Shown here in pieces: positions 1-64,000 of a stretch of 64,000 nt of DNA. The DNA is taken from contig JBAZMP010000002.1 in the NCBI GenBank assembly GCA_041649715.1, positions 196,964 through 260,963 on the forward strand, read 5' to 3'. The notes beneath the pieces are model-generated. The model was not told where the DNA came from, did not search any database, and saw nothing but the letters and a program-made list of their open reading frames with translations. Every line of letters starts with the position of its first letter. Position 1 is the stretch's first letter. Made by a program: the position numbers and the translations under genes. The stretch is from Patescibacteria group bacterium (lineage in GTDB: Bacteria > Patescibacteriota > Patescibacteriia > JAXHNJ01).

Positions 1-537
1 GTTGGCTTCCTCGAGTTCCGTCTCGAGCTTGGCCAGCTTATCGCGGGCCGACATTTCCAGCTTTCGTTCGACCGCCGCGGCGATGACGTGGCTGGCCCTG
101 ATCTCGCCAGCGAGATACCGGCAGAGGAGGTTGCCGTCGGGCACAAAAAGAGTATCAGGGTTTTCATTGATAGGCAATGTGCCGGAGCAGAAATACTTGC
201 CCCTTATCTTGACGGTGAGAGTGGTTTCCGCGACGTGGCACATCTTTTCGGGCAGAGCAAGCCAGGGTTTTACCAGATCGATGTGCCCGTTCTCAACGGA
301 AAGAATATAGCCGTAGTAATGACTCGAATGATTACCCGGGGATATTACGCAGAGGGCGATGGTCCCGGATTTTCCGGTGGGCGCGCAGACAGTGAAACCG
401 CGGACAAAATCGCCTGTTCTGACACTGGTTTCAAAGCTGGAGCCGATGAAGAAAATAGTGGATGAGCCCTTGGCACTAAGCCCAAGGGTTCCTTTTTCCT
501 GGTCGGCTTGAGCGACAAGGAAATCTTCAGGTCTCAT
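1..537 (-). CDS. hypothetical protein, partial (C-terminus outside window)
   Basis: Minus-strand ATG at 537-535 preceded by a GGAGG SD (complement of 545-549). The frame stays open down to position 1, so no stop is seen and the ORF track omits it. Translation begins MRPEDFLVAQADQEKGTLGLSAKG.... The + strand ORFs 2..310 and 88..465 are antisense to it. Confidence 0.45.
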   Translation of the reverse strand, partial: MRPEDFLVAQADQEKGTLGLSAKGSSTIFFIGSSFETSVRTGDFVRGFTVCAPTGKSGTIALCVISPGNHSSHYYGYILSVENGHIDLVKPWLALPEKMCHVAETTLTVKIRGKYFCSGTLPINENPDTLFVPDGNLLCRYLAGEIRASHVIAAAVERKLEMSARDKLAKLETELEEAN

Positions 538-773
538 GATTTGACCTCCACGAATTTATTCCGGCTATTGCCGGATGTGAAAGGTTCTGGGCGGTGGTGT
601 TTAACACAGCCACCTGGGCAGATAATTTGGCACCCTTCTGCCGTAACAGGGTGGTCCGCAGACGTTGTAGCGCTCAGATGATGGACAGAGCATATTAGCA
701 TAAAAATAATCTTTTGTCAATGCGTAAATAAAAAAGCGACCGCAAACAGGCACGGTCGCCCTATTTTTTGATT

Positions 774-1325
774 TTATCGCAGGTATTTAACCAGGTGTAT
801 TTCGTCGACATACCGGCCGTAGTGCTTAAGCCCTCTTTTTAGCCGGCCGTATTCCTCAAAGCCGCAAGTGCGGTAGACTTTTTGGGCCCTTAAGTTAGGC
901 GACATGACCGTAAGAATGACCATGTTTACCCCAAGAATTTTTTTGGCTTCCTGAATGACGATTTTCAGGAGTTTTTTGCCCAAGCCTCTGTTCTGGTATT
1001 CTTTTCGGATCATGATGCCGAAAGTGCCGATATAATGTCTGTCCGGCCCGCCAGCGCTAACTACTTGGCAGTTGCCCACGATTGTTCCATTGGAAATAGC
1101 AAGCAAATGAACAACTTTTTTCTTAGCGATGTTTTTGAGCAAGGCAGACAGCCACTTTTTTTCCTGGCGGAGATTGACCTTTTTTTGAACGGTAAGATAC
1201 GCTCTGTCGGCCACGAGCGCGTTGATCAGGTCTTTTAAGCCGATAAGATCACTGGCTTGGGGATAGCGGATAATGACGTTTTGACCTTCAAATCTGAATA
1301 CCTTGATGATCTTTTGTTTTTTCAA
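774..1325 (-). CDS. GNAT family N-acetyltransferase
   Basis: 183 aa with the acetyl-CoA binding motif QNRGLGKKLL and a RimI-like layout. Confidence 0.8.
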   Translation of the reverse strand: MKKQKIIKVFRFEGQNVIIRYPQASDLIGLKDLINALVADRAYLTVQKKVNLRQEKKWLSALLKNIAKKKVVHLLAISNGTIVGNCQVVSAGGPDRHYIGTFGIMIRKEYQNRGLGKKLLKIVIQEAKKILGVNMVILTVMSPNLRAQKVYRTCGFEEYGRLKRGLKHYGRYVDEIHLVKYLR

Positions 1326-1386
1326 AGGATCGCCTCCTGGCTAGTTGGAAAGTGCACGAATAAACTGATGAATTTGTGATTGATTA

Positions 1387-1415
1387 TATTATCAAAAACG
1401 ATATAATTTGTCAAA
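1387..1415 (-). promoter_or_regulatory. sigma70-like promoter for GNAT gene (TTGACA-17-TAATAT on minus strand)
   Basis: Reverse complement reads TTGACAaattatatcgtttttgaTAATAT. It lies about 60 nt upstream of the GNAT start at 1325. Confidence 0.5.
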
Positions 1416-1466
1416 GAGGGGGTTTTTAAAGTGAGTAAGATATTAAGATAACTAATAGTAAGGCAG

Positions 1467-1496
1467 AAAAAACGGACCTTCACTCAGGTCCGTTTT
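1467..1496 (-). terminator. rho-independent terminator (stem aaaacggacc/ggtccgtttt)
   Basis: Perfect 10-bp stem with an 8-nt loop. On the minus strand it is followed by TTTTTTCTGCC, directly downstream of the stop of the 1516..1938 gene. Confidence 0.6.
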
Positions 1497-1515
1497 GAAT
1501 CTTTAGTCCTATCCT

Positions 1516-1938
1516 TCACAGTGGCCAGTTCATCTCGATGTTCGTGATCATCAAGGAAGTTTTAGTCAAAAGTTGCTCGCGCATCATGCCATCACTTTCT
1601 TCTGGATGGATAACCGCCACGATGCAGATATGACGTTGATCTTCGGTTAAGCCCATTCTCATCCATTTTTCCCCTCGTTGATCCCGGAAGAATGGTTCTT
1701 CATTGGCCATCTTCAATTTCTCGGTTATCTCGCTTATTTTGCCTGACAATTCAGCGATACCGTAGTGAAGAGATATTGCGATACCATTTTGTTCGCTATA
1801 TAATACCTCGGCCATAAAAGTCCTATTGCCTAGGTGAAGAAAACCGGCAAAAACGCCGTCCGCCTCCGGATTCAGGAACCAGAAATCCCTGTCGCCCAAA
1901 ACCGACTTTATCAAATCCGCTATGGCTTCCATTTTCAT
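1516..1938 (-). CDS. hypothetical protein
   Basis: 140-aa ORF with a GGAGGA SD about 8 nt upstream of the ATG. No recognisable motifs. Confidence 0.5.
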   Translation of the reverse strand: MKMEAIADLIKSVLGDRDFWFLNPEADGVFAGFLHLGNRTFMAEVLYSEQNGIAISLHYGIAELSGKISEITEKLKMANEEPFFRDQRGEKWMRMGLTEDQRHICIVAVIHPEESDGMMREQLLTKTSLMITNIEMNWPL

Positions 1939-1976
1939 CTTCAGTCCTCCTTCAAAGTACGATTAATGATAGCCGC

Positions 1977-2005
1977 ATCTTAACAAAGGGGATAAATCTT
2001 GTCAA
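1977..2005 (-). promoter_or_regulatory. sigma70-like promoter (TTGACA-17-TAAGAT, minus strand)
   Basis: Reverse complement reads ccctcTTTGACAagatttatcccctttgtTAAGAT, upstream of the 1938 start. It shares the ccctctTTGACAa context with the GNAT promoter. Confidence 0.4.
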
Positions 2006-2120
2006 AGAGGGTTTTTGAAGAATTTTTCGCTAGCTATATTGTAATTATAGTCAACTTGTGCTATGCTTGTACACACTTAAGAGTAGGTCTAAATTCGTAA
2101 AGTTTGAGGGTTTTTCCATA

Positions 2121-3599
2121 ATGAATATTCTCTTCGTTTATCCCGAGTATCCAGAGACTTTCTGGAGTTTTAAGCATATCCTGAAATTTCTGGCAAAAAA
2201 GGCGGCCTATCCTCCTCTGGGTCTTTTGACCGTATCCGCCATGCTGCCGAAAGAATGGCCGAAAAAACTCGTCGATCTCAATGTCAGGGAATTAAAAGAC
2301 GAGGATATTCTTTGGGCGGATATGGTGTTTATCAGCGCGATGATCGTCCAGAAAAAAAGCGCCCAAGCGGTCATTGACTGGGCGAAAAAAATGGGCAAAA
2401 AAGTGGTTTGCGGCGGCCCGGTCTTCACCAGCCAGCCGGAAGGATTTACCGGCGTCGATCATTTCGTTTTGAACGAAGCCGAGGTAACCCTGCCTCTTTT
2501 TCTTAAGGATTTAGCTAAAGGAAGGCCAAAACATATTTATACTTCCGCCATCCGGCCGGATATATCGCAGACCCCGATACCTGACTGGTCGCTGATCAAG
2601 CTTAAGGATTACGCCGCCATGGTCATTCAGTATTCCCGAGGTTGCCCCTTTAACTGCGAATTCTGCGATATCGTGATCATGAACGGCCGGGGCCAAAGAG
2701 CGAAGAATCCGCCGCAGCTTATCCGGGAATTTGAATCGCTTTACGCCGCCGGCTGGCAAAGCACTTTATTTATCGTGGACGATAATTTTATCGGGAATAA
2801 AGCCAATGTCAAAAAAATGTTGCCGTTTCTTATCGCCTGGCAGAAAGAACATAAATATCCCTTTCAACTGCTGACGGAAGCCAGCCTCAATTTAGCGGAT
2901 GACGAGGAGCTGATGCAGCTGATGAGCGCCGCCAATTTTTATAAAGTATTTTTGGGAATTGAAACTCCCTGCGTGGATAGCCTTAAAGAATGCGGAAAAA
3001 TGCAGAATGTCAGCCGCGATCTGGCGGAGGCCGTGAAGGTCATCCAGCAGCATGGTTTGCAGGTGATGGGCGGTTTTATCGTCGGCTTTGACTCTGATCC
3101 CAAGGGTATCTTTGACGCCCAGATAAGATTTATCCAACAGGTGGGTATTGTCACGGCCATGGTCGGCATTTTGACCGCTTTGCCGCAGACGCGGCTTTGG
3201 CACCGCCTGAAAGCGGAAGGAAGACTAATTGGCGAGACGACCGGCGGCAATACGGACGGCAAGATCAATTTTAAGCCAAAAATGGACCGGCAAAAATTGA
3301 TGGAAGGCTATAAAAAAATTCTGGCCACGATATATTCCCGAAAAAGCTATTACCAAAGGATAAATACATTTATCAAAAGTTACCGGCCGACGGTCAAGTC
3401 AAAGATTAACCGCTATGATTTAAGGGCTTTTTTTATCAGTATTTGGCGGATCGGTTTTGTCTCGCGAGCGAGTTTTCTATACTGGAAGCTGTTGATAAAA
3501 ACTTTTTTGACCAAGCATAAGGCTCTGCCCGTGGCCATCGAGCTGGCTATTGTCGGTCTGCATTATGAAAAAGTGGCCGCCAATGTGATCAATAAATAA
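2121..3599 (+). CDS. B12-binding domain radical SAM protein with C-terminal DUF4070-like region
   Basis: N-terminal B12-binding-like region (GLLTVSAML...VVCGGP). Radical SAM cysteine triad CPFNCEFC. Start placed at the internal ATG 2121 (MNILFVYPEYP) rather than the track's 2058. Confidence 0.8.
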   Translation: MNILFVYPEYPETFWSFKHILKFLAKKAAYPPLGLLTVSAMLPKEWPKKLVDLNVRELKDEDILWADMVFISAMIVQKKSAQAVIDWAKKMGKKVVCGGPVFTSQPEGFTGVDHFVLNEAEVTLPLFLKDLAKGRPKHIYTSAIRPDISQTPIPDWSLIKLKDYAAMVIQYSRGCPFNCEFCDIVIMNGRGQRAKNPPQLIREFESLYAAGWQSTLFIVDDNFIGNKANVKKMLPFLIAWQKEHKYPFQLLTEASLNLADDEELMQLMSAANFYKVFLGIETPCVDSLKECGKMQNVSRDLAEAVKVIQQHGLQVMGGFIVGFDSDPKGIFDAQIRFIQQVGIVTAMVGILTALPQTRLWHRLKAEGRLIGETTGGNTDGKINFKPKMDRQKLMEGYKKILATIYSRKSYYQRINTFIKSYRPTVKSKINRYDLRAFFISIWRIGFVSRASFLYWKLLIKTFLTKHKALPVAIELAIVGLHYEKVAANVINK

Positions 3600-3677
3600 T
3601 ATTGGAAGACTTGAAAAAGCAGGGGTTTGTCTCGATCAATGCTTTTTTGCTGATATCAATAATGTTATAATATATTC

Positions 3678-4427
3678 ATGGTTCAAACCTGGCTGTATAC
3701 AATATTAAGCGTTTTAGGGGTGAGTTTAATTGCTTTTGCCGGGCTTTTCACTTTTTCCCTGAGAATTGAGCGGTTAAAAAAAATACTTTTGTTCTTGATC
3801 AGTTTTGCCGCAGGCTCACTTTTAGGCGATGCTTTTATTCATTTGTTGCCGGAGGCGGTGAGCCTTTCTCCAAAGACACTCGTTGTTTCTTTGTGGATAT
3901 TGGGCGGCCTGGTCTTGTTTTTTGTCATGGAAAAGGTCTTAAAATGGCGGCATTGCCACGAGCTTGATTGTGAAGATCACGTGCACACGGTGGGGATGAT
4001 GAGCTTGATCGGCGACGGCGTCCATAACTTCATTGACGGGGCGATTATCGCCGCCAGTTTCTTGGTCAGTCCGGCCTTGGGATTAGTTACCACCATCGCG
4101 GTGATCTTGCACGAAATCCCCCAGGAGATGGGCGATTTCGGGATTTTGATTCACGCCGGCTACTCAAGAATGCAGGCTTTGTTTTATAATTTTATTTCCG
4201 CTTTGACCGCCGTGGCGGGAGCGGCTTTGACCCTGACTTTTGGCGCTCATATTTCCAGTCTGACGAGCTACCTGGTTCCGCTTACGATAGGCGGCTTTAT
4301 TTATATTGCCACTGCCGATCTGATCCCGGAGTTGCATAAAGAAGTGAGGTTGCGCTATTCGGTTTTTCAGCTTCTTTCTTTCTTGCTCGGTATCGGCCTG
4401 ATGGCCTTGTTGCTTTTGCTTGAATAA
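3678..4427 (+). CDS. ZIP family metal (zinc) transporter
   Basis: Polytopic protein with ZIP signature motifs HNFIDG and HEIPQEMGDF and a His-rich loop HCHELDCEDHVH. Confidence 0.85.
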   Translation: MVQTWLYTILSVLGVSLIAFAGLFTFSLRIERLKKILLFLISFAAGSLLGDAFIHLLPEAVSLSPKTLVVSLWILGGLVLFFVMEKVLKWRHCHELDCEDHVHTVGMMSLIGDGVHNFIDGAIIAASFLVSPALGLVTTIAVILHEIPQEMGDFGILIHAGYSRMQALFYNFISALTAVAGAALTLTFGAHISSLTSYLVPLTIGGFIYIATADLIPELHKEVRLRYSVFQLLSFLLGIGLMALLLLLE

Positions 4428-4449
4428 TATTCACTCTTGACTTTTCCCG

Positions 4450-4480
4450 CCCCCTGGCCTAAGATAGGGGGAGGTTTTTT
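4450..4480 (+). terminator. putative rho-independent terminator after ZIP transporter gene
   Basis: CCCCCT/AGGGGG stem (4450-4455 and 4466-4471) followed by aggTTTTTT. It overlaps the conserved ctggcctaaRataggg motif. Confidence 0.45.
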
Positions 4481-4513
4481 ACAGCATCAAAGTTCATTAA
4501 CAAGGAGGCGTCA

Positions 4514-4840
4514 GTGGCCAAAATGAAGCGTAATGAGACGGGTGAAAAAGGCGTTTTATCTTTTTCTTTGAGCGGTGAATCGTTCGGAGGTCCCGATAAT
4601 TTGGATTTAATGGAAAGGATAGCCGGAACGGTTGAAAGAGCGGGAGAAAAGGTGTCGACGGTTATTGTCGATCTTGAGAAATTGGAATGGATTTCCGGGA
4701 CCGGCGTGGGGCTGCTGGTGACGCTTCGGTCAAGATTGGCCAAACAAGGTATTAAAGTCAAGCTTGAGAAACCGAATGCCAGAGTTTTGAGCGTCCTTCA
4801 GGTTACCCGCCTGAATATGATTTTTGAAGTTATCGAATAA
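4514..4840 (+). CDS. STAS domain protein (anti-sigma-factor antagonist-like)
   Basis: 108 aa with a SpoIIAA-like pattern (TVIVDLEKLEWISGTGVGLLVTL). AAGGAGG SD lies upstream. Confidence 0.65.
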   Translation: MAKMKRNETGEKGVLSFSLSGESFGGPDNLDLMERIAGTVERAGEKVSTVIVDLEKLEWISGTGVGLLVTLRSRLAKQGIKVKLEKPNARVLSVLQVTRLNMIFEVIE

Positions 4841-4854
4841 AAAAGGAGTCAGCT

Positions 4855-5022
4855 ATGAGTCGTTTGAATATTCCCCCTGGTCGTTGCGGCCAAATGGATG
4901 AAATGAAAAAATGTAAGGACTGCCGGTATCGGGTGGTCAATGGTGGTGAGGGCGCTTGCCCTTACATGAATGCAGGTGACGAATGTCCTTATGGCAAGGA
5001 AAAAGCTGATGATACCCTCTAG
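4855..5022 (+). CDS. small Cys-rich protein (55 aa), possible zinc-binding
   Basis: AAAGGAG SD lies 5 nt upstream of the ATG. Translation MSRLNIPPGRCGQMDEMKKCKDCRYRVVNGGEGACPYMNAGDECPYGKEKADDTL contains 6 Cys. It is below the length cutoff of the ORF track. Confidence 0.45.
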   Translation: MSRLNIPPGRCGQMDEMKKCKDCRYRVVNGGEGACPYMNAGDECPYGKEKADDTL

Positions 5023-5153
5023 GCTATTGTTTATTCCCCGCATACTCCTTTCAGCAAACTGAAGGGAGTTTTTTTATTGGGGTGAGTGACCCCGCCAGAA
5101 ATCCCCGCATATTTAAACGAGTGTATATTTATATTGAGTAATTTCTAACGGGG

Positions 5154-5182
5154 TTGACAAATCCATGATTTTGCGCTATATT
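5154..5182 (+). promoter_or_regulatory. sigma70-like promoter TTGACA-17-TATATT
   Basis: gggGTTGACAaatccatgattttgcgcTATATT, about 65 nt upstream of the 5248 start. Confidence 0.55.
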
Positions 5183-5247
5183 AGAGTGTTTCGAACCTTT
5201 AAAATCATTGGTCTTGAATTGACGTTATTGCTGAAGAGGTGGTTATC

Positions 5248-5991
5248 ATGTCACGCAGAGGAAGACAGCCTTGGCGTCTCGTTACCGAAGCGGAAGTCTC
5301 CAAATTTCTGCCTTTGGCAGAAATGTTTGCCGCGGATTTGTACGGTAAGTTCGGCGATTTATGGCCGTTTGTTGAGGTCTTATTCCGCCTGGCGGTCCTG
5401 AAAGATTGTACTCGGCATGATCGTATCCGGATCGCTTACCATTATATCTGGAAAGCGCCGAGCCGGAGCGAAATCAGGCGTCGGCATCCGGAGTGGCAGG
5501 ATTGGCTGGTCGAAGCTCGCTACCAGGATTTCCAAGCACACATCAGGCAATGGGGGCCGGGTGATGTTGAGCTCGTGGCCGTGGATTTGCAGCGTTTCCC
5601 CACCCCCGACGCCATTGATATCACCAGTCTCAATCCGAGTCAATTCCGGCCGGTTCTGATCAACTATCGGACGGGCGCCCATGTTACCGGCGTTATTAAC
5701 CAGATCATCCACTTTGAATGGGATAAAGTGGGTAATAAGCGCATCACGGTTTCTGTCTCCCAGAAGGAATGGGAGATGATTGGGCGTCAGCTCAGTCTTT
5801 ACGTTGATTCTTATCATCATTCCTTCCACAGTCCGGAAGAGATGAGCGATCCGGTGCTCTTGGGCAAGCTGCTTAAACGCCGGCCGATCAGACCGAAATT
5901 GAGGCACTTCTCAAATTCCCTCTGGCGATACTACCAGGTAGTCGAAAAAAACCGAGGGTACGAACCCTGGGAAGTGGAAAACACGGTATGA
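5248..5991 (+). CDS. hypothetical protein
   Basis: Start moved to ATG 5248 (MSRRGRQ), which has a GAGGTGG SD. No known motifs. Local GC is higher than in neighbouring genes. Confidence 0.5.
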   Translation: MSRRGRQPWRLVTEAEVSKFLPLAEMFAADLYGKFGDLWPFVEVLFRLAVLKDCTRHDRIRIAYHYIWKAPSRSEIRRRHPEWQDWLVEARYQDFQAHIRQWGPGDVELVAVDLQRFPTPDAIDITSLNPSQFRPVLINYRTGAHVTGVINQIIHFEWDKVGNKRITVSVSQKEWEMIGRQLSLYVDSYHHSFHSPEEMSDPVLLGKLLKRRPIRPKLRHFSNSLWRYYQVVEKNRGYEPWEVENTV

Positions 5992-6086
5992 GGCGGAAGC
6001 ATTTTCCGCCTCTTTTTTATCCTTGAAATATTTTTAGTTTTACGCTAAGGTTTAAGCGGTTCTTTTTGCCAAGGAGGTTTGAGATA

Positions 6087-6440
6087 ATGAAAGTAATCTG
6101 GGAAGAGGAGGGTGATAGGCGGAAGTATTGTCCGAGCTGCGGCGGGAAGCTTGACGCCTGGGGCCTTTGTCGGGAAGCGGCGGGAAAGATCAGCCTGGAT
6201 CTAGCCAGCGCCTGGCGATTAGCGAGTCAATCCAAAGGGAAGCTATCCCAAAAGGAGATTCGGGAAAGAATAGACGCGATTGCGGCGCAACCCCTTACTT
6301 CGGAGCACGCCGGCAGCATCTGTCTTATTTGTAAGCGTCAGTTTTTGCACGGCGTCTGCCCGGGTTGCGGCTTGCCCATCAAGTATAATTCTCGCCAAGA
6401 AATATTTTTTCTCCACCTTTTCCGAGACTGGCCTAAATAG
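6087..6440 (+). CDS. hypothetical zinc-ribbon protein
   Basis: AAGGAGG SD upstream. Two CxxC...CxxC pairs (CPSCGGKLDAWGLC and CLICK...CPGCG). Confidence 0.5.
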   Translation: MKVIWEEEGDRRKYCPSCGGKLDAWGLCREAAGKISLDLASAWRLASQSKGKLSQKEIRERIDAIAAQPLTSEHAGSICLICKRQFLHGVCPGCGLPIKYNSRQEIFFLHLFRDWPK

Positions 6441-6526
6441 GGAGGCATGAAAAATTGCTTCCCTTGTTTTTTTCCGCCCATTTGCTAAAATATTATTGAC
6501 ATTAAATATTAAGGAGAAATGAAAAC

Positions 6527-6721
6527 ATGCCAGAGAAAAAAATCGCAGTGGACCCGGAAAAATGCATCGGCTGCGGCGCTTGCGTCGCTTTATGCCCGGA
6601 AGTTTTCGAGATAGGCGGGGACGGCAAGTCACGCGTGAAAGACCAGGCCGGTTGTGAAAAATGTGATTGTTCGGGAGCGATTGACGGCTGCCCGCAACAA
6701 GCTATTTTTTGGGAAGAATAA
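6527..6721 (+). CDS. 4Fe-4S ferredoxin
   Basis: 64 aa with CIGCGACVALCP and a second Cys cluster. AAGGAG SD upstream. Confidence 0.8.
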   Translation: MPEKKIAVDPEKCIGCGACVALCPEVFEIGGDGKSRVKDQAGCEKCDCSGAIDGCPQQAIFWEE

Positions 6722-6882
6722 TATTATCCTTTAAAATTAGCCCCCAGGAAATCCCGCGGGCTAATTTTTTTACATAAATAAATAGAAAATACCGAGGTAA
6801 TCTAAAAATGGGATTGACCCTTTTGGAAATCACGGTATATTTAATTATATAGGGGTATTGTCAGATCTGTTCTTGTTTGGGG

Positions 6883-6911
6883 TTGACAAATCAGAAAATT
6901 TGTGCTAATAT
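6883..6911 (+). promoter_or_regulatory. sigma70-like promoter TTGACA-17-TAATAT with TGn extension
   Basis: ggGTTGACAaatcagaaaatttgtgcTAATAT. It ends 12 nt before the 6923 ATG, so the mRNA is nearly leaderless. Confidence 0.55.
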
Positions 6912-6922
6912 AAAACGTTAGG

Positions 6923-8158
6923 ATGACACGTAATATACAATCTATTATGTCATATTTTCACCGGAAAATCCGCGATAGTTTTATTCCCCAGGAGCAAAAT
7001 GAATTTCGCCCCCATGTTTTAAGGCATAAATTTTTGGCTTTTATCGCCTCTTTGGTCATTGTGGTGAAAGTGGGCGTCCTGCTATTAGTTGCCTTGACTC
7101 CTGGTTATGTCTTGCCGGTTGATATTACCAACCAGAATATTGTCAATTTAACCAATCAGCAGCGATTAAATGCGGGTTTATCCGAGCTGAAGTTGAACAG
7201 CCGACTTTCTCAGGCGGCCTCTGCCAAGGCGGCTGACATGCTTTCAAACCAGTATTTTTCCCACTACAGTCCGTCTAATGTCTCGCCTTGGTACTGGTTT
7301 CAGAGCGCCGGCTACGAATACGCCTATGCCGGAGAAAATTTAGCCATGGATTTTGTCACCGCTGAATCTACGGTTAGCGCCTGGATGGCCAGCGAAAGCC
7401 ATAAGAAAAATATCCTGAATTCAAAATTTTCCGAGATCGGCGTCGGGGTGATTGAAGGAGATTTCAAAGGCGCTAAGACGATATTGGTCGTGCAGGAATT
7501 TGCCGCGCCGGCGCCGACGAAGACCGTCGCTTCCAATACGACCGTTACGGAAGTGACTAAGCCGGCCACCACTGAAACAAAACCGGTTCAACAGACCGTG
7601 ACACCGACCGTCGAGGCGGAAAAAAACTTGCCGAAAGTGGAAGCCGAAAAGACCGTTGTCCTGCCGTCACCGGCCAAAGAAGATACTTATGACGTGACCG
7701 TTAAGGTGGAGGAACCTCCGGCGGAAACTCCGCCTGCCGAGCCGCCAGCGGAGATCACGCAAGTGGCGGTTAATTTGGGCGGCAACACGGCAGATTTGAA
7801 TAAGACGGGCGATCAGTACGTCGGCTCGGTCGAGGAGAACCAGAACGGGCAGAAAAACGATTTAGATATATTGGTTCAAAGTACGCAGCCGACCACTGAC
7901 GAGAGCAATGTCATAACGGCCCCCGTCATGAATACGGATTTCTTTAAAACGACGATATTGCGGCCGGATAAATTTTTCACTTCCGAAAAATTGGTCCAGA
8001 TCATCTTATACTCCCGCAATTTTTTCCTGGCCCTGCTGCTTTTCCTGAGTCTTGCCCTTATCCTCAATGTTTTGATTAAAGTCCGCGTACAGCACCGGCC
8101 GACCATTGTTTACAGCCTGCTGGTCATCTATATGATCAGCGTGATTATCATAATTTAA
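6923..8158 (+). CDS. CAP/SCP (YkwD-like) domain protein with Pro/Thr/Glu-rich linker and C-terminal membrane anchor
   Basis: CAP-domain-like stretch NQQRLNAGL...YFSHYSPS...AWMASESHKKNIL. Then an ETPPAEPPAE low-complexity linker and a C-terminal hydrophobic helix. Confidence 0.7.
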   Translation: MTRNIQSIMSYFHRKIRDSFIPQEQNEFRPHVLRHKFLAFIASLVIVVKVGVLLLVALTPGYVLPVDITNQNIVNLTNQQRLNAGLSELKLNSRLSQAASAKAADMLSNQYFSHYSPSNVSPWYWFQSAGYEYAYAGENLAMDFVTAESTVSAWMASESHKKNILNSKFSEIGVGVIEGDFKGAKTILVVQEFAAPAPTKTVASNTTVTEVTKPATTETKPVQQTVTPTVEAEKNLPKVEAEKTVVLPSPAKEDTYDVTVKVEEPPAETPPAEPPAEITQVAVNLGGNTADLNKTGDQYVGSVEENQNGQKNDLDILVQSTQPTTDESNVITAPVMNTDFFKTTILRPDKFFTSEKLVQIILYSRNFFLALLLFLSLALILNVLIKVRVQHRPTIVYSLLVIYMISVIIII

Positions 8159-8461
8159 AGATTTGGGTATTCGCGCGCGCCCTCCCTTTTTTTGAGACAG
8201 GCGGTTTTTGCTTAGTCTTGATTTTATCGGCCTTCCAGACTACGGCCAGTGTGAAAATCGCGTGAAAATGTGACGGAGGGTTCGAATGAATCCCGCCAGG
8301 AAAATACTGAATAGCGGGGCGGAACTCAACATTTTGCCGCCTTAAGCCTTGATTTCAATCGGCGGAAGCCGTCGGCGCGCCCTTATTATCATCCTTGACG
8401 GTTCTTTTGTTTTTTGATAAATTTATAAGTAACTAATAAATAACATTAAGGAGAAAATACA

Positions 8462-9232
8462 ATGCCAGAAAACAGCGGCAAGAAAGAAGGAGGAGGAAAC
8501 AAGGGAATATTGGATGCCCCGCCTAAAACGACGTTTGTCATGGGAATTTTAGTCGGCGTGGTCGTTTGCGCCATTGTCGGCGTGGTTTTATCCCTGACCG
8601 TCGTGCAGACCAAGACTGCCTCAAATACCAATACTGTCGCGGGGGCGAACAGCAACAGTAATACCAATGCGGATGCGGTTGATCCGCGGGTCAGTGCGAC
8701 CAGTATCGCCCAATACGCCAGTGATTTGGGGTTGGATATCACTAAATTCAACTCCTGTATTAATGACGGTGAAAAAACGAAAACCGTCACTGACATGGCG
8801 ACCGCCGGTCAGGCCCTGGGAGTCCAGGGTACGCCCGCGACTTTTGTGAACGGTTATCTTGTGAGCGGTGCGATACCGTACGCGGATTTCAAGGCCATTG
8901 TTGACGAAGTGCTGGCCGGTAACGCGCCGACTTCCCAATACGCGGAAAAAACCGCGGTCGACGTGAAAGTGACTGAGGCCGACCATGTGGAAGGCGACGC
9001 CGGCGTTAAAGTGACACTGGTGGAATATTCGGATTTCCAGTGCCCCTATTGTTTGAATCACGCTTCGACCTTAAAACAAATTCTTGAAGAATATAGCGGC
9101 AAGGTTAAAATAATCTTCCGTCATTTTCCGCTTTCATTCCACGCCAACGCCCAGTTAGCGGCAGAGGCTTCAGAATGCGCCTCGGTTCAGGGAAAATTCT
9201 GGGAGATGCATGACAAGTTATTCGAACTCTAG
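8462..9232 (+). CDS. DsbA-like thiol:disulfide oxidoreductase, apparently circularly permuted, membrane anchored
   Basis: N-terminal TM anchor and Asn/Thr/Ser linker. The domain carries the DsbA C-terminal-type segment (YASDLGLDITKFNSCINDG...GVQGTPATFVNG) BEFORE the N-terminal-type CxxC segment (VTLVEYSDFQCPYC...GKFWEMHDKLF). Confidence 0.7.
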   Translation: MPENSGKKEGGGNKGILDAPPKTTFVMGILVGVVVCAIVGVVLSLTVVQTKTASNTNTVAGANSNSNTNADAVDPRVSATSIAQYASDLGLDITKFNSCINDGEKTKTVTDMATAGQALGVQGTPATFVNGYLVSGAIPYADFKAIVDEVLAGNAPTSQYAEKTAVDVKVTEADHVEGDAGVKVTLVEYSDFQCPYCLNHASTLKQILEEYSGKVKIIFRHFPLSFHANAQLAAEASECASVQGKFWEMHDKLFEL

Positions 9233-9247
9233 TCCGTTGTAAAAAAT

Positions 9248-10003
9248 ATGATACCTTATTTCTCCCTTGAGGAGATTGATATAGGTTTTGTAAAAATCCA
9301 AATTTGGGGCCTGATGTTCGCGTTAGGCCTCATTTTTGGTTTATGGCAGTTTTTCCGGGAAGCCAAGAAAATAAAGACAGAAAAAATCGTCTTTGATCTC
9401 GCTTTGGTCATTATTATCAGCGCCCTAGTCGGAGCAAGGGCGTATTTTGTCCTGAATGAATGGTCTTATTTTAGGGAAAACCTTTTAGATGTATTTAAGG
9501 TCTGGGAGGGCGGGCTGGGTTTTTACGGCGGATTGATTTTCGCCGTTACTTTCGGCTGGCTTTATTTAAAGAAAAAGGGGATCAAATTCTGGCTTGTCTC
9601 CGATATCATGGTTATTTCCCTGGCGCTTGGCGAGGCGATCACCAGGCTCGGCTGTTTTCTTATCCATGACCATTGGGGGAAAATAACGGCCCTGCCCTGG
9701 GGCATTGAATATCTCGGAGAGGTCAGGCACGAAACTTCTTTATATTCTTTTCTTAGTTCTTTAATTTTATTTATTATCCTCTTGATTCTGAGAAAAAAGT
9801 TCATTGGTCAGAAAGAAGGTTTTTTAACCGCTTTTTATCTGACCTGGTACGGTTTAATATCATTTTTTATTTATGGCCTAAGAGCGACGGATTTGCCGGG
9901 TTCGGACCCTTTTTGGGGAATTTTGAGACCGTCACAGTATTTTAGCTTACTATTGTTGGTCTTAGGCATAGTATTATTTGCAAAAAGGAATAGAAAAAAA
10001 TAA
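9248..10003 (+). CDS. lgt: prolipoprotein diacylglyceryl transferase
   Basis: Lgt signature GGLGFYGGLI and a polytopic layout. Confidence 0.85.
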   Translation: MIPYFSLEEIDIGFVKIQIWGLMFALGLIFGLWQFFREAKKIKTEKIVFDLALVIIISALVGARAYFVLNEWSYFRENLLDVFKVWEGGLGFYGGLIFAVTFGWLYLKKKGIKFWLVSDIMVISLALGEAITRLGCFLIHDHWGKITALPWGIEYLGEVRHETSLYSFLSSLILFIILLILRKKFIGQKEGFLTAFYLTWYGLISFFIYGLRATDLPGSDPFWGILRPSQYFSLLLLVLGIVLFAKRNRKK

Positions 10004-10048
10004 TAAAGATAAACAAAAAACAGACTGTATGGGGCCTGTTTTTATTTT

Positions 10049-10170
10049 TGGTACCAGGGGTGGGGATCGAACTTCACCCCGCCTAGAAAGGCGGGGCAAG
10101 CGACCTCGGGCTTATGAGTCCCACGCTCTACTTCACCCCGCCCAACGGGGCGGGGCAAGCTGAGCTACCC
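10049..10170 (-). pseudogene. tRNA-Met-like partial duplicate (equivalent to tRNA positions ~5-76) disrupted by two GC-rich hairpin insertions
   Basis: Three segments (10049-10072, 10102-10131, 10160-10170) are identical to the tRNA-Met at 10420-10495. They are interrupted by ttcaccccgcc-tagaaa-ggcggggcaagc (10073-10101, in the T-stem 5' strand) and ttcaccccgccc-aac-gggcggggcaag (10132-10159, in the D-loop). The acceptor 5' strand is not conserved. Confidence 0.6.
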
Positions 10171-10412
10171 GTGGAAATAGAAATATATTTTTTATATTGA
10201 TTATTCTTTTTCTTTAACCAGATTTCGTGCCGGCGCGCTTCTTTGTAGCTATTATGTTCCTTTAGGTAAACTAACCGATAAGGTTTTTTCTTAGCGGTTA
10301 TTTTCAATTTACCTTGATTATGTTCCGATAGTCTTTTTTGCGGATGGCGAGAAATTCCGGTATAGTAACTCTTTTCCTTTATACTCTGAATAAGATATGT
10401 GTAGACTTTCAT
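10128..10412 (-). CDS. GIY-YIG nuclease family protein (UPF0213/YhbQ-like)
   Basis: KVYTYLIQS...YYTGISRHPQKRLSEHNQG fits the GIY-YIG motif. The last ~15 codons read into the tRNA-like fragment. It begins 8 nt from the tRNA-Met 3' end. Confidence 0.7.
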   Translation of the reverse strand: MKVYTYLIQSIKEKSYYTGISRHPQKRLSEHNQGKLKITAKKKPYRLVYLKEHNSYKEARRHEIWLKKKNNQYKKYISISTGSSACPAPLGGVK

Positions 10413-10419
10413 AAACCTA

Positions 10420-10495
10420 TGGTACCAGGGGTGGGGATCGAACCCACGACCTCGGGCTTATGAGTCCCACGCTCTACCAACTGAGCTACCCTGGC
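10420..10495 (-). tRNA. tRNA-Met (anticodon CAT; elongator-type features, could also be a lysidine-modified Ile2 type)
   Basis: Reverse complement is GCCAGGGTAGCTCAGTTGGTAGAGCGTGGGACTCATAAGCCCGAGGTCGTGGGTTCGATCCCCACCCCTGGTACCA. Cloverleaf folds with a CTCATAA loop, a C11-G24 pair and CCA encoded. Confidence 0.85.
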
Positions 10496-10496
10496 T

Positions 10497-10571
10497 TGGG
10501 TGCGGGGGTGGGATTTGCACCCACGACCTCCGGATTATGAGCCCGGCGAGCTGCTACTGCTCCACCCCGCG
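10497..10571 (-). tRNA. initiator tRNA-fMet (anticodon CAT)
   Basis: Reverse complement is CGCGGGGTGGAGCAGTAGCAGCTCGCCGGGCTCATAATCCGGAGGTCGTGGGTGCAAATCCCACCCCCGCACCA. It has the C1xA72 mismatch, an A11-T24 pair and G-C pairs at the base of the anticodon stem, all typical of bacterial initiators. It sits 1 nt from tRNA-Met. Confidence 0.8.
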
Positions 10572-10618
10572 CGCTGATTACATCTTATATTAACAAAGAT
10601 TATTAATTGAGTCAATAA

Positions 10619-11374
10619 TTAGACTTTTTGGCAGACCCAAACCATTTCCCGGCTCTTGTCCGTGAAATTAGAGCGCTTAAAATCGCCATAGAGTTTTAAA
10701 GGTTTGAAACCGGTTAAGGCCAATAAATGCTCAAATTCAAAACGGAAAATATATCGCATCATCATTTTAAATTCTTTTTTCTCCACTAGAAGATTATGTT
10801 TATCCAATTCTTCGTGAATATATGTTATTTTTAGAATTTGATCGGCCGAATAAAAATGGTTAATGGCCGAGATTTTCACCTTGTTTTTCGTCACCGGATC
10901 TTTTACGTACGAATGGAATTCTTTTTTACCGTTGAAATTCGCCATTCTGTTATAATCCGGGTTAAAAAAATTAAGGATTAGTCTGCCCTTGTTGGTTAGG
11001 TGTTTGTGAATAGAAAGCAAGGCGCTTTTTTGCTCCTTGGCGTTTAAAAGATGAAGAAAGCTGCGGCAGGGAATAATGATTAAATCAAACTTTTTGTTCA
11101 GGTCAAAATTCCGCATGTCAGCCAGGTAGGTTTTGGGTTTTAAGCCGGCCGCCTTGGCTTTTCTTTGCAGGGTTTTCAGCATGCTTGGCGAGTTATCCAA
11201 ACCGTCAATATTAGCCCTGGCTTTTAAGGCGGGGATCATAATTCTACCGGTGCCGCAGGCGATATCAAGCGTTCTTTTTGATTTTTTTATCTCGGATAAA
11301 TAAAACCTCAGGTCTTCTTTAAAGCCTTGAAGTTGCAAATCGTATTCTTCGCCGGAAAATAAATAAGTGTTCAT
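10619..11374 (-). CDS. class I SAM-dependent methyltransferase
   Basis: SAM-binding motif LDIACGTGRI and a motif II/III-like LIIIPCRSF. Confidence 0.8.
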   Translation of the reverse strand: MNTYLFSGEEYDLQLQGFKEDLRFYLSEIKKSKRTLDIACGTGRIMIPALKARANIDGLDNSPSMLKTLQRKAKAAGLKPKTYLADMRNFDLNKKFDLIIIPCRSFLHLLNAKEQKSALLSIHKHLTNKGRLILNFFNPDYNRMANFNGKKEFHSYVKDPVTKNKVKISAINHFYSADQILKITYIHEELDKHNLLVEKKEFKMMMRYIFRFEFEHLLALTGFKPLKLYGDFKRSNFTDKSREMVWVCQKV

Positions 11375-11487
11375 ATTTTTTAGTATTATAAGGTGATTTT
11401 ATCATTAATGTTCCTTTACGGCAAATAAAAAAGGCGTCGTACCCAGGGGGTCGTGCGCCTTAACCTTGTTTGTTATTTTTTGTGAAA

Positions 11488-11518
11488 AGCTCGCGACAGC
11501 AGGTCGCGAGCTCCTTTT
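11488..11518 (-). terminator. rho-independent terminator (bidirectional-looking)
   Basis: Perfect 10-bp stem agctcgcgac/gtcgcgagct (11488-11497 and 11503-11512) with a 5-nt loop. T-tracts on both sides. Directly downstream of the 11517 stop of the small minus gene. Confidence 0.6.
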
Positions 11519-11738
11519 ATTTCTTGGGATTCCAGCCAACCACTATCCCCAACGGTTTAAACGGATCCCGGAGCAATGCTCCTCCCGGGAAATTCCGTAG
11601 ATTTTCCGCTCCGGACACCGGGCCTTCGACACCAGCTATGTCGAAAAGGGCTGTTGCCCCTACGGGACAATCGCATGGTAGATCGTTGTTGCCGGTCTCG
11701 ATCACGCCCGTATCGTTGCACTTCGGGCATTTTGCCAT
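11517..11738 (-). CDS. small Cys-containing hypothetical protein
   Basis: 73 aa, MAKCPKCNDTGV...CDC. AGGAGG SD lies 7 nt upstream. Followed by the strong terminator above. Confidence 0.5.
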   Translation of the reverse strand: MAKCPKCNDTGVIETGNNDLPCDCPVGATALFDIAGVEGPVSGAENLRNFPGGALLRDPFKPLGIVVGWNPKK

Positions 11739-11871
11739 TTCATGCCTCCTTTCAAGGAACCGGAATACTTAAGTCTTAAGTTATTTTGCAAATATTATCC
11801 TATTTGGATAATATAAAACCTTATCAGAAATATTAAGGAATGTCAAGATATAATTTAGAATATAGACAAAA

Positions 11872-11900
11872 TTGACGTAAGTAAGGTTTTGGGTTATAAT
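11872..11900 (+). promoter_or_regulatory. sigma70-like promoter TTGACG-17-TATAAT for tRNA-Leu
   Basis: TTGACG at 11872-11877 and TATAAT at 11895-11900. The tRNA starts at 11920. Confidence 0.55.
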
Positions 11901-11919
11901 TTCACCATTAACCGCCTTT

Positions 11920-12003
11920 GCCGCGGTGGCGGAATTGGTAGACGCGCACGACTCAAAATCGTGTGGGTGTAAATCCATGAGAGTTCGATTCTCTCCCGCG
12001 GCA
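11920..12003 (+). tRNA. tRNA-Leu (anticodon CAA)
   Basis: GCCGCGG acceptor, anticodon loop CTCAAAA, long variable arm and T-loop GTTCGATTC. CCA is not encoded. Confidence 0.85.
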
Positions 12004-12024
12004 TGTTAAAATTTTAAACTATAA

Positions 12025-12783
12025 ATGGCCCGGATAATTTCCATAGTCAATCAAAAAGGAGGAGTGGGGAAGACGACGACCGCCATCAACCTAGGGGCTT
12101 ATCTTTCGCATTTGGGCCAAAGGGTTTTATTAGTTGATATCGATCCGCAAGCCAATGCCAGTTCGGGTTTGGGCGTTGATATCCGCAAGATCGGCCGGGG
12201 AATTTATGATGTTATGATCTTAAACCACCCGATCCACGATGTTATCTTGGAAACGGGTCATCAGGATTACAAGCTGATTCCATCGCACGTGAATCTGGCG
12301 GGAGCGAATGTCGAACTGGTTACTTTTGACGAACGCGAGTTTGTTCTAAGGAAGAAGATCACCGAGCTTGACCATCATTACGATTATATAATTATCGATT
12401 GTCCGCCCTCGCTCGGCCTTTTGACTCTTAACGGCATGGTGGCTTGCCGGGAGATCATCATCCCTGTGCAGGCGGAATATTACGCTTTAGAAGGCTTGGG
12501 TCAGCTCATGGAAACGATTCAGTTGATTAAGGAAAATTTAAATCCTGACTTGGAGGTTTTGGGCGCGCTTTTGACCATGTTTGAACACAAGCATAAGCTT
12601 TCGCGGGATGTCCTGCACGAACTGTACAAATATTTCCCCCGCAAGATTTTTCGGACGGCTATTCCGCGAAGCATCCGGCTGGCGGAAGCGCCTTCGCACG
12701 GTCAAAGCATATTAAAGTACGACAAACGCTCAAAAGGAGCGAAAGCGTATCATAAATTCGCCCGAGAGATATTAGAAAAATAA
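12025..12783 (+). CDS. parA: chromosome partitioning ATPase ParA/Soj
   Basis: Deviant Walker A motif KGGVGKTT. Immediately upstream of parB. Confidence 0.9.
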   Translation: MARIISIVNQKGGVGKTTTAINLGAYLSHLGQRVLLVDIDPQANASSGLGVDIRKIGRGIYDVMILNHPIHDVILETGHQDYKLIPSHVNLAGANVELVTFDEREFVLRKKITELDHHYDYIIIDCPPSLGLLTLNGMVACREIIIPVQAEYYALEGLGQLMETIQLIKENLNPDLEVLGALLTMFEHKHKLSRDVLHELYKYFPRKIFRTAIPRSIRLAEAPSHGQSILKYDKRSKGAKAYHKFAREILEK

Positions 12784-12795
12784 TTTTTTAAACTT

Positions 12796-13647
12796 ATGGC
12801 TAACAATCAGGGTTTAGGCCGGGGGTTAAGCTCGCTTATTCCTTCAAGGAAAAGCGAAGCGAGTCCCATTGTAGAGTTATTGGATCATGAAAAGATTTTA
12901 AAGATAAAAGTTGAGACCATTGAGGCTAATCCCATGCAGCCGCGAGGCCGGATCGACCATGCGGCCCTGGAAGATTTGATAAACTCTATCAGGGAGTACG
13001 GTATTTTGCAGCCCCTGATCGTCAGCCGGTCAGGCGCTGGCTACACGCTAATCGCCGGCGAAAGGCGGTTAAGATCAGCCAAGATACTGGGCTTAAAAAC
13101 CGTGCCGGCCATCGTCCGCGATACCAGCCGTCAGGAAAAACTGGAAATTGCCTTGGTGGAAAATTTGCAGCGCAAGAATTTGAACGCCATTGAAGAAGCG
13201 ATGGCCTACCAGAAGCTGGTCGATGAGTTCAATTTAAACCAGGAAGCGGTCGCCAAAAGAGTGGGCAAAAGCCGCGAGGCGGTCGCCAATACCTTAAGGC
13301 TTCTTTCTTTGCCGCCAGAAGTTCAAAAAGCGATATTAGAGGAAAAAATCAGCGAAGGCCACGCGAAGGCCATTCTTTCCTTGCCCGCCGAAAAGCAACA
13401 GCTGAAACTTCTGAATACGATACTAAAAAGCAATTTGTCCGTCCGTAAAACAGAAAGTTACAGCCGTCAGATAAAAAAACCGCGCTTTTCCGCCCTTGAG
13501 CCGGAAATTATTGAACAGGAGGACAGGCTGCGGGAGCATTTGGGGACGAAGGTGAAAATCGATAAAAAGGGCGGCCGGGGAAAAATCACCATCGAATTCT
13601 ACTCCGAAGCGGAGCTTAATCAAATTGTTAAGAATATAATAAGATAA
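12796..13647 (+). CDS. parB: chromosome partitioning protein ParB/Spo0J
   Basis: ParB box GERRLRSAKILGL and an HTH region. Confidence 0.9.
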   Translation: MANNQGLGRGLSSLIPSRKSEASPIVELLDHEKILKIKVETIEANPMQPRGRIDHAALEDLINSIREYGILQPLIVSRSGAGYTLIAGERRLRSAKILGLKTVPAIVRDTSRQEKLEIALVENLQRKNLNAIEEAMAYQKLVDEFNLNQEAVAKRVGKSREAVANTLRLLSLPPEVQKAILEEKISEGHAKAILSLPAEKQQLKLLNTILKSNLSVRKTESYSRQIKKPRFSALEPEIIEQEDRLREHLGTKVKIDKKGGRGKITIEFYSEAELNQIVKNIIR

Positions 13648-13652
13648 AAAAT

Positions 13653-15956
13653 ATGTCCAATGTAAAAACAAGCGCCATTAAAAATGACAGTAAGAATCTT
13701 TATCAAAAGATCGTGAGAGTCTGCCTCTATTTGTCGGTTTTTTTGATTCCGATTTTTTTCCTGCCCTTTACTTCGGAGTACATTGAGATAAACAAAACCT
13801 TCCTTTTTTACCTTCTTACCTTGGTCGCCGCCGTTTTTTGGCTTCTGGATGTGTCTTCAAAAAAAGAAAAGAAAGTTTGGTTTTCGCCCTTAGGCCTGCC
13901 GATCATCATTTTCGGCCTGCTTTTTTTGGTCGCCACGGTTTTTTCCTACCAGATGGATAATAGCCTGCTGGGTCTATCTTCTTATTATCATCACAGTCTT
14001 TTATCGATTGTACTTTTCACAATTTTCTTTTTTGTCGTCGTCAATAATATCACTAATACGGCTCAGATCAGGAAAATATTCGGATTTTTCCTTGCTTCTT
14101 CGGGGCTCGCCGTGATTTTCGGCTATCTTCAGCTTTTTAAGGTATATATCCTGCCTTGGGCGGGGACGAAAGCCGTAAATTTTAATCTCGTTTCAAATTC
14201 CGTCAATGGTTTTTCGATTTATCTGGCGCTTGTTTTCCTGATCAGTTTTATTTTTATGGTTTTAATCTGGGAAAAACGGCTTAAAATTTTGTTAGCGTCT
14301 TATTCGGCGCTCGTTCTGGCTCTCATTTTATTGCTTGATATCCAGGCCGGTTTAACCGCTCTGATCTTAGGAAGCGCTTTCCTGATTTTTTTCCTGACGG
14401 TCAAGGCACGGGATATCTCCCCCAAATGGACGGTTATAATCGCCCTGGTTTTAGCCTTAGCCGTTATTTTTTCCTTTATCGATGTGGCTGGCTGGCATAA
14501 TTTTGGCTTGCAGAAGGACATAGTGATTGATCAGGGCACGACTTTGGAAATAACCAAGGATAATATAGCCAAGAATTTTCTTTTCGGTTCGGGGCCGGGC
14601 ACTTTTTATTACGATCTCGTGAGGTTCCGTCCGATTAGTTTTAACAACACGCCTTATTGGAATTTAAGCTTTATCAAGGCTCCAAGCGAATGGGGTCAGG
14701 TACTGAACACGGTCGGTGTGTTGGGTTTCCTGGGTTTTGTCGGCTTATTTGTTTATTTTTTAATAAGCTTGCTGCGGAATTTTTACCGGAAAAAACTGGC
14801 CGGTTCAGAGAATTTTTTCCACTTACTGTTTATTTGTCTTACTTCTTTGCTTTTCTTTTCCGGGATTTTTTCCGCCTATTCTTTTGTCCTGATGTTTTGC
14901 CTGATATTGTGCCTGGCCTTGGGCACGGTTCTTTTGCGGAAACCGGAGTTAAAGGAAAAATCTGCAAAGGCCGGTCAAACAAACGCTTTTTCTTCCTTGG
15001 GTTTGTCATTAGTGATTATTTTTGCCATTGTCATTATTTATTTTTCCGGGCGGATATTTTTAGCGGATTGTTATTATACAAAAGCGTCGGTTCTGGTCAA
15101 TGAAAATGCCGATCTTGGCCAAGTGGAAAAGAACTTACAAAAAGCCGTGGATCTTTTCGGCCGTAACGCCAATTATAATTTTAGTTTGGCCCAAAATTAT
15201 CTAGTCCGGGCGCAATTGGCATCTCAAAAATCACAGACGGACAACAGCCAGATTCAAACCTGGGTGACCCAAGCGGTCTTTTTCGGGCAAAAAGGGGTCG
15301 AGCTGGCCGCTAAGGACCCGACCGCTTATTCGGCCCTCGCTTCTATTTATGAGAATATTAGCGTTATCAGCCAAGAAGATATCAGTCAGCTTATCGTCAG
15401 CAATTATCAAAAAGCGATTGAATTGGATTCGAACAATCCTCAAGTTTATTATCAGTTGGGCAGCTATTATGTGACAGCGGGTCAAACTTTAGTCAATTCC
15501 TTATCGACCGCTAAAGAAGAAAACAAAGAAACGGTAAGAGGCCAAGCACAGAGTTTGTTTGATTTAGCTTTAAGCAATTTTAAGAAAGCGGCCGACCTTA
15601 AAAATAACTATGCCCTGGCCGAAGCCGCCTGGGCTTTAACCTATGAATTGAAAGGCGAAACCGACACGGCGATTGCTGAAATCTTGAAACTTACCCAAAA
15701 ATATCCGTCAGACTTCACGCTTTTTTACGAATTGGGGCGGCTGTATCTCAATCAGGAAAAGCTTTCCGAAGCGACCGCCGCTTTTAGCAAGGTCGTGTCG
15801 TTATATCCCGATCATTCCAACGCCCACTGGCAGCTTTCTGCGATTTACGAAAAGCAGGGCCAGAAGGATTTGGCTATTTCTGAGATGGAGATCGTCTTGA
15901 CTTTGAATCCGGACAATGAGCAGGTAAAAGCGAAGCTGGCCGAATTGAAGAAGTAG
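13653..15956 (+). CDS. O-antigen ligase (Wzy_C)-like polytopic membrane protein with C-terminal TPR repeats
   Basis: About 12 predicted TM helices in the N-terminal 450 aa. The C-terminal ~300 aa show TPR-like repeats (AYSALASIYE..., AHWQLSAIYEKQG...). Confidence 0.6.
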   Translation: MSNVKTSAIKNDSKNLYQKIVRVCLYLSVFLIPIFFLPFTSEYIEINKTFLFYLLTLVAAVFWLLDVSSKKEKKVWFSPLGLPIIIFGLLFLVATVFSYQMDNSLLGLSSYYHHSLLSIVLFTIFFFVVVNNITNTAQIRKIFGFFLASSGLAVIFGYLQLFKVYILPWAGTKAVNFNLVSNSVNGFSIYLALVFLISFIFMVLIWEKRLKILLASYSALVLALILLLDIQAGLTALILGSAFLIFFLTVKARDISPKWTVIIALVLALAVIFSFIDVAGWHNFGLQKDIVIDQGTTLEITKDNIAKNFLFGSGPGTFYYDLVRFRPISFNNTPYWNLSFIKAPSEWGQVLNTVGVLGFLGFVGLFVYFLISLLRNFYRKKLAGSENFFHLLFICLTSLLFFSGIFSAYSFVLMFCLILCLALGTVLLRKPELKEKSAKAGQTNAFSSLGLSLVIIFAIVIIYFSGRIFLADCYYTKASVLVNENADLGQVEKNLQKAVDLFGRNANYNFSLAQNYLVRAQLASQKSQTDNSQIQTWVTQAVFFGQKGVELAAKDPTAYSALASIYENISVISQEDISQLIVSNYQKAIELDSNNPQVYYQLGSYYVTAGQTLVNSLSTAKEENKETVRGQAQSLFDLALSNFKKAADLKNNYALAEAAWALTYELKGETDTAIAEILKLTQKYPSDFTLFYELGRLYLNQEKLSEATAAFSKVVSLYPDHSNAHWQLSAIYEKQGQKDLAISEMEIVLTLNPDNEQVKAKLAELKK

Positions 15957-16092
15957 GTATAATATTTATAAAAATAACAAAAAGGCTTGTAAAAAAACAG
16001 GTCTTTTTGTGAATGACCACTTGATTTTTTCTCCAAAATATGCTAAAATAAGAGTGAAATAGGCTAGTATTAACAAATAAAAAATAAAAACT

Positions 16093-18156
16093 ATGGCTAA
16101 ACTAACAGACACCGAAACAGGCGTCAAGCTCGCCGTTCCGGTTACGCAAAAAATTTCTATCGGTATCATGATGGTCGGCGCGTTTGCCGCGCTTTTTGGT
16201 ATCGCTTTAGGTATGAGTTATCAGTTGCCAAAAGAAAAAGCGACGCCGGCGATTGGAGCTCTTGCTTTCAAGCCTCTTTCGCTAAGCGACGGTAAGCCGA
16301 GTACATTGGAAAGCCAATATATTCGCAATTTTAATTTTCGACCTGGTTTTAATGAATCGGCTTTAACTGAAAATGAATACTTGGAAGGATCTTGGAGTGA
16401 ACTTATCGCAGTAGGCGCTGTTCCTGCTGAATTTTCAGATATACATTTATCTGATATTGAAAGAATAAGAATACAGACGCCGGCGGATGATCCATCTCGA
16501 TATTATCCCAATTTGCCAGATGAATACCTGGAATGGATAAATACTAATCAAACAATACCCTGGGATGCCCAAGATGTTAATTTTTCTCCTCATTCTTGGC
16601 ATTTGTTTTACGCAAACACTACGGGCGCGGGCGTGGCCGGTGATTACATTGTATTAATATCGCAGATTACTGATGAAACGCGAGGTTTACACGATGTTGT
16701 TTGGAACGTGCGTTTCTTTTTTGACAGAACCACTAAAAAATTAGCATATGTTGGCTATGTCTGGGCGGATCCGGATGTGGCAACGCCGCCGAATTTAAAT
16801 CTAAATTTTTACCTTTGGGAAGATAGTTCAAACATAATTGGATTTCAATTCTTAAGAGATAATGTCGTAATGGCCACTTACAACCAAGCGGGTTTTACCG
16901 GATTACTAAACGATAACACAAATATTAACAGCGGAGTTTTGTCAGGGACGACATATTCAATTGAAGATCCTCAGCCGGTGATAAGCCCGGGGAGCAAATC
17001 GCCTCTTCAAGTAAAGATAAGCCAAAGCGTGAAAGAAAAGGCAGTCACCCCACCAATGACCTTTAGCCTGGTAACTGATATCGGAGCGAAAACGCTTTGC
17101 TTTCCGTCCAATGTATTAACTCAGAATTCGGTGGTCAGTTATTATTATGATGTTGACGGCACGCCTTACACGGATGTTCGGCTTACCAAGATGGCCACTC
17201 CTAGAACATGTAAGAAAATGTTAGCGGCTGGTTTAAAGCCGACTGATATTATTTCGGGTGTGCCTAATAAAGAATGGGATTTTAACATTCGCGCTTCTCT
17301 TGATTTTAAACGTGAAAATACCTGGCTCGCTCACTATAACTTGCAGGATCAAACATTTTGGGATGATTCTTCGGTGGAAAATAGCAATACCCAAACGCCG
17401 TTGTTTATCGAAGCAGTACATGCAGGGTTTGGAGGTAATATTACCATTAATTCTCAAACATTTATTCTCAACTCGAATTTGGGCACAAATACCATTTGTA
17501 TTCCGAGGACAGATATCATTGAATATAGTCCAGTCAGATACTATTACGATATAAATGGTACGCCCTACTCGGACATATTATTAACAAAACCGATCTTGGA
17601 TAAAGGTTGTGGCGAGTTATTGGTAAATTCCTATAATCCGTCAGATATTACTAGTATGTCTTTGAGTAAAGATTGGGAGGTTAATGCTCGTGCGGCAACG
17701 ATAGAATTTGTGCGGAATAGGACAACCCTTGGTCGTTACCTTATAGAAGAACATAGATATACATCTGATATGACTGCTCAATTGCCCGACAGCAAGTCGC
17801 CACTATACATAAGACTGATGCACGGAGGTTTTATCGGTAATATTAATATTGACGCTCGATTTGCCACTCTTCAAACAAATCTCGGTTCTCTAAAAATATG
17901 TATTCCAGACTCGACTATTATCGAGTATAACCCAACAATCTATTACTACGATAACACTGGTAAGCCGTATAGTGACCCATTTTTAAAGAATTCTGTCGTT
18001 TGTCTTTTGTGCGAAGACGGGACTAGAGCGGATGGATGTAATGCTTCGCAGCAATATTGTAACTCCGATACATTAACTTTAAAAAAAATCTGTGAAAAAT
18101 GTGGTTATACTTGCGAACCTGGCACGGGTAGTAAGTCGATTCCTATTGAAGATTAA
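16093..18156 (+). CDS. secreted/membrane-anchored hypothetical protein with three tandem ~133-aa repeats and Cys-rich C-terminus
   Basis: N-terminal TM/signal ISIGIMMVGAFAALFGIALG. Repeats begin near aa 301, 433 and 567 (nt ~16993-18012), each with HxGFxGNIxI...NLG...ICIP...IIEYxPxxYYYDxxGxPYSD. C-terminal CxxC-rich tail. AT-richer than flanking genes. Confidence 0.6.
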   Translation: MAKLTDTETGVKLAVPVTQKISIGIMMVGAFAALFGIALGMSYQLPKEKATPAIGALAFKPLSLSDGKPSTLESQYIRNFNFRPGFNESALTENEYLEGSWSELIAVGAVPAEFSDIHLSDIERIRIQTPADDPSRYYPNLPDEYLEWINTNQTIPWDAQDVNFSPHSWHLFYANTTGAGVAGDYIVLISQITDETRGLHDVVWNVRFFFDRTTKKLAYVGYVWADPDVATPPNLNLNFYLWEDSSNIIGFQFLRDNVVMATYNQAGFTGLLNDNTNINSGVLSGTTYSIEDPQPVISPGSKSPLQVKISQSVKEKAVTPPMTFSLVTDIGAKTLCFPSNVLTQNSVVSYYYDVDGTPYTDVRLTKMATPRTCKKMLAAGLKPTDIISGVPNKEWDFNIRASLDFKRENTWLAHYNLQDQTFWDDSSVENSNTQTPLFIEAVHAGFGGNITINSQTFILNSNLGTNTICIPRTDIIEYSPVRYYYDINGTPYSDILLTKPILDKGCGELLVNSYNPSDITSMSLSKDWEVNARAATIEFVRNRTTLGRYLIEEHRYTSDMTAQLPDSKSPLYIRLMHGGFIGNINIDARFATLQTNLGSLKICIPDSTIIEYNPTIYYYDNTGKPYSDPFLKNSVVCLLCEDGTRADGCNASQQYCNSDTLTLKKICEKCGYTCEPGTGSKSIPIED

Positions 18157-18175
18157 AAAAAATATAACAAAAAAT

Positions 18176-18203
18176 CCTGTTAAATAAAACAGGCTTTTTT
18201 GTT
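18176..18203. terminator. bidirectional rho-independent terminator
   Basis: cctgtt/aacagg stem with a 6-nt loop and T-tracts on both strands. It lies between the convergent genes ending at 18156 (+) and 18217 (-). Confidence 0.6.
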
Positions 18204-18216
18204 TATGATGAAAAAG

Positions 18217-18735
18217 TTATTTCGCGGCTTCGATTTCTCTTTCAAACTTGCAAGCCTGGTCAGAACAGCGTTCATGATTTTCTTTGGATACAATCATTAA
18301 TTTTCCGCATTCCGGGCATTTGTTGCCTGTGGGTTTGGACCAAAGGGCGAATTTACAGTCGGGGTATTTATTGCAGGAGTAAAAAACTTTGCCTAAACGG
18401 CTTCGGCGCTGGACGATTTCCCCCGAGTTACACTCGGGGCAGGTGACACCGGTGGTGATTTGGATGTTTTTAATATTTTTACAGGCCGGATATTTTGAGC
18501 AGGAAAAGAAAGGGCCAAAACGTCCGTTTTTGCGCACCATCGGCGCCCCGCATTTGTCGCACTTTTGGGGGATGATTTCCATCCTTTCTTGTTTGCCAAT
18601 CGTGCCGTCATCATTTATTTTCTTGGTATTCCGGCAGGCCGGAAAACCGGAGCAGGCCAGGAATTTGCCGAAGCGGCCTTCTTTTTCCCGCATTTCTTTG
18701 CCGCATTTTTCGCATTTGAGGTTGAAATCATCCAT
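18217..18735 (-). CDS. stand-alone topoisomerase-type C4 zinc-ribbon repeat protein
   Basis: Three repeats of CxxC-(x)n-GRFGxFxxCSxYPxC, the same pattern as the TopA C-terminal zinc ribbons. Its ATG is 2 nt after the topA stop (TAAtcATG), in a different frame. Confidence 0.65.
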   Translation of the reverse strand: MDDFNLKCEKCGKEMREKEGRFGKFLACSGFPACRNTKKINDDGTIGKQERMEIIPQKCDKCGAPMVRKNGRFGPFFSCSKYPACKNIKNIQITTGVTCPECNSGEIVQRRSRLGKVFYSCNKYPDCKFALWSKPTGNKCPECGKLMIVSKENHERCSDQACKFEREIEAAK

Positions 18736-18737
18736 GA

Positions 18738-20954
18738 TTATTTCTTTAGTTTATGGGGATTGTGGTTAGGGCAGGTTTTGTCTGAACAGCGTTCGGGGAT
18801 AGTCTTAGTTCCTTCCACCATTAAAGCGCCGCAGACGCCATTCTCGCGCTTGTAATCGCAAGTCCGACCCGTGGGCTTGGCATTTATGGCGTATTTGCAT
18901 TTCGGATAGTCAGAACAGCTGTAAAAAATTCCAAAGCGGCCTCGCCTTTCGACGATCTCGCCCTTTTTACATACCGGACATTTTACGCCCGAGGAATTAT
19001 TATGGTTGTTCTCGCTCTTTTTGATGTATTTGCATTTGGGATAATTGGAGCAGGCGATAAACTTGCCGAAGCGGCCTTCTCTCTCCACCAGTTTGCCGTC
19101 TTTGCACTCCGGACATTTTTCCCCGGTTTCCACCGGGCCGGCCAGCTCCTGCCCTTCAATCGTTCTGGCGCCGGAACAGGCGGGGAATTTGGCGCAGCTT
19201 AAGAATTTTCCGGAGCGTCCGAGTTTGATCACCATTTTTCCGCCGCAAACCGGGCATTTAATATCTTCCGGGCCTTCGCCCAAAGTGGTAATTTTTTCAA
19301 TTTTTTCTTTCGCCTTGATATCCCGGGAGAAAGGTTTATAAAAATCTTCCATTGTCTTTTTATATTCTCTTTGGCCATTGGCGATTTCATCCAACTCGTC
19401 TTCCATTTCCGCGGTGAAGGAGTCACTGATGTATTTGGCAAAATATTTTTCCAGGAAATCGCTTACCACTTCGCCGGTATCCGTCGGCCGCAAAGTCTTA
19501 TTTTCTGATATTACGTAGCCGCGGGCCAGGATGGTATTGATGATGGTGGCATAAGTGCTCGGTCGGCCGATGTCGCGTTTTTCCAGTTCTTTGACGAGAC
19601 CGGCTTCCGTATAACGGGGAGGAGCTTGGGTTTCTTTTTGCAAAGATTCGATTTTTTCCAAAGATAACGGATCGCCGATATTAACTTTGGGCAGGTCAAT
19701 TTCGTTATTTCTGGCGGCGGGATCGGCCGAAAGCCAGCCGGGATTAAGGATGTGCGTGCCGTTGACGCTAAAATCCGGAATTTCCTTCTCTTTGATATTG
19801 GCGGTAATTTTGGTTTTTAAGAGGGTTGCGTCTGTCATTTGGCAGGCTAAAGTCCGCTGCCTGATAAGATTATAAAGTCTTTCCTGGTCGCCTTTGTCCG
19901 CTGATTTCAGGGAAAAATCCGTGGGCCGGATGGCTTCGTGGGCTTCCTGGGCATTTTTACTTCTAGATTTATAATGTCTTTCTTGGAAAAATTCCGCCCC
20001 GAAATCGGCGGTAATCACCCCCTTCATATGGGTAATTGCTTCCGCGCTTAGATTCGTACTGTCTGTGCGCATGTAGGTGATAAGACCGGCTTCATACAAT
20101 CTTTGGGCGATCCTCATGGTGCGCGAGGGAGTAAAGCCGAAACGACTGCTTGCGGTTTGCTGCAAGGTAGAGGTGATAAAGGGAGCGCGTGGCGCTCTTT
20201 TTAAGGTGTTTTCTTTTACTTCTGTAATCAGCCAATTGCCGGCCCGGCCCTTTTTTAAGATAATGTCGACTATTTTTTTATCTCGTGGCTCTTCCCCGCA
20301 AGCAAGGGTTAAAAGATCGCCTTTTTTTGTTTTTAGGGAAGCGGCGATTGTCCAAAAGGTTTCCGGCTTGAATTTTCTGATTTCTCTTTCTTTCTCCATG
20401 ATTATCCTTAAGGCAGGCGACTGGACCCGGCCGGCGGAAAGACCATAGCGCACTTTTTTCCAGATAAGCCCGCTTAAATCATAGCCCACTATCCGATCCA
20501 GGACCCTTCTGGCTTCCTGGGCGATGCGTAAGTTTTGGTCGATCTTTCGGGGGTGGCTTATCGCTTCTTTGATCGCCGATTCCGTGATTTCATGGAAGAC
20601 GACTCTTTTTATCTTTTCCGCGTCAAGACCCAGGATTTCGGCAATATGCCAGGAAATAGCTTCCCCTTCACGGTCGGGGTCGGTCGCGAGCAGTATTTCA
20701 GGGGAATTTTTCGCCAGTTTCTGTAAAGAAGCGACGATCTCTTTTTTGTCGGGTGAAATTTCATAATGAGGAATAAAGCCTCCTTCAATATCAATGGCCT
20801 TTTTGTTGGATTTGGGCAGGTCGCGCAAATGCCCGTAAGATGAGACAATATTAAAATCGTCTCCCAAAAAGCGGGAGATGGTCTTTGCCTTGGTCGGCGA
20901 TTCGACGATGACTAAGTTTTTATTTTTGGCCATTTTATTTTTCGTTCCAATCAA
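18738..20954 (-). CDS. topA: DNA topoisomerase I
   Basis: TOPRIM N-terminus NLVIVESPTKAKTI, type IA core and 3-4 C-terminal zinc ribbons. An alternative start at 20933 (MAKNKN) is possible. Confidence 0.9.
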   Translation of the reverse strand: MIGTKNKMAKNKNLVIVESPTKAKTISRFLGDDFNIVSSYGHLRDLPKSNKKAIDIEGGFIPHYEISPDKKEIVASLQKLAKNSPEILLATDPDREGEAISWHIAEILGLDAEKIKRVVFHEITESAIKEAISHPRKIDQNLRIAQEARRVLDRIVGYDLSGLIWKKVRYGLSAGRVQSPALRIIMEKEREIRKFKPETFWTIAASLKTKKGDLLTLACGEEPRDKKIVDIILKKGRAGNWLITEVKENTLKRAPRAPFITSTLQQTASSRFGFTPSRTMRIAQRLYEAGLITYMRTDSTNLSAEAITHMKGVITADFGAEFFQERHYKSRSKNAQEAHEAIRPTDFSLKSADKGDQERLYNLIRQRTLACQMTDATLLKTKITANIKEKEIPDFSVNGTHILNPGWLSADPAARNNEIDLPKVNIGDPLSLEKIESLQKETQAPPRYTEAGLVKELEKRDIGRPSTYATIINTILARGYVISENKTLRPTDTGEVVSDFLEKYFAKYISDSFTAEMEDELDEIANGQREYKKTMEDFYKPFSRDIKAKEKIEKITTLGEGPEDIKCPVCGGKMVIKLGRSGKFLSCAKFPACSGARTIEGQELAGPVETGEKCPECKDGKLVEREGRFGKFIACSNYPKCKYIKKSENNHNNSSGVKCPVCKKGEIVERRGRFGIFYSCSDYPKCKYAINAKPTGRTCDYKRENGVCGALMVEGTKTIPERCSDKTCPNHNPHKLKK

Positions 20955-21300
20955 TCATCGTATTCTTTCTTTTTGCTTTTTCTTGAGTAAAGCCTTGCGG
21001 ATATCTTTTTTGCAGTTTTTCCCGATTTTCGGCCAAGATTTCCGATAAATCCCAATTAAAGAAATTACAGATCATGGCGGCGTACCATAAGGTATCGCCA
21101 AGATTTTCCCGGATGCCCTCTTTTTGGTCGTTGGCGTGGGCGAATGTTTTCTTAATGCAGCTGGCGACATCGCCGGCTTCCCCGGTTATCCCTAATCCCC
21201 AGGTCATAATTTCTTTTTCCGGGTCAGTGAATTTTTTGGCAGTTGAACGGCACAATCTCTGATATTCAGATAAATCGGTCGTTTCTTTTTTTTCAGACAT
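20935..21300 (-). CDS. MazG-like nucleotide pyrophosphohydrolase domain protein
   Basis: 121 aa with an EExGD...E..GDxLW pattern (GITGEAGDV...ENLGDTLWYA). It overlaps the topA start. Confidence 0.6.
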   Translation of the reverse strand: MSEKKETTDLSEYQRLCRSTAKKFTDPEKEIMTWGLGITGEAGDVASCIKKTFAHANDQKEGIRENLGDTLWYAAMICNFFNWDLSEILAENREKLQKRYPQGFTQEKAKRKNTMIDWNEK

Positions 21301-21341
21301 ATTATTTTTTATAATGTAGAGTTTGTTTAACGAAGAAAGTC

Positions 21342-22433
21342 TTATCGGCCCAAAACATAATGCATGCCGCCGATATTTTTCACCATGCCCTTCATTTCCA
21401 TCAAGGTCAGGGCGGAATTGATAATACTAGGTTTTAGTTTACTACCTTCAATAATTTTGTCAATATGTAAGGGTTGCCGGCTTAAAATTTTTAATATTAT
21501 TTTTTCTTCGGCCGTGTCCGGAGAAATAGTCTGATTTTCTTGAAACTCGCCCGCCATTTCCAAGTTTAAGGGGTTTAAAATATCCGTATAAGAAGTGACC
21601 GGCCGTGCCCCCATTTTAATCAAATTATTCGGCCCGAGTGAATTGGGGGAAAAAATTGAGCCGGGCAGGCAAAAAACCTCCCGGTTTTGTTCCAGGGCGA
21701 AGCGGGCGGTAATCAGCGCTCCGGACCGCAGGGGAGCCTCAATTATCAGGGTGCCTAAAGAGAGGCCGGCAATAACCCGGTTCCTTTGGGGAAAATGAGG
21801 TTTTAAGGGAGGGGAGCCAAGGGGGAATTCCGACAGGATAAGACCTCTGTTTTCCAAGATTTTTTCGGCCAGTCGGTAATTAAGGCGGGGGTGAATTATA
21901 TCCAGGCCCGAGCCTAAAACAGCGATTGTCCGACCGCCGCTATCCAAGGTAGCCTGATGAGCGACCGCATCTATCCCTAAAGCCAGGCCGGAAACAATAG
22001 AGATTTTATTTTGTGCTAGTGGCCTGACGATTTCCTCTGTGGCTTGCCTCCCGTACGAAGAGGGTTTACGCGTGCCGACCACGGCGAAAAGAAATTCCGA
22101 GGGGTTAATGAATTCTCCCTGCCAATAAAGAACAGCCGGCGGGTCGTAGATTTCCTTTAAAAGCGCGGGGTAACCAGTATCTTTGATTGTCATTAAGCTT
22201 ATCTTTTCTTTTTCCAGTTTTTGCCATTCTTTTTCTAGAGCGATCTCTTTTTTCTTATTTTGTATTATGCTGATCATTTTTTCTTCCAGGCCGGCTTTTA
22301 GCAGCTCAAAACTTGAGGCGGCGTAAGCGTCCCCTAGATTTTTAAAATATGAATACAACTTTTTGAATCTGACCGGCCCGATTTCCGGGATCAGAGAGAA
22401 GAACAGCCAGTAGATTTTTTCTTGGCTTGACAT
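21342..22433 (-). CDS. dprA: DNA processing protein DprA (Smf)
   Basis: Rossmann-like core GTRKPSSYG...SGLALGIDAVAHQATL...TIAVLGSGLDIIHP. The dprA-topA adjacency is conserved in many bacteria. Confidence 0.85.
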   Translation of the reverse strand: MSSQEKIYWLFFSLIPEIGPVRFKKLYSYFKNLGDAYAASSFELLKAGLEEKMISIIQNKKKEIALEKEWQKLEKEKISLMTIKDTGYPALLKEIYDPPAVLYWQGEFINPSEFLFAVVGTRKPSSYGRQATEEIVRPLAQNKISIVSGLALGIDAVAHQATLDSGGRTIAVLGSGLDIIHPRLNYRLAEKILENRGLILSEFPLGSPPLKPHFPQRNRVIAGLSLGTLIIEAPLRSGALITARFALEQNREVFCLPGSIFSPNSLGPNNLIKMGARPVTSYTDILNPLNLEMAGEFQENQTISPDTAEEKIILKILSRQPLHIDKIIEGSKLKPSIINSALTLMEMKGMVKNIGGMHYVLGR

Positions 22434-22507
22434 AGTTATTATTTTGTGATAGATTATGAGATTAGTTGACGATTAGGTCTGCTTTCTTTCACAAAAAGAG
22501 GTAAAAG

Positions 22508-22759
22508 ATGTCAGGGATAACAGTTATGGAAGTAATCAGGAATGATGATAAGGCGGTTTTAGCCGTGACCCTCTTGGTGGATGGGGCAGAAATCACTTTC
22601 CGGCCGAAAGACGGCCGATTGATCGAGACTAGCCGCATGAATCCGCCGGGGACAAACGAGGGATCGCCCTATTTTTCTCCCAAGCTTTACGCCCAGCTTA
22701 AACGGGTTGCTGAATCCATCTATGGTGAGGGGCAATCTCGAATCAAAGCCGCTCACTAG
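22508..22759 (+). CDS. hypothetical small protein
   Basis: 83-aa ORF with an AGAGGT SD-like sequence. A stem-loop terminator follows. Confidence 0.4.
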   Translation: MSGITVMEVIRNDDKAVLAVTLLVDGAEITFRPKDGRLIETSRMNPPGTNEGSPYFSPKLYAQLKRVAESIYGEGQSRIKAAH

Positions 22760-22780
22760 AATCTGTGTTCTTTCTTTTCC

Positions 22781-22806
22781 GACAGGCACTCCGTGCCTGT
22801 CTTTTA
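22781..22806 (+). terminator. rho-independent terminator
   Basis: gacaggcac-tcc-gtgcctgtc 9-bp stem followed by TTTTATAAATAAAAAA. Confidence 0.6.
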
Positions 22807-22854
22807 TAAATAAAAAAGCGGCTTTTTCAGCCACCTCTTTGTCAATTCTGCACT

Positions 22855-25800
22855 TTACATGAATATCTTAACATACTCCATTAATTTTGACAACCAGTTT
22901 TTGCCTAACTGCTGTTTGTCGATCTTGATCTGCTCGTCAGTGAAATCCCAGGCGGGTTCTTTCTCAATCAGTTTTTTTATTTTTTCCGGGTATAATTTTT
23001 CGTAGAAATTAACCACCACTTTTTCTTTCTGGATGCCCTCAATATTGATTTTTACCCCGTTTATGCTGGAAACCTTGGCTTTTTGTCCGATAATCTTTAA
23101 CTTTAACAGGGCGAAGAGGTTTTCCAGGGGGGTCGGCAGGGAGCCGTATTTCTTTAAGAAATTATGGCGGTATCCTTCCAGCTCGCCAATGTCAAAGACA
23201 TTGGCCAGTTCCTGGTATATTTTTAAGCGTTTGCCTTCTTCGGGGATCAGCTCTTTCGGCAGGCCTAAACTCAAGGGCAGCTCGATCTGAATGTCTCGGA
23301 TCGGTTTGGCCACTCGGCCGGTTTTTAATTCTTCCATGGCCTGATTTAAAAGCCGTAAATATAGATTAAGACCGATCGCCTTGATGTGCCCGGATTGTTT
23401 ATGGCCTAATAAATTTCCCGAACCTCTGATTTCCAGGTCGCGGAGTGCCAGTTCGAAGCCGCCGCCCAGCTCCTTGGCTTCAAGCAAGGCTTTGAGCCTC
23501 TTGCGAGCCGTGGCTTTCATTTTTTTGGAATCATAAAGAAAGTAAGCGTAGGCTTTTTTATAAGAACGGCCGATGCGTCCGCGCAGCTGGTAGAGATCGG
23601 CCAGGCCGAAATGAGTGGCTTTTTCCACGATCAGAGTATTGGCGTTGGGCAGGTCCAGACCGTTCTCGATGATTGTTGAGCAGACCAGGAGATTTGTTTC
23701 CTGGTTGTCAAAGCGCCGCATTTCCTCCATCAGGTTTTTTTCATTCAGCCGGCCGTGGGCGACGCCGATCTTTGCCTTGGGTATCAGTTTTTGCAAGGCT
23801 CCCGCTTTCAGATTGATTGTTTCCACCTGGTTGTGAAGGTAATAGACCTGACCGTTCCGTTTGAATTCTTCTTCCGTCGCTTTTTTGATCAGTGATTCAT
23901 CGTAAGGAGTGATGTTGGTTTCGACCGCCTGGCGGCCCTCCGGCGGAGTAGTGATCAGAGAGACGTCGCGGAGGCCGGCCAATGAGAAGTTTAGGGTGCG
24001 GGGGATGGGAGTGGCGGAAAGAGTCAGAACATGAGCCTCGGCTCGTAAGCTTTTCAGTTTTTCCTTGTCATGGACCCCGAATCTCTGCTCCTCGTCGATA
24101 ATAATCAGGCCGAGGTCTTTGAATTTTACATCCGGGGAAAGCAGGCGGTGGGTGCCGATGACTATATCATAAAGGCCTGTCTTTATCTTCGCTAGAATTT
24201 CCTTTTGCGTTTTGGGAGAGTCCACCCGGCTTAAAAGCGCGGTATTGATGCCGAAAGAAGCCAGCCGGTTTTTAAAAGTGTCAAAATGTTGCTGGGTTAA
24301 GATCGTGGTCGGACAGAGGAGGACCACCTGTTTTTTATTTATGACGGCTCGGAAAGCGGCCCGCATGGCGACTTCGGTTTTGCCAAATCCGACATCACCG
24401 CAGATAAGCCGGTCCATCGGTTTGTTTTTTTCCAGATCTCCCATCACTTCCGCAATCGCTTTTTTCTGATCAGGCGTTTCCGTGAATTTAAAAGAAGTCG
24501 CCAATTCGTTTTCTTCCGCTTCGTGGGCTTTTAAGGGTACGGCTTTGGCGGTTTGACGGCTGGCATAGAGCTTGATCAGTTCGGAAGCGGTGATTTCCGC
24601 TGATTCTTTCACTTTGCGGGTAAGCTGAAGCCAGGCCGCGCCGGAGAGCCGGTGCAGTTTGGGATGCGATTCACCGATATATTTGCCGATTTTCTCCGCG
24701 TATTCAATGGGAACAAAGAGCTTGTCGTCTTCCGCGTATTCCAGGCAAAAATATTCTTTTTCCAAATCGTTGATTTTTTGGTAGATAATGCCTTTAAAAA
24801 CGGCGATGCCGTGGTCCATATGCACGACGAAATCACCCGGTTTTAGTTCATAGATCAGGGCGAAGTTAATTTTCTTGTGGGGCATTACCTCGTCTTTTTC
24901 CAGGTCGCCGAATATTTCATAGTCGGTAAGAAAAACGATCTTTTTCCGTTCCGAGACAAATCCACGTATTTTTTCGTGGGGCAGGTCCGTGATCTGGCAG
25001 GTATTTTTGACCTGAAACTCCTTGAATAAATGCCGGATAGATTTTTCTTTTTGGGTGGCCACGATTACCCGGAAATCGTTTTTCTGGTAATTTTTGATTT
25101 CCGAGGTGAGCTTTTTGAGGTTATTGAAGAAATAGGGACTAGGTTTGAAATCAAGCGGTTCGGTCTGTTTATTTTTTAAGCTTTGAAAAATTATCCGGGG
25201 GTAATTCTTTATTTTTTCGTCTATTTCCGGCCATTGAGGCGCGAATTCCTCAAAAGATTCCGGATCAGAATAAATAAAAGTGGGGGCGGATCTAAGATAT
25301 TCAAAGATAGGCGATTTAGGCGGGAGAAAATTAATATGAGCAGGTCTGATTATCAGCTCATGAAGATTTTTTTGCGGTTTTTTGCTTAAGAGATCAAATA
25401 CCTTGATCGTCTCGATTTTATTGCCCGAAAACTCGATTTTTAAAGGATTAGGGAGATTGATGGGAAAAACTTCGACCACGCCACCGTGACGGGCAAAACT
25501 GCCCTCCTTGGAGGCAAACTGACTAAATTCATAGCCCAGGTTAGCCAGCCATTGGCTTAAGCGGGCGGGATTAAGCGTAAGGTTGATTTTCAATTTAAGA
25601 GTGCTGTTTTCAAAATCTTGGACGGAAGGCAAAGTCTTGATAATATCGGCCGGCGTACAGACGATGATCAAGGCCTTTTTTTCCATCAGGCGGGAAAGCA
25701 GGCGACCGTCAAGATTAGAGAGATCAAATAAGGGTATTTTAAGCTGGTTCTGGTTCTGCCAATAAGTAAGATTAACTGTTATTTTTTCTTTTTCCTTGGT

Positions 25801-25971
25801 CTCTCTGACACACCAAAAAATCACCGCATTTTCTTTAGTTTTGAGGGCATGGTTTATTATATAATAGGTTTTGGCCGTGGTGTTGGTTACGCCGGTCAGT
25901 TCAACGGGTCTTTCAATAATTCTTTTCATCAATGTCCGCGTGCTTGATTTCTGGTCCAAATTATTTACCAT
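22855..25971 (-). CDS. mfd: transcription-repair coupling factor Mfd
   Basis: 1038 aa. Superfamily-2 helicase motifs ([23 protein letters not shown]) and TRCF-type N- and C-terminal regions. Confidence 0.9.
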
Positions 25972-26042
25972 AAGAGAGGAATAGAAGAATAAATATTTCT
26001 GGCTTATATTAGCCTTTTTATTCTAATTAATAAGGCACACTC

Positions 26043-26071
26043 TTGACGAATGATTCAAGTTGTGCTAATAT
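26043..26071 (+). promoter_or_regulatory. sigma70-like promoter TTGACG-17-TAATAT (extended -10 TGTGc)
   Basis: cTTGACGaatgattcaagttgtgcTAATAT. No protein-coding gene lies downstream on the + strand. Confidence 0.45.
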
Positions 26072-26081
26072 ATTCTATCAA

Positions 26082-26246
26082 TCGTTTACATGAAAAAATT
26101 GTCTTCAGGCTTTCCGGTAGATTTCTACTTACAAGCGGCGATCAAGCGGTATACCCTCCTAAACCGTTTGTAACCTAAGCTAAGGTTTTATTCCTTTAAT
26201 GGATTGGAATCTTACGCTTGTAAGTAGTAATTTGCGGGAAAGTTTT
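26082..26246 (+). ncRNA. candidate structured small RNA (unknown family) in pth-mfd intergenic region
   Basis: Downstream of the promoter above. A 13-bp long-range helix ctacttacaagcg (26126-26138) pairs with cgcttgtaagtag (26214-26226). Ends in a TTTTTTT run at 26238-26244. No convincing ORF or SD. Confidence 0.35.
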
Positions 26247-26247
26247 T

Positions 26248-26775
26248 TTATAAAAGGCTGATTATTTTTCCGGCCGCTTCCTTAATGGCTTCTTTGACGA
26301 TTTTTTCCTCTCGGCTTGTAAAATTTTGCAGAACATAGATCTCCGCCGGCAAATTTTTTTCACGGTTAGAGCCGATGCCGATTTTCAAACGGTTGAAATT
26401 TACTGTTTTTAAATATTCAATCAGGGAGGCGACGCCCTGATGGCCTCCGGCCGAACCTTTGTTTCTGAGCCTGATTTTTCCCAGAGGTAAATCAAGGTCA
26501 TCGTGAATAACCCAGATATCTTCGGGCTTTATTTTATAATAGCGGGCGAATTTTACCGCCGTTTGCCCGGAATTATTCATGAATGTTCGGGGTTTGGCCA
26601 GCATGATTTTCTGACCGGAAATAAGACCCTCGGCCCGCCAGGAAAGAGTGCGCTTGCAGTTTTTAAAAGTCAGCCCTAAGTTGTTGACGAGGGCATCTAT
26701 GGCCATAAAGCCTAAGTTGTGGCGGTTCTTGGCGTATTTTTGACCGGGATTACCTAAGCCTAAGATTAATTTCAT
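26248..26775 (-). CDS. pth: peptidyl-tRNA hydrolase
   Basis: MKLILGLGNPGQKYAKNRHNLGF is the classic Pth N-terminus. Confidence 0.9.
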   Translation of the reverse strand: MKLILGLGNPGQKYAKNRHNLGFMAIDALVNNLGLTFKNCKRTLSWRAEGLISGQKIMLAKPRTFMNNSGQTAVKFARYYKIKPEDIWVIHDDLDLPLGKIRLRNKGSAGGHQGVASLIEYLKTVNFNRLKIGIGSNREKNLPAEIYVLQNFTSREEKIVKEAIKEAAGKIISLL

Positions 26776-26834
26776 GGAAAAATAAAAAATCGCTGAAAGT
26801 TGATGTAATCGTTGGTTTCATCCCCATAAACATA

Positions 26835-28310
26835 TTAACGGTAGGTAAGGGCGTGCGATATCAGGGCGTCTTCGCCTAAGATTATCATTATATCAAAATT
26901 ATTGTTTCCGTTAAAGTTTAAGTTGATATTTTCTATTTGGTTCAAGGCGTTGATATTCATGGTATTGCCGGAAGTCATGTCTTCAAAAATGGCGGGTAAA
27001 TTCGTGATAACGGCGGCGTTGAATTTTTCCTTTAGGGCATCGACAGTATGCGGAAGTTGGCCGCTTGTTTTGTCATAGATAATGGTTTCTTTGATATTTT
27101 TCTCCGGATAATTTTCCACCCCGATAATATCATAATTCAGGGCTTCCAGCTCCCTTGCTTTTAAAGAGGCCAAGCCGGGCGTATTGGTGCCGTTTTCTAG
27201 GACAATTTTCGCCTTTTCTTTTTCTATCTCGTTCTGGCTAAAGATATTTTTTGCCAAAGCCTGCACTTCGGAAAAATCTCCGGCTTTCGGGATTAACAAA
27301 TAGGCGCCGTTTTCCCCGGTTATATTCTTTAACAGGCCATTTTCGGAATTATCAATGACGTAGTTTATAATATTGTCTTTGCCGATATTCTGGGCCAGGG
27401 TGTAAAAGCGCAGCATTTCCCAGACCTCCATATTGGTTTTGGTGTGGGTCCCCAGGGTATTCAAAATTTCTGAGATTTTACTCGGATTAATAAGGGTGGA
27501 AAAAGAAGTGATTTTATCTTTCAGGGCGAGAAGCACTTTTTGTTGTCTGGCCGCCCGTGCGAAATCCGAACCCTCGCCGTTATTACCGTGGCGGGAACGC
27601 ACGTATTTCAAAGCCGTGGCCCCGTCCATCAGTTGGTCTCCGGCCTTGAAGCTGACGGTTTGATAGCCGTAATTATCCGTCGGGTAGGTCGCATCAGAAA
27701 AACTTTTTTCCACGTTTATTCTTACTCCTCCCAGGCCGTCGATCAATTGTTCGAAGCCGGAAAAATCTACCCGGCCGTAGTATTGGATCTCAAGGCCGGT
27801 GACATCACTGACTGTCTTTACCATTAAGGCCTCACCGCCGCCTGCGTAATTCATTTCCTGTCCGAAAAAAAGGCCGTTATTTATTTTTCGGGAATAATAG
27901 GGTGCGGGAAAATCGACGGCTAGGTCGCGGGGCACGGAAAGAAAGGCGACCTGATTGGTTGAGGGTTTAAAGCTGACCAAGATAAGGGTGTCAGTAAGAA
28001 GGGCGCCTTCATGGCCGGTGCCGCCGATTCCCATCAGCAGAATATTGATGCGATCTTTTTCTTCGCCGGCGATCGTGTCATTGGTTTTTGTGAGAAGGTG
28101 GGTGAGCTGGGAAAAAAGTGAGACTTTCGTGTTGGTTGAGTCCTGGTTGGTTTGAATATTCAGGGAAGAAAGGAATTTAATCGAAAGGCCAAGGCCGATG
28201 ATTACGAGAGTGACTAAAAGAGAACCAAAAATCTTGCTCCAGAACAGGAGGGCGGGGTGGGCAGACTTTTTTTTGTTTGGTTTTGAGACCAGGTTGGGTG
28301 TGATATTCAT
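26835..28310 (-). CDS. LytR-CpsA-Psr (LCP) family protein
   Basis: N-terminal TM, then the LCP core RINILLMGIGGTG...DTLILVSF...AFLSVPRDL and an extra C-terminal domain. Confidence 0.8.
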   Translation of the reverse strand: MNITPNLVSKPNKKKSAHPALLFWSKIFGSLLVTLVIIGLGLSIKFLSSLNIQTNQDSTNTKVSLFSQLTHLLTKTNDTIAGEEKDRINILLMGIGGTGHEGALLTDTLILVSFKPSTNQVAFLSVPRDLAVDFPAPYYSRKINNGLFFGQEMNYAGGGEALMVKTVSDVTGLEIQYYGRVDFSGFEQLIDGLGGVRINVEKSFSDATYPTDNYGYQTVSFKAGDQLMDGATALKYVRSRHGNNGEGSDFARAARQQKVLLALKDKITSFSTLINPSKISEILNTLGTHTKTNMEVWEMLRFYTLAQNIGKDNIINYVIDNSENGLLKNITGENGAYLLIPKAGDFSEVQALAKNIFSQNEIEKEKAKIVLENGTNTPGLASLKARELEALNYDIIGVENYPEKNIKETIIYDKTSGQLPHTVDALKEKFNAAVITNLPAIFEDMTSGNTMNINALNQIENINLNFNGNNNFDIMIILGEDALISHALTYR

Positions 28311-28468
28311 TTCGTGTTCTTCGGGTATTTAAAGGAGGTATTTATAACTCCTATGTAGATTATAGGGGTTTAAAGTCTTTTCGTCAACTTAAAAGATTAA
28401 AAATTGTCATTTTTTAAGATTTAGAATAAAATTAAGACAAATCCGAAGATAACGGAATATTTAACAAG

Positions 28469-29272
28469 ATGTTAAGCAGGGCGAAAAAAAGCAAACCATC
28501 CGTCCGCCAAGAAATCGAAATTGAAAATCTAGAAAACGAAGGGGGCGGGGAATTGAAGGAAAAGGCCACTTTTCAGGTCATTTTTTTATCCTTGGCCGTG
28601 CTTTTGATTTTTTTACCCTTTATTACCACTTTTAATGAGGTTTTGACCCGGGTGGTTGAAAAAATATATTTGTATACCTATATCGAGGATTATATCGTTC
28701 CTTATCTTTCCCGTTTGGTTGGCGTGTTCCTTCTTCCCTTTGGCTTTAAAGTCATTGGCACTACTTCCGGCCTTTACCTGCCGGATAAATCGTTAGCCAT
28801 TGATATCGCCTGGAACTGTATCGGCTGGCAGAGCATGATTCTGATTATTATAACTTTTTTCGCGGGCTTGCAGGGTGAGTATACGAAATTTTCCAAGGGG
28901 CAGACAATATTGATCGGTGTATTGGGCACCTTTATCATAAATGTCTTGAGGATTGCCAGCGTGGTCTTGGTCGCCGTGAATTTCGGTTATTTTCCGGCGG
29001 TAATTTATCATGATTATTTTTCCAATTTGCTGATTGTCTTGTGGCTTTTTCTTTTTTGGTGGTTCACTTACGCTTATGTCTTGGAACCGATTATCGTTCG
29101 GGCGGAGCCGCAAAAAAAGAAAACTAATCTATATTCTATCGGTCGGTTCCGACGCCCTTTTTTTCCGATCCGTTCGCGAATAAAAAATTTGTTCAGCCGA
29201 AGAAAGAAAAAGACAAGCCAGAAATCAAAAAAGAATAATATAGCGGGTCAAAAGGGTGTTTCTAAAAAGTGA
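28469..29272 (+). CDS. exosortase/archaeosortase-family-like polytopic membrane protein (tentative)
   Basis: About 6-7 TM helices. Cys117 sits in AWNCIGWQS and Arg161 in NVLRIAS, spaced ~44 aa apart, as the catalytic Cys/Arg are in archaeosortase/exosortase. Lys/Arg-rich C-terminal tail. Confidence 0.45.
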   Translation: MLSRAKKSKPSVRQEIEIENLENEGGGELKEKATFQVIFLSLAVLLIFLPFITTFNEVLTRVVEKIYLYTYIEDYIVPYLSRLVGVFLLPFGFKVIGTTSGLYLPDKSLAIDIAWNCIGWQSMILIIITFFAGLQGEYTKFSKGQTILIGVLGTFIINVLRIASVVLVAVNFGYFPAVIYHDYFSNLLIVLWLFLFWWFTYAYVLEPIIVRAEPQKKKTNLYSIGRFRRPFFPIRSRIKNLFSRRKKKTSQKSKKNNIAGQKGVSKK

Positions 29273-29385
29273 GAAGTCGATCTTAAATTTTGCATTTTTT
29301 GGTACTTCCCAAACTCGCTCATTTATGTTATAGTATGGTATATTATTATACCGATTTTTTTGTTTAATAACGATCAAGATCATTC

Positions 29386-30810
29386 ATGAGAGTTTTGTTA
29401 ATATACCCCCCGTATTCTTTGCATGAAATTTACGATAAGCTAGAGGCTATCGGTAATACTTCGCCACCTCTCGGGATAGGTTATATTGCCGCGGTATTGG
29501 AAAAAGCCGGCCACGTCGTGAAAGTGATCGACGCCCCAACTCTCAGTTATAAATTAAAGGATATCCTCCGGGAGCTTGAGGATTTTCGGCCGGAGGCGGT
29601 CGGCCTAACCTGTTTGACTCCGGATTTTTCCAAAAGCATTGCTTTAGCCGAAGCGATAAAAAAAATCAGTCAGAGGCCGATCATCATTGGTGGTCCACAC
29701 GTGACGGCCGCCCCGGCGGAAACCATCAGGCATGATTGCTTTGATTTCGGGGTGATTGGCGAGGGCGAGGATACTATTGTCGAGCTGATTAATTTTTTAG
29801 AGCATAGAGCGCCGACCAGCCTTTTTGAGATCCGCGGCCTAATTTTTAGAGAGGGAGAAAGGATAATCCGGACCCCACCGCGGCCTTTTATTTCGGACTT
29901 GGACAAAATTCCTTTCCCAGCGCGGCATTTGATGCCGACCTTTGACCAGTATCACCCGACACCGGCTTCTTACAAACATTTGCCCCTGGGAACTTTGGTT
30001 ACTTCGCGGGGTTGCCCGTTTCATTGTGTTTACTGTGACCGGGCGATTTTTGGGAATATGTACCGTTTTCGGAGTGCCAAAAATGTGGTGGATGAAATAG
30101 AATTGCTAGTTAAAAAATACGGCGCCAGAGAACTACGGCTTTGGGATGATACTTTTAACGCTCAAATTTCTCGGGTTATCGAAATTTGCCAGGAAATTGT
30201 CCGGCGGGGGATTAAAGTGACCTGGACCTGTCTCGGCCGGGTGAATTTCGTGACTGACGATTTGATTAAGTGGATGAAAAGAGCCGGCTGCTGGCAGATT
30301 TCTTTCGGCATTGAGTCCGGCGATGACGAAGTTTTGAAAAAAATCAAAAAAGGTCAGACAAAAGAAATGGTGCGGAAAGCCTTTAAGATCTGCCAGAGGC
30401 AAAAAATGGGCACCCGGGGTTTTTTCATCATCGGTTTGCCGGGTGATACCGAGGAAACAATGCAGGCAACGATTGATTTTGCCAAAGAATTGCCCCTGGA
30501 TGTCGCCGGTTTTTACGTGACCATTCCCTTTCCCGGCACCGAACTCACCGATACCGCAAAAAAGACCGGAGAGCTTTTAATGTCCGAGCATGACCAGTGT
30601 ATGTATGATCAATTCCTAGTTAATTTACCGGACAAACTTTTTTATGTGCCGAATGGTCTTAGCGAGACAGTCATTAGGAAATATCAAAAAAGGGCCTATC
30701 ATGAATTTTATATGCGACCGCGCTATATTTTAAAGCAATTTTTGCAAATCCAGAGCCTAAAAGAATTACTTAATAAAATTAAAGCCTTTTTCGTCATAAG
30801 GGAAATATAA
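29386..30810 (+). CDS. B12-binding domain radical SAM protein
   Basis: B12-binding-like N-terminus (LGIGYIAAVLEKAGHVVKVID...IIIGGPH). Radical SAM triad CPFHCVYC. Confidence 0.85.
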   Translation: MRVLLIYPPYSLHEIYDKLEAIGNTSPPLGIGYIAAVLEKAGHVVKVIDAPTLSYKLKDILRELEDFRPEAVGLTCLTPDFSKSIALAEAIKKISQRPIIIGGPHVTAAPAETIRHDCFDFGVIGEGEDTIVELINFLEHRAPTSLFEIRGLIFREGERIIRTPPRPFISDLDKIPFPARHLMPTFDQYHPTPASYKHLPLGTLVTSRGCPFHCVYCDRAIFGNMYRFRSAKNVVDEIELLVKKYGARELRLWDDTFNAQISRVIEICQEIVRRGIKVTWTCLGRVNFVTDDLIKWMKRAGCWQISFGIESGDDEVLKKIKKGQTKEMVRKAFKICQRQKMGTRGFFIIGLPGDTEETMQATIDFAKELPLDVAGFYVTIPFPGTELTDTAKKTGELLMSEHDQCMYDQFLVNLPDKLFYVPNGLSETVIRKYQKRAYHEFYMRPRYILKQFLQIQSLKELLNKIKAFFVIREI

Positions 30811-30813
30811 ATC

Positions 30814-32916
30814 ATGTCAGTCGGGTTGAAGAAAAATGCGCAAAAATTCATCTTTTTGGTCATTGTGCCAGTCTTGTTGGTGATTTTGAATATCTACATT
30901 ATTTATCCTCTGTTCAGCGGCGACTATAATCAGAATATTTCCTCCATTGAAGTAGCATTCTTCACCGACGCGAAATTTATCTACGATCACTTTCCTCATC
31001 TGACCTGGATGCCGGACTGGTACATCGGTTTTCCTTTTCATAATATCTATACGCCGTTCTTGCCTTTTATGATTGCTTTGCTGCATTGGCTGGTAGGGGG
31101 CGTGACTTTTGCTCACTTTTATCGGATCTTAATGGCCCTTTTCTATATCATCGGGCCAGTCAGTCTTTACTTTTTTGTCCGCTATTTAACCGGCCGTCAC
31201 TTTGCGGGCTTGTTCGCCGCCATCGGTTATTCCATCCTGCCCTCTTTCAGCTATTTAATCGGCGGGACAAGCGCTTACGGCGATATGATCCACCGCGGCC
31301 CGGTTCAATTAGTGATTCTACAAGTCTTCGGGGAGGGACCGCATTTGGCGGCTTTATCTTTGGCGCCACTGGCCGCTTTGGCCTTTTTATGGGCTTTACG
31401 TCAGCCAAAATTCAGCCATCATTTGCTGGCGGCCGTGGCCATCGGGCTGGTGGGCTTGATTAACTGGTTTGGTTTGGTGACTTTGATCTTGATGCTTTTA
31501 GCCGTCTGGCTGTCCGAGATCTTTAAAGGCGAGGGAGGAAGAAAAACCAAAAATACTATAACTATCTTTTCAATGGCCTATGGCTTGATCGCTTTTTGGT
31601 TTAATCTTTCTTTTATCAAGTCAAGCTTAGGTTTTGGCGGCGGCGGTCGGGCCGAAGGAGATATCTTGGCCAATTATCTCAAATTGTTGCCGATGATACC
31701 GATTTTGCTCCCCGTCATCGTGGCCTTGGGCTGGCTTTTGAGCAAAAAGATTAAAAAGTTGCCGGGTTTATTCGTCGGTCTACTCTGGCTCATTATTTTC
31801 TTAATCGTGACCGTTAGTTGGTATCGCTGGGGGATTGCTTTTCTGCCCCAGCCGCCCCGATTTTTAACGGAAGTGAACTTAGCGGCTTTTATCGTTTTGG
31901 CCATCTTCCAGGATGGGATTTTAAAAAAGATTTTACCAGACAGTCAGGCAGGAGAAAAAAAAATAGGCAAGGGGAAACATGTCTTTGGTGGTCTGTATGT
32001 TGTGTTGGTCCTGTTAGCCATATTTTATTTTTCTCGAAGTTTTTTGGCTAATCCGCATGATTTATTGAAGCCTCATGAAGATATCACCAAAACATACCCT
32101 TTTGAAGTGGCGAAATTTTTAGACAGTAACGTCAGTCAAAATGAACGGGTACTGGCCAGCGGGAATATCGCTTTCTGGCTGGATTATTTTTCTGATGTCA
32201 GCCAGGTGAAAGGAGCCGCCGACCAGGCCGCCACTCACCCTTTTTGGAGCCACGCGATTTATCAAATAACCACCGGGGAAAATGCCCCGGAGGGCCGGGC
32301 CGGTGAGATGGCCTTGGTCTGGTTAAAAGCTTTGAACGCGAATTATATCGTGGTTAATACGCCGCTTTCTCACGATCCTTTCTATGATTTTAAGGACCCG
32401 GAAAAATTTGAGACCCTGGAAAAAGTTTATGAATCTCAGGGCGACGTGGTCTATGCCGTGCCTTTAACCAATCCATCTTTGGCGCAGGTCGTGGATGAGG
32501 ACAGATATGGTAGATTAGAAGCCCCGACCAACGGCGTTGATTATCAAAGCGTAAAAGCTTACGCCGACTGGGTAGATAAGCAAGCTAAGCCCGCTAACTT
32601 CAATTGGATAAATAATGATACTTTTGAAATTCAAGCCGACGTTAATGATGGTGATCTAGTTTCAGCCCAGATCACATTTGATAAAGGCTGGCAGATTACA
32701 GGCTCGGGCCATCGTTTGAAAACGGCAAAAGACGTCATGGGCAATCTGGTGATTTTTCCCCGTACTTCGGGCCAATTAATTATCAGAGGACGCTATAAGA
32801 ACACCTGGGATGTCGGTTTTGGCTACTTAATTACTTTGGTCTCCGTCGTCTATTGTATTATTACTCTTATAAGAAATAGAAAAAAGTATGGAATTGAAAA
32901 AAGGGAAAAAAAATGA
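30814..32916 (+). CDS. polytopic membrane protein, GT-C-fold glycosyltransferase-like (paralog 0, lacks WW-KDE tail)
   Basis: N-terminal ~420-aa multi-TM domain with a conserved Asp after TM1 (SGDYNQ) and a FPHLTWMPDWYIGFP loop. A ~250-aa soluble C-terminal domain and a final TM helix. Confidence 0.5.
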   Translation: MSVGLKKNAQKFIFLVIVPVLLVILNIYIIYPLFSGDYNQNISSIEVAFFTDAKFIYDHFPHLTWMPDWYIGFPFHNIYTPFLPFMIALLHWLVGGVTFAHFYRILMALFYIIGPVSLYFFVRYLTGRHFAGLFAAIGYSILPSFSYLIGGTSAYGDMIHRGPVQLVILQVFGEGPHLAALSLAPLAALAFLWALRQPKFSHHLLAAVAIGLVGLINWFGLVTLILMLLAVWLSEIFKGEGGRKTKNTITIFSMAYGLIAFWFNLSFIKSSLGFGGGGRAEGDILANYLKLLPMIPILLPVIVALGWLLSKKIKKLPGLFVGLLWLIIFLIVTVSWYRWGIAFLPQPPRFLTEVNLAAFIVLAIFQDGILKKILPDSQAGEKKIGKGKHVFGGLYVVLVLLAIFYFSRSFLANPHDLLKPHEDITKTYPFEVAKFLDSNVSQNERVLASGNIAFWLDYFSDVSQVKGAADQAATHPFWSHAIYQITTGENAPEGRAGEMALVWLKALNANYIVVNTPLSHDPFYDFKDPEKFETLEKVYESQGDVVYAVPLTNPSLAQVVDEDRYGRLEAPTNGVDYQSVKAYADWVDKQAKPANFNWINNDTFEIQADVNDGDLVSAQITFDKGWQITGSGHRLKTAKDVMGNLVIFPRTSGQLIIRGRYKNTWDVGFGYLITLVSVVYCIITLIRNRKKYGIEKREKK

Positions 32917-35731
32917 TAGTAAACCCAGGCGTCGCTGGTTAACACTCATATTTTTGTTGTTCTCTTTGGCTTTTATGGTCTTTTGCGGCTATCTTTGGCA
33001 GGCCTGGACGGGATTCCCCAAGGGCGTGGATTCCTACGTTCATATGACCAGAATAAAATACGTTCTGGATTTTTTCCCGCATATTGATTGGCAGTACCAC
33101 TGGGCCAATGGCATGCTTCTTTTTTCCTACGCCTCCATTCATTTTATTTTCGGCGCCATTTTAGTCAAGCTCGCGGGTATATCGGCGGCTAAATCCCTTA
33201 TCGTATTGGCCCTTTTCAGTTATAGTTTGATGACCGTCGGAATTTTTGCCATAGTTTACCAAGTGACCAAAAAAGCTTGGCCCGCTTTATTAGCGGTCAT
33301 TTTAACTTTTTCCAGTTTCGGCGCTTGGAACTGGATGGTGATGGACGGGAACTATCCGCGCCTGCTTGGCTTGGGCTTTATGTTTTTAGCCATATATTTT
33401 TATATTAAACTTCTGTCAGAAAGTGGCGAAGGAACAAAATCTAATAAAAAATGGATCATTCTATCCATTATTTTCCTTTTTTCCGCCCTTGTCTCGCACG
33501 TTTTAGCGGCAATGTTCGGTTTTTTGACCTTATTCTTTCTGACCCTATTTTCAAAAATGAAATTCGGCCGTAAATTTAAATATTTATTTATGGTCATTTT
33601 ATCCTCTTTTGCCCTCGCTTCATTTTTCTACTTTTCTCAGATTATTCATTTCTTTTATTTTTCGGGTAATTATGTCGGGGCGATTGGCGATATCGTCCCC
33701 ATGAAGATTTCCTACGTATTTCAAGATACCTTGGGTATCGGATTTCTCCTTCTGCCACTTTTGTTAATATTGGTTCTTGTCAATATTTTTCTTAAACCGG
33801 AGGCAGACAAAGGCCCTTTTGTTTTTTCTTACAGCCGTTATATTTGGTCCTTTATTATTATGTTATTCTTGTTTCTCACATACGCTTTTATCGGTTACAC
33901 CGGCTTGAAGCCTCAATATTACAGCATCCGGGGCTTTATCCCTTTTTCCATGAATATTTTGATTGTCATCTTCAGCAGTCTGCTAATCGGGATAATGCTG
34001 GGGAGGATTTCGGTAAAAAGGGGTATTTATACCCGGATTTTTCTCAGCCTCATGGCTTTAGTGATCATTGGTTATTCTGCCCTCCTGGTTTGGCGATCTT
34101 ACGATACGGTGAGTCATTGCCGGCTAACCCGATATATTTATGATTCATCCTCAGCCAAGCTGTGTGATTCTTTCGCCAGTCATGAATATGTTTCCTCTCA
34201 TTTTTACACTTTTCCAGAAGGCGAGGATTATCAACATCGTTTCGCCCCCTATGACGCCTACGATGCTATCTGGTTCAATTACGCGTATAAAATTCCCCAA
34301 GAGAGGGATTATCATGCCCACGGCGTGCTTTATCCGGATTGGCGCTACTGGTTTGAGCAGGTGGTTTGGAAGCCGAAAGAGTTTACTATGGATGAAGCAA
34401 AATCAGCTTTTGATTGGTTTGCCATTCGTTGGTTTGGCGACCGCGCCGCGGTCGATGAGAAAGCTTACGCTAATTTAGTGGAAAAGACGGCAAATACCCT
34501 AGAGGACAAGCTGGCCGCGATCAATTCCCGCTATCTGAAAGACAAGGATTTTTCTTTAGTAAAATCTGACGCGAACACAGTCACGACACAAAATTTGAGT
34601 CTGGAAATAGAAGTGAAAAATCCCAGCCAGATCTTGGCCGCCAGCAACACACCCACCATCTTATATATCGGCGGAAACGAAGGATACAATCCGTTTTTCT
34701 TCAACCTGACCCTGCATAATTACAACAGTCAGGACATTATCCCCGTCAAAGGCGAAAAATACGTCGATAGTTATAGGCTTAACGATCTCAAACAGTTTGA
34801 TGCCATTTTTCTTTACAGCTACCAATACAAAAACAAGGAAAATGCTTACTCGCTATTGAAGGGTTACGTGGAAGGAGGCGGCAACCTCATTTGGGAGGCC
34901 TGGAACTCTGAAGATGCTCAGGTCCTCCAAAAAGAAACCAATAAAAATAACATTCAGGCTAATAAGGTGAGCTTACCCGAACCTTCGCCGGTCAGCGAGC
35001 TTTCTCTTACGGAGATTTCCGGCGAATGGGATTTTCAAGCCACTAGCGAGCCAATATTCGGTCAGATCAATTTCACAAAATTCAGCCCCCCTAAATATCT
35101 CAGCTCTCCCTGGAAGGTGGCGGTGCCGACTCAAAGCTCAGCGGTTAGAAACTGGGCAAAAGTGATTCTTTCCAGCCAGGACCACCCCGTGATGATCAGT
35201 GGGCAGTATGGCCAGGGCCATATCCTGTGGACCGGTTTTAATTTCAATTATCATATTACCGACACCAAAAATTTTGAGGAAGCGAAGCTGCTGATCAGCA
35301 TCATCAAAAGTCTGGTCGGCAACAAGGGTGAATCAGCCATGGCTGAGGCAAAATTCATCAATCCTGATTTACGGGAAATCAGCCTGGAAAATCCGGCCAA
35401 GGGTGTTTTATTCCGAGAGAGTTTTTACCCCAATTGGCGGGCTCGTTTAAGCGATGGGCAGAAATTGGCCGTTCTTTACGCTGGACCGGGTCTGATGTAT
35501 GTGCCTCTTCCTGAAAACTTAGAGACCGGCTTAAAAGTGATTCTATACTATGATAAGAGCCTGACCGAAAAAATCGGAAGCGTTCTTTCTCTGGTCAGTT
35601 TACTGATTTTTTTGATCTATGTTTTGGAGGGCTGGCTATTCAAGCCGATCCTTTCCCGATTAAGCCAGAAAATCTTCCAAAAATCAACCCATAATTTAAA
35701 AAACTGGTGGGCGAAGGACGAAGATGAATAA
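32888..35731 (+). CDS. giant polytopic membrane protein, GT-C-like (paralog A1) with C-terminal TM + WWAKDEDE tail
   Basis: 947 aa. N-terminal multi-TM domain (GVDSYVH...FPHIDWQYHWANGM). A ~450-aa extracytoplasmic domain. Final TM (VLSLVSLLIFLIYVLEGWLF) then KNWWAKDEDE. Confidence 0.5.
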   Translation: MELKKGKKNDSKPRRRWLTLIFLLFSLAFMVFCGYLWQAWTGFPKGVDSYVHMTRIKYVLDFFPHIDWQYHWANGMLLFSYASIHFIFGAILVKLAGISAAKSLIVLALFSYSLMTVGIFAIVYQVTKKAWPALLAVILTFSSFGAWNWMVMDGNYPRLLGLGFMFLAIYFYIKLLSESGEGTKSNKKWIILSIIFLFSALVSHVLAAMFGFLTLFFLTLFSKMKFGRKFKYLFMVILSSFALASFFYFSQIIHFFYFSGNYVGAIGDIVPMKISYVFQDTLGIGFLLLPLLLILVLVNIFLKPEADKGPFVFSYSRYIWSFIIMLFLFLTYAFIGYTGLKPQYYSIRGFIPFSMNILIVIFSSLLIGIMLGRISVKRGIYTRIFLSLMALVIIGYSALLVWRSYDTVSHCRLTRYIYDSSSAKLCDSFASHEYVSSHFYTFPEGEDYQHRFAPYDAYDAIWFNYAYKIPQERDYHAHGVLYPDWRYWFEQVVWKPKEFTMDEAKSAFDWFAIRWFGDRAAVDEKAYANLVEKTANTLEDKLAAINSRYLKDKDFSLVKSDANTVTTQNLSLEIEVKNPSQILAASNTPTILYIGGNEGYNPFFFNLTLHNYNSQDIIPVKGEKYVDSYRLNDLKQFDAIFLYSYQYKNKENAYSLLKGYVEGGGNLIWEAWNSEDAQVLQKETNKNNIQANKVSLPEPSPVSELSLTEISGEWDFQATSEPIFGQINFTKFSPPKYLSSPWKVAVPTQSSAVRNWAKVILSSQDHPVMISGQYGQGHILWTGFNFNYHITDTKNFEEAKLLISIIKSLVGNKGESAMAEAKFINPDLREISLENPAKGVLFRESFYPNWRARLSDGQKLAVLYAGPGLMYVPLPENLETGLKVILYYDKSLTEKIGSVLSLVSLLIFLIYVLEGWLFKPILSRLSQKIFQKSTHNLKNWWAKDEDE

Positions 35732-38459
35732 TACCAAAGTCACAAAGGGGATAAAATGGGGCGTCTTTATAACCGCCGGTATATTGCTGGTGATTATCGC
35801 CTTTACTTTTTTAATATCTTATCTTACCACTCTTTCAGGTTACTACCCGATGCTGGGATACAATGATTTTTTGGCCAATGCCTCCCGCGCGCGTTTTATG
35901 CTGGACTTCTGGCCGCATATTAACTGGAATCATGAGTGGGGCTCAGGGATGCCTTTCTTTTTGTGGTACGCCCCCTTTCCTTTTTATTTGATAATTTTAT
36001 TCGCCAAAATATTCTCGGACATTGAGATGGGATTAGCGGTGATTAATGTTTTGAGCTTCGCTTTTATGGGGGTGGGGGTTTACGGTATAGTCTATACGGT
36101 GACCAGAAAGAGATTATTGGCGGTATTTTCCGCTTTTTTATCCATCAGCTTGCCGGCTTATTGGTATCGTATTCTTGCCGGAACCGTTCCCCGAACAATT
36201 TCTACCGCTTTTATGATGGTCAGCCTTTGGTTTCTAGTCCGGCTCTTAAAGGATTATTATGAAAATAATCAAAAGATAAATAAAAAAATATTTGTTTTTT
36301 TGATAATCTTTCTGACTTTAAGTTTGCAAAACCACATCTATATTACCGCCGTGACCGGTCTATTCGTTTTGATCATTATTTTTGTACTGGTCCGCGGCTT
36401 AAAAGAAAAAATAAAGATGTTGTTTAAAATAGTCACTTTGCCCCTGTTGCTGAGTTTTTATTTTTTATTCCCGTTTTTTGTCACCTTATCGCAATCCGTT
36501 CTCATAAAAAAAACGTCCATTGGTATTTACAAAGCCGAACCGGCGGATCTGGCTTTGTATCTTTTTCATAATCCAGACAAATTAGTGATCAATGGAGGGG
36601 GCTTAAATCCGCTCGTCCTGCCTTTTATCGTCATTTTTTTGTTGGTGGTTTTATTCGGCCGGCTAACCCGGGGTGATTCTTTTGGTAAAAGGATGATCAT
36701 CTGTTTTTTTCTTTTAACCGTGATGCTAGTCCTTTTTGGGACAGCCATCTATTTGGGTTACCCGGCCAACTGGTACTCGGTCAATTCCGTGCCCGATGAA
36801 GGATTTTATTTTCTTGCTTTAGTCACGCCTGTTCTCTGGGGCATTTTATTTTATTACATTTTCGGTAAACGGCGCTTCCTTTACTATACCTTTATGGCGG
36901 CCTTTTTTGTCGCCTTGGGCCTGGTTATCTGGTGGCAGTATCCGCAAAGGAACACTTATTCTGTTCGCAGTCACGATAACTACCCCACCAGTCAGGAAAA
37001 CCGTGAAGCGAATACGATTAACAAGATGCTAAAAAACGATATGACCGAATTGCAGTATCGCTTTGCCCACCCGGCTACGGAAATTGCCTTATATTTTAAC
37101 TATATTTATCGCATTCCCCAAACCCGAGATTTTTTCGCCCAGGGGGATTTACACCCTGACTGGCGGCCGTGGCTTGAGAATGCCATTTGGGAATGGAAAA
37201 ATAATTACAACGAAGTCAACTTCCTTTTAGATTGGTATGGGATAAAATGGTTTGCCGTTTGTAGTCCGGCGGATGTGGTAACCATGAGCGAAAAATACGA
37301 AAAAGAGCCGGATTTATACCAGAGGGCGGTAGAAAACGACAATTTTCAGGGCTTTATTTATAAAAACTTTTCACCGATTCTTTCCGCCAGCCAGTCCCCA
37401 AGCTTGTTAATTGTGGGAGCCAAAGAACAGAACAAATCTTACGACCCCGTTTTAAGAGACTTGGCCTTGCTTAATATCAATAGTCAGTATTTAATTCCGG
37501 TAAGAGGAAAAGATTATATTGAGGATTATAGTTTAGATGAACTGTCAAAATTTGATTCGGTTATTCTTTACCAGTATAAAATAAAAAATATCGAGAAGAT
37601 GGCGAATCTACTCAACAATTACGTGGAAAATGGCGGGGGCTTAATTATTGAAGCCAGCGACTTCGTTGATGATAGCCTGAAGTCCGAACTCGCCAAAAAA
37701 ATACTAGGCGTTTATATAAGGGAAATAAATGTCAACAGAGATTGGCAGTTTGAAGCGGGCAACTCCGCAATTGCCTCCGGCATTGATTTCACCGAATTTT
37801 CCCCAGCCCTTTATTTAGACAGCCCCTGGAAAGTTTACGTGAACCCAGTAAAAAACGATCAAGTTGAGAATGTTTTGCTGACCGATGGCCAGCCGGTGGT
37901 CATGGCCAAAAACTTTGGTCAAGGAAGGGTTATTTTTTCCGGCCTTAACCTGCCTTATCATATTCGTAACAATAACCAGCTTAATCTTGAAGAGACGAAA
38001 TTCCTGAATAATATGTATAAGTGGGTATTGAACGGTGACTTGGAAAAAGCCGTCCCGGTAAATTATGAGATGAAGTTCATTAGTCCGGAAAAAAGGGAAG
38101 TATCGTTGCGGGAAGAAGCAAGTGGCGTGGTCTTTAAGGAAAATTACTTTGCTAACTGGCACGCCTACTTAGAACAGGAGGGGGGCAAGACAAATTTGAC
38201 CATTTATCCGGCCGGGCCGGATTTCATGTATGTGCCTTTGCCAAGAAATTCGACGGGGGCGACACTTGTTTTTCAGTATAAAAAATCAACCCTGGAAGAT
38301 GTCAGCTTATACATCACCATCGTTATCGGTTTTGGCTTCGTCATCTATATCTTGGAAGGCTGGCTTTTTAAACCTATTCTGCCCAAGCTAAAACAATTGA
38401 CTCTCGGCCGGTTTTCCAAGCAAACACAAAAATGGTGGAATAAAGATGAAGAAGGGTAA
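35724..38459 (+). CDS. giant polytopic membrane protein, GT-C-like (paralog A2) with C-terminal TM + WWNKDEEG tail
   Basis: 911 aa, paralogous to 32888..35731 (GYNDFLA...WPHINWNHEWGSGMP; shared YILEGWLFKPIL helix). Tail is QKWWNKDEEG. Confidence 0.5.
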   Translation: MNNTKVTKGIKWGVFITAGILLVIIAFTFLISYLTTLSGYYPMLGYNDFLANASRARFMLDFWPHINWNHEWGSGMPFFLWYAPFPFYLIILFAKIFSDIEMGLAVINVLSFAFMGVGVYGIVYTVTRKRLLAVFSAFLSISLPAYWYRILAGTVPRTISTAFMMVSLWFLVRLLKDYYENNQKINKKIFVFLIIFLTLSLQNHIYITAVTGLFVLIIIFVLVRGLKEKIKMLFKIVTLPLLLSFYFLFPFFVTLSQSVLIKKTSIGIYKAEPADLALYLFHNPDKLVINGGGLNPLVLPFIVIFLLVVLFGRLTRGDSFGKRMIICFFLLTVMLVLFGTAIYLGYPANWYSVNSVPDEGFYFLALVTPVLWGILFYYIFGKRRFLYYTFMAAFFVALGLVIWWQYPQRNTYSVRSHDNYPTSQENREANTINKMLKNDMTELQYRFAHPATEIALYFNYIYRIPQTRDFFAQGDLHPDWRPWLENAIWEWKNNYNEVNFLLDWYGIKWFAVCSPADVVTMSEKYEKEPDLYQRAVENDNFQGFIYKNFSPILSASQSPSLLIVGAKEQNKSYDPVLRDLALLNINSQYLIPVRGKDYIEDYSLDELSKFDSVILYQYKIKNIEKMANLLNNYVENGGGLIIEASDFVDDSLKSELAKKILGVYIREINVNRDWQFEAGNSAIASGIDFTEFSPALYLDSPWKVYVNPVKNDQVENVLLTDGQPVVMAKNFGQGRVIFSGLNLPYHIRNNNQLNLEETKFLNNMYKWVLNGDLEKAVPVNYEMKFISPEKREVSLREEASGVVFKENYFANWHAYLEQEGGKTNLTIYPAGPDFMYVPLPRNSTGATLVFQYKKSTLEDVSLYITIVIGFGFVIYILEGWLFKPILPKLKQLTLGRFSKQTQKWWNKDEEG

Positions 38460-38463
38460 CCAT

Positions 38464-39180
38464 ATGTCTAGAATATCTATTGCCGAGGAAAAAAGATATT
38501 TCTGGCGGACAGCCAACCCGTACCTTAAAAAAATTGAAAGTGAATTATTGGATTCAATTTTCAGGCCTCTGGCCGGCGGCAATATCCTAGAGGTCGGTTG
38601 CGGCACCGGCGCCAACTTTTTTTTCCTAAAAAAATATTTTTCTGATTTAACCGGCGTGGACCCTTCGGAGAAATCTTTGTCAATCGGGCGCCAACAGGTT
38701 AAGGAAGCAAAATTTTTTTCTGGTCGTGCACAAGTCTTGCCCTTTCCTGATGAGAGTTTTGACGTTATTTTTATGCGGGATGTCTTGCATCATATTTCTG
38801 ACATTCAGGATAAGAGATTGTCCTTGAGGGAAATGAAAAGAGTCTGCCGGAAAGGCGGACAGATCATCCTAATTGAACCTAATTACCGAAATATCATTAT
38901 ATTTTTTCAGTGGTTGTTACGGCCGGAAGAGAAAGGCCTGAAGGATTCAAGAGCCGATTGGCTCAAGAGATGGTTTGAAGAAGAAAATTTTAGTAGAATA
39001 GAAATCAGTCAGGCGGAGCCGCTGCCCCTGGATCGTTTGATCCTCCATTTCCGGACCGGCTGGCCGGCCTTAAGCCGTTTCTTTCTTTTTCGAAAATCAT
39101 TATCTTTTATCAATTCGATCTATAAATTATTAATTCCCCGGAAATTTTGGGCGTATCTTATCTTAAAAACCGAGAAATAA
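38464..39180 (+). CDS. class I SAM-dependent methyltransferase
   Basis: ILEVGCGTGANFFFL motif I. Start set at ATG 38464. Confidence 0.75.
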   Translation: MSRISIAEEKRYFWRTANPYLKKIESELLDSIFRPLAGGNILEVGCGTGANFFFLKKYFSDLTGVDPSEKSLSIGRQQVKEAKFFSGRAQVLPFPDESFDVIFMRDVLHHISDIQDKRLSLREMKRVCRKGGQIILIEPNYRNIIIFFQWLLRPEEKGLKDSRADWLKRWFEEENFSRIEISQAEPLPLDRLILHFRTGWPALSRFFLFRKSLSFINSIYKLLIPRKFWAYLILKTEK

Positions 39181-39182
39181 AT

Positions 39183-39860
39183 ATGAAAGTCAGTATTATC
39201 GTCCCAACAAAAAATGAGGAGAAAAATATCAAGGAGATTTTAGATAAAGCCAAAAAATTTGGCGAGGAAATTTTAGTCGTAGACGGTCATTCCACGGATA
39301 AAACGCCAGATATCGTGCAAGCAACGGGCGTGAAACTAATAGAGGATCAGGGTTTAGGCAAGGGAGAAGCCCTGCGTCGAGCAATTAAGGAAACTTCAGC
39401 TGATATCATGGTTTTTATAGATGCAGACGGTTCGCATAATTCCGAGGATATCCCGAAACTGATTGAGCCTATAAAAGATAACCAAGCCGATTTAGTGATC
39501 GCTTCCCGGAGGACCGGCGGATCGGACGAATTGTACGGCGACCTCAATAAGTTTTTCCGCGAATTAGGCAGCAATATTATTACTCTGCTGATCAACCATC
39601 ATTTTAAGACCGCCGTGACCGACAGCCAAAATGGTTTCCGGGCAATTAAAGCGTCCTTGGCAAAAGAATTGGATTTAAAAGAAAACATCACCACCATTGA
39701 ACAAGAAATGTTAATTAAGGTTTTAAGGAAAGGTGGCCGGGTGACGGAAATACCCAGTCATGAAAATAAAAGGAAATATGGCTGTTCTGTCATTAAATTG
39801 TCAAAGGTTTGGTGGCGCTATATATACAGTTGTCTTAAATATTTATATTTTTATTCATGA
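39183..39860 (+). CDS. family 2 glycosyltransferase (polyprenyl-phosphate sugar synthase-like)
   Basis: MKVSIIVPTKNEEKNI...VVDGHSTD...FIDADGSH is the GT2 DxD-type layout, as in DPM1/GtrB-like enzymes. Confidence 0.75.
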   Translation: MKVSIIVPTKNEEKNIKEILDKAKKFGEEILVVDGHSTDKTPDIVQATGVKLIEDQGLGKGEALRRAIKETSADIMVFIDADGSHNSEDIPKLIEPIKDNQADLVIASRRTGGSDELYGDLNKFFRELGSNIITLLINHHFKTAVTDSQNGFRAIKASLAKELDLKENITTIEQEMLIKVLRKGGRVTEIPSHENKRKYGCSVIKLSKVWWRYIYSCLKYLYFYS

Positions 39861-41272
39861 GAATATATCTAGTGAATCCTCCCGCTCCCGATGGCATAGC
39901 CATGGTCAGAGAGGGGAGATGCATGCAACGTAAAGGGGCGTGGACCGCGGTTTGGGCGCCAATTTCTCTAGCGACCATGGGAGCCATCTTTGAAAAAGAA
40001 GGCTATGCGGTTAAATTGAACGATTGCATCGTGGAAAACATTGATTTTAGGCAATTGGAAAAGATTATACGGCAATTTTCCCCGTCGGTAGTGATTATTA
40101 ACACGGCCACTCCCTCGATTGAGAGCGATTTAAAAGTGGCGGCTCTGGCCAAATCAATTGACCGCCGTATTCTGACCGTGGTTTTTGGCATCCACGTCAC
40201 CGCTTTGCCCAAAGAAACGTTAGAAATGGCAAAAGATCTTGACCTAGTGGTGCGCGGGGAGCCCGAGGAAACGGTTAAAGAGATTGCCGCTTATTTAAAT
40301 CGAGGCGATAGATTGGAAAACATAAAAGGCCTTTCCTACCGGAAGAACGGCCAGATTATTCAACAAGAAGACCGGCCCCTGGTTCAAAATTTGGACACCT
40401 TTCCCTTTCCGGCTTGGCACTTGGTGGATATTTCAAAATACACCTTGCCTTTTAAAAACAAACCCTTCCTATTAGTGGATACCGGCCGCGGCTGTCCCTT
40501 CAACTGCACCTTTTGTTCCGCGGCCGCATTTTACGGCCATCAGGTAAGATTACGCTCGGTAAAAAATTTAGTCGATGAGCTGGTTTACATAAAGGATAAA
40601 TACAAGGTTGATGAATTTCTTTTCTGGACGGAAAGTTTCACTTTAAATAATGATTATGCTAAGGCCGTCTGTCGGGAAATAATCAGCCGGCATTTAAAGA
40701 TCGGTTTTGTCTGTAATTCTCGCGTGACCGGGATCGACAGGGAACTGCTGGCCTTAATCAAAAAGGCGGGTGGTTGGATGATCGGCTACGGGGTGGAATC
40801 AGGTAGCCAGAAAATACTTGACCAGGCAAAGAAGGGAATCACGCTCAAGCAGATCGAAGAAGCGGTCAATCTGGCGAAAGAGGTGGGTTTAGATGTGACG
40901 GCTCATGTGATTTTTGGTCTGCCCGGCGAAACGCAGGAAACGATGCGAGAAACCTTAAAATTTTGTTTAAGATTACCCTTGGATTATGCCCAGTTTTACT
41001 GCGCCGTGCCTTTTCCCGGCTCCCAGTTTTATCAAGAGGCCAAGCAGAATAATTGGCTCGTGGATTCGCGCTGGCCCTACCTTGAACAGAATTTCTGTGT
41101 CATAGATTATTTCTCTCTTTCCAGCCGCCAGATCATGGATTTTCGGCGCCAAGCCTTTCGTAAGTTTTACCTGCGGCCGAAAATGATTTTCAAGGCGCTC
41201 GGAAGGATTGATTCGTGGTGGAGCATTAAATATTTCTTCTCCATGCTTAAGGATTTTTTAACCTGGATTTAA
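39857..41272 (+). CDS. B12-binding domain radical SAM protein
   Basis: N-terminal B12-binding-like domain. Triad CPFNCTFC. Confidence 0.85.
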   Translation: MRIYLVNPPAPDGIAMVREGRCMQRKGAWTAVWAPISLATMGAIFEKEGYAVKLNDCIVENIDFRQLEKIIRQFSPSVVIINTATPSIESDLKVAALAKSIDRRILTVVFGIHVTALPKETLEMAKDLDLVVRGEPEETVKEIAAYLNRGDRLENIKGLSYRKNGQIIQQEDRPLVQNLDTFPFPAWHLVDISKYTLPFKNKPFLLVDTGRGCPFNCTFCSAAAFYGHQVRLRSVKNLVDELVYIKDKYKVDEFLFWTESFTLNNDYAKAVCREIISRHLKIGFVCNSRVTGIDRELLALIKKAGGWMIGYGVESGSQKILDQAKKGITLKQIEEAVNLAKEVGLDVTAHVIFGLPGETQETMRETLKFCLRLPLDYAQFYCAVPFPGSQFYQEAKQNNWLVDSRWPYLEQNFCVIDYFSLSSRQIMDFRRQAFRKFYLRPKMIFKALGRIDSWWSIKYFFSMLKDFLTWI

Positions 41273-41273
41273 T

Positions 41274-42161
41274 ATGACCGCCTGCGATATCGGGATCATG
41301 GCCTACAATGAAGAAAAGAATATCAGCCGATTGCTGGAAGCTTTGCTTAACCAAAAATTGAGCCGAGTCAAAATCTCCCATATTTTTGTCATTGCCTCGG
41401 GCTGTACTGACCGGACGGAAGAAATCGTCCGCGAATATATAAAAAAGGATAATCGCATCAGGCTAATCAGTCAGAAAAAGCGGGAGGGTAAATCCTCGGC
41501 CATTAATTTTTTTATCAAGGAAGCCAGGGAGAATATCTTGGTCTTGGAAAGCGGCGATACTTTACCGGTAGAAAATACCATTGAGAACCTCATTTTGCCC
41601 TTTTCCGAACCTGAAGTCGGGATGACCGGAGCCCATGTCATTCCTTTAAACAAGGATAATACCCCTGTTGGTTTTGCGGTCCAAACACTTTGGCGGCTGC
41701 ATCATCTTATCGCCTTAAAAATCCCCAAAATGGGGGAGCTCGTCGCTTTCCGGAAAATTTTCCAAATGATACCCAAAACCTCAGCCGTGGACGAGGCCAA
41801 CATCGAGCCTTTGGTAAAAGGACAGGGTTATCGTTTGGTTTATGTGCCGGAAGCGATCGTCTATAACCGCGGGCCGGAGAATGTCCGCGAATTTATCCGC
41901 CAGCGCAAAAGAATTAACATCGGCCTTTTGGCGTTGAAAGAGAACCAGGGCTATATGGTGGCTACGATGAGCGGCCGGCGGGTTTTCCTGACGCTGATGA
42001 GAAACTTTAAATTTTCCGTCAAATCTCTCGCCTATACTCCCATCGTCATCGGGCTAGAAGTATGGGCAAGGATCTTGGCGGCTTATGCCTATCATTATAA
42101 AAAAGACAGTCAGACCGTGTGGGAGATCTGTCCTTCCACCAAGAAACTTAATCATGATTAG
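41274..42161 (+). CDS. family 2 glycosyltransferase
   Basis: IGIMAYNEEKNISRLL...VIASGCTD...LESGD GT2 motifs. Confidence 0.7.
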   Translation: MTACDIGIMAYNEEKNISRLLEALLNQKLSRVKISHIFVIASGCTDRTEEIVREYIKKDNRIRLISQKKREGKSSAINFFIKEARENILVLESGDTLPVENTIENLILPFSEPEVGMTGAHVIPLNKDNTPVGFAVQTLWRLHHLIALKIPKMGELVAFRKIFQMIPKTSAVDEANIEPLVKGQGYRLVYVPEAIVYNRGPENVREFIRQRKRINIGLLALKENQGYMVATMSGRRVFLTLMRNFKFSVKSLAYTPIVIGLEVWARILAAYAYHYKKDSQTVWEICPSTKKLNHD

Positions 42162-43224
42162 AATATTTTTAAAAACCTTTTTATACCGTCTTTTCCGGCG
42201 CTTTGGCTGGCCAAAAGTCAAGCCAGTCAATTTTACTTTAGGTATTTCTTGCGTCTGTAATTCTCGTTGCCAAACCTGCCATATCTGGGAGAAAAAAGTG
42301 GAAGAGCTAAAAATAGAGGAATGGGAAAAGATATTAAAAAAAATCGGGTCAGGTATTTTTTGGGTGACTATTTCCGGAGGCGAGCCTTTTTTGGCCTCTC
42401 ATCTGGTGGCATTAGTCAAATTGGTGAAAATTTATCTCCAACCAAATATTATCACCATTCCGACTAACGGTCTGCTGACAGAAGTGATTATAGATAAAGT
42501 CAAGAGGATTTGTGAAGAAAATAATAAAGTGAAAATAATAATCAATTTCTCTTTGGACGGTTTAGGGCCAAGACAAGATGAGATCAGGGGAGTTGAGGGG
42601 TCTTTCGAGAAGTTAATCAAAACTTATCGGGGGGTAAAACAGCTCGATTATGACAATTTGACGGTGGGGATCCACACCGTCATTTCCAAACTTAATACTA
42701 AAGATCTGCCGACACTCTTTAATTTCGTCCTGGACGAATTAAAACCGGATCAATATATCACCGAGATCGCCGAGAGGAGAGTAGAGCTAGACAATTTAAC
42801 TTATGACATTACGCCCTCGCCGGAAGAATACAGCCTGATTATTGATTCGCTGCGTGAAAAAATAAAAAAGCATGAATTTAAAAAAGTCGGCCGTATTACT
42901 GAAGCTTTCCGCCTGGAATATTATCAAGCAGTCAAGAGAATTTTGCGCGAGGAGACACAAGTAATTCCTTGCTACGCAGGAGTGGCTTCGGCGCAGATTT
43001 CGGCGGACGGGCAGATCTGGCCCTGCTGTATCCGAGCGGATAATTTGGGCAATTTGAGAGACAATAATTATGATTTCAAAAAGGTTTGGTTTTCTCCGGA
43101 AGCAGGAAAAGTGAGGCGAAGCATTAAAAACAAAGAATGCGCCTGTCCCTTGGCCAATGCTTTTTACACCAATATGTTGGGTCATAACCGCACTTTACTT
43201 AAAGTCATTACTCATTTAAGATGA
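42154..43224 (+). CDS. radical SAM protein with C-terminal SPASM/twitch-like Cys cluster
   Basis: CxxxCxxC triad in CNSRCQTC. C-terminal CYAGV...PCC...C.C Cys-rich region. Start at internal ATG 42154. Confidence 0.7.
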   Translation: MIRIFLKTFLYRLFRRFGWPKVKPVNFTLGISCVCNSRCQTCHIWEKKVEELKIEEWEKILKKIGSGIFWVTISGGEPFLASHLVALVKLVKIYLQPNIITIPTNGLLTEVIIDKVKRICEENNKVKIIINFSLDGLGPRQDEIRGVEGSFEKLIKTYRGVKQLDYDNLTVGIHTVISKLNTKDLPTLFNFVLDELKPDQYITEIAERRVELDNLTYDITPSPEEYSLIIDSLREKIKKHEFKKVGRITEAFRLEYYQAVKRILREETQVIPCYAGVASAQISADGQIWPCCIRADNLGNLRDNNYDFKKVWFSPEAGKVRRSIKNKECACPLANAFYTNMLGHNRTLLKVITHLR

Positions 43225-44129
43225 TGAACAATTTAAAAAAAATAATCGTCTGCCCCGTGTGTCTTAAGGGTTTATCCCTTAAAATGGGCCATTATTATTG
43301 TCCAGAGTGCGGCCGATCTTATGCCGTAAAAGAAGGAATACCGGTTTTAGTGAAAGGAGAAATATTCGACTCACAGATCCAAAATAAGGAATATGAGTGG
43401 AAAAGAAAGGAGATATTGGTTTTTGATGCAGTTGATGATTACGAGAAATTCATGTCCCGGCCTTATTTCCGCGATTTAAAAGAACAAATCAGCCAGGAGC
43501 TGAAACTCTTAAAAGATAATAAAAACGAGGTTTTGGAAGTCGGGGCGGGGATCAGTCTTTTCGCGCCGATGTTCGCCGATAAAAATCTGGTTTTAACCGA
43601 TTTAAGCTTTTCTCTTTTAAGAAAAAACGAAGCCCATATTTTCAAAGTGGTGGCGGACGGAGAATATCTGCCCTTTGCCGATCAAAGTTTTGATTTTATT
43701 TATGTGATTGGTTTGATCCATCATCTCCCGAACCAAAGGAGAGGTTTAAAAGAGCTCAAACGCCTAGTCAGGCCCGGCGGCCAGATTTTTTTAAGCGAGC
43801 CGACTAAATGGAGTTTTAATTTGATTTATTATCTGGTCCGCCGCCTCTTATTAAAAATTATGGGTGAAAGATGGCTGAAACGACTGAGCGGCTGCGGCAC
43901 GCCTTATGAATCCTTTATTAATTTAAAGTTGGTCAAAGAAATATTTAAAGATGATTTTGAAATAAAAGTGAAGAAAATTTTCCCTTGCCGCTGGCCACCT
44001 CTGTTATTCTTAGAGAAAATGAAGATTATCGTGCCCCTGAATAAATTTTGGCAGAAAGTGCCACTGGTCCGGAATTTCGGCAGCATTATTTTTATCACCC
44101 TGACGCGGAAAAAATACTATGGAGTATGA
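43221..44129 (+). CDS. SAM methyltransferase with N-terminal Trm112-like zinc ribbon
   Basis: CPVC...CPEC...GIPVLV Trm112-like N-terminus. Then VLEVGAG...GEYLPFADQSFDFIY as the methyltransferase core. Confidence 0.65.
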   Translation: MMNNLKKIIVCPVCLKGLSLKMGHYYCPECGRSYAVKEGIPVLVKGEIFDSQIQNKEYEWKRKEILVFDAVDDYEKFMSRPYFRDLKEQISQELKLLKDNKNEVLEVGAGISLFAPMFADKNLVLTDLSFSLLRKNEAHIFKVVADGEYLPFADQSFDFIYVIGLIHHLPNQRRGLKELKRLVRPGGQIFLSEPTKWSFNLIYYLVRRLLLKIMGERWLKRLSGCGTPYESFINLKLVKEIFKDDFEIKVKKIFPCRWPPLLFLEKMKIIVPLNKFWQKVPLVRNFGSIIFITLTRKKYYGV

Positions 44130-44733
44130 CGAAAAAATCGGCTACGGCTCCAATTATGAAAAATATCTATTAAGCGGGATTTTCCGCCGTTTGATTGAAA
44201 AACTCAAGATTCAAGCCGTTTTAGAATATCCCGCGAATCGTTTAATGGGGAACCATGAAGAGCTGTTTGAAGGTTTGGATATAAAAATCAATCCGCCGAC
44301 GGCGGATCTGGTCTGGAATTTCTGCGAGTATGAGCAAAGTGAAGACCGGGATTTGCTTTTTAAAGAAATGCTCAATCGGAGCCAAAAGTACATATTAGTC
44401 ATTACCGGCAATAAAAGAAATTTAGGGGTAATTTTGCACCGGCTTTGGCATTTAATGATTTTTAAATCTTGGGACCATGGCCGACTGGATTTGATGGATT
44501 ATAAAAAAGTAGAAAAGAGGGCGAAAAGATTTGATCATTTGAAAATCATCAAGAAGGGAACTTTTGACGTACCCTGGTTTATTTTGGACGTCTATGAGTG
44601 TGGCCGGTTTCTAAAAAAATTTATCCCTCATAAGGATGATATGCCGGTAAAGCCGTCATTTTGGGAAAGATGGCCGTGGTTTATCAAGAAATATATGGCG
44701 CATCATTTTTATGTGCTGATGGAAAAAATATGA
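44119..44733 (+). CDS. hypothetical protein
   Basis: 204-aa ORF, translationally coupled to its neighbours (ATGA overlap at 44730). No motifs recognised. Confidence 0.45.
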   Translation: MEYDEKIGYGSNYEKYLLSGIFRRLIEKLKIQAVLEYPANRLMGNHEELFEGLDIKINPPTADLVWNFCEYEQSEDRDLLFKEMLNRSQKYILVITGNKRNLGVILHRLWHLMIFKSWDHGRLDLMDYKKVEKRAKRFDHLKIIKKGTFDVPWFILDVYECGRFLKKFIPHKDDMPVKPSFWERWPWFIKKYMAHHFYVLMEKI

Positions 44734-46118
44734 AGGTTCTCTTGATTTATCCGAAAAGCAAAATTTGGAATATGCCGACCCAAAGGCCGCTGGGTTTGGG
44801 TTACTTGGCGGCGGTTTTAGAAAAAGCCGGTCATGAGGTAAAAATTTTTGATTGTATGGTAGAAGAAGGGTCGGCGGTGGACTACTGTTCTAATTTTTCG
44901 CCAGAGTTAGTCGGGATATCAGCTAATACTCCTTTGATCAAAAGCGCGTGGGAAATAGCCTCAGAAATCAAGAAAAAAGGTAATTCCTTTATCGTTTTGG
45001 GCGGGCCGCACCCCACGGCTTTGCCAGAGGAGTCTCTTAAACTCCCCTATATTGATGCCGTGGTGAGAGGTGAAGGAGAAGAAACGGTATTGGAATTGGT
45101 TGAAGCTTTGGCGGAGAAAAAAGGTTTGGCCGATATTTCCGGTCTTTCTTTTAAAGAAGGGGATAGTCTAATTCATAATCCGGCCAGGCCGTTGAATAAT
45201 AACCTAGACACTTTGCCTTGGCCGGCTTATCATCTTTACCAAAGTGACAAATATTCAGTGACCCAACCTTTACGTGACCGGCCTTTTGGAAAAGCCAAAG
45301 CATTTTATCTGATGACTTCACGGGGTTGCCCGTACGCCTGCAGTTTTTGTTTCAAGGGGATTTATGGCCTCTCCTGGCGACCCCGCACGCCAGAAAACGT
45401 AGTCGCCGAGTGGGACTTTTTAGTCAATAAGTTAGGCGCCACGGAGATCGGTGTCCAGGATGATTTGTTTAATTTCGACAAAAAAAGAGCCCTGAGAATT
45501 TGTGATCTGTTAGTCGAGAAGAATTTGAGTCATGTGCCTTGGATTACGAATAATGGTATCCGCGTCAATTTTGTCGATGAAGAGCTTTTAGCCGCCATGA
45601 AAAAAGCCGGTTGCAAAAGAGTGGCTTTTGGGGTGGAAAGCGGGGATCAGCGAATATTGGACCACATTCACAAAAAAATCACCTTGGAAATGGTAAGGAA
45701 GGCTTTTACGGCTGCTAAGAAAGTCGGTTTGGAAACCATGGGCTTTTTCATGTTCGGCAACCTGGGAGAAAATGAGGGAACAATGGAAAAGACGATTCAA
45801 TTTGCTTTAGAATTAGACCCTTTAGTTTCGCATTTCAGTGTGGCGACTCCCTTTCCGGGCACGGAGTTCTTTCAGAAAGTGGAAAAAGAAGGAAAATTTC
45901 TCACCCGCAATTGGGACGACTACGGCCTTTTAGAAGGCAGGGCCGTTTTCGAGCGGGGAGAAATAAAAGCGCCGCTTTTGGAAAGAAAGTGGCACGAAGC
46001 TTACCGACGATTTTATCTGAGGTCAAGAAGGATATTCCGAGAAATTTTCAAATTAAGCAACTGGTTGAATTTGCCTCGGCTGCTTAAGGCTGGTTTTCAG
46101 TATTTTTTTGGGAGCTGA
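44730..46118 (+). CDS. B12-binding domain radical SAM protein
   Basis: Paralog of 29386 (LGLGYLAAVLEKAGHEVKIFD). Triad CPYACSFC. Start at ATG 44730. Confidence 0.85.
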   Translation: MKVLLIYPKSKIWNMPTQRPLGLGYLAAVLEKAGHEVKIFDCMVEEGSAVDYCSNFSPELVGISANTPLIKSAWEIASEIKKKGNSFIVLGGPHPTALPEESLKLPYIDAVVRGEGEETVLELVEALAEKKGLADISGLSFKEGDSLIHNPARPLNNNLDTLPWPAYHLYQSDKYSVTQPLRDRPFGKAKAFYLMTSRGCPYACSFCFKGIYGLSWRPRTPENVVAEWDFLVNKLGATEIGVQDDLFNFDKKRALRICDLLVEKNLSHVPWITNNGIRVNFVDEELLAAMKKAGCKRVAFGVESGDQRILDHIHKKITLEMVRKAFTAAKKVGLETMGFFMFGNLGENEGTMEKTIQFALELDPLVSHFSVATPFPGTEFFQKVEKEGKFLTRNWDDYGLLEGRAVFERGEIKAPLLERKWHEAYRRFYLRSRRIFREIFKLSNWLNLPRLLKAGFQYFFGS

Positions 46119-46527
46119 GACTAGTCGGCCAGATGATCAGCTCATAGACGGCAAAATTCAGGGCGGCGCAGATGATGATGGCGATACCCAAGGCGAGAAG
46201 ATAATGCCAGCCGTAATTCAAAAGCACGTTATAAATAAAAAAATTCAAAGCCACGGTTAAAGCGGTCATCAAATAATAAAAGATTATTTTTTTGGTAAAT
46301 TCGCCGAGTTTTTTCACGCTTCTTTCCGACCAGGTCCAGAAATTGTTTAAGAAAAAGTTACTTAAGAGGGCCAGAAAGGTGGAGAAATACCAAGCCAGCC
46401 GGGGATTGATATGGAACCATTCCACCTCGGCGGTAATAACGGCGAAACCGACGACCACCCCGACCAGACCGACCAGACCGAATTTTATCACTTTGATAAA
46501 CATATTCATAATCATACCAAATATCAT
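46084..46527 (-). CDS. GtrA-family membrane protein (polyprenyl-sugar flippase component)
   Basis: 147 aa, four TM helices, with the GtrA-like KFGLVGLVGVVVGFAV N-terminus. Encoded antisense inside the + strand array. It overlaps the end of the upstream gene by 35 nt and starts 3 nt from the next + gene. Confidence 0.6.
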   Translation of the reverse strand: MIFGMIMNMFIKVIKFGLVGLVGVVVGFAVITAEVEWFHINPRLAWYFSTFLALLSNFFLNNFWTWSERSVKKLGEFTKKIIFYYLMTALTVALNFFIYNVLLNYGWHYLLALGIAIIICAALNFAVYELIIWPTSLSSQKNTENQP

Positions 46528-46530
46528 TCT

Positions 46531-47241
46531 ATGAAGCCAATCGAACTCTCTCTCATCTTAACGCTATACAATGAAGGACCGACTTTGCCGGCCAGTCTGG
46601 GGCGTATTTATAATCTTTTAAACCAATCCGGCCTGGTTTACGAAATAATTATTATTGACGATCGGGGTCAGGATGAATCTTGCGCCTTGGCCCAGGATTT
46701 CTGCCTGAAGCAGGATAATTGCCAGCTTTATCAAAATGCCGTTAATCTTGGCCGGGGCGGCGCGGTTTCCCGGGGCATGAGAATGGCCAAGGGGCGTGTG
46801 GTCGGTTTTATCGATACTGACCTAGAACTCTCACCCGAGAGGATACCCGAAGCCGCAAGAATGATTTTGAAAGGTGAAGTTGATGTGGTGACGGGGAAAA
46901 GGAATTATACCTTTGGGCCGGCCTCACACTTGCGCTGGATTTTGACAAAAGGGTATCACGAGCTGGTTAGATTAATCTTGAACCTCCCCCTTAAAGATAC
47001 GGAAACGGGCTTTAAATTTTTTAACCGGGAAAAAATCCAGCCTGTGCTTGAAAAGGTCCAAGACAAGCGCTGGTTCTGGGATACGGAAATCATGGCCAGA
47101 AGCTTTAATGCCGGTTTAAAAATTAAAGAAATTGAAGTATTATATAAGAGAAAGATGGACAAGAAAACAAGCGTCAGGTTCTTCCGGGATTCCCTGGCCT
47201 ACTTGGGGAAATTAGTCCGCTTCAAATTCAAAAAGAAATAA
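46531..47241 (+). CDS. family 2 glycosyltransferase
   Basis: LSLILTLYNEG...IIIDDRGQDES...FIDTDLE GT2 motifs. Start at ATG 46531. Confidence 0.7.
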   Translation: MKPIELSLILTLYNEGPTLPASLGRIYNLLNQSGLVYEIIIIDDRGQDESCALAQDFCLKQDNCQLYQNAVNLGRGGAVSRGMRMAKGRVVGFIDTDLELSPERIPEAARMILKGEVDVVTGKRNYTFGPASHLRWILTKGYHELVRLILNLPLKDTETGFKFFNREKIQPVLEKVQDKRWFWDTEIMARSFNAGLKIKEIEVLYKRKMDKKTSVRFFRDSLAYLGKLVRFKFKKK

Positions 47242-47244
47242 TAT

Positions 47245-49992
47245 ATGTCCTCTAATAAAAGTTTACCTGTAAATAAGGAGGAGAAAAAAACCCGAAGCGG
47301 CCTTCGCTTTCTTTGGTTTTTTCTTTTTACCCTTTTTGGCGGCGCCTTAATTTTTGCCGCCTTTTATATGATGGCTAGGGTCTATTACGGCTATTATCCT
47401 CCGCTCGGCAATGATTTTTATCACTCTTTTAATTTATCGAATTATTTCAAAGATAATTTAACCTGGCCGCCGGGCAGCTGGCGGTATATCTGGCAGTACG
47501 GCGGACCGACGATTATCGCCTATCCCTGGCTAAATTTTTACCTGGTTCAACCGGTTATCCATTTTTTCGGAGTTTTCCAAGGGACGATGTATTATTTTTT
47601 GGCCACTCTTTTTCTTTACGGTTTTTTCGCCTATTTTCTTTTTTACCGTTTATGCAAATCATATCTGGTTTCAATTGGTCTAGCCGTAGCTCTGCTTTGG
47701 TCGGCCAGCACCTGGCGGCTGCTTATTGCCGGTTCCCTGACCTTGACCGCTAACCAGCTTTTCCTTATTTTGACTTTGCTATTAATCTTTATTTATCTCC
47801 AGAATAAGAAATTAATATATTTATTGCTCTCGGCCATGGTGGCCGGTATCTCGATCATCAGTCAGTCAGGGAGCGGCTCTCCCTTTATCGTGCCCTTGGG
47901 TTTTTTAATTATTTGGGGTACCTGGGGAGAAAAAGAGGGGTTCTGGCGGGCCAGCAAGATAAAACACAGTTTAATCTATCTTCTTGTCGCCGGATTAATG
48001 GCCAGTTACTACTTATATTTCACGTTTATTAACGTTCTCGCCTCCCGAGCCACTCGGGAAATATCCGATTGGATAACAAAAGAAGCCTTCACTTCCATCA
48101 TCACTAAAACCAATCCGATGATATTGGTTCTTTTCGTCATATTATTACCAGTTGTAATAATCGGAAAAAAACTAAAAGTCAGCTTAAGGAAAATAATGCC
48201 GGTAATATTTGCCTTTTTGTATCTTATTCTTTTTAATTTGGCCACGGTCATCGGCATTAATCCTTATAGCTCTTCTTTGCCGCCGCCGGAGAACTGGTTT
48301 ATACTGACGCTTTTAATCGCCTTAGCGGTGGCTATTTTCTGGGGAGAAGCCAAAGAAGTGATAAGGAGTCATAGCCGTCAGTGGCTTGTCGGTTTTATCA
48401 CCCTGGCAATATTTTTGCTTCTTCTGACTCCTTTCGGTTATTGGCAAAGCCTAAACATCTTACAGACTTATGATAAAAGTAACGCCGTGGCGGGTGCGCC
48501 GGCTGACGCAATTCATCAGGCCGTCGTTAAGGGGGATTTTACTGCTTTGGAAAAAGCGATACCCGACTGGGTGGATAAGAATAATATCAATGAACGTATC
48601 TTTTCCTCGGGCTTGGATTTGTGGTGGAACGCCATCTATAAAACTCCCCTGACCGGCGGTTATGACCAGGTTCTAGTCAATGATATCAACACCAATTATA
48701 TCAATTGGACCAACGAATTATTCAACGGCAGTCAGCTGAAGAGGGGTTTACCCGCGGCCATCGCTAAAAACAGCCTGCTCTTTCATATTGACTGGCTGGC
48801 TATCCGTAATATTGAATTCGTGTCTGGCTTCTCTTATTATGACGATCCGGATATCGTCGATTTGGGCCATCGACTCGGGGATTATCAGATCTTAGGGGTC
48901 AATAAAAATAATTTTTCCCCGATTATCCGGCCGACTAATACCCCGAGTTTGTTAGTGGTGGCTGATCAGGAGGGTTACGATACCATCTTGAGAATTTTGG
49001 CTCAGGAAAATCTTAATTCCCGCTATATTATTCCGATCAAAGGCCCGGAATACATTGATAAGCTGAGCGATCATGATTTAATGCCTTTTGACGCGGTACT
49101 GCTTTATGATTATCACTATAAAAAAGAGAAAAATTTTCAGAAAGTTCCCCAAGAGCCCTGGCAGAAACTGGCGGCCTATGTGAAGGCGGGGGGTAAGCTG
49201 TTTATCGAGGGAGGCTCGGACGTCAAGGAATCGGATATCAGTAATCTGCCCGACGGGACTTTGCCGGAGGTTTTTCCGGTGGCCAGAACTACTCGTGATC
49301 AACTAGGCAGTGAGTGGCAAACCGAGATTAAAGACAACAGTCTGTTTTCAGGGATTGCCGTTAAGGATTTTGGCAAACTTCTATATCAGGATTCCCCCTG
49401 GAAACTTTCTTATGCCGACCTTAATCAAGTTAAAGACGGAGCAGAAGTTATTTTGACCCAAAAAGGAGAGGCGGTTTTAGCTCAACAAAAATTGGGCCAG
49501 GGCGAAGTGATCTGGTCGGGTTTAAATCTCCCTTATCACATCCAGAGCTATAACAATTTAGCAGAGAGTCATTTATTTAACCATCTTTTAGGTAAGCTAG
49601 TCATTTTAAAAGAAGAAGAGTTATCGCCCTTTGATTGGCAGAGGCCGACGGCGGAAAATATCATGATCGGCGCGGGAAATTACAAGGGTGTGCTTTTCAA
49701 AGAGTATTTTTATCCCGGCTGGCAGGCCAAGCAAGGCCAGGATGACTTAAAAATATACTCGGCTGGTTTTGACTTCATGTATATTCCCGTCCGTAACCAA
49801 GCTCCGTTCAGTCTTCATTACAAAGGAGACGCGAAATACTGGATCATGTTTATTATTTCTTTAGTGACTATCTTTTTAATCTTGATTTATCTGGTGTTCG
49901 GTCGGGGCCTAAGCCTTGCTTGCCGAAAATTATTCCGATTAAATAAAATAAAGAAAAAAACCACCTCCTGGTGGGAAAAAGATGAAGAATGA
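47245..49992 (+). CDS. giant polytopic membrane protein, GT-C-like (paralog B1) with C-terminal TM + SWWEKDEE tail
   Basis: 915 aa. PLGNDFYH after TM1 and a WPPGSWRYIWQYGGP loop. Soluble domain with LLYDYHYKKEKNFQKV...GGKLFIEGGSD. Final TM then RKLFRLNKIKKKTTSWWEKDEE. Confidence 0.5.
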   Translation: MSSNKSLPVNKEEKKTRSGLRFLWFFLFTLFGGALIFAAFYMMARVYYGYYPPLGNDFYHSFNLSNYFKDNLTWPPGSWRYIWQYGGPTIIAYPWLNFYLVQPVIHFFGVFQGTMYYFLATLFLYGFFAYFLFYRLCKSYLVSIGLAVALLWSASTWRLLIAGSLTLTANQLFLILTLLLIFIYLQNKKLIYLLLSAMVAGISIISQSGSGSPFIVPLGFLIIWGTWGEKEGFWRASKIKHSLIYLLVAGLMASYYLYFTFINVLASRATREISDWITKEAFTSIITKTNPMILVLFVILLPVVIIGKKLKVSLRKIMPVIFAFLYLILFNLATVIGINPYSSSLPPPENWFILTLLIALAVAIFWGEAKEVIRSHSRQWLVGFITLAIFLLLLTPFGYWQSLNILQTYDKSNAVAGAPADAIHQAVVKGDFTALEKAIPDWVDKNNINERIFSSGLDLWWNAIYKTPLTGGYDQVLVNDINTNYINWTNELFNGSQLKRGLPAAIAKNSLLFHIDWLAIRNIEFVSGFSYYDDPDIVDLGHRLGDYQILGVNKNNFSPIIRPTNTPSLLVVADQEGYDTILRILAQENLNSRYIIPIKGPEYIDKLSDHDLMPFDAVLLYDYHYKKEKNFQKVPQEPWQKLAAYVKAGGKLFIEGGSDVKESDISNLPDGTLPEVFPVARTTRDQLGSEWQTEIKDNSLFSGIAVKDFGKLLYQDSPWKLSYADLNQVKDGAEVILTQKGEAVLAQQKLGQGEVIWSGLNLPYHIQSYNNLAESHLFNHLLGKLVILKEEELSPFDWQRPTAENIMIGAGNYKGVLFKEYFYPGWQAKQGQDDLKIYSAGFDFMYIPVRNQAPFSLHYKGDAKYWIMFIISLVTIFLILIYLVFGRGLSLACRKLFRLNKIKKKTTSWWEKDEE

Positions 49993-52756
49993 GATTAAAA
50001 AAGAAAAGAAGAGCTTTTGGCGGGCTAAGCCGGTTTCGATGTTTGCCCACCTGATTTTAATCGTCCTGACCGGCCTTTCTTTTTGGCCTTTCGCGAGTTT
50101 TTACTACCACCATGTGACCCCATTGGGAGGGGATTTTTACCAAACTTCCTCTTATTTCGGCTATTTCTATCGTTTTGCCACTTGGCCGCCGATGCTTTGG
50201 AAATATATCTGGTTCAATGGCCTGCCGGCCGTTTTTGACTATCCCTGGTTGCATATGTATTTAGGGGCGCCCTTGCTTAATTTTTTTACCAGCGTCACCG
50301 CCAATCGGATTTATTCCCTGGCGACACTTTTTTTGTTTTTTGTCTTCAGTTATGCCCTATTTAATAAACTCTCTAAAAATAAAATATTTGCCGTTTTCCT
50401 GGCGAGTCTCTTAATTTGGTCACGCGGTATTTATGTGAATTTGTTCGGCGCGGGCGCTGGCGCCTTTTCCGCCACCATGCTTTTTACGCCGCTCGTTTTT
50501 TATTTATTATTGAAATATTTCGACCGGGGGCAGGCTAAATGGTTGTTGATGGCGGCCGTTTTAAGCGGTCTTTCGGTCGCCGGACATCAGGGGATGAGTG
50601 GTTTATTCGTTTTTATCCCTAGTCTTATTCTTCTCTTCTTTAATAGTGATCCGAATCATAAATTTTTCTCGGGCAAGAAATTCAAGGATCTATTCCTTTA
50701 CCTCCTTTTTTTCCTGCTCTCGGGGGGCTTGGCTTTATACCCGTATATCTTGGCTTTTTTGGGTTCGCTATTTGGTTTTGAAACTATGCTGGAGACGGCC
50801 ACTCAGGCTTGGGCCAAGAAAGACGCTCTGCCCGGGCTTTTTACTTTTACCAACCCCGCTTTTTATTTTACTTCGGGTCTGCTGATTATTTTTATTCTGC
50901 TCCGGAAGAAATTTAGGGAGGCGCTAAAAAAATCCCTAGGTTTCATTATTTTAAGCCTTTATGTGATTATTTATGAAGTCCTGATGTACTACGGGAAAAA
51001 CTTCTTTGCCGAAACCTTAGGGTCGGATCGCGCCTTTTGGTTTTTCCCTCTGGCCTTAGGGGGAATACTGGCGATTTTTTTTCAAAAGATTAGGGCGGAA
51101 AAAAACGCCCAGGTAAAAGTATCTTTCGGCTTTATTTTAAAGGGTTTGGCCATTGCGGCGGTAGCTACCGGCTTTATTTTTGCGCCCAGCATTTACTGGG
51201 TCGTGAGGAATACGACTGGCTTATCCGTTATTACCACCCCGGCGGAGAACCTGATGGCACACCCCAATGAGGCTAACAAAGAGGAGGTGATGCCGGATTG
51301 GTTGGATACGGCGGATAAAAACCACCGTTTGCACACGGCCGGCGCCATGAACATCTGGTGGAATGCCCTGTACGATCTGCCATTGACCGGCGGTTATGCT
51401 GACCCCGAAGGGCCGAAAATGCGCGCTTATAAGTATTGGCGGGATACTTCCATGACCGGGGAGGCCATGGAGCATTTCAAGCAGCCGGAGCCGATTGCCA
51501 AGAATTACGCCTTTTTCTTGATTGATTGGTATGCCATCAAATATATCGAATACTCGAGCGGCAGTTATGCCGCGCCTTCCTATCTTTATACCAATCCGGA
51601 TTTTGTGGCCAAAGAGCAGCTGATGCCCCAAACCGGCTACCATTTTTACCAGGCCAAGGATCAATATTACTCACCGATTGTCAGGCCGACCAATGCCCCT
51701 ACGGTTCTAATCATTTCGACCCAGGAAAGTTATAATACCTTACTGCGCATCATCGCCATGGAAAATATTAATTCCCAATCCCTTATTCCGATTCGTTATT
51801 CCCAATATATTGATGATCTAACTAAAGTTAATTTGAATGATTTTGACGCGGTCTTGCTCTATGATTACCATTATAAAAAAGAGAAAAATTTTCAGAAAGT
51901 TCCCCAAGAGCCTTGGCAGAAACTGGCGGCTTATGTGAAGACGGGGGGCAAGCTATTTATAGAGGGAGGCTCGGATGTCAAGGAGTCGGATATTGGTAAT
52001 CTGCCCGACGGGACTTTGCCTGAGGTTTTTCCGGTGACTAAAACTCAGCGCGAAGATCTGGGCTCGGTCTGGCAATTGGCCATTAAAGAGCCCGATTTGC
52101 TGAAAAACATTAATCCGCAGAAATTTGACGCTTTAGTCTACCAGGACGGTCCCTGGAATCTTTCTTACGCGGAACCGGCGGCGATAAAATCCGGCGCGCA
52201 AATCGTTTTGACCCAAAATGATAAGGCCATTTTAGTGCAGGAAAATTTGGGTCAGGGTCAGGTGCTTTGGTCGGGGATGAATCTGCCCTACCACATTAAA
52301 AGCTATAACAACATTGAAGAAGGCAGGCTTTTCCGGGTCCTATTAAATTCCTTAGTGACCCTGGCGCCAGAAACTCCCCCGCCTTTTAGCTTGGAAAGAA
52401 ATAAATCAGAAGAGATTAAGATCACCAGCCAAAATTTCAAAGGCATTCTTTTCAAGGAAACCTATTACGGCGGCTGGCGGGCTACCCTTTCCGGCGAGAA
52501 AAAGAAGCCTTACGAGGCCGGGGTGGGCATGATGTATTTTCCCTTGGGCAGCGACAAAAATGCGACCGTCGAGGTTTACTACCGGGGTTTGTTTATTTAT
52601 TGGTTGTTGTTCGGGCTAATGATTTTCTCGATCGTCTTCGCGCTCTTCAGTTTGATTTTCGGGGAAAAATTGAACGCTGTCTTTAAAAAACTATTTCGCG
52701 TGGAAAAGATTAAAAAGAAGACCACGTCTTGGTGGGAAAAAGATGAACAGGAATAA
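49982..52756 (+). CDS. giant polytopic membrane protein, GT-C-like (paralog B2) with C-terminal TM + SWWEKDEQE tail
   Basis: 924 aa, tandem paralog of B1 (PLGGDFYQ; WPPMLWKYIWFNGLP). Tail KKLFRVEKIKKKTTSWWEKDEQE. Confidence 0.5.
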   Translation: MKNEIKKEKKSFWRAKPVSMFAHLILIVLTGLSFWPFASFYYHHVTPLGGDFYQTSSYFGYFYRFATWPPMLWKYIWFNGLPAVFDYPWLHMYLGAPLLNFFTSVTANRIYSLATLFLFFVFSYALFNKLSKNKIFAVFLASLLIWSRGIYVNLFGAGAGAFSATMLFTPLVFYLLLKYFDRGQAKWLLMAAVLSGLSVAGHQGMSGLFVFIPSLILLFFNSDPNHKFFSGKKFKDLFLYLLFFLLSGGLALYPYILAFLGSLFGFETMLETATQAWAKKDALPGLFTFTNPAFYFTSGLLIIFILLRKKFREALKKSLGFIILSLYVIIYEVLMYYGKNFFAETLGSDRAFWFFPLALGGILAIFFQKIRAEKNAQVKVSFGFILKGLAIAAVATGFIFAPSIYWVVRNTTGLSVITTPAENLMAHPNEANKEEVMPDWLDTADKNHRLHTAGAMNIWWNALYDLPLTGGYADPEGPKMRAYKYWRDTSMTGEAMEHFKQPEPIAKNYAFFLIDWYAIKYIEYSSGSYAAPSYLYTNPDFVAKEQLMPQTGYHFYQAKDQYYSPIVRPTNAPTVLIISTQESYNTLLRIIAMENINSQSLIPIRYSQYIDDLTKVNLNDFDAVLLYDYHYKKEKNFQKVPQEPWQKLAAYVKTGGKLFIEGGSDVKESDIGNLPDGTLPEVFPVTKTQREDLGSVWQLAIKEPDLLKNINPQKFDALVYQDGPWNLSYAEPAAIKSGAQIVLTQNDKAILVQENLGQGQVLWSGMNLPYHIKSYNNIEEGRLFRVLLNSLVTLAPETPPPFSLERNKSEEIKITSQNFKGILFKETYYGGWRATLSGEKKKPYEAGVGMMYFPLGSDKNATVEVYYRGLFIYWLLFGLMIFSIVFALFSLIFGEKLNAVFKKLFRVEKIKKKTTSWWEKDEQE

Positions 52757-52771
52757 ACGGGCAAGAAATTT

Positions 52772-54238
52772 ATGAAAATACTTTTTGTTATCCCGGAACT
52801 TCTATTAAGCGAACCCTTAGGTTTAATGCGGCTTTCGGCGGATTGCAAAAAATACGGTCACCAAACCAAATTGGCCGTCTTAAAGAAAGATTCGATCATC
52901 CAAAAAATCGAAGAATTCCAGCCCGTCCTGATCGGCTACAGCACCATGACACCTGATGCGCCTCTTTTTAAAGAGGCGGATGAACTCGTTCAAAAATGGC
53001 GCCGGCGGACCGGCCGGAAAGTATACAGGATCATGGGCGGTCCCCACCCGACTTTTTATCCCGAAGTTTTAAGTGAATTGAATCTTGAGGCGATTTGTCT
53101 CGGGGAGGGTGACCGGGCGATCATAGAGATAATAAAAAGAATAGAAAAGGGCGAGAATTTTTCCGGTATTCCCAATGTGATGAGTCAAGCCAGCAAATCG
53201 GTCCAATTGGAATTAATCGACAATTTAGACGCTCTGCCTTTTGCCGACCGCGATATTATTTATGAAGCAGCTCCTTACTATCGTTCCGCGGCATTGCGGT
53301 CTTTTTTAACCGCTCGGGGCTGCCCCTATAATTGCACCTATTGTTATAATCATCTTTACAATAAAATGTTTGGGGGTTGCGGGACGATTATGCGACGAAG
53401 GTCGGTGGCCAATGTAATTGAAGAAATAAAAAAGGTGATTAGGGAGTATCCCCCCGTCCGTTTTATCCGTTTCGCGGACGATACTTTCGTCCATCAGGTC
53501 GATGACTGGCTGAAGGAATTTGCCCGCCGGTATAAAAAAGAAATAAATCTTCCTTTTTATTGCATTACGCGTTCAAACACGATCACGGAAGAAGGGGCGA
53601 AAATCCTAAAAGAGGCGGGTTGCCACTCTATCGGTATGGCGGTGGAAACGGGCGATGAGGCGGTGAGAAACCGGATTTTAAAAAGAAATCTGCCTAATGA
53701 GGTCGTGATCAGATCTTTTGCGATCACCCGTAAATATCATTTTAAGACTTACGGCAACACCATGCTGGCTATTCCCGGTACGACGACCAAACAAGATTTT
53801 GACTCTTTTATTTTCATGAAGAAATTAAGGTTATCCGCCCCCACCTTTGGCATTTTTTCGCCTTATCCCAATACCGAGCTGACGGATTATGCCCTCCAAA
53901 AGGGGTTTTTAAAGGATAAATTCACTCCCACCAAATACGGCTTGAAATCGGTCTTGAACAACTATACGGAAGACGAGAAAGATTGGCAGATTAGGCTGGC
54001 GTATTTGGGCCCGTTATTTTGCGCCTTGCCCGATTTTTTCCTCCCCGTATTCAAATTCTTGCTTAAACTGAAGTTGACGAAGTTTTACATATGGATCGGT
54101 TCAATCTACACCAGCTATATCACTTACGCCAAAACATTCCCCGGCATTTTACCGCGCCAGCCGGTAAAGTTATTTAAGATCGTGAGGGACGCCGTTCGTT
54201 ATTCTCGGCCCGAGGCCGAGGAAAAAATCAGAAATTGA
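52772..54238 (+). CDS. B12-binding domain radical SAM protein
   Basis: Triad CPYNCTYC and an N-terminal B12-binding-like region. Confidence 0.8.
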   Translation: MKILFVIPELLLSEPLGLMRLSADCKKYGHQTKLAVLKKDSIIQKIEEFQPVLIGYSTMTPDAPLFKEADELVQKWRRRTGRKVYRIMGGPHPTFYPEVLSELNLEAICLGEGDRAIIEIIKRIEKGENFSGIPNVMSQASKSVQLELIDNLDALPFADRDIIYEAAPYYRSAALRSFLTARGCPYNCTYCYNHLYNKMFGGCGTIMRRRSVANVIEEIKKVIREYPPVRFIRFADDTFVHQVDDWLKEFARRYKKEINLPFYCITRSNTITEEGAKILKEAGCHSIGMAVETGDEAVRNRILKRNLPNEVVIRSFAITRKYHFKTYGNTMLAIPGTTTKQDFDSFIFMKKLRLSAPTFGIFSPYPNTELTDYALQKGFLKDKFTPTKYGLKSVLNNYTEDEKDWQIRLAYLGPLFCALPDFFLPVFKFLLKLKLTKFYIWIGSIYTSYITYAKTFPGILPRQPVKLFKIVRDAVRYSRPEAEEKIRN

Positions 54239-54255
54239 ACTAAAACCGGAAAGGG

Positions 54256-54924
54256 GTGGGGCGAGAAATAAAATTTATGGTTGATCAAGAAAAATTAGAC
54301 AAGAAGCATGCCGAGGTGCCGCCGGATTATTACGAGGTCGGCTTAGCCAAAAATTTTTGGCAGAAGATTTGGCATCGCCGCCGGCTCAAAACGCTTTTAT
54401 CCCTGGTCCCAAGGCGGAAAGTTAGGTATCTGGATATCGGCTGTCACGGGGGTTTTTTGATGAATCAAGTGGCGAATCAATTAGGCGAAGTCGAGGGGCA
54501 TGGAGTGGATATTTCTCCCGCCAGTATCGCCTATTGTAAAAAAAAGTATCCGCGGTTTAATTATCAGGTGGCTGACGCTTTAAGCCTGCCTTTTCCTAAC
54601 GACTCTTTTGATTTTATCACCTGTTTTGAGGTTATTGAACATTTGGTTGAACCGAAGAAAGCGCTTTATGAAATGAGACGGGTTTTGAAAAAAGACGGGG
54701 AGATTATGGTCCTGATGCCGACGGAAAGTCTGATTTTTCGTGTTATTTGGTTTGTCTGGACGCGGTTGGGGCGGGGCAAAGTTTGGCACGAGACACATCT
54801 CAACAAGATAAAATCCCGCGATTTGGCACCATTGCTTCAAACGATGGGTTTTGCTATAATCAAAAGACAAAAATCACACGGCGGCATGCTCTTGGCCCTT
54901 AAGGCGCGCTTAATGAATAAATAA
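54256..54924 (+). CDS. class I SAM-dependent methyltransferase
   Basis: YLDIGCHGGF motif I and ITCFEVIEHL motif. Confidence 0.7.
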   Translation: MGREIKFMVDQEKLDKKHAEVPPDYYEVGLAKNFWQKIWHRRRLKTLLSLVPRRKVRYLDIGCHGGFLMNQVANQLGEVEGHGVDISPASIAYCKKKYPRFNYQVADALSLPFPNDSFDFITCFEVIEHLVEPKKALYEMRRVLKKDGEIMVLMPTESLIFRVIWFVWTRLGRGKVWHETHLNKIKSRDLAPLLQTMGFAIIKRQKSHGGMLLALKARLMNK

Positions 54925-54931
54925 ATATTCT

Positions 54932-55639
54932 ATGAAAATAGGTTTACTCATCGGCACTTATAATGAAGCGGAAAATATCAAGAATATCGTGGCGGCCGTT
55001 TTCAGCCAAAACATCGCCGGTTTGGAAATTGTCATTATAGACGATAATTCTCCGGACGGCACGGGTCAAATCGCCGACGGACTAAAAAGCCAGGACCGGC
55101 GCGTTCATGTCATCCACCGGCCGAGCAAACTCGGTTTGGGCACCGCCTATATCGCGGGCATAAAATACGCTTTTGAAAGAGGAGCTGAATATATTATAGA
55201 AATGGACGCGGATTTTTCGCATGATCCCAAACGTTTGCCCGTCATGATTGAAAGATTGGAGAAAGACGCGGATGTGGTTATCGGTTCGCGTTTTGTCGAA
55301 TGGGGAAAAAACGACGTGGATTTTATCCGGCGAGTCGTCAGCCGGTTCGGCGGGATTTACACCCGTTTAGTTTTAGGCCCGCCCATCAATGATTTCACCG
55401 GCGGCTTTAACGCTTTCCGGCGGAAGGTTCTGGAAAGCATCGGTCTGGAAAAAATACGCGCCTCAAATTTTTCTTTTCACATTGAGACCAAATACCGGGC
55501 TTACAAAAAAAAATTCCGCGTCGTCGAAATACCTATTATTTTTCCCCGCCGAAAATCGGGGAAAACAAAATTTTATTTCCGGATGCTTTTGGAAAGCATG
55601 TGGTCGGTCTTGAAATTGAGATTCCGAAAAATAGATTGA
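54932..55639 (+). CDS. family 2 glycosyltransferase (dolichyl/polyprenyl-phosphate sugar synthase-like)
   Basis: GTYNEAENI...IIDDNSPDGT...EMDADFSHDP DPM1-like motifs. Confidence 0.8.
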   Translation: MKIGLLIGTYNEAENIKNIVAAVFSQNIAGLEIVIIDDNSPDGTGQIADGLKSQDRRVHVIHRPSKLGLGTAYIAGIKYAFERGAEYIIEMDADFSHDPKRLPVMIERLEKDADVVIGSRFVEWGKNDVDFIRRVVSRFGGIYTRLVLGPPINDFTGGFNAFRRKVLESIGLEKIRASNFSFHIETKYRAYKKKFRVVEIPIIFPRRKSGKTKFYFRMLLESMWSVLKLRFRKID

Positions 55640-55664
55640 TTTTTCGTTTTTTTTGTGCTATAAT
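55637..55664 (+). promoter_or_regulatory. sigma70-like promoter TTGATT-16-TATAAT (TGTGc extended -10) for tRNA-Val
   Basis: TTGATT at 55637-55642 and TATAAT at 55659-55664. Confidence 0.5.
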
Positions 55665-55708
55665 TTGGGTAAATTTGGCTTATATTCGCCAAAAAGCGCG
55701 TTTTTAGG

Positions 55709-55785
55709 GGGCGCGTAGCTCAGTTGGTTAGAGCGTACGGTTCACATCCGTAAGGTCATAGGTCCGACTCCTATCGCGCCCACCA
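55709..55785 (+). tRNA. tRNA-Val (anticodon CAC)
   Basis: GGGCGCG acceptor, D-arm GCTCAGTTGGTTAGAGC, anticodon loop TTCACAT, and CCA encoded. Confidence 0.85.
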
Positions 55786-55827
55786 TTGATAAAGAATCTA
55801 AAAATAGATAAAAAATTAATTAAAATT

Positions 55828-56535
55828 ATGCCGGAAAAACAATCGGCCCAAGGCCGATCCGCCTCGGGCGGAGAAGAAAAAAAAAGCGAAAGTGAAGATC
55901 AAATTGACGCTAGTCATGTAAGGCCGGGTTTTAAGCGGCTAGCCAGGCTGCAGCGGAAAGAAGAATTTTTGCCTTCGTTCAGCAAGTCTTTCCTTTCTTT
56001 TGTGATAGAGGTAGTGAAGGTCGTGGTGATTTCTTTGGCCATTATCATTCCCATCCGGTATTTTCTTATCCAGCCTTTTTATGTGCGAGGCGCTTCCATG
56101 GAACCGAATTTTCACGACAACGAGTATTTGATCATCAATGAGATCGGTTACCGTTTTTCTGCCCCGCAGAGAGGGGACATTGTGGTCATTAAAAGCAAGC
56201 TTGTCGCCAAAGAGTACTTGATTAAAAGAGTGATCGGCTTGCCTCAAGAAAAAATAGAGATCAACGGCGGAGAAGTCAAAATTTACAATAAAGATAATCC
56301 AGAGGGAAGGGTTTTGAAAGAAGAATATCTGGCTAAAGATATTACGACCAGCGGCAATAATATCATTACTTTGAAAAGCGATGAATATTATGTCATGGGC
56401 GACAACCGTCCGTCATCCTTGGATTCGCGGAGCTTCGGCGCCATAAAAAGGGACGAGATCGTCGGCCAGGCGTGGCTGCGGGCCTGGCCTTTCTATAAAT
56501 TGAAGCATTTTACTACTCCCGAATATAATCTATAA
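55828..56535 (+). CDS. lepB: signal peptidase I
   Basis: S26 motifs GASMEPNF, VMGDNRPSSLDSR and GAIKRDEIVGQA. Start set at ATG 55828 to avoid overlap with the tRNA. Confidence 0.85.
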   Translation: MPEKQSAQGRSASGGEEKKSESEDQIDASHVRPGFKRLARLQRKEEFLPSFSKSFLSFVIEVVKVVVISLAIIIPIRYFLIQPFYVRGASMEPNFHDNEYLIINEIGYRFSAPQRGDIVVIKSKLVAKEYLIKRVIGLPQEKIEINGGEVKIYNKDNPEGRVLKEEYLAKDITTSGNNIITLKSDEYYVMGDNRPSSLDSRSFGAIKRDEIVGQAWLRAWPFYKLKHFTTPEYNL

Positions 56536-56539
56536 AATT

Positions 56540-57865
56540 ATGAACAAGAAAAAAGAAGCGAAGATAACGCCACCCGCGCTTTTGCGCGGCATGAAGGATA
56601 TCCTGCCTTCAGACCAAGACTATTGGTTCTGGCTAGGCGATAAAGTGAGGGCGATGGCGGCCGCCTACGGTTTTGAAAGAATCGATACCCCGATCATGGA
56701 GGGGACCTCTCTTTTCTCCCGTTCCATAGGCGAGGAAACAGATATTGTCAGCAAGGAAATGTATTCTTTCGTCGACCAGGGCGGCGATAAAATCACCCTG
56801 AGGCCGGAGGGCACGGCCCCGATCGCTCGAGCCTATATCGAGCACGGGATGATTAATCAGCCCCAGCCGATCAAGCTCTATTATTGGGGGCCCTTTTTCC
56901 GGCATGAAAGGCCGCAGGCGGGGCGTTATCGTCAGCTCTGGCAACTCGGCTTTGAGGTTTTAGGCGAAGCGGACCCGGTGATTGACGCTGAGATTATCCT
57001 TTTGGTCCATTCTTTTTACCAGGAAATCGGCTTGCCGGTGACCATCCAGGTGAACAGTATCGGCTGCCCGGTCTGCCGCGAGGATTACAAGCTGGTTTTG
57101 GTGGATTTTTTCCGGCCGCGCCGCAGTTCGCTGTGTGAAGATTGCAAAAAAAGACTGGTAAAAAATCCCTTAAGGATTTTAGACTGTAAGGTTAAGGAAT
57201 GCGCAGAGATCGCCAAGGAAGTGCCGCAGATTGTTGATCATCTCTGCGAGGATTGCCGTCTTCATTTTACCCAGGTTTTGGAATTTTTAGATGATCTGGA
57301 AATATCCTACTCCTTGAATCCTCATTTAGTGAGGGGTTTGGATTATTACACTAAGACCATTTTTGAGGTCTGGACGGCCGACGGAGAGGTCGGCAGTCAG
57401 TCGGCCTTGGCTGGCGGCGGACGCTACAATAATCTGGTGGAGAGCCTGGGCGGCCGGCCGACGCCGGCGATCGGTTTTGCCGCAGGCATAGAAAGGATGA
57501 TCATTAAACTGAAGGAAAAAAATATCGCGGCCCCGGCGGCCGACAGACGAGAGATTTTTGTCGCTCAATTAGGCGACAAGGCGCGGAAAAAATGCCTGAA
57601 ACTTTTCGAGGAGCTGCGCCGGGATGGTTTTAAGGTAAGAGAGAATTTGTCCAAGAACGGATTGAAAGATCAGCTGGAAGTGGCTAACAAACTCGGCGTG
57701 AAGTTTGCCCTGATTATCGGCCAGAAGGAAATCATGGATGACACGGTCCTTATCCGCGATATGGAAAGCGGCATTCAGGAAGTGTTGGATTATAAAAGGA
57801 TCGCTCAAGAAGTGAGGAAGCGTCTGGAAAAATCCAACACCAATTTTATCAACCATACGCCCTAA
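56540..57865 (+). CDS. hisS: histidyl-tRNA synthetase
   Basis: Class II aaRS motifs (FRHERPQAGRYRQ, GGGRYNNLV) and HisRS-type architecture. Confidence 0.85.
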   Translation: MNKKKEAKITPPALLRGMKDILPSDQDYWFWLGDKVRAMAAAYGFERIDTPIMEGTSLFSRSIGEETDIVSKEMYSFVDQGGDKITLRPEGTAPIARAYIEHGMINQPQPIKLYYWGPFFRHERPQAGRYRQLWQLGFEVLGEADPVIDAEIILLVHSFYQEIGLPVTIQVNSIGCPVCREDYKLVLVDFFRPRRSSLCEDCKKRLVKNPLRILDCKVKECAEIAKEVPQIVDHLCEDCRLHFTQVLEFLDDLEISYSLNPHLVRGLDYYTKTIFEVWTADGEVGSQSALAGGGRYNNLVESLGGRPTPAIGFAAGIERMIIKLKEKNIAAPAADRREIFVAQLGDKARKKCLKLFEELRRDGFKVRENLSKNGLKDQLEVANKLGVKFALIIGQKEIMDDTVLIRDMESGIQEVLDYKRIAQEVRKRLEKSNTNFINHTP

Positions 57866-57867
57866 AA

Positions 57868-58200
57868 ATGGAAGATTGTATTTTTTGCCAAATTGTCGCC
57901 AAAAAAATTCCCGCGCGCATTTTTTGGCAAAATGATGAATTTCTCGTTTTCTATGAAATCAAACCCAGGGCACCTCTTCATCTCCTGGTCATTCCTAAAA
58001 AACACCTCGTTCTTGACGAAGTCGGAGAAGGAGAAGCCAACCTTTTGGCAAACCTTATTTTAACGGCCAAAAAAGTGGCGGAAAAAGCGGGTTTGTCGCA
58101 GGGTTATCGCCTGGTCATAAATAATGGTCGGCAGGCAGGCCAGGAAGTTGACCACTTGCATCTGCATCTCCTGGGCGGCGGTAAGCTGGCGGCTTTTTAG
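57868..58200 (+). CDS. HIT family protein
   Basis: Histidine triad HLHLHLLGG. Confidence 0.85.
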   Translation: MEDCIFCQIVAKKIPARIFWQNDEFLVFYEIKPRAPLHLLVIPKKHLVLDEVGEGEANLLANLILTAKKVAEKAGLSQGYRLVINNGRQAGQEVDHLHLHLLGGGKLAAF

Positions 58201-58201
58201 T

Positions 58202-58230
58202 TTGACTTAATACAATTAAAATGTTATATT
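58202..58230 (+). promoter_or_regulatory. sigma70-like promoter TTGACT-17-TATATT for rpsU-yqeY
   Basis: TTGACT at 58202-58207 and TATATT at 58225-58230. A 12-bp perfect inverted repeat overlaps the -10. Confidence 0.5.
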
Positions 58231-58274
58231 ATTAAAGCTAATAATATAACACTTTTGAAAAGGAGGTGAACAAC

Positions 58275-58559
58275 TTGGTCGAGGTACGGAAAAGAGACGG
58301 AGAATCGGTGGAAAGCCTCTTGAGGCGTTTTACCAGGCGAATGCAACAAAGCGGAACATTGCTCCGGGCCAAGAAAGGGAGATTCTACCAGCCCCCCAAA
58401 AACAAAAGACAAGTGAAAGAAGAAGCTTTGCGGCGGAAATCCTTGCGGGAAACCAAGGAATATTTGCGTAAAACGGGGCAAATAGATGACATCCGTGATC
58501 CCAAAAAATTGAGCCAGATTCTAAAACTTACTTTAAAGCAAAAAGAAAAAAAGAAATGA
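58275..58559 (+). CDS. rpsU: 30S ribosomal protein S21
   Basis: VEVRKRDGESVESLLRRFTRR...GRFYQPP is S21-like. A TTG start at 58275 lies 8 nt after the AGGAGG SD; the track's start at 58266 overlaps the SD. Confidence 0.75.
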   Translation: MVEVRKRDGESVESLLRRFTRRMQQSGTLLRAKKGRFYQPPKNKRQVKEEALRRKSLRETKEYLRKTGQIDDIRDPKKLSQILKLTLKQKEKKK

Positions 58560-59014
58560 CCCTAAAGGAGCGACTGGAAGAAGATTATAAAACGGCTTTC
58601 AAACAGGGCCGCCATTTGGCCGTGGAGGCTTTAAGGATGCTAAAGGCCGAGGTGAAAAACGCCGAAATCGCCAAACGGAAAGATTTTGACGATCATGACG
58701 TGTTGGAAGTGATCCTGCGCGTGGCCAAACGACACCAGGATTCTATCACTGCTTTTAACAAAGGAGGGCGTCAAGATCTAGCCGACCACGAAAAAGAGCA
58801 GCTGGCGGTTTTGCAAGCTTATCTGCCGGCAAAACTTTCCGAAGAAGAACTTAGGGATATTATCAATGAATTGATAGCGGAAAGCGGAGCCAAGGGTCCG
58901 GCGGATTTCGGCCGGGTAATGGGTTCGGTCATGAAGCAGGTAAAAGGCCAGGCCGACGGCACGCTGATCAGTAAAATCGTCAAAGAAGAACTAAATAAAA
59001 AACAAACCACTTAA
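58556..59014 (+). CDS. GatB/YqeY domain protein
   Basis: YqeY-like sequence, in the usual position downstream of rpsU. Confidence 0.75.
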   Translation: MTLKERLEEDYKTAFKQGRHLAVEALRMLKAEVKNAEIAKRKDFDDHDVLEVILRVAKRHQDSITAFNKGGRQDLADHEKEQLAVLQAYLPAKLSEEELRDIINELIAESGAKGPADFGRVMGSVMKQVKGQADGTLISKIVKEELNKKQTT

Positions 59015-59028
59015 AAAGCCTGATTCGT

Positions 59029-62000
59029 ATGGGCAGAGGAGGCAAAAAAAATATTTATCTTGGTATCCTCGCGGTCGTTTTTTTGTCGGTCGGCGGTTTT
59101 TTTGTCTGCGCTCATTTAGCCTCCGCCCAGACGGCGTTGCAGTTAGAAGATGTCGGTGGCACCCTTGGCTTGACGACCGTAAACTTAAAGACCCTGGTCA
59201 TTAATATTATCAGATGGTTTTTAGGCATTATCAGCCTGGTGGCGGTGGCTTATCTTATCTACGGCGGAATTTTGTGGCTGACCTCGGCGGGCAACGAAGA
59301 AAAGATCAAAAAAGCGAAAAAGACAATATTAAACGCCATTATCGGTGTAATCATTGTGTTGCTGTCCTGGGCGATTTTTTTGCTGGTCACTCATTTTATC
59401 ACCGACGCGACTAACGGGAATGGAAATCAGGCCTGCACGCCCCCGGCCCATACCGCGGATGATTGTTATGTCTGTCAAGGATCGCCGCCGGTTTGGGTGC
59501 CCAACGGCAGTCCGGCCAATCCCGCCCTTTGCTTGGCTTTTCCCACGGATTTTAGGCTGAACGACATAGAAACCAGCGCTATTTCCGACCTCTCGGAAAT
59601 TTATACCTGCAGCAATATCCAATCGCGGTTCAATAACGGCGTCTACGGTACCTCGGTCGATAGCGCGGTGACGGCCGATACTTTAAAGATCGAGAAAGTC
59701 GATGGTTCAGTGAAAAAGGAAGGAGCCTGGCAGACTAACGCCAGGACGGTTACCTTCTATCCCAGGCGATGCTCGAATCCGCCCAATGATCCCTGCCGGT
59801 ACGACGCCGATTGCGGCGGCGGCAATACCTGCGATGTGGTCTACTTTGACGATCTTTCCGATTACAGGCTGCATCTGCCAAAAAGCATTCAGGATGTGTC
59901 GGCCCCCGTCAGGAAGAATCTTTCAAGTTTTGATACTCTTGTTCTTGGCCCATGGTGCCAAGACGCCGGAACAGAAATCCAGTGCACTTTTCATACCAGT
60001 GATCAGAAGGATATTGCCGAACCCATCCTGGTGAGCGCTTATCCCGTATTATCAACCCAAGCTGGTTATCCCGACACAAACGTGCCGCGGCTACCGACCA
60101 TTTCCGTGCTTTTTTCCGAAAATGTTGACGCCGGCACCGTGGTCGATTCAGTTAACCCGTCTTTGCCTAACAGCAATAATATTTTCATACAGCAATACGA
60201 CGCCCAAAACGGAAGCCTAAAAGTAGGCGGCGCGGTCGACTCAAATTCGGATGGGACCGTCGACCCGGACAAGTTAAGGGTGGGCGAAGCAGCTAATGGC
60301 TTTAATCTTTTCCTCCAGGGCGGTTATTTCGAAGCTTTTACCTGGTATAAAATAACGGTCCAAAATATTGAGGATCTTTGCGGTAACACCATGACGCCGG
60401 CCTCGGTCGAATGGTGGTTTGAAACCAACGATGTCGTGCCCGGCTTTACCGGATTTTATCCCACCGGCAACAATGAATGTCCGGACGTCCATGCTTGGGC
60501 GACTTTTGGCACGGCCATGTACATGTATGACGTGACTTTAACGATCAACGATATTTCTGCTGGGCCCAAAGACGCGCCACGAGTCATCGGTATAAACGGC
60601 AGCACGACCACAACGGGGAGCGCAAGCAACTATGCCGGTACCTTGACCATTCGGGATTTTAACGAGAGTACGCCGGCCAACGGCAACAAATGGTATGAGT
60701 TTGTTCCAGCCACGCCATTTTCTCCCAGCCATACCTACGCGGCGACGATCGCGACCAATCTGGTCATTGATACGTCTGGCGGCACGCTTGCTACTGCTTG
60801 GCAATTTAAGGTGGCGACCGCCGCCGATTGCACCTGTACCCCCGCTATCGCTTCCTTGAGCCCGGCCCCATCGGCCGGCCTGATCGGCGAATGCCTGACC
60901 ATCAACGGCAGCTGTTTTACCGGTACCGCTGCCCACGCGGCGACACCGATAAATTTGACTTTTGGCAGCTTAACAGCTGATATTCAGGGTTTTGGAAACA
61001 ATTTTATTACCACCATCTCGCCTGATCCGCGTCCCGTCACTTTTCCCAATACCGTGGCCATTAAATTTTCTATTGATTACGGCGCGACTTACGGCGTGCA
61101 AAACACGGCCGCCGGCTATAACTATACCTATAATAGCGACAAGGAAGCCACCGGCCCCTGTCTTTTTTCTATTTCGCCAAGCGTGACCTATCCGGGCACG
61201 GCCGTCACTTTAACCGGAATCCGGTTTAACCCGGCCAACCCGGCGACGAGAAGAATTGACTTCATTCCGCCTGGATTGTCGCCCTCCATTTCTTCTTGGT
61301 CAGACGGACAAATATACAGTTCGGTTCCAAGCACCTCCTTTAGCGGGACCAGCAACGCTAGCCTCACTAATGATATCGGTACTTCAAATAGCGTTCCTTT
61401 TACAATCAATCAGTACCCGCCTGGCGTGCCGGTAGTCACCCGGTATTGGCCGACTTGCGATTCGGCCTGCACCAACGCGGTGGCCGGGGCCACGTTCAGT
61501 GAAGAGATGGACAGGAATACGATGACGACCGCTAATATCAAATTAGACCATTGCACAGATATTGATTGTAATGATTTTGTTATGCCGGCTCCCGTATATT
61601 CCGTAAGTTATGATATCCCGGGCAAGACATTAACCATCATTCCTTCCGCTAACATGTTGCCTGACAGTTGGTATAAAGTGACCCTGCTCGAGGGAATCAA
61701 GAGCACGGCAAACGTGAGCATCGGCAATCCTAATGATGGAACCAGTTTTATTTGGAAATATAAAACTAAGAATGACGCCTCATTGTGCGCCCCGGCTTCA
61801 GTGGATGTCTCGCCGGCGACTTACACGGCGAAGATCAATCAGACTGATCTGCCATATACGGCCTATGCTAAAGGTTCGCCGGACAGCTGTAATGCCGGCG
61901 GTCAGATATTAAACGGCAATGCCTATGACTGGTCTTGGACCAGTTTGCCGTTGGGTTTGGCCAATGTCAGCAATACCGACAGCAATGGCGACGGCAATGT

Positions 62001-64000
62001 AGATTCTGCTCAAAGGGTTGCCACTCTGGGAAATCCGGGCGCGACCAATATATTCGCTTCAGTCGGCAGCTTAAACAATCGTGGTGTTTTAAATATTACA
62101 GTCGATCCGACCTATTGTTATGCCGACGCGGATTGCAACCCGCAACCGGCGAATCCTTGTCCGGGCAGTGTCTGCAGGGACAATCATTGCACGCCGGTGA
62201 TAAATTCCTTTTTACCCACGGACGGCGCCGTCGGCACCTGGGTGACGATTAACGGCTGTTGGTTCGGCAATTTCGAGGATGGTAAAAGCAAGGTATTATT
62301 TAGAGGTATTGGCGGCGATAAAGAGGGGATTGTTCCCAATCCGATGATTTGCGGTCCGGGTACCTGGACAAATACCCGGATTGTCCGCGAGTCCCCAAAC
62401 GCTTCGACCGCCGACCTTGCGGATGACGCGATTGACGGGTCGATAAAGGTCGTGCGGGGTTTTGATTCGGCGGAAGTGAGCACAGCCACTAATTTTGACG
62501 TAAACAATCTTTCTCATCCCGGCATTTGCTATGTCAATCCGGAAAGCGGCCGCGAAGGCATCACGGAGGTGCAGATTAGGGGCAAAAATTTCGGGACCAG
62601 CAAGCAATCCACCGATCATGTCACTTTTTATAATTCAGTCGGCCGGATTGAAGCGGATTATACGCCGGCCATTTGGGAAGATAATAATATCAGGGTTATC
62701 GTGCCGGTCGGCGCTCAGACTTCCTTAAACGAGGGCCTTAAAATTACGAAGGGTGCGATTGACAGCAATCCTTGGCCTTTTACCGTAGCGGCCGCCGACT
62801 GTACGCCTTGTACCGCCGACAGCGAGTGCGCGGCGCGCGCCTGCGGAGCGGATAAATGCTGTCATGATCGTCCGAGCGTCGCTTCTACCACGCCGTTGGA
62901 CGGCGCGACCAATGTCTGTTTGAATACGGTGATCGAGGTCCGTTTTAACCAAGATATGGATGTTGCTACTTTCACGCCTGGAAATATCACTGTTATGCGT
63001 TCCGGGCCACCGGCCGGACCCGTGCCCGTGAATTCACAAAATATCACCGCTGGCAGCCGTTGGTTGCGCCTGAACTTTGGTCTTTTGGCGGGTAATAACC
63101 AATACGTTATCAGGTTAGCCGCGGGCATCAAAAACGCGCAAGGAATCGCGATGGGCGGTGATTATCAATTCGGATTCACCACGGCCAATACTTCCGATCC
63201 CTGCCAGCTTTCTCGGATTACGATTGATCCGACTGTTCATACTTTTATGAAGTCTGATCCGGCAAAAGAATTTTCCGCTCAAGCCTACGATAATAATAAT
63301 AACCAAATAAATCGAATCCCCGGGGTTTATAGCTGGACGTGGTCTTGGTCAGTCGCCGACAGCAGTATTCTTGTCTTGAATGCCCCAGGTGATTCTGATA
63401 CGGTCAACGCTCAGCCCGCTGCTCCCCGGAAAAATGGCAACACTACTTTAAAAGTCGAAGCTAAGGCCCTAGACCCAGTGATTGGTTTCACTGGCAGCAA
63501 AGAGGCGACAGCGGCGGTGCGCGTGATCAATTGTGATGTGGCCTGGACTTTTACCGACCAGGCAAATAATTGCGAAAGTGACGTAATTTTTGGCGGATGC
63601 GGCAATAGCTATAATTTCCGCTTAGAATATTGTCGCGGTCTATACGGTCTATGCCAAGGCGGTTCAGCCGCGGATGTTTGTTCCGCCAATTACGCCGCCA
63701 CTTGTCCGACGGGAGAGACTTGTTGTCCAGCCGCGACTCCGAATTGTACTTTTACTAATAATAAGCCCTTGCCCTTTTTTGACATTCAGACGGCGAGCGG
63801 CCAGACCGGGAACGTTTTGAAACAGTTTCTTTTCAAGGAATCAGATGACACGAAGAAAGACGGCATCGGAGTGCGCATTTTTGCCAATCCCGAACTGCTT
63901 TCCCCGACCGCCTGGTATGATATTAATATTAAGATAAAAGGTTCGCCGCAGACGACGACCGTTGATGGATATGAGGCGATCAGAGACGGCCGGACCGTTT
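59029..64000 (+). CDS. giant surface protein (more than 1650 aa, 3' end outside window): N-terminal two-TM pilin-like segment plus Cys-rich IPT/TIG-like repeats
   Basis: Frame-1 ORF from ATG 59029 (MGRGGKKNIYLGILAVVFLS...). No listed ORF occupies this frame to the window end, consistent with a frame that has no stop and is therefore not listed. Two hydrophobic helices flank LTSAGNEEKIKKAKK. Later repeats resemble IPT/TIG (ISPSVTYPGTAVTLTGIRFNP; INSFLPTDGAVGTWVTINGCWFG). Confidence 0.6.
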   Translation, partial: MGRGGKKNIYLGILAVVFLSVGGFFVCAHLASAQTALQLEDVGGTLGLTTVNLKTLVINIIRWFLGIISLVAVAYLIYGGILWLTSAGNEEKIKKAKKTILNAIIGVIIVLLSWAIFLLVTHFITDATNGNGNQACTPPAHTADDCYVCQGSPPVWVPNGSPANPALCLAFPTDFRLNDIETSAISDLSEIYTCSNIQSRFNNGVYGTSVDSAVTADTLKIEKVDGSVKKEGAWQTNARTVTFYPRRCSNPPNDPCRYDADCGGGNTCDVVYFDDLSDYRLHLPKSIQDVSAPVRKNLSSFDTLVLGPWCQDAGTEIQCTFHTSDQKDIAEPILVSAYPVLSTQAGYPDTNVPRLPTISVLFSENVDAGTVVDSVNPSLPNSNNIFIQQYDAQNGSLKVGGAVDSNSDGTVDPDKLRVGEAANGFNLFLQGGYFEAFTWYKITVQNIEDLCGNTMTPASVEWWFETNDVVPGFTGFYPTGNNECPDVHAWATFGTAMYMYDVTLTINDISAGPKDAPRVIGINGSTTTTGSASNYAGTLTIRDFNESTPANGNKWYEFVPATPFSPSHTYAATIATNLVIDTSGGTLATAWQFKVATAADCTCTPAIASLSPAPSAGLIGECLTINGSCFTGTAAHAATPINLTFGSLTADIQGFGNNFITTISPDPRPVTFPNTVAIKFSIDYGATYGVQNTAAGYNYTYNSDKEATGPCLFSISPSVTYPGTAVTLTGIRFNPANPATRRIDFIPPGLSPSISSWSDGQIYSSVPSTSFSGTSNASLTNDIGTSNSVPFTINQYPPGVPVVTRYWPTCDSACTNAVAGATFSEEMDRNTMTTANIKLDHCTDIDCNDFVMPAPVYSVSYDIPGKTLTIIPSANMLPDSWYKVTLLEGIKSTANVSIGNPNDGTSFIWKYKTKNDASLCAPASVDVSPATYTAKINQTDLPYTAYAKGSPDSCNAGGQILNGNAYDWSWTSLPLGLANVSNTDSNGDGNVDSAQRVATLGNPGATNIFASVGSLNNRGVLNITVDPTYCYADADCNPQPANPCPGSVCRDNHCTPVINSFLPTDGAVGTWVTINGCWFGNFEDGKSKVLFRGIGGDKEGIVPNPMICGPGTWTNTRIVRESPNASTADLADDAIDGSIKVVRGFDSAEVSTATNFDVNNLSHPGICYVNPESGREGITEVQIRGKNFGTSKQSTDHVTFYNSVGRIEADYTPAIWEDNNIRVIVPVGAQTSLNEGLKITKGAIDSNPWPFTVAAADCTPCTADSECAARACGADKCCHDRPSVASTTPLDGATNVCLNTVIEVRFNQDMDVATFTPGNITVMRSGPPAGPVPVNSQNITAGSRWLRLNFGLLAGNNQYVIRLAAGIKNAQGIAMGGDYQFGFTTANTSDPCQLSRITIDPTVHTFMKSDPAKEFSAQAYDNNNNQINRIPGVYSWTWSWSVADSSILVLNAPGDSDTVNAQPAAPRKNGNTTLKVEAKALDPVIGFTGSKEATAAVRVINCDVAWTFTDQANNCESDVIFGGCGNSYNFRLEYCRGLYGLCQGGSAADVCSANYAATCPTGETCCPAATPNCTFTNNKPLPFFDIQTASGQTGNVLKQFLFKESDDTKKDGIGVRIFANPELLSPTAWYDINIKIKGSPQTTTVDGYEAIRDGRTV

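Follow-up and report, generated by a model that had tools for sequence, protein, structure and literature searches.

A conserved, naturally circularly permuted DsbA-type protein of a Patescibacteria clade, encoded just upstream of lgt

The window, as the whole stretch of 64,000 nucleotides of Patescibacteria DNA analysed here is called, carries on its forward strand a gene for a DsbA-like protein, with a gene for a CAP/SCP-domain membrane protein upstream and lgt downstream. The features of the locus are listed below, where A is the half that normally stands at the N-terminus of a DsbA protein and B the half that normally stands at the C-terminus.

6923..8158, + strand: CAP/SCP-domain membrane protein, the upstream neighbour (Pfam CAP, 66.8 bits)
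8448..8453, + strand: Shine-Dalgarno-like AAGGAG, seen in the sequence 8 nt 5' of the ATG
8462..9232, + strand: permuted DsbA-like coding sequence, complete, ATG start, 256 aa plus stop, identical to database protein P0001
8462..8527, + strand: short Lys-rich N-terminal tail, residues 1-22, from the sequence, homologous to the N-terminus of canonical dsbA#2 (the lgt-adjacent gene described below)
8528..8602, + strand: single, hydrophobic membrane anchor, residues 23-47 (TTFVMGILVGVVVCAIVGVVLSLTV), kept in all family members
8603..8683, + strand: low-complexity tether, Asn/Thr/Ser-rich, residues 48-74, with pLDDT below 50 and variable in the family alignment
8684..8917, + strand: segment B, the normally C-terminal DsbA half, residues 75-152 (Pfam DSBA, AF2)
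8828..8836, + strand: cis-Pro loop motif G123-T124-P125, facing the active site, invariant in 13 of 13 family members
8918..8983, + strand: linker of 22 residues (153-174) between a7, the former C-terminus, and the formerly N-terminal region (rotated alignment)
8984..9229, + strand: segment A, the normally N-terminal half, residues 175-256 (Pfam Thioredoxin_4, AF2)
9041..9052, + strand: redox-active CXXC, C194-P-Y-C197, at the start of helix a1 (sequence; AF2 helix from residue 195)
9248..10003, + strand: lgt, prolipoprotein diacylglyceryl transferase (Pfam LGT, 184 bits)

The stop codon of the permuted dsbA lies at 9230-9232 and the ATG of lgt follows 15 nt downstream, at 9248. Searches with Rfam and ARAGORN identified no RNA elements in the 300-nt spacer upstream of the permuted gene. 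A hydropathy heuristic gives the permuted protein a TM count of 1, and the anchor motif PPKxxFxMGILVG is common to this protein and canonical dsbA#2. The adjoining lgt had raised the idea of a lipoprotein, which was rejected: the anchor Cys36 (VVVC) has no lipobox-type small residue before it and residue 36 is Ser in the family members P0008 and P0011. A plain membrane anchor is preferred.

The initial annotation had described this open reading frame as an apparently circularly permuted DsbA-type protein, and the segments that it quoted, the NAPTSQY...TEAD linker and the KLFEL end were all found as claimed. The Pfam profiles DSBA and Thioredoxin_4 each match the protein as two stretches. Positions 124-187 of the 191 in DSBA (PF01323) fall on residues 81-144, and positions 3-87 of the 165 in Thioredoxin_4 (PF13462) fall on residues 172-254, the scores being 71.8 and 91.3 bits against gathering thresholds of 25.6 and 23.2 bits, respectively. 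A phmmer search of PDB sequences gave a two-piece, order-swapped alignment to the C. diphtheriae DsbA/TsdA (4PWP/7UNN). The order is swapped in the Pfam and phmmer matches alike, therefore the earlier description is accurate and B precedes A; Pfam, phmmer and BLASTP agree that each half has the homology to DsbA that would be expected of it. The NCBIfam model NF041057, for the Rcas_1661 family thioredoxin-like (seleno)lipoprotein, scores 110.3 bits, under its cut-off of 190, and covers residues 162-255 only.

In canonical relatives only 5-10 residues lie between A and B, as determined by BLASTP of the two halves against 120 homologs. Three canonical relatives were rotated in silico, being recast as anchor and tether, then B, then the pre-A segment and A. 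The global alignment scores of these rotated sequences with the window protein are 567-627, as against 227-279 in their native order. The rotated alignment has 48-52% identity from end to end over 243-254 columns, the anchor and the Asn/Thr-rich tether included, and in it the linker of residues 153-174 corresponds to the segment preceding strand b1 in canonical proteins. Segment B holds helices a4, a5 and a6, strands b4 and b5, helix a7 and the cis-Pro loop, while segment A holds b1, b2, the active-site helix a1, b3, a2 and a3, and the protein ends 2 residues past the KLF of a3. It is clear that the DsbA fold complement is complete in the permuted protein, with no element missing. The canonical chain order b1-b2-a1-b3-[a2..a6]-b4-b5-a7 is not followed by the window protein, in which the order is a4-a5-a6-b4-b5-a7-linker-b1-b2-a1-b3-a2-a3. 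Chain order is the only testable characteristic of the DsbA/Thioredoxin_4 family in which the window protein departs from it.

The structure of the monomer was predicted with AF2 from aligned homologs, 13 of them permuted and 55 of the tandem A-B-A-B type, and thus mostly from tandem proteins. The model is compact, with pLDDT of 96-98 for residues 80-250, the linker among them. Segment B is predicted to form H79-88, H93-101, H106-118, E126-129, E132-135 and H140-151, and segment A to form E175-177, E184-190, H195-210, E215-221, H230-241 and H246-255; the cis-Pro loop G123-T124-P125 directly precedes the predicted strand E126-129. For a control, the canonical ortholog P0079 was modelled with AF2 from 63 canonical sequences, giving the order b1 b2 a1 b3 a2 a3 a4 a5 a6 b4 b5 a7. 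All 12 of these secondary-structure elements recur in the model of the window protein, cyclically rotated. According to the model, the window protein has a thioredoxin core and an inserted helical domain, with the old termini joined, new termini elsewhere and the DsbA fold kept.

In a Foldseek search of the PDB, the sole hit to the window model with E <= 1e-3 is 1UN2 (cpDsbA_Q100T99), matched at E 9.9e-6 over 191 columns with a TM-score of 0.65 normalised to the target. Natural DsbA, BdbD and ScsC structures align to the window model over only about 86-90 columns. For the control P0079, natural DsbA, BdbD and ScsC structures are matched over 165-190 columns and there are 207 hits with E <= 1e-3, 1UN2 not being among the best 50. 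According to PMC2395249, 1UN2 was engineered from E. coli DsbA (1A2J) by permutation at residue 100.

The closest known analogue of the window protein in connectivity is thus a laboratory construct. Both have the old termini joined, the new termini in the a3/a4 loop of the helical domain and a contiguous thioredoxin core. They differ in that 1UN2 is designed and derives from the enterobacterial DsbA, whereas the window protein is natural, is only 18% identical to it, belongs to the Thioredoxin_4/BdbD-like branch and is membrane-anchored via its new N-terminus. The linker of 1UN2 is GGGTG; that of the window protein has 22 residues and goes back to the stretch that precedes the domain natively. 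The random circular permutation work on E. coli DsbA by Hennecke, Sebbel and Glockshuber in 1999 is reportedly the source of cpDsbA_Q100T99, and the Q100T99 permutant with its 5-residue linker is said to have been described by Manjasetty et al. in 2004 as a folded, active monomer. The numbering of the E. coli DsbA sequence used for alignment was consistent at C30, C33, P151, T99 and Q100. On this sequence the C-terminus of the window protein (LFEL) presumably lies at about L92-G95, with its last residue at about E94/G95, and the start of its B segment (RVSATSI) at about T101-I108, the first residues being at about T101-R103. We therefore take the natural break to flank the engineered T99/Q100 cut within the same a3/a4 loop.

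DsbA is a textbook model of oxidative protein folding and of engineered circular permutation, and the permuted family is a conserved natural counterpart of an engineered, crystallised permutant. A search of the full-text literature, incomplete in coverage, found no publication on a natural permuted DsbA; it found engineered DsbA permutants and general remarks that thioredoxin-like folds permute, and nothing else. There is also a consequence for annotation. Domain tools give such proteins no more than the label 'DsbA/thioredoxin domain-containing', and just half of a permuted protein is covered when structures or sequences are searched sequentially.

The genomes with the permuted type have the local gene order ferredoxin (Fer4), CAP-domain protein, permuted dsbA, lgt. 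The CAP-domain upstream neighbour is also present in L001, L003 and L005, and in L001 and the window lgt is followed by a methyltransferase gene, parA and parB. Related canonical Patescibacteria have the order ferredoxin (Fer4), dsbA#1, dsbA#2, lgt and, further on, parA and parB. The gene lgt is downstream of both the permuted dsbA and canonical dsbA#2, a synteny seen in L003, L004, L005, L006 and L007. The A half is 59-60% identical to dsbA#2, against 48-49% to dsbA#1, and the B half is 47-61% identical to dsbA#2, against 31-35% to dsbA#1. Fusion of the neighbouring paralogues, with B from dsbA#1 and A from dsbA#2, was considered. It is ruled out, since dsbA#2 is the closest relative of each half and of the anchor alike. 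The permuted gene is orthologous to canonical dsbA#2, the copy next to lgt.

The canonical dsbA#2 proteins (P0079, P0119, P0052) share with the window protein the anchor motif, the tether, the position upstream of lgt, CPYC or CPFC, the GTP cis-Pro motif and the KFWEMHDKLF helix, and are 48-52% identical to it when rotated. They differ in having their halves in the order A-B, so that the tether enters strand b1, where in the window protein it enters a4. Canonical dsbA#2 ends at a7, whereas the window protein ends in the helical domain, at a3. The structural relatives of canonical dsbA#2 are B. subtilis BdbD (3EU3/3EU4) and C. diphtheriae DsbA (4PWP).

The permuted family comprises 14 clusters at 90% identity, which form three subclades and are 52-85% identical to the window protein (P0001-5, P0008, P0009, P0011, P0014, P0018, P0023, P0024, P0027, P0225). 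A search of the library of representatives, with roughly 45,000 homologs, returned mostly multi-domain arrays and only one extra family member, P0225. The source assemblies are from NCBI, JGI, ENA and Logan; GCA_034520665.1 is an example of a genome with a family member. All 14 clusters have the arrangement anchor-B-linker-A, with a stop within a few residues of the KLF of a3, which bears out the expectation that orthologs with the same order would exist. The family alignment (n=13) shows no variation at C194, G123, T124 or P125, and at least 90% of the members have C197; the catalytic residues are thus invariant though members are about 50% identical to each other.

Between the window gene (P0001) and its ortholog P0002 in L005 the dN/dS ratio is 0.09 by the Nei-Gojobori method, with values of 0.10 for the B half, 0.06 for the A half and 0.10 for the linker. 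The dS of 1.15 for this comparison is already high for the closest pair, and in the more distant pairs the synonymous sites are saturated. No leftover piece of A or of B was found beside the gene in the window or at nine other permuted loci. The DNA of the interval 8100-9400 has no meaningful repeats, and no break in GC content at the junctions, that would be traces of rearrangement. The permuted arrangement is conserved in a clade of Patescibacteria and is under purifying selection.

On the evidence of its sequence and of the predicted structure, the gene very probably encodes a functional, naturally circularly permuted thiol:disulfide oxidoreductase of the DsbA/BdbD type. The Lys-rich tail is followed by a single hydrophobic segment, therefore the anchor would be N-in, C-out by the positive-inside rule. 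The anchor and the flexible Asn/Thr-rich tether would hold the catalytic domain outside the cytoplasmic membrane, as in the Gram-positive BdbD/MdbA-type enzymes. There, the linker would join the old C- and N-termini, with the new termini in the a3/a4 loop of the helical cap. In the rebuilt thioredoxin core and helical cap, CPYC at the N-terminal end of a1 would face the Thr-cisPro loop. The most likely role of the permuted DsbA is disulfide exchange with exported proteins, probably as an oxidant, with re-oxidation by a membrane quinone-linked partner that would be encoded elsewhere. A crude screen of the 64-kb window for multi-TM proteins with CXXC found no VKOR- or DsbB-like partner, the only match being one giant ORF. 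The motif CPYC does not by itself distinguish an oxidase from an isomerase or a reductase.

Permutation would make the thioredoxin core contiguous and split the helical cap between the two ends of the chain. It would also move the attachment of the tether from b1 to a4 and reverse the order in which the halves emerge during export. This raises the question of whether the attachment point of the tether, or the order of emergence of the halves from the translocon, affects function.

Other explanations have been put to the arrangement. The source is a metagenome-assembled genome, in which a chimeric join or a frameshift could in principle produce such an order, and the interval 8700-9000 had been singled out in advance as the place for one. 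The same architecture and conserved neighbours recur in the 14 clusters, from independent samples and assemblers, and a join in that interval is excluded by the shared architecture of the NCBI, JGI, ENA and Logan assemblies; with no GC break and no repeat at the junctions, the probability of an assembly or sequencing artefact is next to nil. The initial annotation had offered a remnant of a tandem duplication as its alternative. B-A is indeed the residue expected of an A-B-A-B protein truncated at both ends, tandem proteins being common, and as a historical route this suggestion is likely to be right. The idea of a remnant in decay does not fare as well, given a complete fold complement, invariant catalytic residues, dN/dS of about 0.09, an intact start, Shine-Dalgarno sequence and stop, and no leftover half alongside the gene, and a non-functional pseudogene is scarcely credible. 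The shared architecture, the dN/dS ratio, the clean junctions and the lack of leftovers therefore exclude both artefact and pseudogene.

The remaining alternatives accept the gene as functional. The halves might pair between chains, so that domain-swapped dimers or oligomers would form on the membrane. Two chains of the order B-A could in principle complement each other in trans, the AF2 model covers only a monomer, and the ScsC-type relatives in the PDB are oligomeric according to their description lines. The 22-residue linker is conserved, with P156 invariant in the family and pLDDT of 96-98, the monomer model matches the monomeric 1UN2 over 191 columns, and the engineered Q100T99 protein is said to fold as an active monomer with a linker of just 5 residues. 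These points make pairing between chains very improbable. It is also conceivable that the protein has the permuted DsbA fold and, like ScsC or DsbC, serves as a reductase, an isomerase or a specialised factor that might, for instance, handle copper or lipoproteins. Its active site is CPYC rather than CPHC, and the solved structures nearest to the protein in sequence include those of ScsC-type proteins (4GXZ, 6NEN, 4XVW). Two family members have CPYS, a monothiol that cannot form an active-site disulfide, and one subclade has, next after lgt, a gene for a CcdA/DsbD_TM-thioredoxin fusion, a protein of a reducing pathway. These four observations therefore keep a reductase or isomerase role under consideration, as an unlikely alternative. 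On the other side, the proteins that match best in sequence are oxidases of Gram-positive bacteria (C. diphtheriae DsbA/TsdA, B. subtilis BdbD), and the protein has only a membrane anchor where DsbC- and ScsC-like proteins have an N-terminal dimerisation or trimerisation domain.

Neighbour-joining (NJ) trees of the halves, aligned separately and concatenated, were made for data sets of 176 units and 478 units. The window family is monophyletic in 92 of 100 bootstraps with 176 units and in 34 of 50 with 478 units; its monophyly is not resolved by the A half alone. It is nested among canonical Patescibacteria proteins and not among the domains of tandem arrays. The wider family is rich in tandem A-B-A-B proteins and in still longer arrays, which occur in Myxococcota, DPANN archaea and others. 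Like the window protein, they have a B-to-A junction in one chain, and the window protein aligns continuously to them over about 70% of its length. They are the type of intermediate that is required by the model of permutation by duplication. They differ from the window protein in that the flanking halves are complete, making 2 to 4 or more full domains, and in phylogenetic terms they stand farther from it than do canonical proteins with a single domain. Direct descent from known A-B-A-B proteins of the databases is not supported, the canonical single-domain Patescibacteria proteins being closer.

The route of permutation by duplication is a likely fit for the window gene. The ancestor would be a canonical anchor-A-B dsbA directly upstream of lgt, as in related Patescibacteria. 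An internal duplication would convert anchor-A-B to anchor-A-B-A or A-B-A-B, and in-frame loss of the first A together with loss of the last B would then leave anchor-B-A. No A-B-A(-B) intermediate was found in the window lineage and none is sister to the window family in the NJ trees, therefore this route is one that we infer. Elsewhere, in L091, the complete gene P0086 has the layout signal peptide-A-B-A-stop, its product breaking off at the same loop. The window family has canonical orthologs at the corresponding locus, relatives with tandem arrays and possibly an intermediate of the A-B-A type. This makes it an unusually complete test case for permutation by duplication, and its setting is a membrane-tethered, exported enzyme.

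At least five further B-A genes (L008, L009, L020, L028, L044) were identified among the GTDB species representatives, where the window's own genome is absent among the matches listed. L008 is from Levyibacteriota, L020 is labelled Saccharibacteria and L044 is from Dehalococcoidia; the labels of the metagenome-assembled genomes with L009 and L028 are doubtful. A search with the L020 product added 17 clusters and defined a second permuted family of 18 members, 51-62% identical to the query (P0269, P0273 ... P0332; locus L020). This family and the singletons L008, L009, L028 and L044 share with the window family the order anchor-B-linker-A and the loop at which the chain is broken. The second family differs in its anchor, in its Peptidase_C39 and T4SS pilin neighbours and in the subtype of its A half.

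The second family groups with the window family in 0 of 50 bootstraps, whether A, B or A+B is used. The mean Kimura distance between the families is 0.97, while the nearest canonical proteins are at 0.56 from the window family and 0.43 from the second. The families never group and each is nearer to canonical proteins, therefore at least two independent permutations are likely from these sequences, NJ on about 160 columns not being decisive. The nearest neighbours of the four singletons are non-permuted. The gene in the window shows a model enzyme circularly permuted in nature, in a clean and conserved form and possibly more than once. This is relevant to specialists in protein evolution and Dsb systems, and does not challenge current understanding.

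It is possible, and is put forward as a tentative reading rather than a probable one, that the a3/a4 loop is a natural hot spot. Permutation via A-B-A(-B) would have occurred there repeatedly and independently, in at least two Patescibacteria families and possibly in Levyibacteriota and the Dehalococcoidia metagenome-assembled genome. The permuted enzyme would have replaced the canonical lgt-linked DsbA in the window clade, and the move of the tether from the thioredoxin core to the helical cap may have been selected. Were this so, evolution would have repeatedly reached a solution viable in the laboratory (cpDsbA_Q100T99), and recurrence at one loop would be a natural read-out of the chain breaks that the DsbA fold tolerates. 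In all 37 of the B-A proteins the break is in the same a3/a4 loop and the GTP motif is kept. The CXXC is intact in 34 of the 37, P0011 and P0225 having CPYS and P0290 a disrupted site.

The complete gene for P0086 (L091 1083-1979) encodes a signal peptide followed by A-B-linker-A, where A is the normally N-terminal half of DsbA, containing the CXXC, and B is the normally C-terminal half. The stop codon falls directly after the a3 helix that ends the second A (LLFTTP, then stop), and no B remnant is found downstream of the gene in L091. P0086 has the architecture that would be expected for a half-way intermediate in permutation by duplication. This A-B-A gene is known from one metagenome contig of 2.1 kb (L091).

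The permuted dsbA of the window, a B-A gene, and the lgt that follows it are accompanied by these features:

6923-8158, + strand: CAP/SCP-domain membrane protein of approximately 400 aa, lying after the ferredoxin gene and before the permuted dsbA
10128-10412, - strand: small GIY-YIG-domain ORF, between lgt and the methyltransferase gene
10420-10571, - strand: two tandem tRNA-Met (CAT) genes adjoining the GIY-YIG ORF, also between lgt and the methyltransferase gene
59029-64000, + strand: very long ORF (>1650 aa) that extends past the window end

A CAP/SCP-domain membrane protein occupies the same slot in relatives with the permuted gene (L001 3511-4722; L003 3676-4908; L005 3699-4910), whereas in the canonical relatives L006 and L007 it is filled by dsbA#1, the first dsbA paralogue. 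Loss or replacement of dsbA#1 thus coincides with the permuted form. Rfam and tRNA searches gave no match in the 300-nt spacer 5' of the permuted dsbA (8159-8461), within which a T-loop-like GGTTCGAATGAATCC lies at roughly 8280-8294.

Within one subclade of the window family, lgt is followed by genes for a CcdA/DsbD_TM-thioredoxin fusion and an AhpC/Redoxin protein (L003 5834-8343; L004 923-3432), which together with the permuted dsbA form a predicted small envelope redox cluster. Two proteins from one subclade of this family, P0011 and P0225, have CPYS in place of CPYC at the active site; such a site is monothiol and is unable to form the intramolecular active-site disulfide. P0290, of the second permuted family, has CPFW in this region and an apparent deletion of several residues, possibly a sequencing error or an inactivated copy.

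Three to four tandem DsbA domains are present in single ORFs of Myxococcota genomes (L010, L013, L015, L017, L018, L023 and others). The 1163 aa protein P0121 has ten matched stretches, which may represent about five DsbA domains. Some genomes have two multi-DsbA arrays adjacent to each other (L047, L054, L061).

What the first reader, a model, noticed from the sequence alone, without database searches (positions are those of the whole stretch)
10049..10571. GIY-YIG nuclease gene sandwiched between an intact tRNA-Met and a hairpin-disrupted copy of the same tRNA, next to tRNA-fMet
In the tRNA's own orientation the order is tRNA-fMet, intact tRNA-Met, an 8-nt gap, the GIY-YIG ORF, then a near-full-length second copy of tRNA-Met (positions ~5-76).

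The second copy carries two ~28-nt GC-rich palindromic insertions (TTCACCCCGCC...GGCGGGGCAAG) in the T-stem and D-loop. The nuclease ORF runs into it.

This looks like the attL/attR footprint of a minimal mobile or homing unit that targeted tRNA-Met. Alternatively it is a duplicated tRNA invaded twice by a miniature palindromic element. Either reading is unusual, and both inserts share the same termini.
Basis: seen in the sequence. Interest (0 to 1): 0.65.

Follow-up and report, generated by a model that had tools for sequence, protein, structure and literature searches.

The report
Hairpin-linked mini nuclease splitting tRNA genes
A tiny DNA-cutting enzyme gene sits between a working tRNA-Met gene and a dead copy of it that carries two 28-base hairpins; the same gene-plus-hairpin package recurs at many tRNA genes across Patescibacteria, which points to a selfish mobile element I could not find described.

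Summary
On the minus strand lie tRNA-fMet, an intact tRNA-Met, 7 nt, a 94-aa GIY-YIG ORF, then a second tRNA-Met copy. That copy matches positions 5-76 exactly, except that 3 nt in the D-loop and 3 nt in the T-stem are each replaced by a 28-nt hairpin, CTTGCCCCGCC-N6-GGCGGGGTGAA.

It is one member of a widespread Patescibacteria family. In 29 of 30 homologous loci the ORF touches this hairpin. Usually the layout is intact tRNA, then ORF, then a hairpin-disrupted copy of the same tRNA type (Thr, Val, Phe, Ile, Lys, Met).

Four lines of evidence support mobility:
- Close relatives of the window genome have a single tRNA-Met and no ORF.
- In four or more loci the intact tRNA is foreign, and the flanking fragments belong to one split resident tRNA.
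- In seven or more other loci the two hairpin arms are the inverted ends of a roughly 270-bp unit holding only the ORF.
- ORF-less hairpins are dispersed, and about half lie beside tRNAs.

The protein is an SLX1/UPF0213-type catalytic core with no DNA-binding domain.

Best reading: a homing-like selfish cassette whose palindromic ends also exist as MITE-like solo copies. It disables the resident tRNA and supplies a replacement. The cutting and insertion chemistry is inferred, not shown. The literature searches found no description.

The parts
10587..10615 (-). Promoter-like site (TTGACT-17-TAATAT with TG) upstream of tRNA-fMet; probable start of the single transcription unit
   Evidence: This is a consensus match only. 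The region aligns loosely with the upstream region of tRNA-fMet in relatives.
10497..10571 (-). tRNA-fMet (CAT), intact; neighbour, not part of the mobile unit
   Evidence: Rfam 55.8 bits, 1:72 unpaired. It is present next to tRNA-Met in relatives L036-L038.
10420..10495 (-). Intact tRNA with anticodon CAT (called Met; Ile2 not excluded), with encoded CCA; the functional copy ('T')
   Evidence: Rfam 65.8 bits. It lies 1 nt after tRNA-fMet, whereas relatives have a 50-106 nt spacer.
10413..10419 (-). 7-nt spacer (TAGGTTT) between the tRNA CCA end and the ATG; no room for a promoter and no Shine-Dalgarno-like sequence
   Evidence: The spacer is 0-9 nt in most family members.
10128..10412 (-). 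GIY-YIG nuclease ORF, 94 aa. Residues 1-82 form the catalytic core; residues 83-94 are encoded by the tRNA copy and hairpin 1
   Evidence: - Pfam match.
- Profile against PDB: UPF0213 E=1e-9, then SLX1.
- AF2 pLDDT is >90 for residues 1-82 and <50 for 83-94.
- Foldseek hits: UPF0213, At-HIGLE, Slx1.
- Y17, G19, R27, H31 and E63 are invariant in 25 homologues.
10049..10176 (-). Disrupted second copy of the same tRNA ('P'): positions 5-76 identical to T apart from two hairpin replacements; not recognised as a tRNA
   Evidence: Its 3' flank (AATAAAAACAG... terminator) is the flank found after the single tRNA-Met of relatives, so this copy sits at the ancestral 3' end.
10132..10159 (-). Hairpin 1 in the D-loop (minus strand CTTGCCCCGCC CCGTTG GGCGGGGTGAA), replacing TTG; read through by the ORF
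   Evidence: The same hairpin at the same D-loop position follows the ORF in 32 of 46 distinct family ORFs.
10073..10100 (-). Hairpin 2 in the 5' strand of the T-stem (CTTGCCCCGCC TTTCTA GGCGGGGTGAA), replacing TGG
   Evidence: Extra hairpins at varied positions occur in other disrupted copies.
10016..10043 (-). Terminator-like stem-loop with T run, directly after the disrupted copy

Best explanation
The locus is one copy of a selfish cassette that is widespread in Patescibacteria. I found no description of it.

The cassette has three components:
- A gene for an ~80-aa SLX1/UPF0213-type GIY-YIG nuclease, which is a catalytic core only.
- A 28-nt GC-rich palindrome with arms CCCCGCC/GGCGGGG, flanks CTTG and TGAA, and a free 4-7-nt centre.
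- In the tRNA-borne form, an intact tRNA gene.

Shown:
- The cassette lodges in tRNA genes whose D-arm reads TAGCTCAG..GTAGAGC.
- The result is an intact tRNA, the nuclease ORF abutting it, and a displaced copy of the same tRNA that always carries the palindrome in its D-loop and often more copies elsewhere.
- In several loci the intact tRNA came in from outside and the resident gene is the split or disrupted one.
- The palindrome arms are also the inverted ends of a ~270-bp stand-alone form containing only the ORF.
- ORF-less palindromes are scattered, mostly beside tRNAs.

Inferred:
- The nuclease is structure-selective, like SLX1. It cuts at stem-loop or palindromic DNA (a D-arm or hairpin loop).
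- The break is repaired by copying from a cassette-bearing template through the tRNA homology on both sides. This is homing-like spread between genomes and alleles.
- The solo hairpins are MITE-like derivatives mobilised in trans.
- Because the resident tRNA is disabled and the working copy is linked to the ORF, the cassette cannot be lost without losing the tRNA.
- In the window the unit is transcribed with the tRNA operon (promoter 10615, terminator 10016). The mRNA 5' end is probably made by tRNA 3' processing.
For: (1) Recurrence.
- 30 loci from named genomes were retrieved by protein alone. In 29 the family hairpin or its half-arms lie within about 60 nt of the ORF.
- The intact tRNAs upstream are Thr-CGT/GGT/TGT, Val-GAC, Phe-GAA, Ile-GAT, Lys-CTT/TTT and Met-CAT, with a gap of 0-9 nt to the ATG in most.

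(2) Empty site.
- Relatives L036-L038 have DsbA-Lgt-tRNAfMet-tRNAMet with no ORF and no second copy.
- The window's disrupted copy keeps the ancestral 3' flank.

(3) Insertion into a resident tRNA.
- In L011, L017 (=L058, L126), L088 and L053, a 5' fragment (positions 1-26 plus hairpin) upstream pairs 7/7 with the 3' acceptor strand of the downstream disrupted copy. The intact tRNA between them has a different, self-consistent acceptor stem.
- In L006 and L010 the intact tRNA's 5' strand pairs better with the disrupted copy's 3' strand (7/7) than with its own (6/7). That marks a chimera from a crossover inside the tRNA.

(4) Arms as element ends.
- In L021, L030, L032, L174, L178, L181 and L183, similarity starts at ..CCCCGCCAA, runs through the ORF and stops at TTGGCGGGG... 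The flanks are unrelated.
- About 15 of 24 homologues of the L030 ORF end in KLAG, which is the translation of TTGGCGGGG.
- In L174 a wHTH domain match spans the insertion point once the two halves of the host ORF are rejoined (E=1.7e-4, below Pfam's cut-off).

(5) Solo hairpins.
- Of 112 distinct canonical copies in metagenome contigs, 37 lie in a 5' tRNA fragment 10-112 nt upstream of an intact tRNA on the same strand. In 32 of those 37, at least 10 of 15 nt match that tRNA.
- A further 20 lie downstream of an intact tRNA, and only 1 is antisense.

(6) Constraint.
- ORF third-codon identity is 0.48, while the arms are 0.97-0.98 identical and the centres vary.
- In hairpins not selected by the search pattern, 302 of 315 arm pairs are consensus.
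- In the window the same nucleotides are read in a different frame than in most homologues. The conservation is therefore in the DNA, not the protein tail, and the tail is disordered in the model.

(7) Protein class.
- UPF0213, At-HIGLE and Slx1 are the best sequence and fold matches. I-TevI and UvrC are far weaker.
Against: - No cleavage activity or site is known for this protein, and the small UPF0213 proteins are uncharacterised.
- An intact tRNA with the same D-arm sits next to the nuclease gene. If the D-arm were the cut site, something would have to protect it.
- No target-site duplication or precise insertion rule was found for the hairpins. Inserts are 23-28 nt with variable ends.
- About half of the solo hairpins have no tRNA or ORF within range, and only about 10% are ORF tails.
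- Identical proteins P0095 (15 contigs) and P0018 (24 contigs) always sit in the same context, so there is no direct sign of recent movement.
- The window itself gives no foreign/resident contrast, because its two copies are identical.
- In L029, L067 and L133 the disrupted copy matches the intact tRNA rather than the upstream fragment.
- The tRNA operon is also inverted relative to relatives, so the empty-site comparison is not a clean one.
Confidence: 0.5

Rival explanations
1. The hairpins are an independent REP/MITE-like palindromic repeat of Patescibacteria, spread by some other enzyme or by replication or repair template switching. They accumulate in any dispensable stem-loop, such as a redundant tRNA copy. 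The GIY-YIG gene is a separate tRNA-adjacent homing or repair gene that merely ends in one of them.
For: - Most solo hairpins have no ORF nearby: 54 of 112 have no tRNA in range, and only about 10 of 94 hits are ORF tails.
- Hairpins occur in a terminator loop (L056) and inside another hairpin (L027).
- Inserts have variable ends and no target duplication.
- Only two copies exist in the 64-kb window.
Against: - 29 of 30 protein-selected loci have the hairpin or its arms in contact with the ORF.
- In seven or more independent loci the two arms bracket the ORF exactly, and homology ends at the arms.
- The D-loop hairpin is fixed at the ORF end while the ORF has diverged to 0.48 third-position identity.
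- No other candidate enzyme gene recurs in the loci.
Confidence: 0.2
2. The hairpin-bearing tRNA-like sequence is a functional RNA part of the nuclease transcript. It could be a 3' structure that stabilises the mRNA, or one that stops RNase P and other tRNA-processing enzymes from cutting inside the ORF. It could also be an RNA decoy or antitoxin for the nuclease.
For: - There is one promoter-like and one terminator-like site for the whole unit, with none between.
- The 132-nt RNA folds into a cloverleaf-like shape with extended arms: -67.7 kcal/mol, z=-4.4.
- The ORF overlaps the 5' half of the copy, so an intact tRNA fold there would invite cleavage inside the message. This last point is inference.
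Against: - The arms are conserved as sequence, not just as pairs. G.T (4) and A.C (3) mismatches are balanced, so there is no sense-strand bias.
- The same hairpins sit in 5' fragments upstream of tRNAs, inside protein-coding genes, and as ends of the stand-alone ORF unit.
- The number and position of extra hairpins vary from locus to locus.
Confidence: 0.1
3. This is a classical integrative element footprint: attL/attR direct repeats left by an integrase-mediated insertion into the 3' part of tRNA-Met.
For: Two direct copies of a tRNA flank a foreign gene. A tyrosine-recombinase gene lies about 700 nt upstream in one related locus, L001/L002.
Against: - No integrase lies between or next to the copies in the window. 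The interval holds only the 94-aa ORF.
- The repeat covers positions 5-76, not just a 3' segment.
- In other loci the junctions are at the D-loop or inside the tRNA.
- The recombinase in L001 is outside the unit and absent from the other loci.
Confidence: 0.03
4. An ordinary tandem tRNA duplication is decaying by chance, with a housekeeping GIY-YIG gene between the copies.
For: Tandem tRNA genes are common. The two copies are otherwise identical.
Against: - The two 28-nt replacements share 22 of 28 bases and never occur in shuffles.
- The same construct recurs at eight or more tRNA types in many lineages.
- Relatives lack both the ORF and the duplicate.
Confidence: 0.02

Closest known systems
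Free-standing GIY-YIG homing endonuclease genes of T-even phages (Seg family, e.g. SegB in the T4 tRNA gene cluster; PMC2330249)
   Same: - A GIY-YIG nuclease gene sits free among tRNA genes, outside any intron.
- It shows presence/absence polymorphism between relatives.
- Spread would be by break repair that co-converts flanking tRNA sequence.
   Different: - By my own knowledge, Seg proteins are roughly 200 aa or more and have a DNA-binding domain. This protein is an 82-aa catalytic core.
- Its closest relatives are UPF0213 and SLX1, not I-TevI.
- Seg genes do not duplicate and disable their target gene, carry no palindromic ends, and leave no solo hairpins.
- The host is a cellular Patescibacteria genome. 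Only distant relatives (<=43% identity) were found in viral contigs.
UPF0213 small GIY-YIG proteins (BH0048, EF2693) and the SLX1 structure-specific endonuclease core
   Same: Best sequence and fold matches, with the same size and secondary-structure order. SLX1 cuts branched DNA (own knowledge).
   Different: - UPF0213 proteins have no known function or known link to repeats.
- SLX1 needs SLX4 and has a RING domain.
- The HE.WLKKK clade here is a small branch: 24 clusters at E<=1e-10 out of 1626 at E<=1e-3.
REP/REPIN with RAYT, and MITEs with their parent insertion sequences (PMC3116915)
   Same: Short palindromic units are dispersed in the genome. Their arms equal the inverted ends of a unit that encodes a single protein, with ORF-less copies outnumbering ORF-bearing ones.
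   Different: - The associated protein is a GIY-YIG nuclease, not a Y1/HUH or DDE transposase.
- The unit is only about 270 bp.
- No target-site duplication is seen.
- There is a strong bias for tRNA D-loops in one orientation: 57 same-strand against 1 antisense.
- Copy number per genome is low: 2 in 64 kb here.
Integrative elements that insert into tRNA genes and restore them with their own copy of the tRNA 3' part (own knowledge)
   Same: A tRNA gene is the target, a tRNA-derived direct repeat flanks the insert, and the function is restored by element-borne sequence.
   Different: - There is no integrase.
- The element brings or creates a whole tRNA.
- The displaced copy is nearly full length and is further disabled by hairpins.
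Mobile short hairpin inserts in RNA genes: transposing archaeal tRNA introns (Fujishima et al. 2010, as cited in PMC10714607) and GC-cluster palindromes of fungal mitochondria (own knowledge)
   Same: Related hairpins of about 25 nt are found at several positions of tRNA sequences. GC-rich palindromes sit in an AT-rich genome.
   Different: - This is a bacterium, with no bulge-helix-bulge geometry.
- The hairpin-bearing copies lack a sound acceptor or T stem and sit beside an intact copy, so they are not spliced genes.

Membership tests
GIY-YIG nuclease superfamily, UPF0213/SLX1-like branch | Significant match to the GIY-YIG catalytic domain profile | tested here: met
   PF01541 at E=4.8e-13, 49.7 bits against a cut-off of 22.6, covering residues 3-76.
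GIY-YIG nuclease superfamily, UPF0213/SLX1-like branch | Conserved catalytic-core residues (Tyr of GIY and YIG, Arg, Glu) | tested here: met
   Y17, G19, R27, H31 and E63 are invariant, and Y6 and N32 nearly invariant, in 25 homologues at 48-71% identity. Assigning these residues to catalytic roles is by analogy, not tested.
GIY-YIG nuclease superfamily, UPF0213/SLX1-like branch | GIY-YIG alpha/beta fold closest to UPF0213/SLX1 | tested here: met
   AF2 pLDDT is >90 over residues 1-82. Foldseek top hits are 1zg2 (UPF0213), 7wme (At-HIGLE) and 6seh/7cq2/4xm5 (Slx1); I-TevI scores E=0.5. The PDB profile search gives the same order.
GIY-YIG nuclease superfamily, UPF0213/SLX1-like branch | Nuclease activity | not testable with these tools
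   Needs biochemistry.
Free-standing GIY-YIG homing endonuclease (Seg/I-TevI type) | Catalytic domain joined to a sequence-specific DNA-binding domain | tested here: not met
   The protein is 94 aa. Residues 83-94 are encoded by the tRNA copy and hairpin and are modelled as disordered. No second Pfam domain is found.
Free-standing GIY-YIG homing endonuclease (Seg/I-TevI type) | Gene present in some genomes and absent from the same site in close relatives | tested here: met
   L036-L038 (Lgt 81-84% identical) have tRNA-fMet plus a single tRNA-Met and no ORF. The operon is also inverted there, so the comparison is not clean.
Free-standing GIY-YIG homing endonuclease (Seg/I-TevI type) | Cleaves the ORF-less allele near the insertion point and is copied in by repair | not testable with these tools
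   There is only indirect support: chimeric and foreign tRNAs at the junctions.
Integrase-mediated tRNA-targeting integrative element (attL/attR) | Tyrosine or serine recombinase encoded in the element | tested here: not met
   The only ORF between the repeats is the GIY-YIG gene.
Integrase-mediated tRNA-targeting integrative element (attL/attR) | Short direct repeat limited to the 3' part of the tRNA | tested here: not met
   The repeat spans positions 5-76.
MITE / REP-like palindromic repeat | Many dispersed copies of a short palindromic unit | tested here: met
There are only 2 copies in this window.
MITE / REP-like palindromic repeat | Ends shared with an ORF-bearing parent unit | tested here: met
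   Seven independent loci have CCCCGCCAA..ORF..TTGGCGGGG with unrelated flanks. None of them is in the window.
MITE / REP-like palindromic repeat | Target-site duplication, or a DDE/HUH transposase as mobilising enzyme | tested here: not met
   No duplication is seen at the insertions compared with the intact copy. The only linked protein is GIY-YIG.
Functional tRNA (for the second copy) | Recognised cloverleaf with intact acceptor, D and T arms | tested here: not met
   It is not called by ARAGORN, nor by Rfam at E<=1. Three nt of the T-stem 5' strand are replaced, and the acceptor 5' strand is altered.
Intron-containing tRNA (archaeal bulge-helix-bulge or group I) | Bulge-helix-bulge motif at the insert borders, or a group I ribozyme core | tested here: not met
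   The fold shows an 8-9-bp stem, a 1-nt bulge and a 3-bp outer stem. There is no Rfam intron match, and the inserts are only 28 nt.

The most novel reading that the evidence does not exclude
The roughly 270-bp unit, made of 9-11-bp palindromic ends (CCCCGCCAA..TTGGCGGGG) around an 80-aa GIY-YIG nuclease gene, is an autonomous DNA mobile element of a new class. It would be the smallest known, and the first in bacteria driven by a GIY-YIG structure-selective nuclease. It would move by cutting hairpin or stem-loop DNA and letting host repair copy it in. Its 28-nt ORF-less derivatives behave as MITEs. A tRNA-borne form enforces its own retention by destroying the resident tRNA gene and carrying the replacement.
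Probability: 0.3. Interest if true: 0.9.

Novelty: new variant of a known kind. Interest (0 to 1): 0.8.

Why it matters
If correct, this would matter in four ways:
- It adds a new way for a selfish gene to persist. It knocks out an essential single-copy tRNA gene and supplies the only working copy, all in about 0.4 kb.
- It gives a first biological role and a testable substrate (a defined 28-nt palindrome and the tRNA D-arm) to the large, uncharacterised UPF0213 family of mini GIY-YIG nucleases.
- It explains tRNA-like debris next to tRNA genes in Patescibacteria genomes. That debris can confuse tRNA annotation and gene calling, because ORFs are extended into tRNA sequence.
- It offers a very small nuclease-plus-site pair that could be examined as a tool.

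Tried and rejected
- **Integrase/att model:** no recombinase lies in the unit.
- **Known RNA family for the disrupted copy or hairpin:** nothing beyond the three tRNAs at E<=1.
- **Intron reading** (bulge-helix-bulge or group I): rejected on geometry and size.
- **Defence-system or phage-family assignment of the protein:** no PADLOC or PHROGs hit, and NCBIfam gave only noise.
- **Phage origin:** viral contigs hold only distant GIY-YIG relatives, at <=43% identity. They were not examined further.
- **Sense-strand RNA selection on the hairpin:** G.T and A.C mismatches are balanced at 4 against 3. An earlier covariation count was discarded because the search required pairing.
- **Recent transposition:** identical proteins P0095 and P0018 are always in one context.
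- **Protein-level conservation of the tail LAQLAPPxxGGVK:** rejected. The same DNA is read in another frame in the window, and the tail is modelled as disordered.
- **Literature:** six full-text searches and three papers checked found no description of a GIY-YIG/hairpin/tRNA element in Patescibacteria.
- **Automated acceptor-stem scripts:** they had offset errors for the upstream fragment. The F/P pairings quoted were read by hand from the sequences.
Full report
**1. What is in the window**

Read on the minus strand, the order is as follows:
- a promoter-like site (10615-10587);
- tRNA-fMet (10571-10497);
- 1 nt;
- an intact tRNA with anticodon CAT and encoded CCA (10495-10420);
- 7 nt (TAGGTTT);
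- an ORF of 94 codons (10412-10128);
- a second copy of the CAT tRNA (10176-10049), overlapping the ORF's last 49 nt;
- a terminator-like stem-loop (10043-10016), 5 nt further on.

The second copy equals positions 5-76 of the intact gene base for base. The exceptions are D-loop TTG and TGG in the 5' strand of the T-stem. Each is replaced by 28 nt: CTTGCCCCGCC-CCGTTG-GGCGGGGTGAA and CTTGCCCCGCC-TTTCTA-GGCGGGGTGAA.

The pattern occurs twice in 64 kb and never in 100 shuffles. No other hairpin of this kind and no other GIY-YIG ORF is present. ARAGORN and Rfam (E<=1) do not recognise the second copy as a tRNA. The ORF stops at the TAG of the D-stem GTAGAG, just after hairpin 1.

**2. The protein**

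The ORF matches Pfam GIY-YIG at E=4.8e-13. A profile of it and 24 homologues finds the small UPF0213 proteins BH0048 and EF2693 first (E=1e-9 and 2e-8). SLX1 comes next, and I-TevI scores only E=0.4.

The AlphaFold model is confident for residues 1-82 (pLDDT >90). It is disordered for residues 83-94, the part encoded by the tRNA copy and hairpin. Foldseek gives UPF0213, At-HIGLE and Slx1 as best matches.

This is a bare catalytic core without a DNA-binding domain, of the branch whose characterised members cut DNA structures rather than sequences (that last point is my own knowledge). It has no hit in PADLOC, PHROGs or NCBIfam. The exact protein is annotated in an NCBI Patescibacteria MAG on a 262-kb contig.

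**3. It is a family, not an accident**

Homologues at 55-60% identity end in ..KLAQLAPPxxGGVK. This is the translation of D-arm GCTCAG plus CTTGCCCCGCC..GGCGGGGTGAAG plus TAG.

A protein-based scan of one genome per species returned 30 loci, in Berkel-, Nomura-, Roizman-, Falkow-, Buchanan-, Doudna- and Kerfeldbacteria, Minisyncoccia and Saccharibacteria-labelled MAGs. A few bins were labelled as Proteobacteria. In 29 of these 30 loci the hairpin or its arms touch the ORF.

The commonest layout, which is the window's, has three parts:
- an intact tRNA (Thr-CGT/GGT/TGT, Val-GAC, Phe-GAA, Ile-GAT, Lys-CTT/TTT or Met-CAT);
- 0-9 nt in most cases, then the ORF;
- a copy of the same tRNA type from about position 5-8 to the end. 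It always has the hairpin in the D-loop and often has one or two more, in the anticodon loop, at 26/27, in the variable/T-stem region or in the T-loop.

All these tRNAs share the D-arm TAGCTCAG..GTAGAGC.

The ORFs have diverged to 0.48 identity at third codon positions. The hairpin arms are 0.97-0.98 identical and the centres vary freely. In hairpins not selected by the search pattern, 302 of 315 arm pairs are the consensus pair. G.T (4) and A.C (3) mismatches are balanced. The constraint is therefore on the DNA sequence of the arms. It is not on the protein tail, because the window reads the same bases in another frame. It is not on a sense-strand RNA helix either.

**4. Evidence that the unit is an insertion**

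(a) *Empty site.* Genomes whose Lgt is 81-84% identical carry DsbA-Lgt-tRNAfMet-tRNAMet-terminator, with a single CAT elongator-type tRNA, no GIY-YIG gene and no second copy. Their tRNA differs from the window's at one T-loop base.

The window's disrupted copy is followed by the same AATAAAAACAG.. terminator that follows the single gene in the relatives. The intact copy lies 1 nt from tRNA-fMet, instead of 50-106 nt. The disrupted copy therefore marks the ancestral 3' end of the gene.

The comparison is not clean. The whole tRNA operon is inverted in the window relative to these relatives, and a 220-aa gene is missing.

(b) *Foreign intact tRNAs.* Many loci also carry, upstream of the intact tRNA, a 5' fragment (positions 1-26) with the same hairpin in its D-loop. 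In four cases the fragment's acceptor strand pairs 7/7 with the 3' acceptor strand of the downstream disrupted copy. The intact tRNA between them has a different, self-consistent stem (sequences).

| Locus | Fragment / disrupted copy | Intact tRNA stem |
|---|---|---|
| L011 | GCGCGAT / ATCGCGC | GGGCGGT / ACCGCCC |
| L017 (=L058, L126) | GCCGATG / CATCGGC | GCCAGTG / CACTGGC |
| L088 | GCGCGGT / ACCGCGC | GGGCGGT / ACCGCCC |
| L053 | GCTGGGA / TCCCAGC | GTCGAGA / TCTCGAC |

A resident tRNA has thus been split around an incoming tRNA plus ORF.

(c) *Chimeras.* In L006 and L010 the intact tRNA's 5' strand pairs 7/7 with the disrupted copy's 3' strand, but only 6/7 with its own. This is expected if the crossover lay inside the tRNA. 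Three loci (L029, L067, L133) do not fit this simple picture.

**5. The hairpin arms are the ends of a stand-alone form of the same gene**

In L021, L030 and L032, and in L174, L178, L181 and L183 (found through homologues), the ORF lies inside the palindrome. The arrangement is [T/C]T[T/C][A/G]-CCCCGCCAAT.., then ATG and the ORF, then ..A(A)TT-GGCGGGG-[C/T]AA[G/A].

An alignment of the seven loci shows similarity starting at the left arm and ending at the right arm, with unrelated flanks. About 15 of 24 homologues of the L030 ORF end in KLAG or KLAGQ, the translation of TTGGCGGGG.

These copies are not at tRNAs. L174 interrupts a small wHTH gene. When its two halves are rejoined, a wHTH profile match spans the junction (E=1.7e-4, below Pfam's cut-off).

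The ORF occurs in both orientations relative to the asymmetric outer flanks (TTCA..CAAG in L021, CTTG..TAAA in L181). The short centres of solo hairpins do the same: TGAGCTA 12 against TAGCTCA 3, and TAGTTCA 4 against TGAACTA 4.

**6. Solo hairpins**

The 112 distinct copies break down as follows:

| Context | Copies |
|---|---|
| In a 5' tRNA fragment 10-112 nt upstream of an intact tRNA on the same strand | 37 |
| Downstream of an intact tRNA | 20 |
| Antisense to a tRNA | 1 |
| No tRNA in range | 54 |

- In 32 of the 37 upstream cases, at least 10 of 15 nt match that tRNA's 5' end. Ile, Gly, Ala, Gln, Ser and Met tRNAs are among them.
- The fragments upstream of intact tRNAs without an ORF are what recombination between the two direct tRNA copies would leave after deleting the ORF. 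This is inference.
- The copies with no tRNA in range include one in the loop of an intrinsic terminator (L056).
- Hairpins can be nested in a hairpin loop (L027).
- In L009, confirmed in 24 contigs through P0018, an intact tRNA-Thr sits inside the hairpin loop of the disrupted tRNA-Thr.

**7. Mechanism: what is shown and what is inferred**

Shown:
- Nuclease gene, palindrome and tRNA duplication recur together.
- The unit is absent from relatives.
- Intact tRNAs are foreign or chimeric.
- The palindrome arms are the ends of the ORF unit.
- ORF-less palindromes are dispersed with a strong tRNA and orientation bias.

Inferred:
- The nuclease is structure-selective and cuts stem-loop or palindromic DNA.
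- The break is repaired from a cassette-bearing template using tRNA homology, which is homing-like.
- Solo hairpins are mobilised in trans.
- Disabling the resident tRNA makes the linked copy indispensable.
- The ORF is expressed from the tRNA operon transcript. Only one promoter-like and one terminator-like site flank the unit, and the 0-9-nt gap leaves no room for a leader.

Open problems:
- What protects the adjacent intact D-arm.
- The absence of a target duplication or insertion rule.
- The flip-flop of the centre.
- The lack of direct evidence for recent movement.

I put 0.5 on the overall reading. The particular cut-and-repair steps deserve clearly less.

**8. Rivals**

- An independent palindromic repeat that merely colonises dispensable tRNA copies (0.2). 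It fits the many ORF-less copies. It does not fit the exact bracketing of the ORF by the arms, or the 29/30 contact.
- A functional RNA role for the hairpin-bearing tRNA-like 3' region (0.1). It fits co-transcription and the stable fold. It does not fit the balanced G.T/A.C counts or the other contexts of the hairpin.
- An integrase att footprint (0.03) and chance decay of a tandem duplicate (0.02). Both are contradicted by the anatomy and the recurrence.

**9. Comparison with what is known, and novelty**

The nearest known systems are:
- free-standing GIY-YIG homing genes such as T4 SegB in a tRNA cluster (PMC2330249);
- REP/REPIN-RAYT and MITE-parent pairs (PMC3116915);
- tRNA-targeting integrative elements;
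- mobile short hairpins in archaeal tRNAs or fungal mitochondria.

None of them combines a domain-less SLX1-like GIY-YIG core, palindromic ends that also exist as 28-nt solo copies, and replacement of the target tRNA.

Six full-text searches and three papers checked found no description. A recent survey of tRNA introns in Patescibacteria does not mention GIY-YIG, hairpins or tRNA pseudogenes.

I rate it a new variant of a known kind (homing-type selfish gene plus MITE-like repeat). I put a 0.3 chance on its being a categorically new class of mobile element.

Noticed in passing
window 10016-10620 compared with L036:3251-3640 and L037:1253-1600: The whole tRNA operon (promoter, fMet, Met, terminator) is inverted in the window relative to the closest relatives. 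The fMet-Met spacer is 1 nt instead of 50-106 nt. A 220-aa gene lying between the tRNAs and the methyltransferase in relatives is absent.
   Followed up: partly
L009:2190-2400; L192:1440-1610 (P0018, 24 contigs): An intact tRNA-Thr(GGT) is nested inside the loop of the D-loop hairpin of a disrupted tRNA-Thr. The hairpin stem continues into the acceptor stem (CCCCGCCAGAGCCGATG...CATCGGCTCTGGCGGGG). Here the ORF follows a class Ib aminoacyl-tRNA synthetase gene by 1 nt.
   Followed up: partly
L174:1261-1830; L184:1028-1479; L021:2950-3460; proteins P0097, P0108, P0109: The stand-alone (arm-ORF-arm) form is repeatedly tied to a small membrane-anchored wHTH gene. It lies upstream of it in L021, inside it in L174, and with its middle missing in L030/L184. 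In three proteins the nuclease ORF is fused in frame to the wHTH C-terminal part. This could be a preferred target or a partner.
   Followed up: partly
L027:2900-2992; L056 around 1098-1123 (minus); L026:3233-3279; L018:2740-2930; L025:942-1700: Several complex arrangements occur: a hairpin nested in a hairpin loop, a hairpin inside the loop of an intrinsic terminator, tandem hairpins, tandem 100-nt repeats of a 5' fragment plus hairpin, and a tandem duplication of the whole ORF plus disrupted tRNA.
   Followed up: no
L178 vs L179, downstream of the ORF (about 70 nt after the right arm); L192 vs L197 after the disrupted tRNA: Contigs with the identical nuclease protein diverge abruptly a short distance downstream. 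In L192 against L197 the divergence begins exactly at the 3' end of the disrupted tRNA. This suggests recombination breakpoints at the unit's border.
   Followed up: no
window 11400-11800: A GC-rich island (0.48-0.56, against 0.33-0.37 around it) lies between the methyltransferase gene and tRNA-Leu. It contains a 73-aa Cys-rich ORF (11517-11738, minus strand). There is no Rfam match.
   Followed up: no
window 8462-9232: The DsbA-like ORF matches the C-terminal part of the DSBA profile (residues 81-144) before the N-terminal part of Thioredoxin_4 (residues 172-254), as if two half-domains were joined. Relatives show a similar pattern.
   Followed up: no
protein P0120 (2015 aa): A very long protein matched residues 47-89 of the query in 13 separate stretches at E=1.8e-22. 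This is possibly a lysine-rich repeat or repeated translated element sequence.
   Followed up: no
window 10420-10495: The 'tRNA-Met' call rests on the CAT anticodon alone. A lysidine-modified tRNA-Ile2 was not excluded.
   Followed up: no

Follow-up and report, generated by a model that had tools for sequence, protein, structure and literature searches.

A candidate cell-envelope glycosylation supercluster of stacked glycosyltransferase and radical SAM cassettes in a Patescibacteria contig

Overview

Positions 28469-55639 of the 64,000-nucleotide window analysed here, part of a Patescibacteria (CPR) contig, hold 19 closely packed plus-strand ORFs. With a probability of roughly 0.6, we read this region as a cell-envelope glycosylation supercluster in which cassettes of a GT2, a B12-binding radical SAM enzyme (B12-rSAM), a class-I methyltransferase and a GT-C enzyme are stacked to supply and transfer radical-tailored donor sugars. 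The functional side of this reading is drawn from homology and gene neighbourhood, and we think it probable that the cassettes add a number of differently tailored sugars and do not make up a single linear pathway. Recurrence of the core four-gene unit in many uncultured phyla points to an undescribed form of sugar tailoring that precedes attachment to the cell surface.

Organization of the array

Neighbouring genes of the array meet at junctions of -29 to +17 nt; the exceptions are the 113 nt 3' of the first gene and the gap at gtrA. On the plus strand, 98% of the sequence is coding. Domain searches bore out the counts given in a first-pass annotation of this DNA, with four GT2s, three Methyltransf_11 methyltransferases, one radical SAM enzyme with a SPASM domain and five large polytopic proteins, and domain matches confirm that a GtrA protein and an exosortase-like protein are also encoded. 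No protein of the region passes an NCBIfam equivalog cut-off. The two proposed boundaries were both located: on the left, a divergent gene for an LCP (LytR-CpsA-Psr) protein (26835..28310, minus strand; PF03816, 5.7e-38, plus LytR_C), and on the right, a tRNA-Val(cac) gene (55709..55785, plus strand; ARAGORN). Divergent promoter-like sites, which are consensus matches only, lie between the LCP gene and the array at 28387..28359 (minus) and 28404..28432 (plus). Housekeeping genes flank the array directly, and the LCP/pth/mfd flank is also present in a relative (L002). The LCP gene serves here as context only, and a functional tie to the array is one that we infer.

The annotation had described a 27-kb single-strand array forming one apparent operon. 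The tight plus-strand packing is real, but the gtrA gene (46084..46515; PF04138, 2.3e-17, 63.7 bits), which encodes a small membrane protein that is a putative lipid-linked-sugar flippase, lies on the minus strand, as it does in the ENA record (NCBI name 'GtrA family protein'). It is convergent with the third B12-rSAM gene and divergent from the third GT2 gene, and it splits the array into two plus-strand runs; the array is therefore not a single-strand operon. Both of the recurring B12-rSAM/methyltransferase/GT2 triads are present, with the order MT-GT2-B12rSAM at 38464-41272 and B12rSAM-MT-GT2 at 52772-55639.

This layout bears on whether all twenty genes act in one linear pathway, in which a single operon with a dedicated flippase (GtrA) and an exosortase-like sorting enzyme would build a single, heavily C-modified glycan. 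The extremely tight packing, with overlapping stops and starts, and the retention of gene order in the relative fit such a pathway. We nevertheless consider it unlikely, given that gtrA is on the opposite strand, that the relative's otherwise syntenic cluster lacks both gtrA and the exosortase-like gene, that cassettes are found singly elsewhere (L163), and that the pairs of giant membrane proteins come from separate duplications.

Glycosyltransferases and methyltransferases

Three of the GT2s are small proteins resembling polyprenyl-phosphate sugar synthases: GT2_1 (39183..39860, plus; PF00535, 1.1e-28), GT2_3 (46531..47241, plus, with its start corrected to 46531; PF00535, 3e-26) and GT2_4 (54932..55639, plus; PF00535, 1.6e-37). 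All three have DAD or DTD motifs (DAD at residue 80 in GT2_1 and at residue 92 in GT2_4). The solved structure nearest to GT2_1 is P. furiosus Dol-P-Man synthase 5mlz (4e-18), followed by ArnC; the top PDB matches are 5mlz (1.8e-12), GtrB sll0501 (2.4e-10) and ArnC for GT2_3, and 5mlz (8e-29), ArnC and GtrB for GT2_4. Matches to NCBIfam models fall under the cut-off, both for GT2_1 (AglJ-like, 137 bits; PpgS-like, 80 bits) and for GT2_4 (PpgS-like, 77 bits). Whereas GtrB and ArnC have C-terminal TM helices, the small GT2s of the region have none.

The 295-residue GT2_2 (41274..42161, plus; PF00535, 3.3e-21, and Glyco_tranf_2_3) belongs to a different subtype, contains no DxD motif and has 6yv7 and chondroitin synthase as its top PDB matches. 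It is paired with the radical SAM enzyme that has a SPASM/twitch-type C-terminal domain (42154..43224, plus; PF04055, 8.2e-15; PF13186, 6.1e-07), and a GT2-SPASM pair also occurs in L005 (twice), L010, L031, L032, L128, L133 and L139. The SPASM enzyme has a CNSRCQTC motif at residue 35 and only five C-terminal cysteines.

The class-I SAM methyltransferases are MT1 (38464..39180, plus; Methyltransf_11, 2.6e-24), MT2 (43224..44129, plus; 6.2e-16) and MT3 (54256..54924, plus; 3.5e-23). MT2 also has an N-terminal Trm112-like zinc ribbon, with a weak Trm112p match and a CPVC...CPEC motif in its first 30 residues. A 204-residue soluble protein (44119..44733, plus), whose start and stop overlap the adjoining genes, matches nothing in Pfam, NCBIfam or the PDB and has homologues only in L002/L129; an hhalign comparison with the methyltransferases gave a non-significant probability of 9%.

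Radical SAM enzymes and their likely substrates

Where five B12-rSAMs had been counted, only four genes in the region combine B12-binding and Radical_SAM domains; a fifth, of another type (B12, rSAM and DUF4070), lies outside the cluster, 25 kb upstream, at 2058-3599. The four are B12_1 (29386..30810, plus; PF02310, 9.7e-26; PF04055, 9.8e-27; CPFHCVYC at residue 210), B12_2 (39857..41272, plus; PF02310 and PF04055), B12_3 (44730..46118, plus; PF02310, 1.6e-22; PF04055, 1.1e-24; CPYACSFC at residue 200) and B12_4 (52772..54238, plus; PF02310, 6e-12; PF04055, 3.1e-20; CPYNCTYC at residue 184), each with a B12-binding domain and one CxxxCxxC motif. B12_1 is under every NCBIfam equivalog cut-off, and B12_4, which diverges most among the four, shares 33% identity with the second B12-rSAM of an Elusimicrobia locus (L162). 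The top PDB matches of B12_2 are QCMT 9ccb (5e-25) and AprD4 6fd2 (5e-21). Among 8000 word-sharing candidates scored, 3849 are homologues of B12_2 at E<=1e-30, many of them 45-58% identical over the full length; the family is tight and widespread. Patescibacteria are not known to synthesize cobalamin, and AprD4, the second-closest solved relative, works without it; the 'B12' domain of these enzymes may therefore not bind B12.

The closest families raise the question of whether the substrate is a lipid. In the manner of HpnJ and calditol synthase, the B12-rSAMs could modify the polyprenyl carrier, a membrane lipid that the cell has scavenged, or a glycolipid's sugar head group, which would yield a membrane glycolipid or lipoglycan in place of a transferable tailored donor. 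The top NCBIfam matches of B12_1 to B12_4 are indeed lipid-related (HpnJ, the ladderane-lipid rSAM and HpnR), and in the known HpnI/HpnK/HpnJ pathway a radical SAM enzyme (HpnJ) follows a glycosyltransferase (HpnI) and acts on a lipid-linked amino sugar (PMC13459092). Several recently described B12-rSAMs are also reported to act on archaeal lipids. Those NCBIfam matches are, however, far under the family cut-offs, the best being the full-length match of B12_2 to the HpnJ model at 278 bits versus 577; the partners that recur throughout are Dol-P-Man-synthase-like GT2s and GT-C transferases, whose donors are lipid-linked sugars; and Pfam and NCBIfam annotation reveals no lipid-synthesis genes in the cluster. 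Lipid tailoring is on this evidence improbable.

Much less probable still is a peptide substrate, with the radical SAM enzymes, methyltransferases and GT2s maturing a ribosomal peptide or surface protein in the manner of a RiPP system (by C-methylation, thioether formation, or S- or O-glycosylation) and the membrane proteins exporting or anchoring it. Weak matches to ApyD, rSAM_ocin_1 (TIGR03975, a RiPP maturation radical SAM C-methyltransferase) and ScmE point in this direction, as do SkfB as the top solved match of the SPASM enzyme (3e-10), the weak match of GT2_1 to SunS, and the fact that QCMT, the closest solved B12-rSAM, methylates a protein. The RiPP matches are generic and under cut-off, however, the partners that are conserved, GT-C enzymes and flippases, are those typical of glycan assembly, and a plus strand so densely coding, with junctions of at most 17 nt save for the two gaps, has no room for a precursor gene.

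The giant membrane proteins

The proposal that the five giant proteins are GT-C-like withstood a search for GT-C similarity. G1 (30814..32916, plus; 700 residues), which forms its own family, and G3 (35724..38459, plus; 911 residues) both have a GT-C fold, from which we infer transferase activity. In G1, a polytopic N-terminal domain, for which two hydropathy scans predict ∼12-14 TM segments, is followed by a soluble domain and a single C-terminal TM segment; in G3, a TM core (residues 1-405) precedes a GATase1/ThuA-like soluble domain and a single TM segment at the C terminus. As full-length paralogues of G3, the remaining three are predicted to be GT-C proteins by homology: G2 (32888..35731, plus; 947 residues; 31% identity to G3, 1e-124; weak PF10131 match), G4 (47245..49992, plus; 915 residues; 40% identity to G5 and 27% to G3) and G5 (49982..52756, plus; 924 residues; blastp against G4, E = 0, 613 bits). 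Neither G4 nor G5 has a Pfam match. An Asp in the first loop is kept in at least 90% of 89 homologues; it is conserved in G2 and present in G4. The giants are arranged in two tandem pairs of paralogues, and because identity is higher within a pair than between pairs, the pairs represent separate duplications.

Conservation of the cassette

The B12-rSAM, GT2 and GT-C genes are co-conserved well beyond related genomes. The gene order of the whole cluster is kept in the relative L002 at 60-70% amino-acid identity. Orthologues of the GT2_1/B12_2 pair (45-57% and 51-54% identity, respectively) occur on contigs of Elusimicrobia, Omnitrophota and Patescibacteria and on others without a taxon assignment, and the GT2s upstream of the B12_2 orthologues in L162, L163, L165, L166 and L167 account for the 45-57% range. 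Alongside the pair there is usually a GT-C enzyme from the PMT_2 family as well as a class-I methyltransferase. This co-conservation of GT2_1 and B12_2 is a new result.

We took 80 metagenome loci with a B12_2-like gene at the centre; in 33 of them a GT2 directly adjoins it on the same strand. For the 24 such loci with at least 5 kb on either side, a GT2 lies within 5 kb in 16 and a polytopic protein in 18; the methyltransferase is less constant (4/24). The 60 polytopic proteins near B12_2-like genes include 24 PMT_2, 2 YfhO, 2 GT87 and 1 DUF2142 match, together with 10 matches to flippase (MOP-type) families (5 Polysacc_synt, 3 MatE and 2 MurJ), counts that may overlap on single proteins. Six neighbourhoods of 51-54% identical B12_2 orthologues, from Elusimicrobia, Omnitrophota, Gottesmanbacteria and three contigs without assigned taxonomy, were annotated with Pfam: in four the GT2 lies immediately upstream, and in a fifth it is one gene removed on that side; five of the six clusters include a methyltransferase, and a GT-C enzyme is annotated in five, with a sub-threshold PMT_2 match in the sixth. 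L163 is a bare GT2/B12-rSAM/MT/PMT_2 cassette between glycyl-tRNA synthetase genes and ispA/PFOR.

The conserved order in the 60-70% identical relative and the recurrence of sub-modules across phyla show that the gene association is beyond chance. A fortuitous juxtaposition of unrelated genes might be expected in dense CPR genomes, and housekeeping genes do adjoin the cluster. It is already contradicted by the neighbourhood data and is hardly credible: the full order is kept, and the GT2/B12-rSAM pair recurs with GT-C and methyltransferase partners in differing surroundings in at least three named phyla (Patescibacteria, Elusimicrobia and Omnitrophota) and on contigs without assigned taxonomy.

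A model for tailored-sugar transfer

In the stacked-cassette reading that we favour, GT2_1, GT2_3 and GT2_4 would, by analogy with their closest solved relatives, transfer sugars from nucleotide sugars to polyprenyl phosphate at the cytoplasmic face of the membrane. Judging from conserved adjacency, the neighbouring radical SAM enzymes would then tailor the sugar, most likely by C-methylation of an unactivated carbon, although deoxygenation, epimerization or ring contraction are also possible, and the SAM methyltransferases would add O- or N-methyl groups. Tailoring could just as well act on the nucleotide sugar, ahead of its transfer. The annotation's suggestion that the glycan is heavily C-modified is a conjecture about this chemistry. 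B12-rSAM C-methylases of sugars include GenK, GenD1 and MoeK5 (listed in PMC12931638). After flipping of the lipid-linked sugar, by GtrA or a flippase encoded elsewhere, the five GT-C enzymes would attach it, on the outer side of the membrane, to an acceptor, for example a cell-wall glycopolymer, a protein of the surface or of pili, or a lipid. Speculatively, the tandem pairs of giants could work as heterodimers like Pmt1-Pmt2.

Three-component glycosylation systems have precedent (PMC11127046), and the first-pass annotation's appeal to their logic is sustained by similarity, in that three GT2s are nearest to Dol-P-Man synthase, GtrB and ArnC, the region encodes a GtrA and the GT-C fold is found. 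The model does not account for the flipping step, because gtrA lies antisense to the array and neither the closest relative (L002/L129) nor the minimal cassette L163 has it. In agreement with the view that the system was undescribed, our literature search found no paper coupling B12-rSAM enzymes with GT-C or polyprenyl-phosphate glycosylation.

The suggestion that the pathway has its own targeting components did not hold up: gtrA and the exosortase-like gene are both missing from the syntenic cluster of L002, and no sorting-signal substrate was identified. The exosortase-like protein (28469..29272, plus) is a membrane protein of an unnamed exosortase/archaeosortase subfamily that passes the TIGR04178 signature (32.1 bits; cut-off 23) and no named Xrt or Art model. 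C117, R161 and H181 do not vary among 10 homologues, and the Lys/Arg-rich tail of ∼70 residues is unique. Homologues adjoin G1 and the giant families in Chloroflexi, Dormibacterota and Aigarchaeota, and in our reading the exosortase-like gene, G1 and the giants form an older conserved association shared with other phyla, to which radical SAM cassettes were added in CPR lineages.

Organization of the cluster

The cluster at 28469-55639 comprises 19 ORFs on the + strand, which is 98% coding over this interval, and successive genes meet at junctions of -29 to +17 nt except for a 113-nt spacer behind the first gene and a 412-nt gap. Within the gap, on the minus strand, lies a gene of the GtrA family (46084-46515; PF04138, 63.7 bits against a cut-off of 26.1), which the ENA record of the same contig (ERZ27247363) also places on that strand; the single-strand array described in the first-pass annotation is therefore wrong for gtrA. 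The cluster proteins are identical in sequence to NCBI MFA5070486 onward, from a Patescibacteria MAG. On its left side the cluster is bordered by a divergent LCP gene and, beyond it, pth and mfd; on the right come tRNA-Val(cac) and then the signal peptidase and HisRS genes.

Pfam and NCBIfam scans assign to the cluster one protein with an exosortase/archaeosortase signature (xrt, 28469-29272), four B12-binding radical SAM (rSAM) enzymes (B12_1 to B12_4, starting at 29386, 39857, 44730 and 52772), one rSAM enzyme with a SPASM domain (42154-43224), four family-2 glycosyltransferases (GT2_1 to GT2_4, starting at 39183, 41274, 46531 and 54932), three Methyltransf_11 methyltransferases (MT1 to MT3), five large polytopic proteins and a 204-aa protein without a family. 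The last had no Pfam, NCBIfam or PDB match, and hhalign against methyltransferases gave a probability of 9%. Both of the rSAM/methyltransferase/GT2 triads recognized earlier are present. The earlier count of five B12-rSAM genes in this region is one too many; a further B12-rSAM of a different architecture (B12-binding, Radical_SAM and DUF4070 domains, 513 aa) is encoded 25 kb upstream of the cluster at 2058-3599 (+) and may be the source of the fifth.

Promoter-like sites were modestly more frequent than in shuffled sequence (49 versus 33±6 and 32 versus 17±5), in promoter and terminator scans too noisy to resolve transcription units, and the only noteworthy promoter-like signal was a divergent pair in the LCP/xrt spacer. 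Just 15 nt lie between the start codons of gtrA and GT2_3, which point away from each other (46511-46540; GT2_3 starts at 46531), so that any promoters must fall within the adjoining coding sequences; one promoter-like site on the minus strand, which has an extended -10 element, overlaps the 5' end of gtrA. We considered a horizontally acquired island and rejected it because composition is flat, with a GC content of 0.41-0.46 inside the cluster and 0.42-0.49 in the flanks, and because the flanks are also syntenic in the closest relative. Elsewhere in the window, two tandem tRNA-Met(cat) genes lie 1 nt apart at 10420-10571 (-).

Two families of large membrane proteins with a GT-C fold

The five large polytopic proteins ("giants") fall into two families. 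G1 (30814-32916; 700 aa) is separate from G2-G5 (32888-35731, 35724-38459, 47245-49992 and 49982-52756; 911-947 aa), which are paralogues over their full length with 24-40% identity, higher within each tandem pair than between the pairs. Hydropathy predicts ∼11-14 TM segments in the first ∼405 residues, then a soluble domain of 250-450 aa and one C-terminal TM segment. The giants have the polytopic N-terminal membrane domain (7-13 TM) of the GT-C architecture. An acidic residue is found in the first extracytoplasmic loop: Asp48 of G3, between helices 4-40 and 47-62, has an equivalent that is invariant in G2-G5 and kept in at least 90% of 89 homologues of this giant family. The equivalent Asp is not conserved in the G1 family, where an S-I-E motif is conserved in its place. 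When a profile was run against 1.84 billion representative proteins, each standing for a 50%-identity cluster, 629 relatives of the giant family were found at E<=1e-30.

Sequence searches with G3 and G1 against PDB chains gave nothing useful, and the two proteins were compared as predicted structures. The alignment for G3 came from a full HMM scan, a word-indexed homologue search having found 3 matches only; that for G1 used database homologues. The best structural matches of G3 and G1 are the protein O-mannosyltransferases (PMT) and the STT3/AglB/PglB oligosaccharyltransferases (OST) of the GT-C(A) fold, with values in the giant-protein comparison of 22.7 for Pmt4, 21.4 for STT3B, 21.0 for Pmt2, 18.8 for AglB, 18.3 for AftD, 17.7 for PglB and 15.8 for ArnT. 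In the Pfam scan, G3 matches PF10131 (PTPS_related) with 48.9 bits (cut-off 26.4) over profile positions 477-621, in the soluble part only; G2 reaches 16.7 bits, under the same cut-off, and G1, G4 and G5 have no match. PF10131 belongs to the GT-C clan CL0111 (PMC7801869). All five giants are therefore GT-C-fold proteins, in two families without described members. What the comparison establishes is the fold; transfer from a polyprenyl-linked donor to an acceptor outside the membrane is their putative activity.

The giants share with the PMT and OST enzymes a polytopic core, the acidic residue of the first loop and a large luminal or extracellular domain, and their tandem pairs are reminiscent of the Pmt1-Pmt2 heterodimer. 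They differ in having only 10-13% sequence identity to these enzymes, no PMT or STT3 Pfam match, and a GATase1/ThuA-like soluble domain whereas that of PMT and OST enzymes is of the MIR or AglB type. We also considered G1 as an oligosaccharyltransferase. It carries the sequence AFWLDYF, and the G1-family consensus is AFWLNxF with the Trp alone conserved; since the WWDYG motif is thus not conserved and the STT3 model PF02516 had no match among the giants in the Pfam scan, this assignment was rejected.

Outside the cluster, a 767-aa protein encoded at 13653-15956 (+) has ∼11-13 predicted TM helices (aa 16-474) and C-terminal TPR repeats, a TMTC/PMT_2-like architecture that may make it a sixth GT-C protein. 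It adjoins a 687-aa protein (16093-18156, +) with one N-terminal TM segment and no family.

GT2 enzymes and the likeness to three-component glycosylation

GT2_1, GT2_3 and GT2_4 are Dol-P-Man-synthase-like proteins of 225-236 aa. They carry DAD or DTD motifs, are predicted to have no transmembrane domain, and among solved structures come closest to Pyrococcus furiosus Dol-P-Man synthase, Synechocystis GtrB and ArnC. The best NCBIfam models for these small enzymes are AglJ, PpgS and PgfS, all scoring under cut-off; no NCBIfam equivalog cut-off for a GtrB/DPMS-type enzyme is reached, and the C-terminal TM helices of that type are absent from all three. GT2_2 (295 aa) is of a different subtype.

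Known three-component systems include GtrA/GtrB/Gtr* of Shigella and Salmonella, CsbB/GtcA/YfhO and PpgS/Rv3632/Rv3630. The cluster resembles them in having small GT2 enzymes similar to polyprenyl-phosphate-sugar synthases, a protein of the GtrA family and GT-C-fold transferases whose extracytoplasmic domain is large. By analogy, the logic of the cluster is that of three-component extracytoplasmic glycosylation, for which pentofuranose systems have been described (PMC11127046). It departs from that scheme in several respects. There are five GT-C proteins, of two families that lie outside any CAZy-named Pfam family; the GT2 enzymes lack membrane helices; and gtrA is antisense to the other genes and is dispensable in the closest relative, which lacks it. 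Moreover, four B12-rSAM enzymes, one SPASM rSAM enzyme and three methyltransferases are interleaved with these components, a combination that our literature searches found in no described system.

The archaeal Agl N-glycosylation pathway offers a second comparison. AglP is a methyltransferase acting on the lipid-linked glycan, and AglS and AglB carry out GT-C transfer. In NCBIfam, GT2_1 scores best against the Dol-P-hexose synthase AglJ, with 137 bits where the cut-off is 325. A methyltransferase and GT-C enzymes occur in both, whereas the host here is bacterial and radical SAM enzymes are not known from the Agl pathway.

Radical SAM enzymes

B12_1 to B12_4 each score above the cut-offs of PF02310 and PF04055 and carry one CxxxCxxC motif, which is the domain make-up of class B rSAM enzymes and makes them candidates for cobalamin dependence, for which no sequence motif is diagnostic. 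HpnJ is the top NCBIfam model for all four, and the match of B12_2 is full length (278 bits against a cut-off of 577.6). It is followed, in varying order, by BchE, the ladderane-lipid rSAM, ApyD, PhpK and HpnR, all far under cut-off; none of the four enzymes reaches the NCBIfam cut-off of HpnJ, BchE or another named B12-rSAM equivalog. Among solved structures, B12_2 is closest to the glutamine C-methyltransferase QCMT (9ccb) and then to the sugar diol-dehydratase AprD4, an enzyme that is not known to use cobalamin. The SPASM enzyme matches PF13186 with 30.1 bits (cut-off 21.5) and has five Cys residues in its C-terminal 90 residues, compared with the seven-Cys motifs of auxiliary clusters, a number consistent with a twitch domain or a partial SPASM domain. 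The cluster has no room for a precursor gene, and a RiPP cluster was rejected on that ground.

Radical SAM enzymes of the B12-domain and SPASM/twitch classes that act on sugars include the C-methylases GenK, GenD1 and MoeK5, the diol dehydratase AprD4, BtrN and NeoN. GenK, GenD1 and MoeK5 are listed as B12-rSAM Csp3 methylases, and C-methylation is the commonest activity of the B12-rSAM class (PMC12931638). The likeness of the cluster enzymes to these proteins is at the superfamily level only. The aminoglycoside and moenomycin enzymes, furthermore, belong to secondary-metabolite clusters of cultured actinomycetes, whereas those described here sit in envelope glycosylation cassettes of uncultured phyla and would act with lipid-linked donors.

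Among known systems, HpnI/HpnJ comes closest to having a glycosyltransferase and then a B12-domain rSAM enzyme act on a lipid-linked sugar. In the hopanoid HpnI/HpnK/HpnJ pathway, the glycosyltransferase loads a sugar on the lipid and the HpnJ-type enzyme then rearranges it, a ring contraction that has been described (PMC13459092). In the cluster, however, scores are less than half the HpnJ cut-off, and neither hopanoid genes nor HpnK are present. The partner GT2 is instead Dol-P-Man-synthase-like and a GT-C transferase comes next, which implies that the product is a donor for transfer and not a terminal cyclitol ether. Neither the three-component systems nor HpnI/HpnJ combine both elements. 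Our literature searches, whose coverage is incomplete so that absence is not proof, returned no paper joining B12-rSAM enzymes with GT-C or polyprenyl-phosphate glycosylation.

A GT2/B12-rSAM cassette across phyla

A metagenome scan with B12_1 to B12_3 gave 80 loci with best-segment identities of 31-75%, most of them 31-49%. A same-strand GT2 gene is directly adjacent to the B12-rSAM gene, usually immediately upstream, in 33 of the 80 loci, and tandem B12-rSAM paralogues occur in 22. One locus (Ga0315277_10000191, L123) is an extreme example, with nine B12-rSAM paralogues in ∼16 kb and, between them, GT2 genes and genes for two polytopic proteins. In the 24 loci whose flanks extend 5 kb or more on each side, a GT2 gene lies on the same strand within 5 kb in 16 and a gene for a polytopic protein in 18; a methyltransferase is found in only 4.

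The polytopic neighbours were too divergent for BLAST clustering, and all 60 were scanned with Pfam. The matches, whose counts may overlap on single proteins, comprise 24 PMT_2 (8 also PMT), 2 YfhO, 2 GT87, 1 DUF2142 and 3 DUF6541, together with ten to flippase families (5 Polysacc_synt, 3 MatE and 2 MurJ).

The B12_2 family is tight. It includes 3849 proteins at E<=1e-30 among 8000 scored candidates, many of them 45-58% identical over their full length, with Patescibacteria, Elusimicrobia, Omnitrophota and Nitrospirota among the named sources. In four of six Pfam-annotated neighbourhoods of B12_2 orthologues, the next gene upstream encodes a GT2 of 211-229 aa; in a fifth, the GT2 gene is one position further upstream. 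Five of the six contain a Methyltransf_11 protein in the cluster, and five contain a GT-C protein recognized by Pfam (PMT_2, PMT or a PF10131 giant), the sixth having a sub-threshold PMT_2 match. The clearest case (L163) is on a 434-kb contig, where a cassette of four genes (GT2, B12-rSAM, methyltransferase and PMT_2) is flanked by glycyl-tRNA synthetase genes on one side and ispA/PFOR on the other. The identity of GT2_1 to the partner GT2s is 45-57% and that of B12_2 to its orthologues 51-54%, indicating an orthologous pair inherited together. A SPASM rSAM enzyme with a GT2 of ∼300 aa makes up a second recurring pair.

In two of the orthologous loci, from Elusimicrobia (L162) and Omnitrophota (L164), the GT2/B12-rSAM/PMT_2 cassette lies beside Glyco_transf_9 (heptosyltransferase family) and asparagine-synthase-like genes. 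Both phyla are diderm, and the setting suggests decoration of the LPS core or lipid A as the target of the cassette there.

The closest relative, the giant loci and the exosortase-like protein

The loci of the closest relative (L002, L082 and L129), which appear to represent one species, encode proteins 60-70% identical to those of the cluster. The common order is LCP, B12_1, G1, G2, G3, a methyltransferase, GT2, B12-rSAM, GT2, the SPASM enzyme, a methyltransferase, the 204-aa gene, B12-rSAM, GT2, two giants and B12-rSAM. The relative lacks the exosortase-like gene and gtrA. In the position of gtrA it has a hexapeptide acetyltransferase, a 4,6-dehydratase-type enzyme of the Polysacc_synt_2 family and a DegT aminotransferase (L002, 20509-22778; L129, 3082-6908), a PglD/F/E-like trio that by analogy hints at a diacetamido-trideoxyhexose feeding the GT2_3/G4/G5 module there.

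A scan for giants in one genome per species, annotated with profiles built from the window proteins, gave 77 loci from Patescibacteria, Chloroflexi, Dormibacterota, Actinomycetota, Bathyarchaeia, Aigarchaeota, Nitrososphaerota and MAGs labelled Gammaproteobacteria. A GT2 is encoded near the giant in 49 of the 77 loci, a methyltransferase in 36, an exosortase-like protein and a G1-type protein in 17 each, and a B12-rSAM enzyme in 7, the last mostly from the candidate phyla radiation (CPR). Tandem giants are common, 34 of 106 giants having an adjacent giant on the same strand. The MAGs labelled 'uncultured Gammaproteobacteria/Pseudomonadales' (L029, L032, L035, L036, L038, L041, L046, L052-L054, L064, L069 and L072) have CPR-like gene content, and these labels may be wrong.

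In Chloroflexi, Dormibacterota and Aigarchaeota a recurrent order is a large PgaC/CelA-like GT2, an exosortase-like gene, a G1-like gene and a giant, which by analogy resembles exosortase-associated polysaccharide loci such as those of XrtG. The exosortase-like proteins of the giant loci make up a subfamily that has no name, in which a Cys, an Arg and a His are invariant. In the window, the xrt product scores 32.1 bits against the TIGR04178 family signature (cut-off 23), and its Cys117, Arg161 and His181 are invariant in 10 homologues from four phyla. No named exosortase subfamily (XrtG, XrtX, ArtC and others) is reached, the best being cyanoexosortase C at 26.7 bits (cut-off 225); the XrtG model has no match to xrt and gives 29 bits (cut-off 103) with the homologue from one giant locus (L017). 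Residues ∼200-267 of xrt form a Lys/Arg-rich C-terminal extension of ∼70 aa that is present in none of nine homologues.

The likeness to the XrtG system (XrtG, a TIGR03111 GT2 and a Firmicu-CTERM protein) consists of a Cys-Arg-His exosortase-family protein adjoining a GT2 and a PF10131-related GT-C protein. In contrast to XrtG loci, xrt passes the family signature only and is absent from the closest relative, and neither a large synthase-type GT2 nor a sorting-signal protein was found in the 64-kb window.

A putative pathway for radical tailoring of lipid-linked sugars

In the reading that we favour, several cassettes have been stacked in the cluster and grafted onto an older core of exosortase-like protein, G1 and giant, the proposed cassettes being G3 with MT1, GT2_1 and B12_2; GT2_2 with the SPASM enzyme; GT2_3 with G4 and G5; and B12_4 with MT3 and GT2_4. 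Tests against named families were passed at the superfamily level and for none below it. In the inferred mechanism, the GT2 enzymes would make polyprenyl-phosphate sugars, and the rSAM enzymes and methyltransferases would tailor these, or their nucleotide precursors, in the cytoplasm. A flippase would then export the tailored lipid-linked sugars, and the GT-C enzymes would attach them to an acceptor outside the membrane. The radical step could be C-methylation, with AprD4-like deoxygenation or HpnJ-like ring contraction as alternatives. We further propose, tentatively and with a probability of about 40%, that the GT2/B12-rSAM/methyltransferase/GT-C cassette represents a widespread undescribed pathway in Patescibacteria, Elusimicrobia, Omnitrophota and other uncultured lineages, in which a polyprenyl-phosphate-linked monosaccharide undergoes cobalamin-dependent radical modification, by one of these three reactions, before transfer at the cell surface.

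Extracytoplasmic glycosylation by GT-C enzymes is a well-known theme, but we know of no description of radical SAM chemistry as part of it. If the proposed pathway is correct, it would be the first case in which radical SAM enzymes tailor lipid-linked glycosyl donors. Cell envelopes would then contain new sugar structures, and B12-auxotrophic episymbionts would need scavenged cobalamin for their envelope. If cobalamin is really used, surface glycosylation in the CPR would be tied to B12 from hosts or neighbours. The conserved pairing provides a concrete, testable entry point, the four-gene cassette being small, widespread and one that could be expressed in E. coli, and could open new envelope sugar chemistry in phyla without cultured representatives. 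In addition, two large families of 'hypothetical' membrane proteins of 700-950 aa now have a fold and a likely role, and the pairing would place a tight B12-rSAM family with thousands of members in a functional context.

At the right end of the window, from ∼59029 to 64000 (+), an open-ended ORF of more than 1660 aa encodes a giant surface protein with T4SS_pilin and Big_5 domains (ENA record), and GC content rises to 0.51. This protein is a conceivable target of glycosylation.
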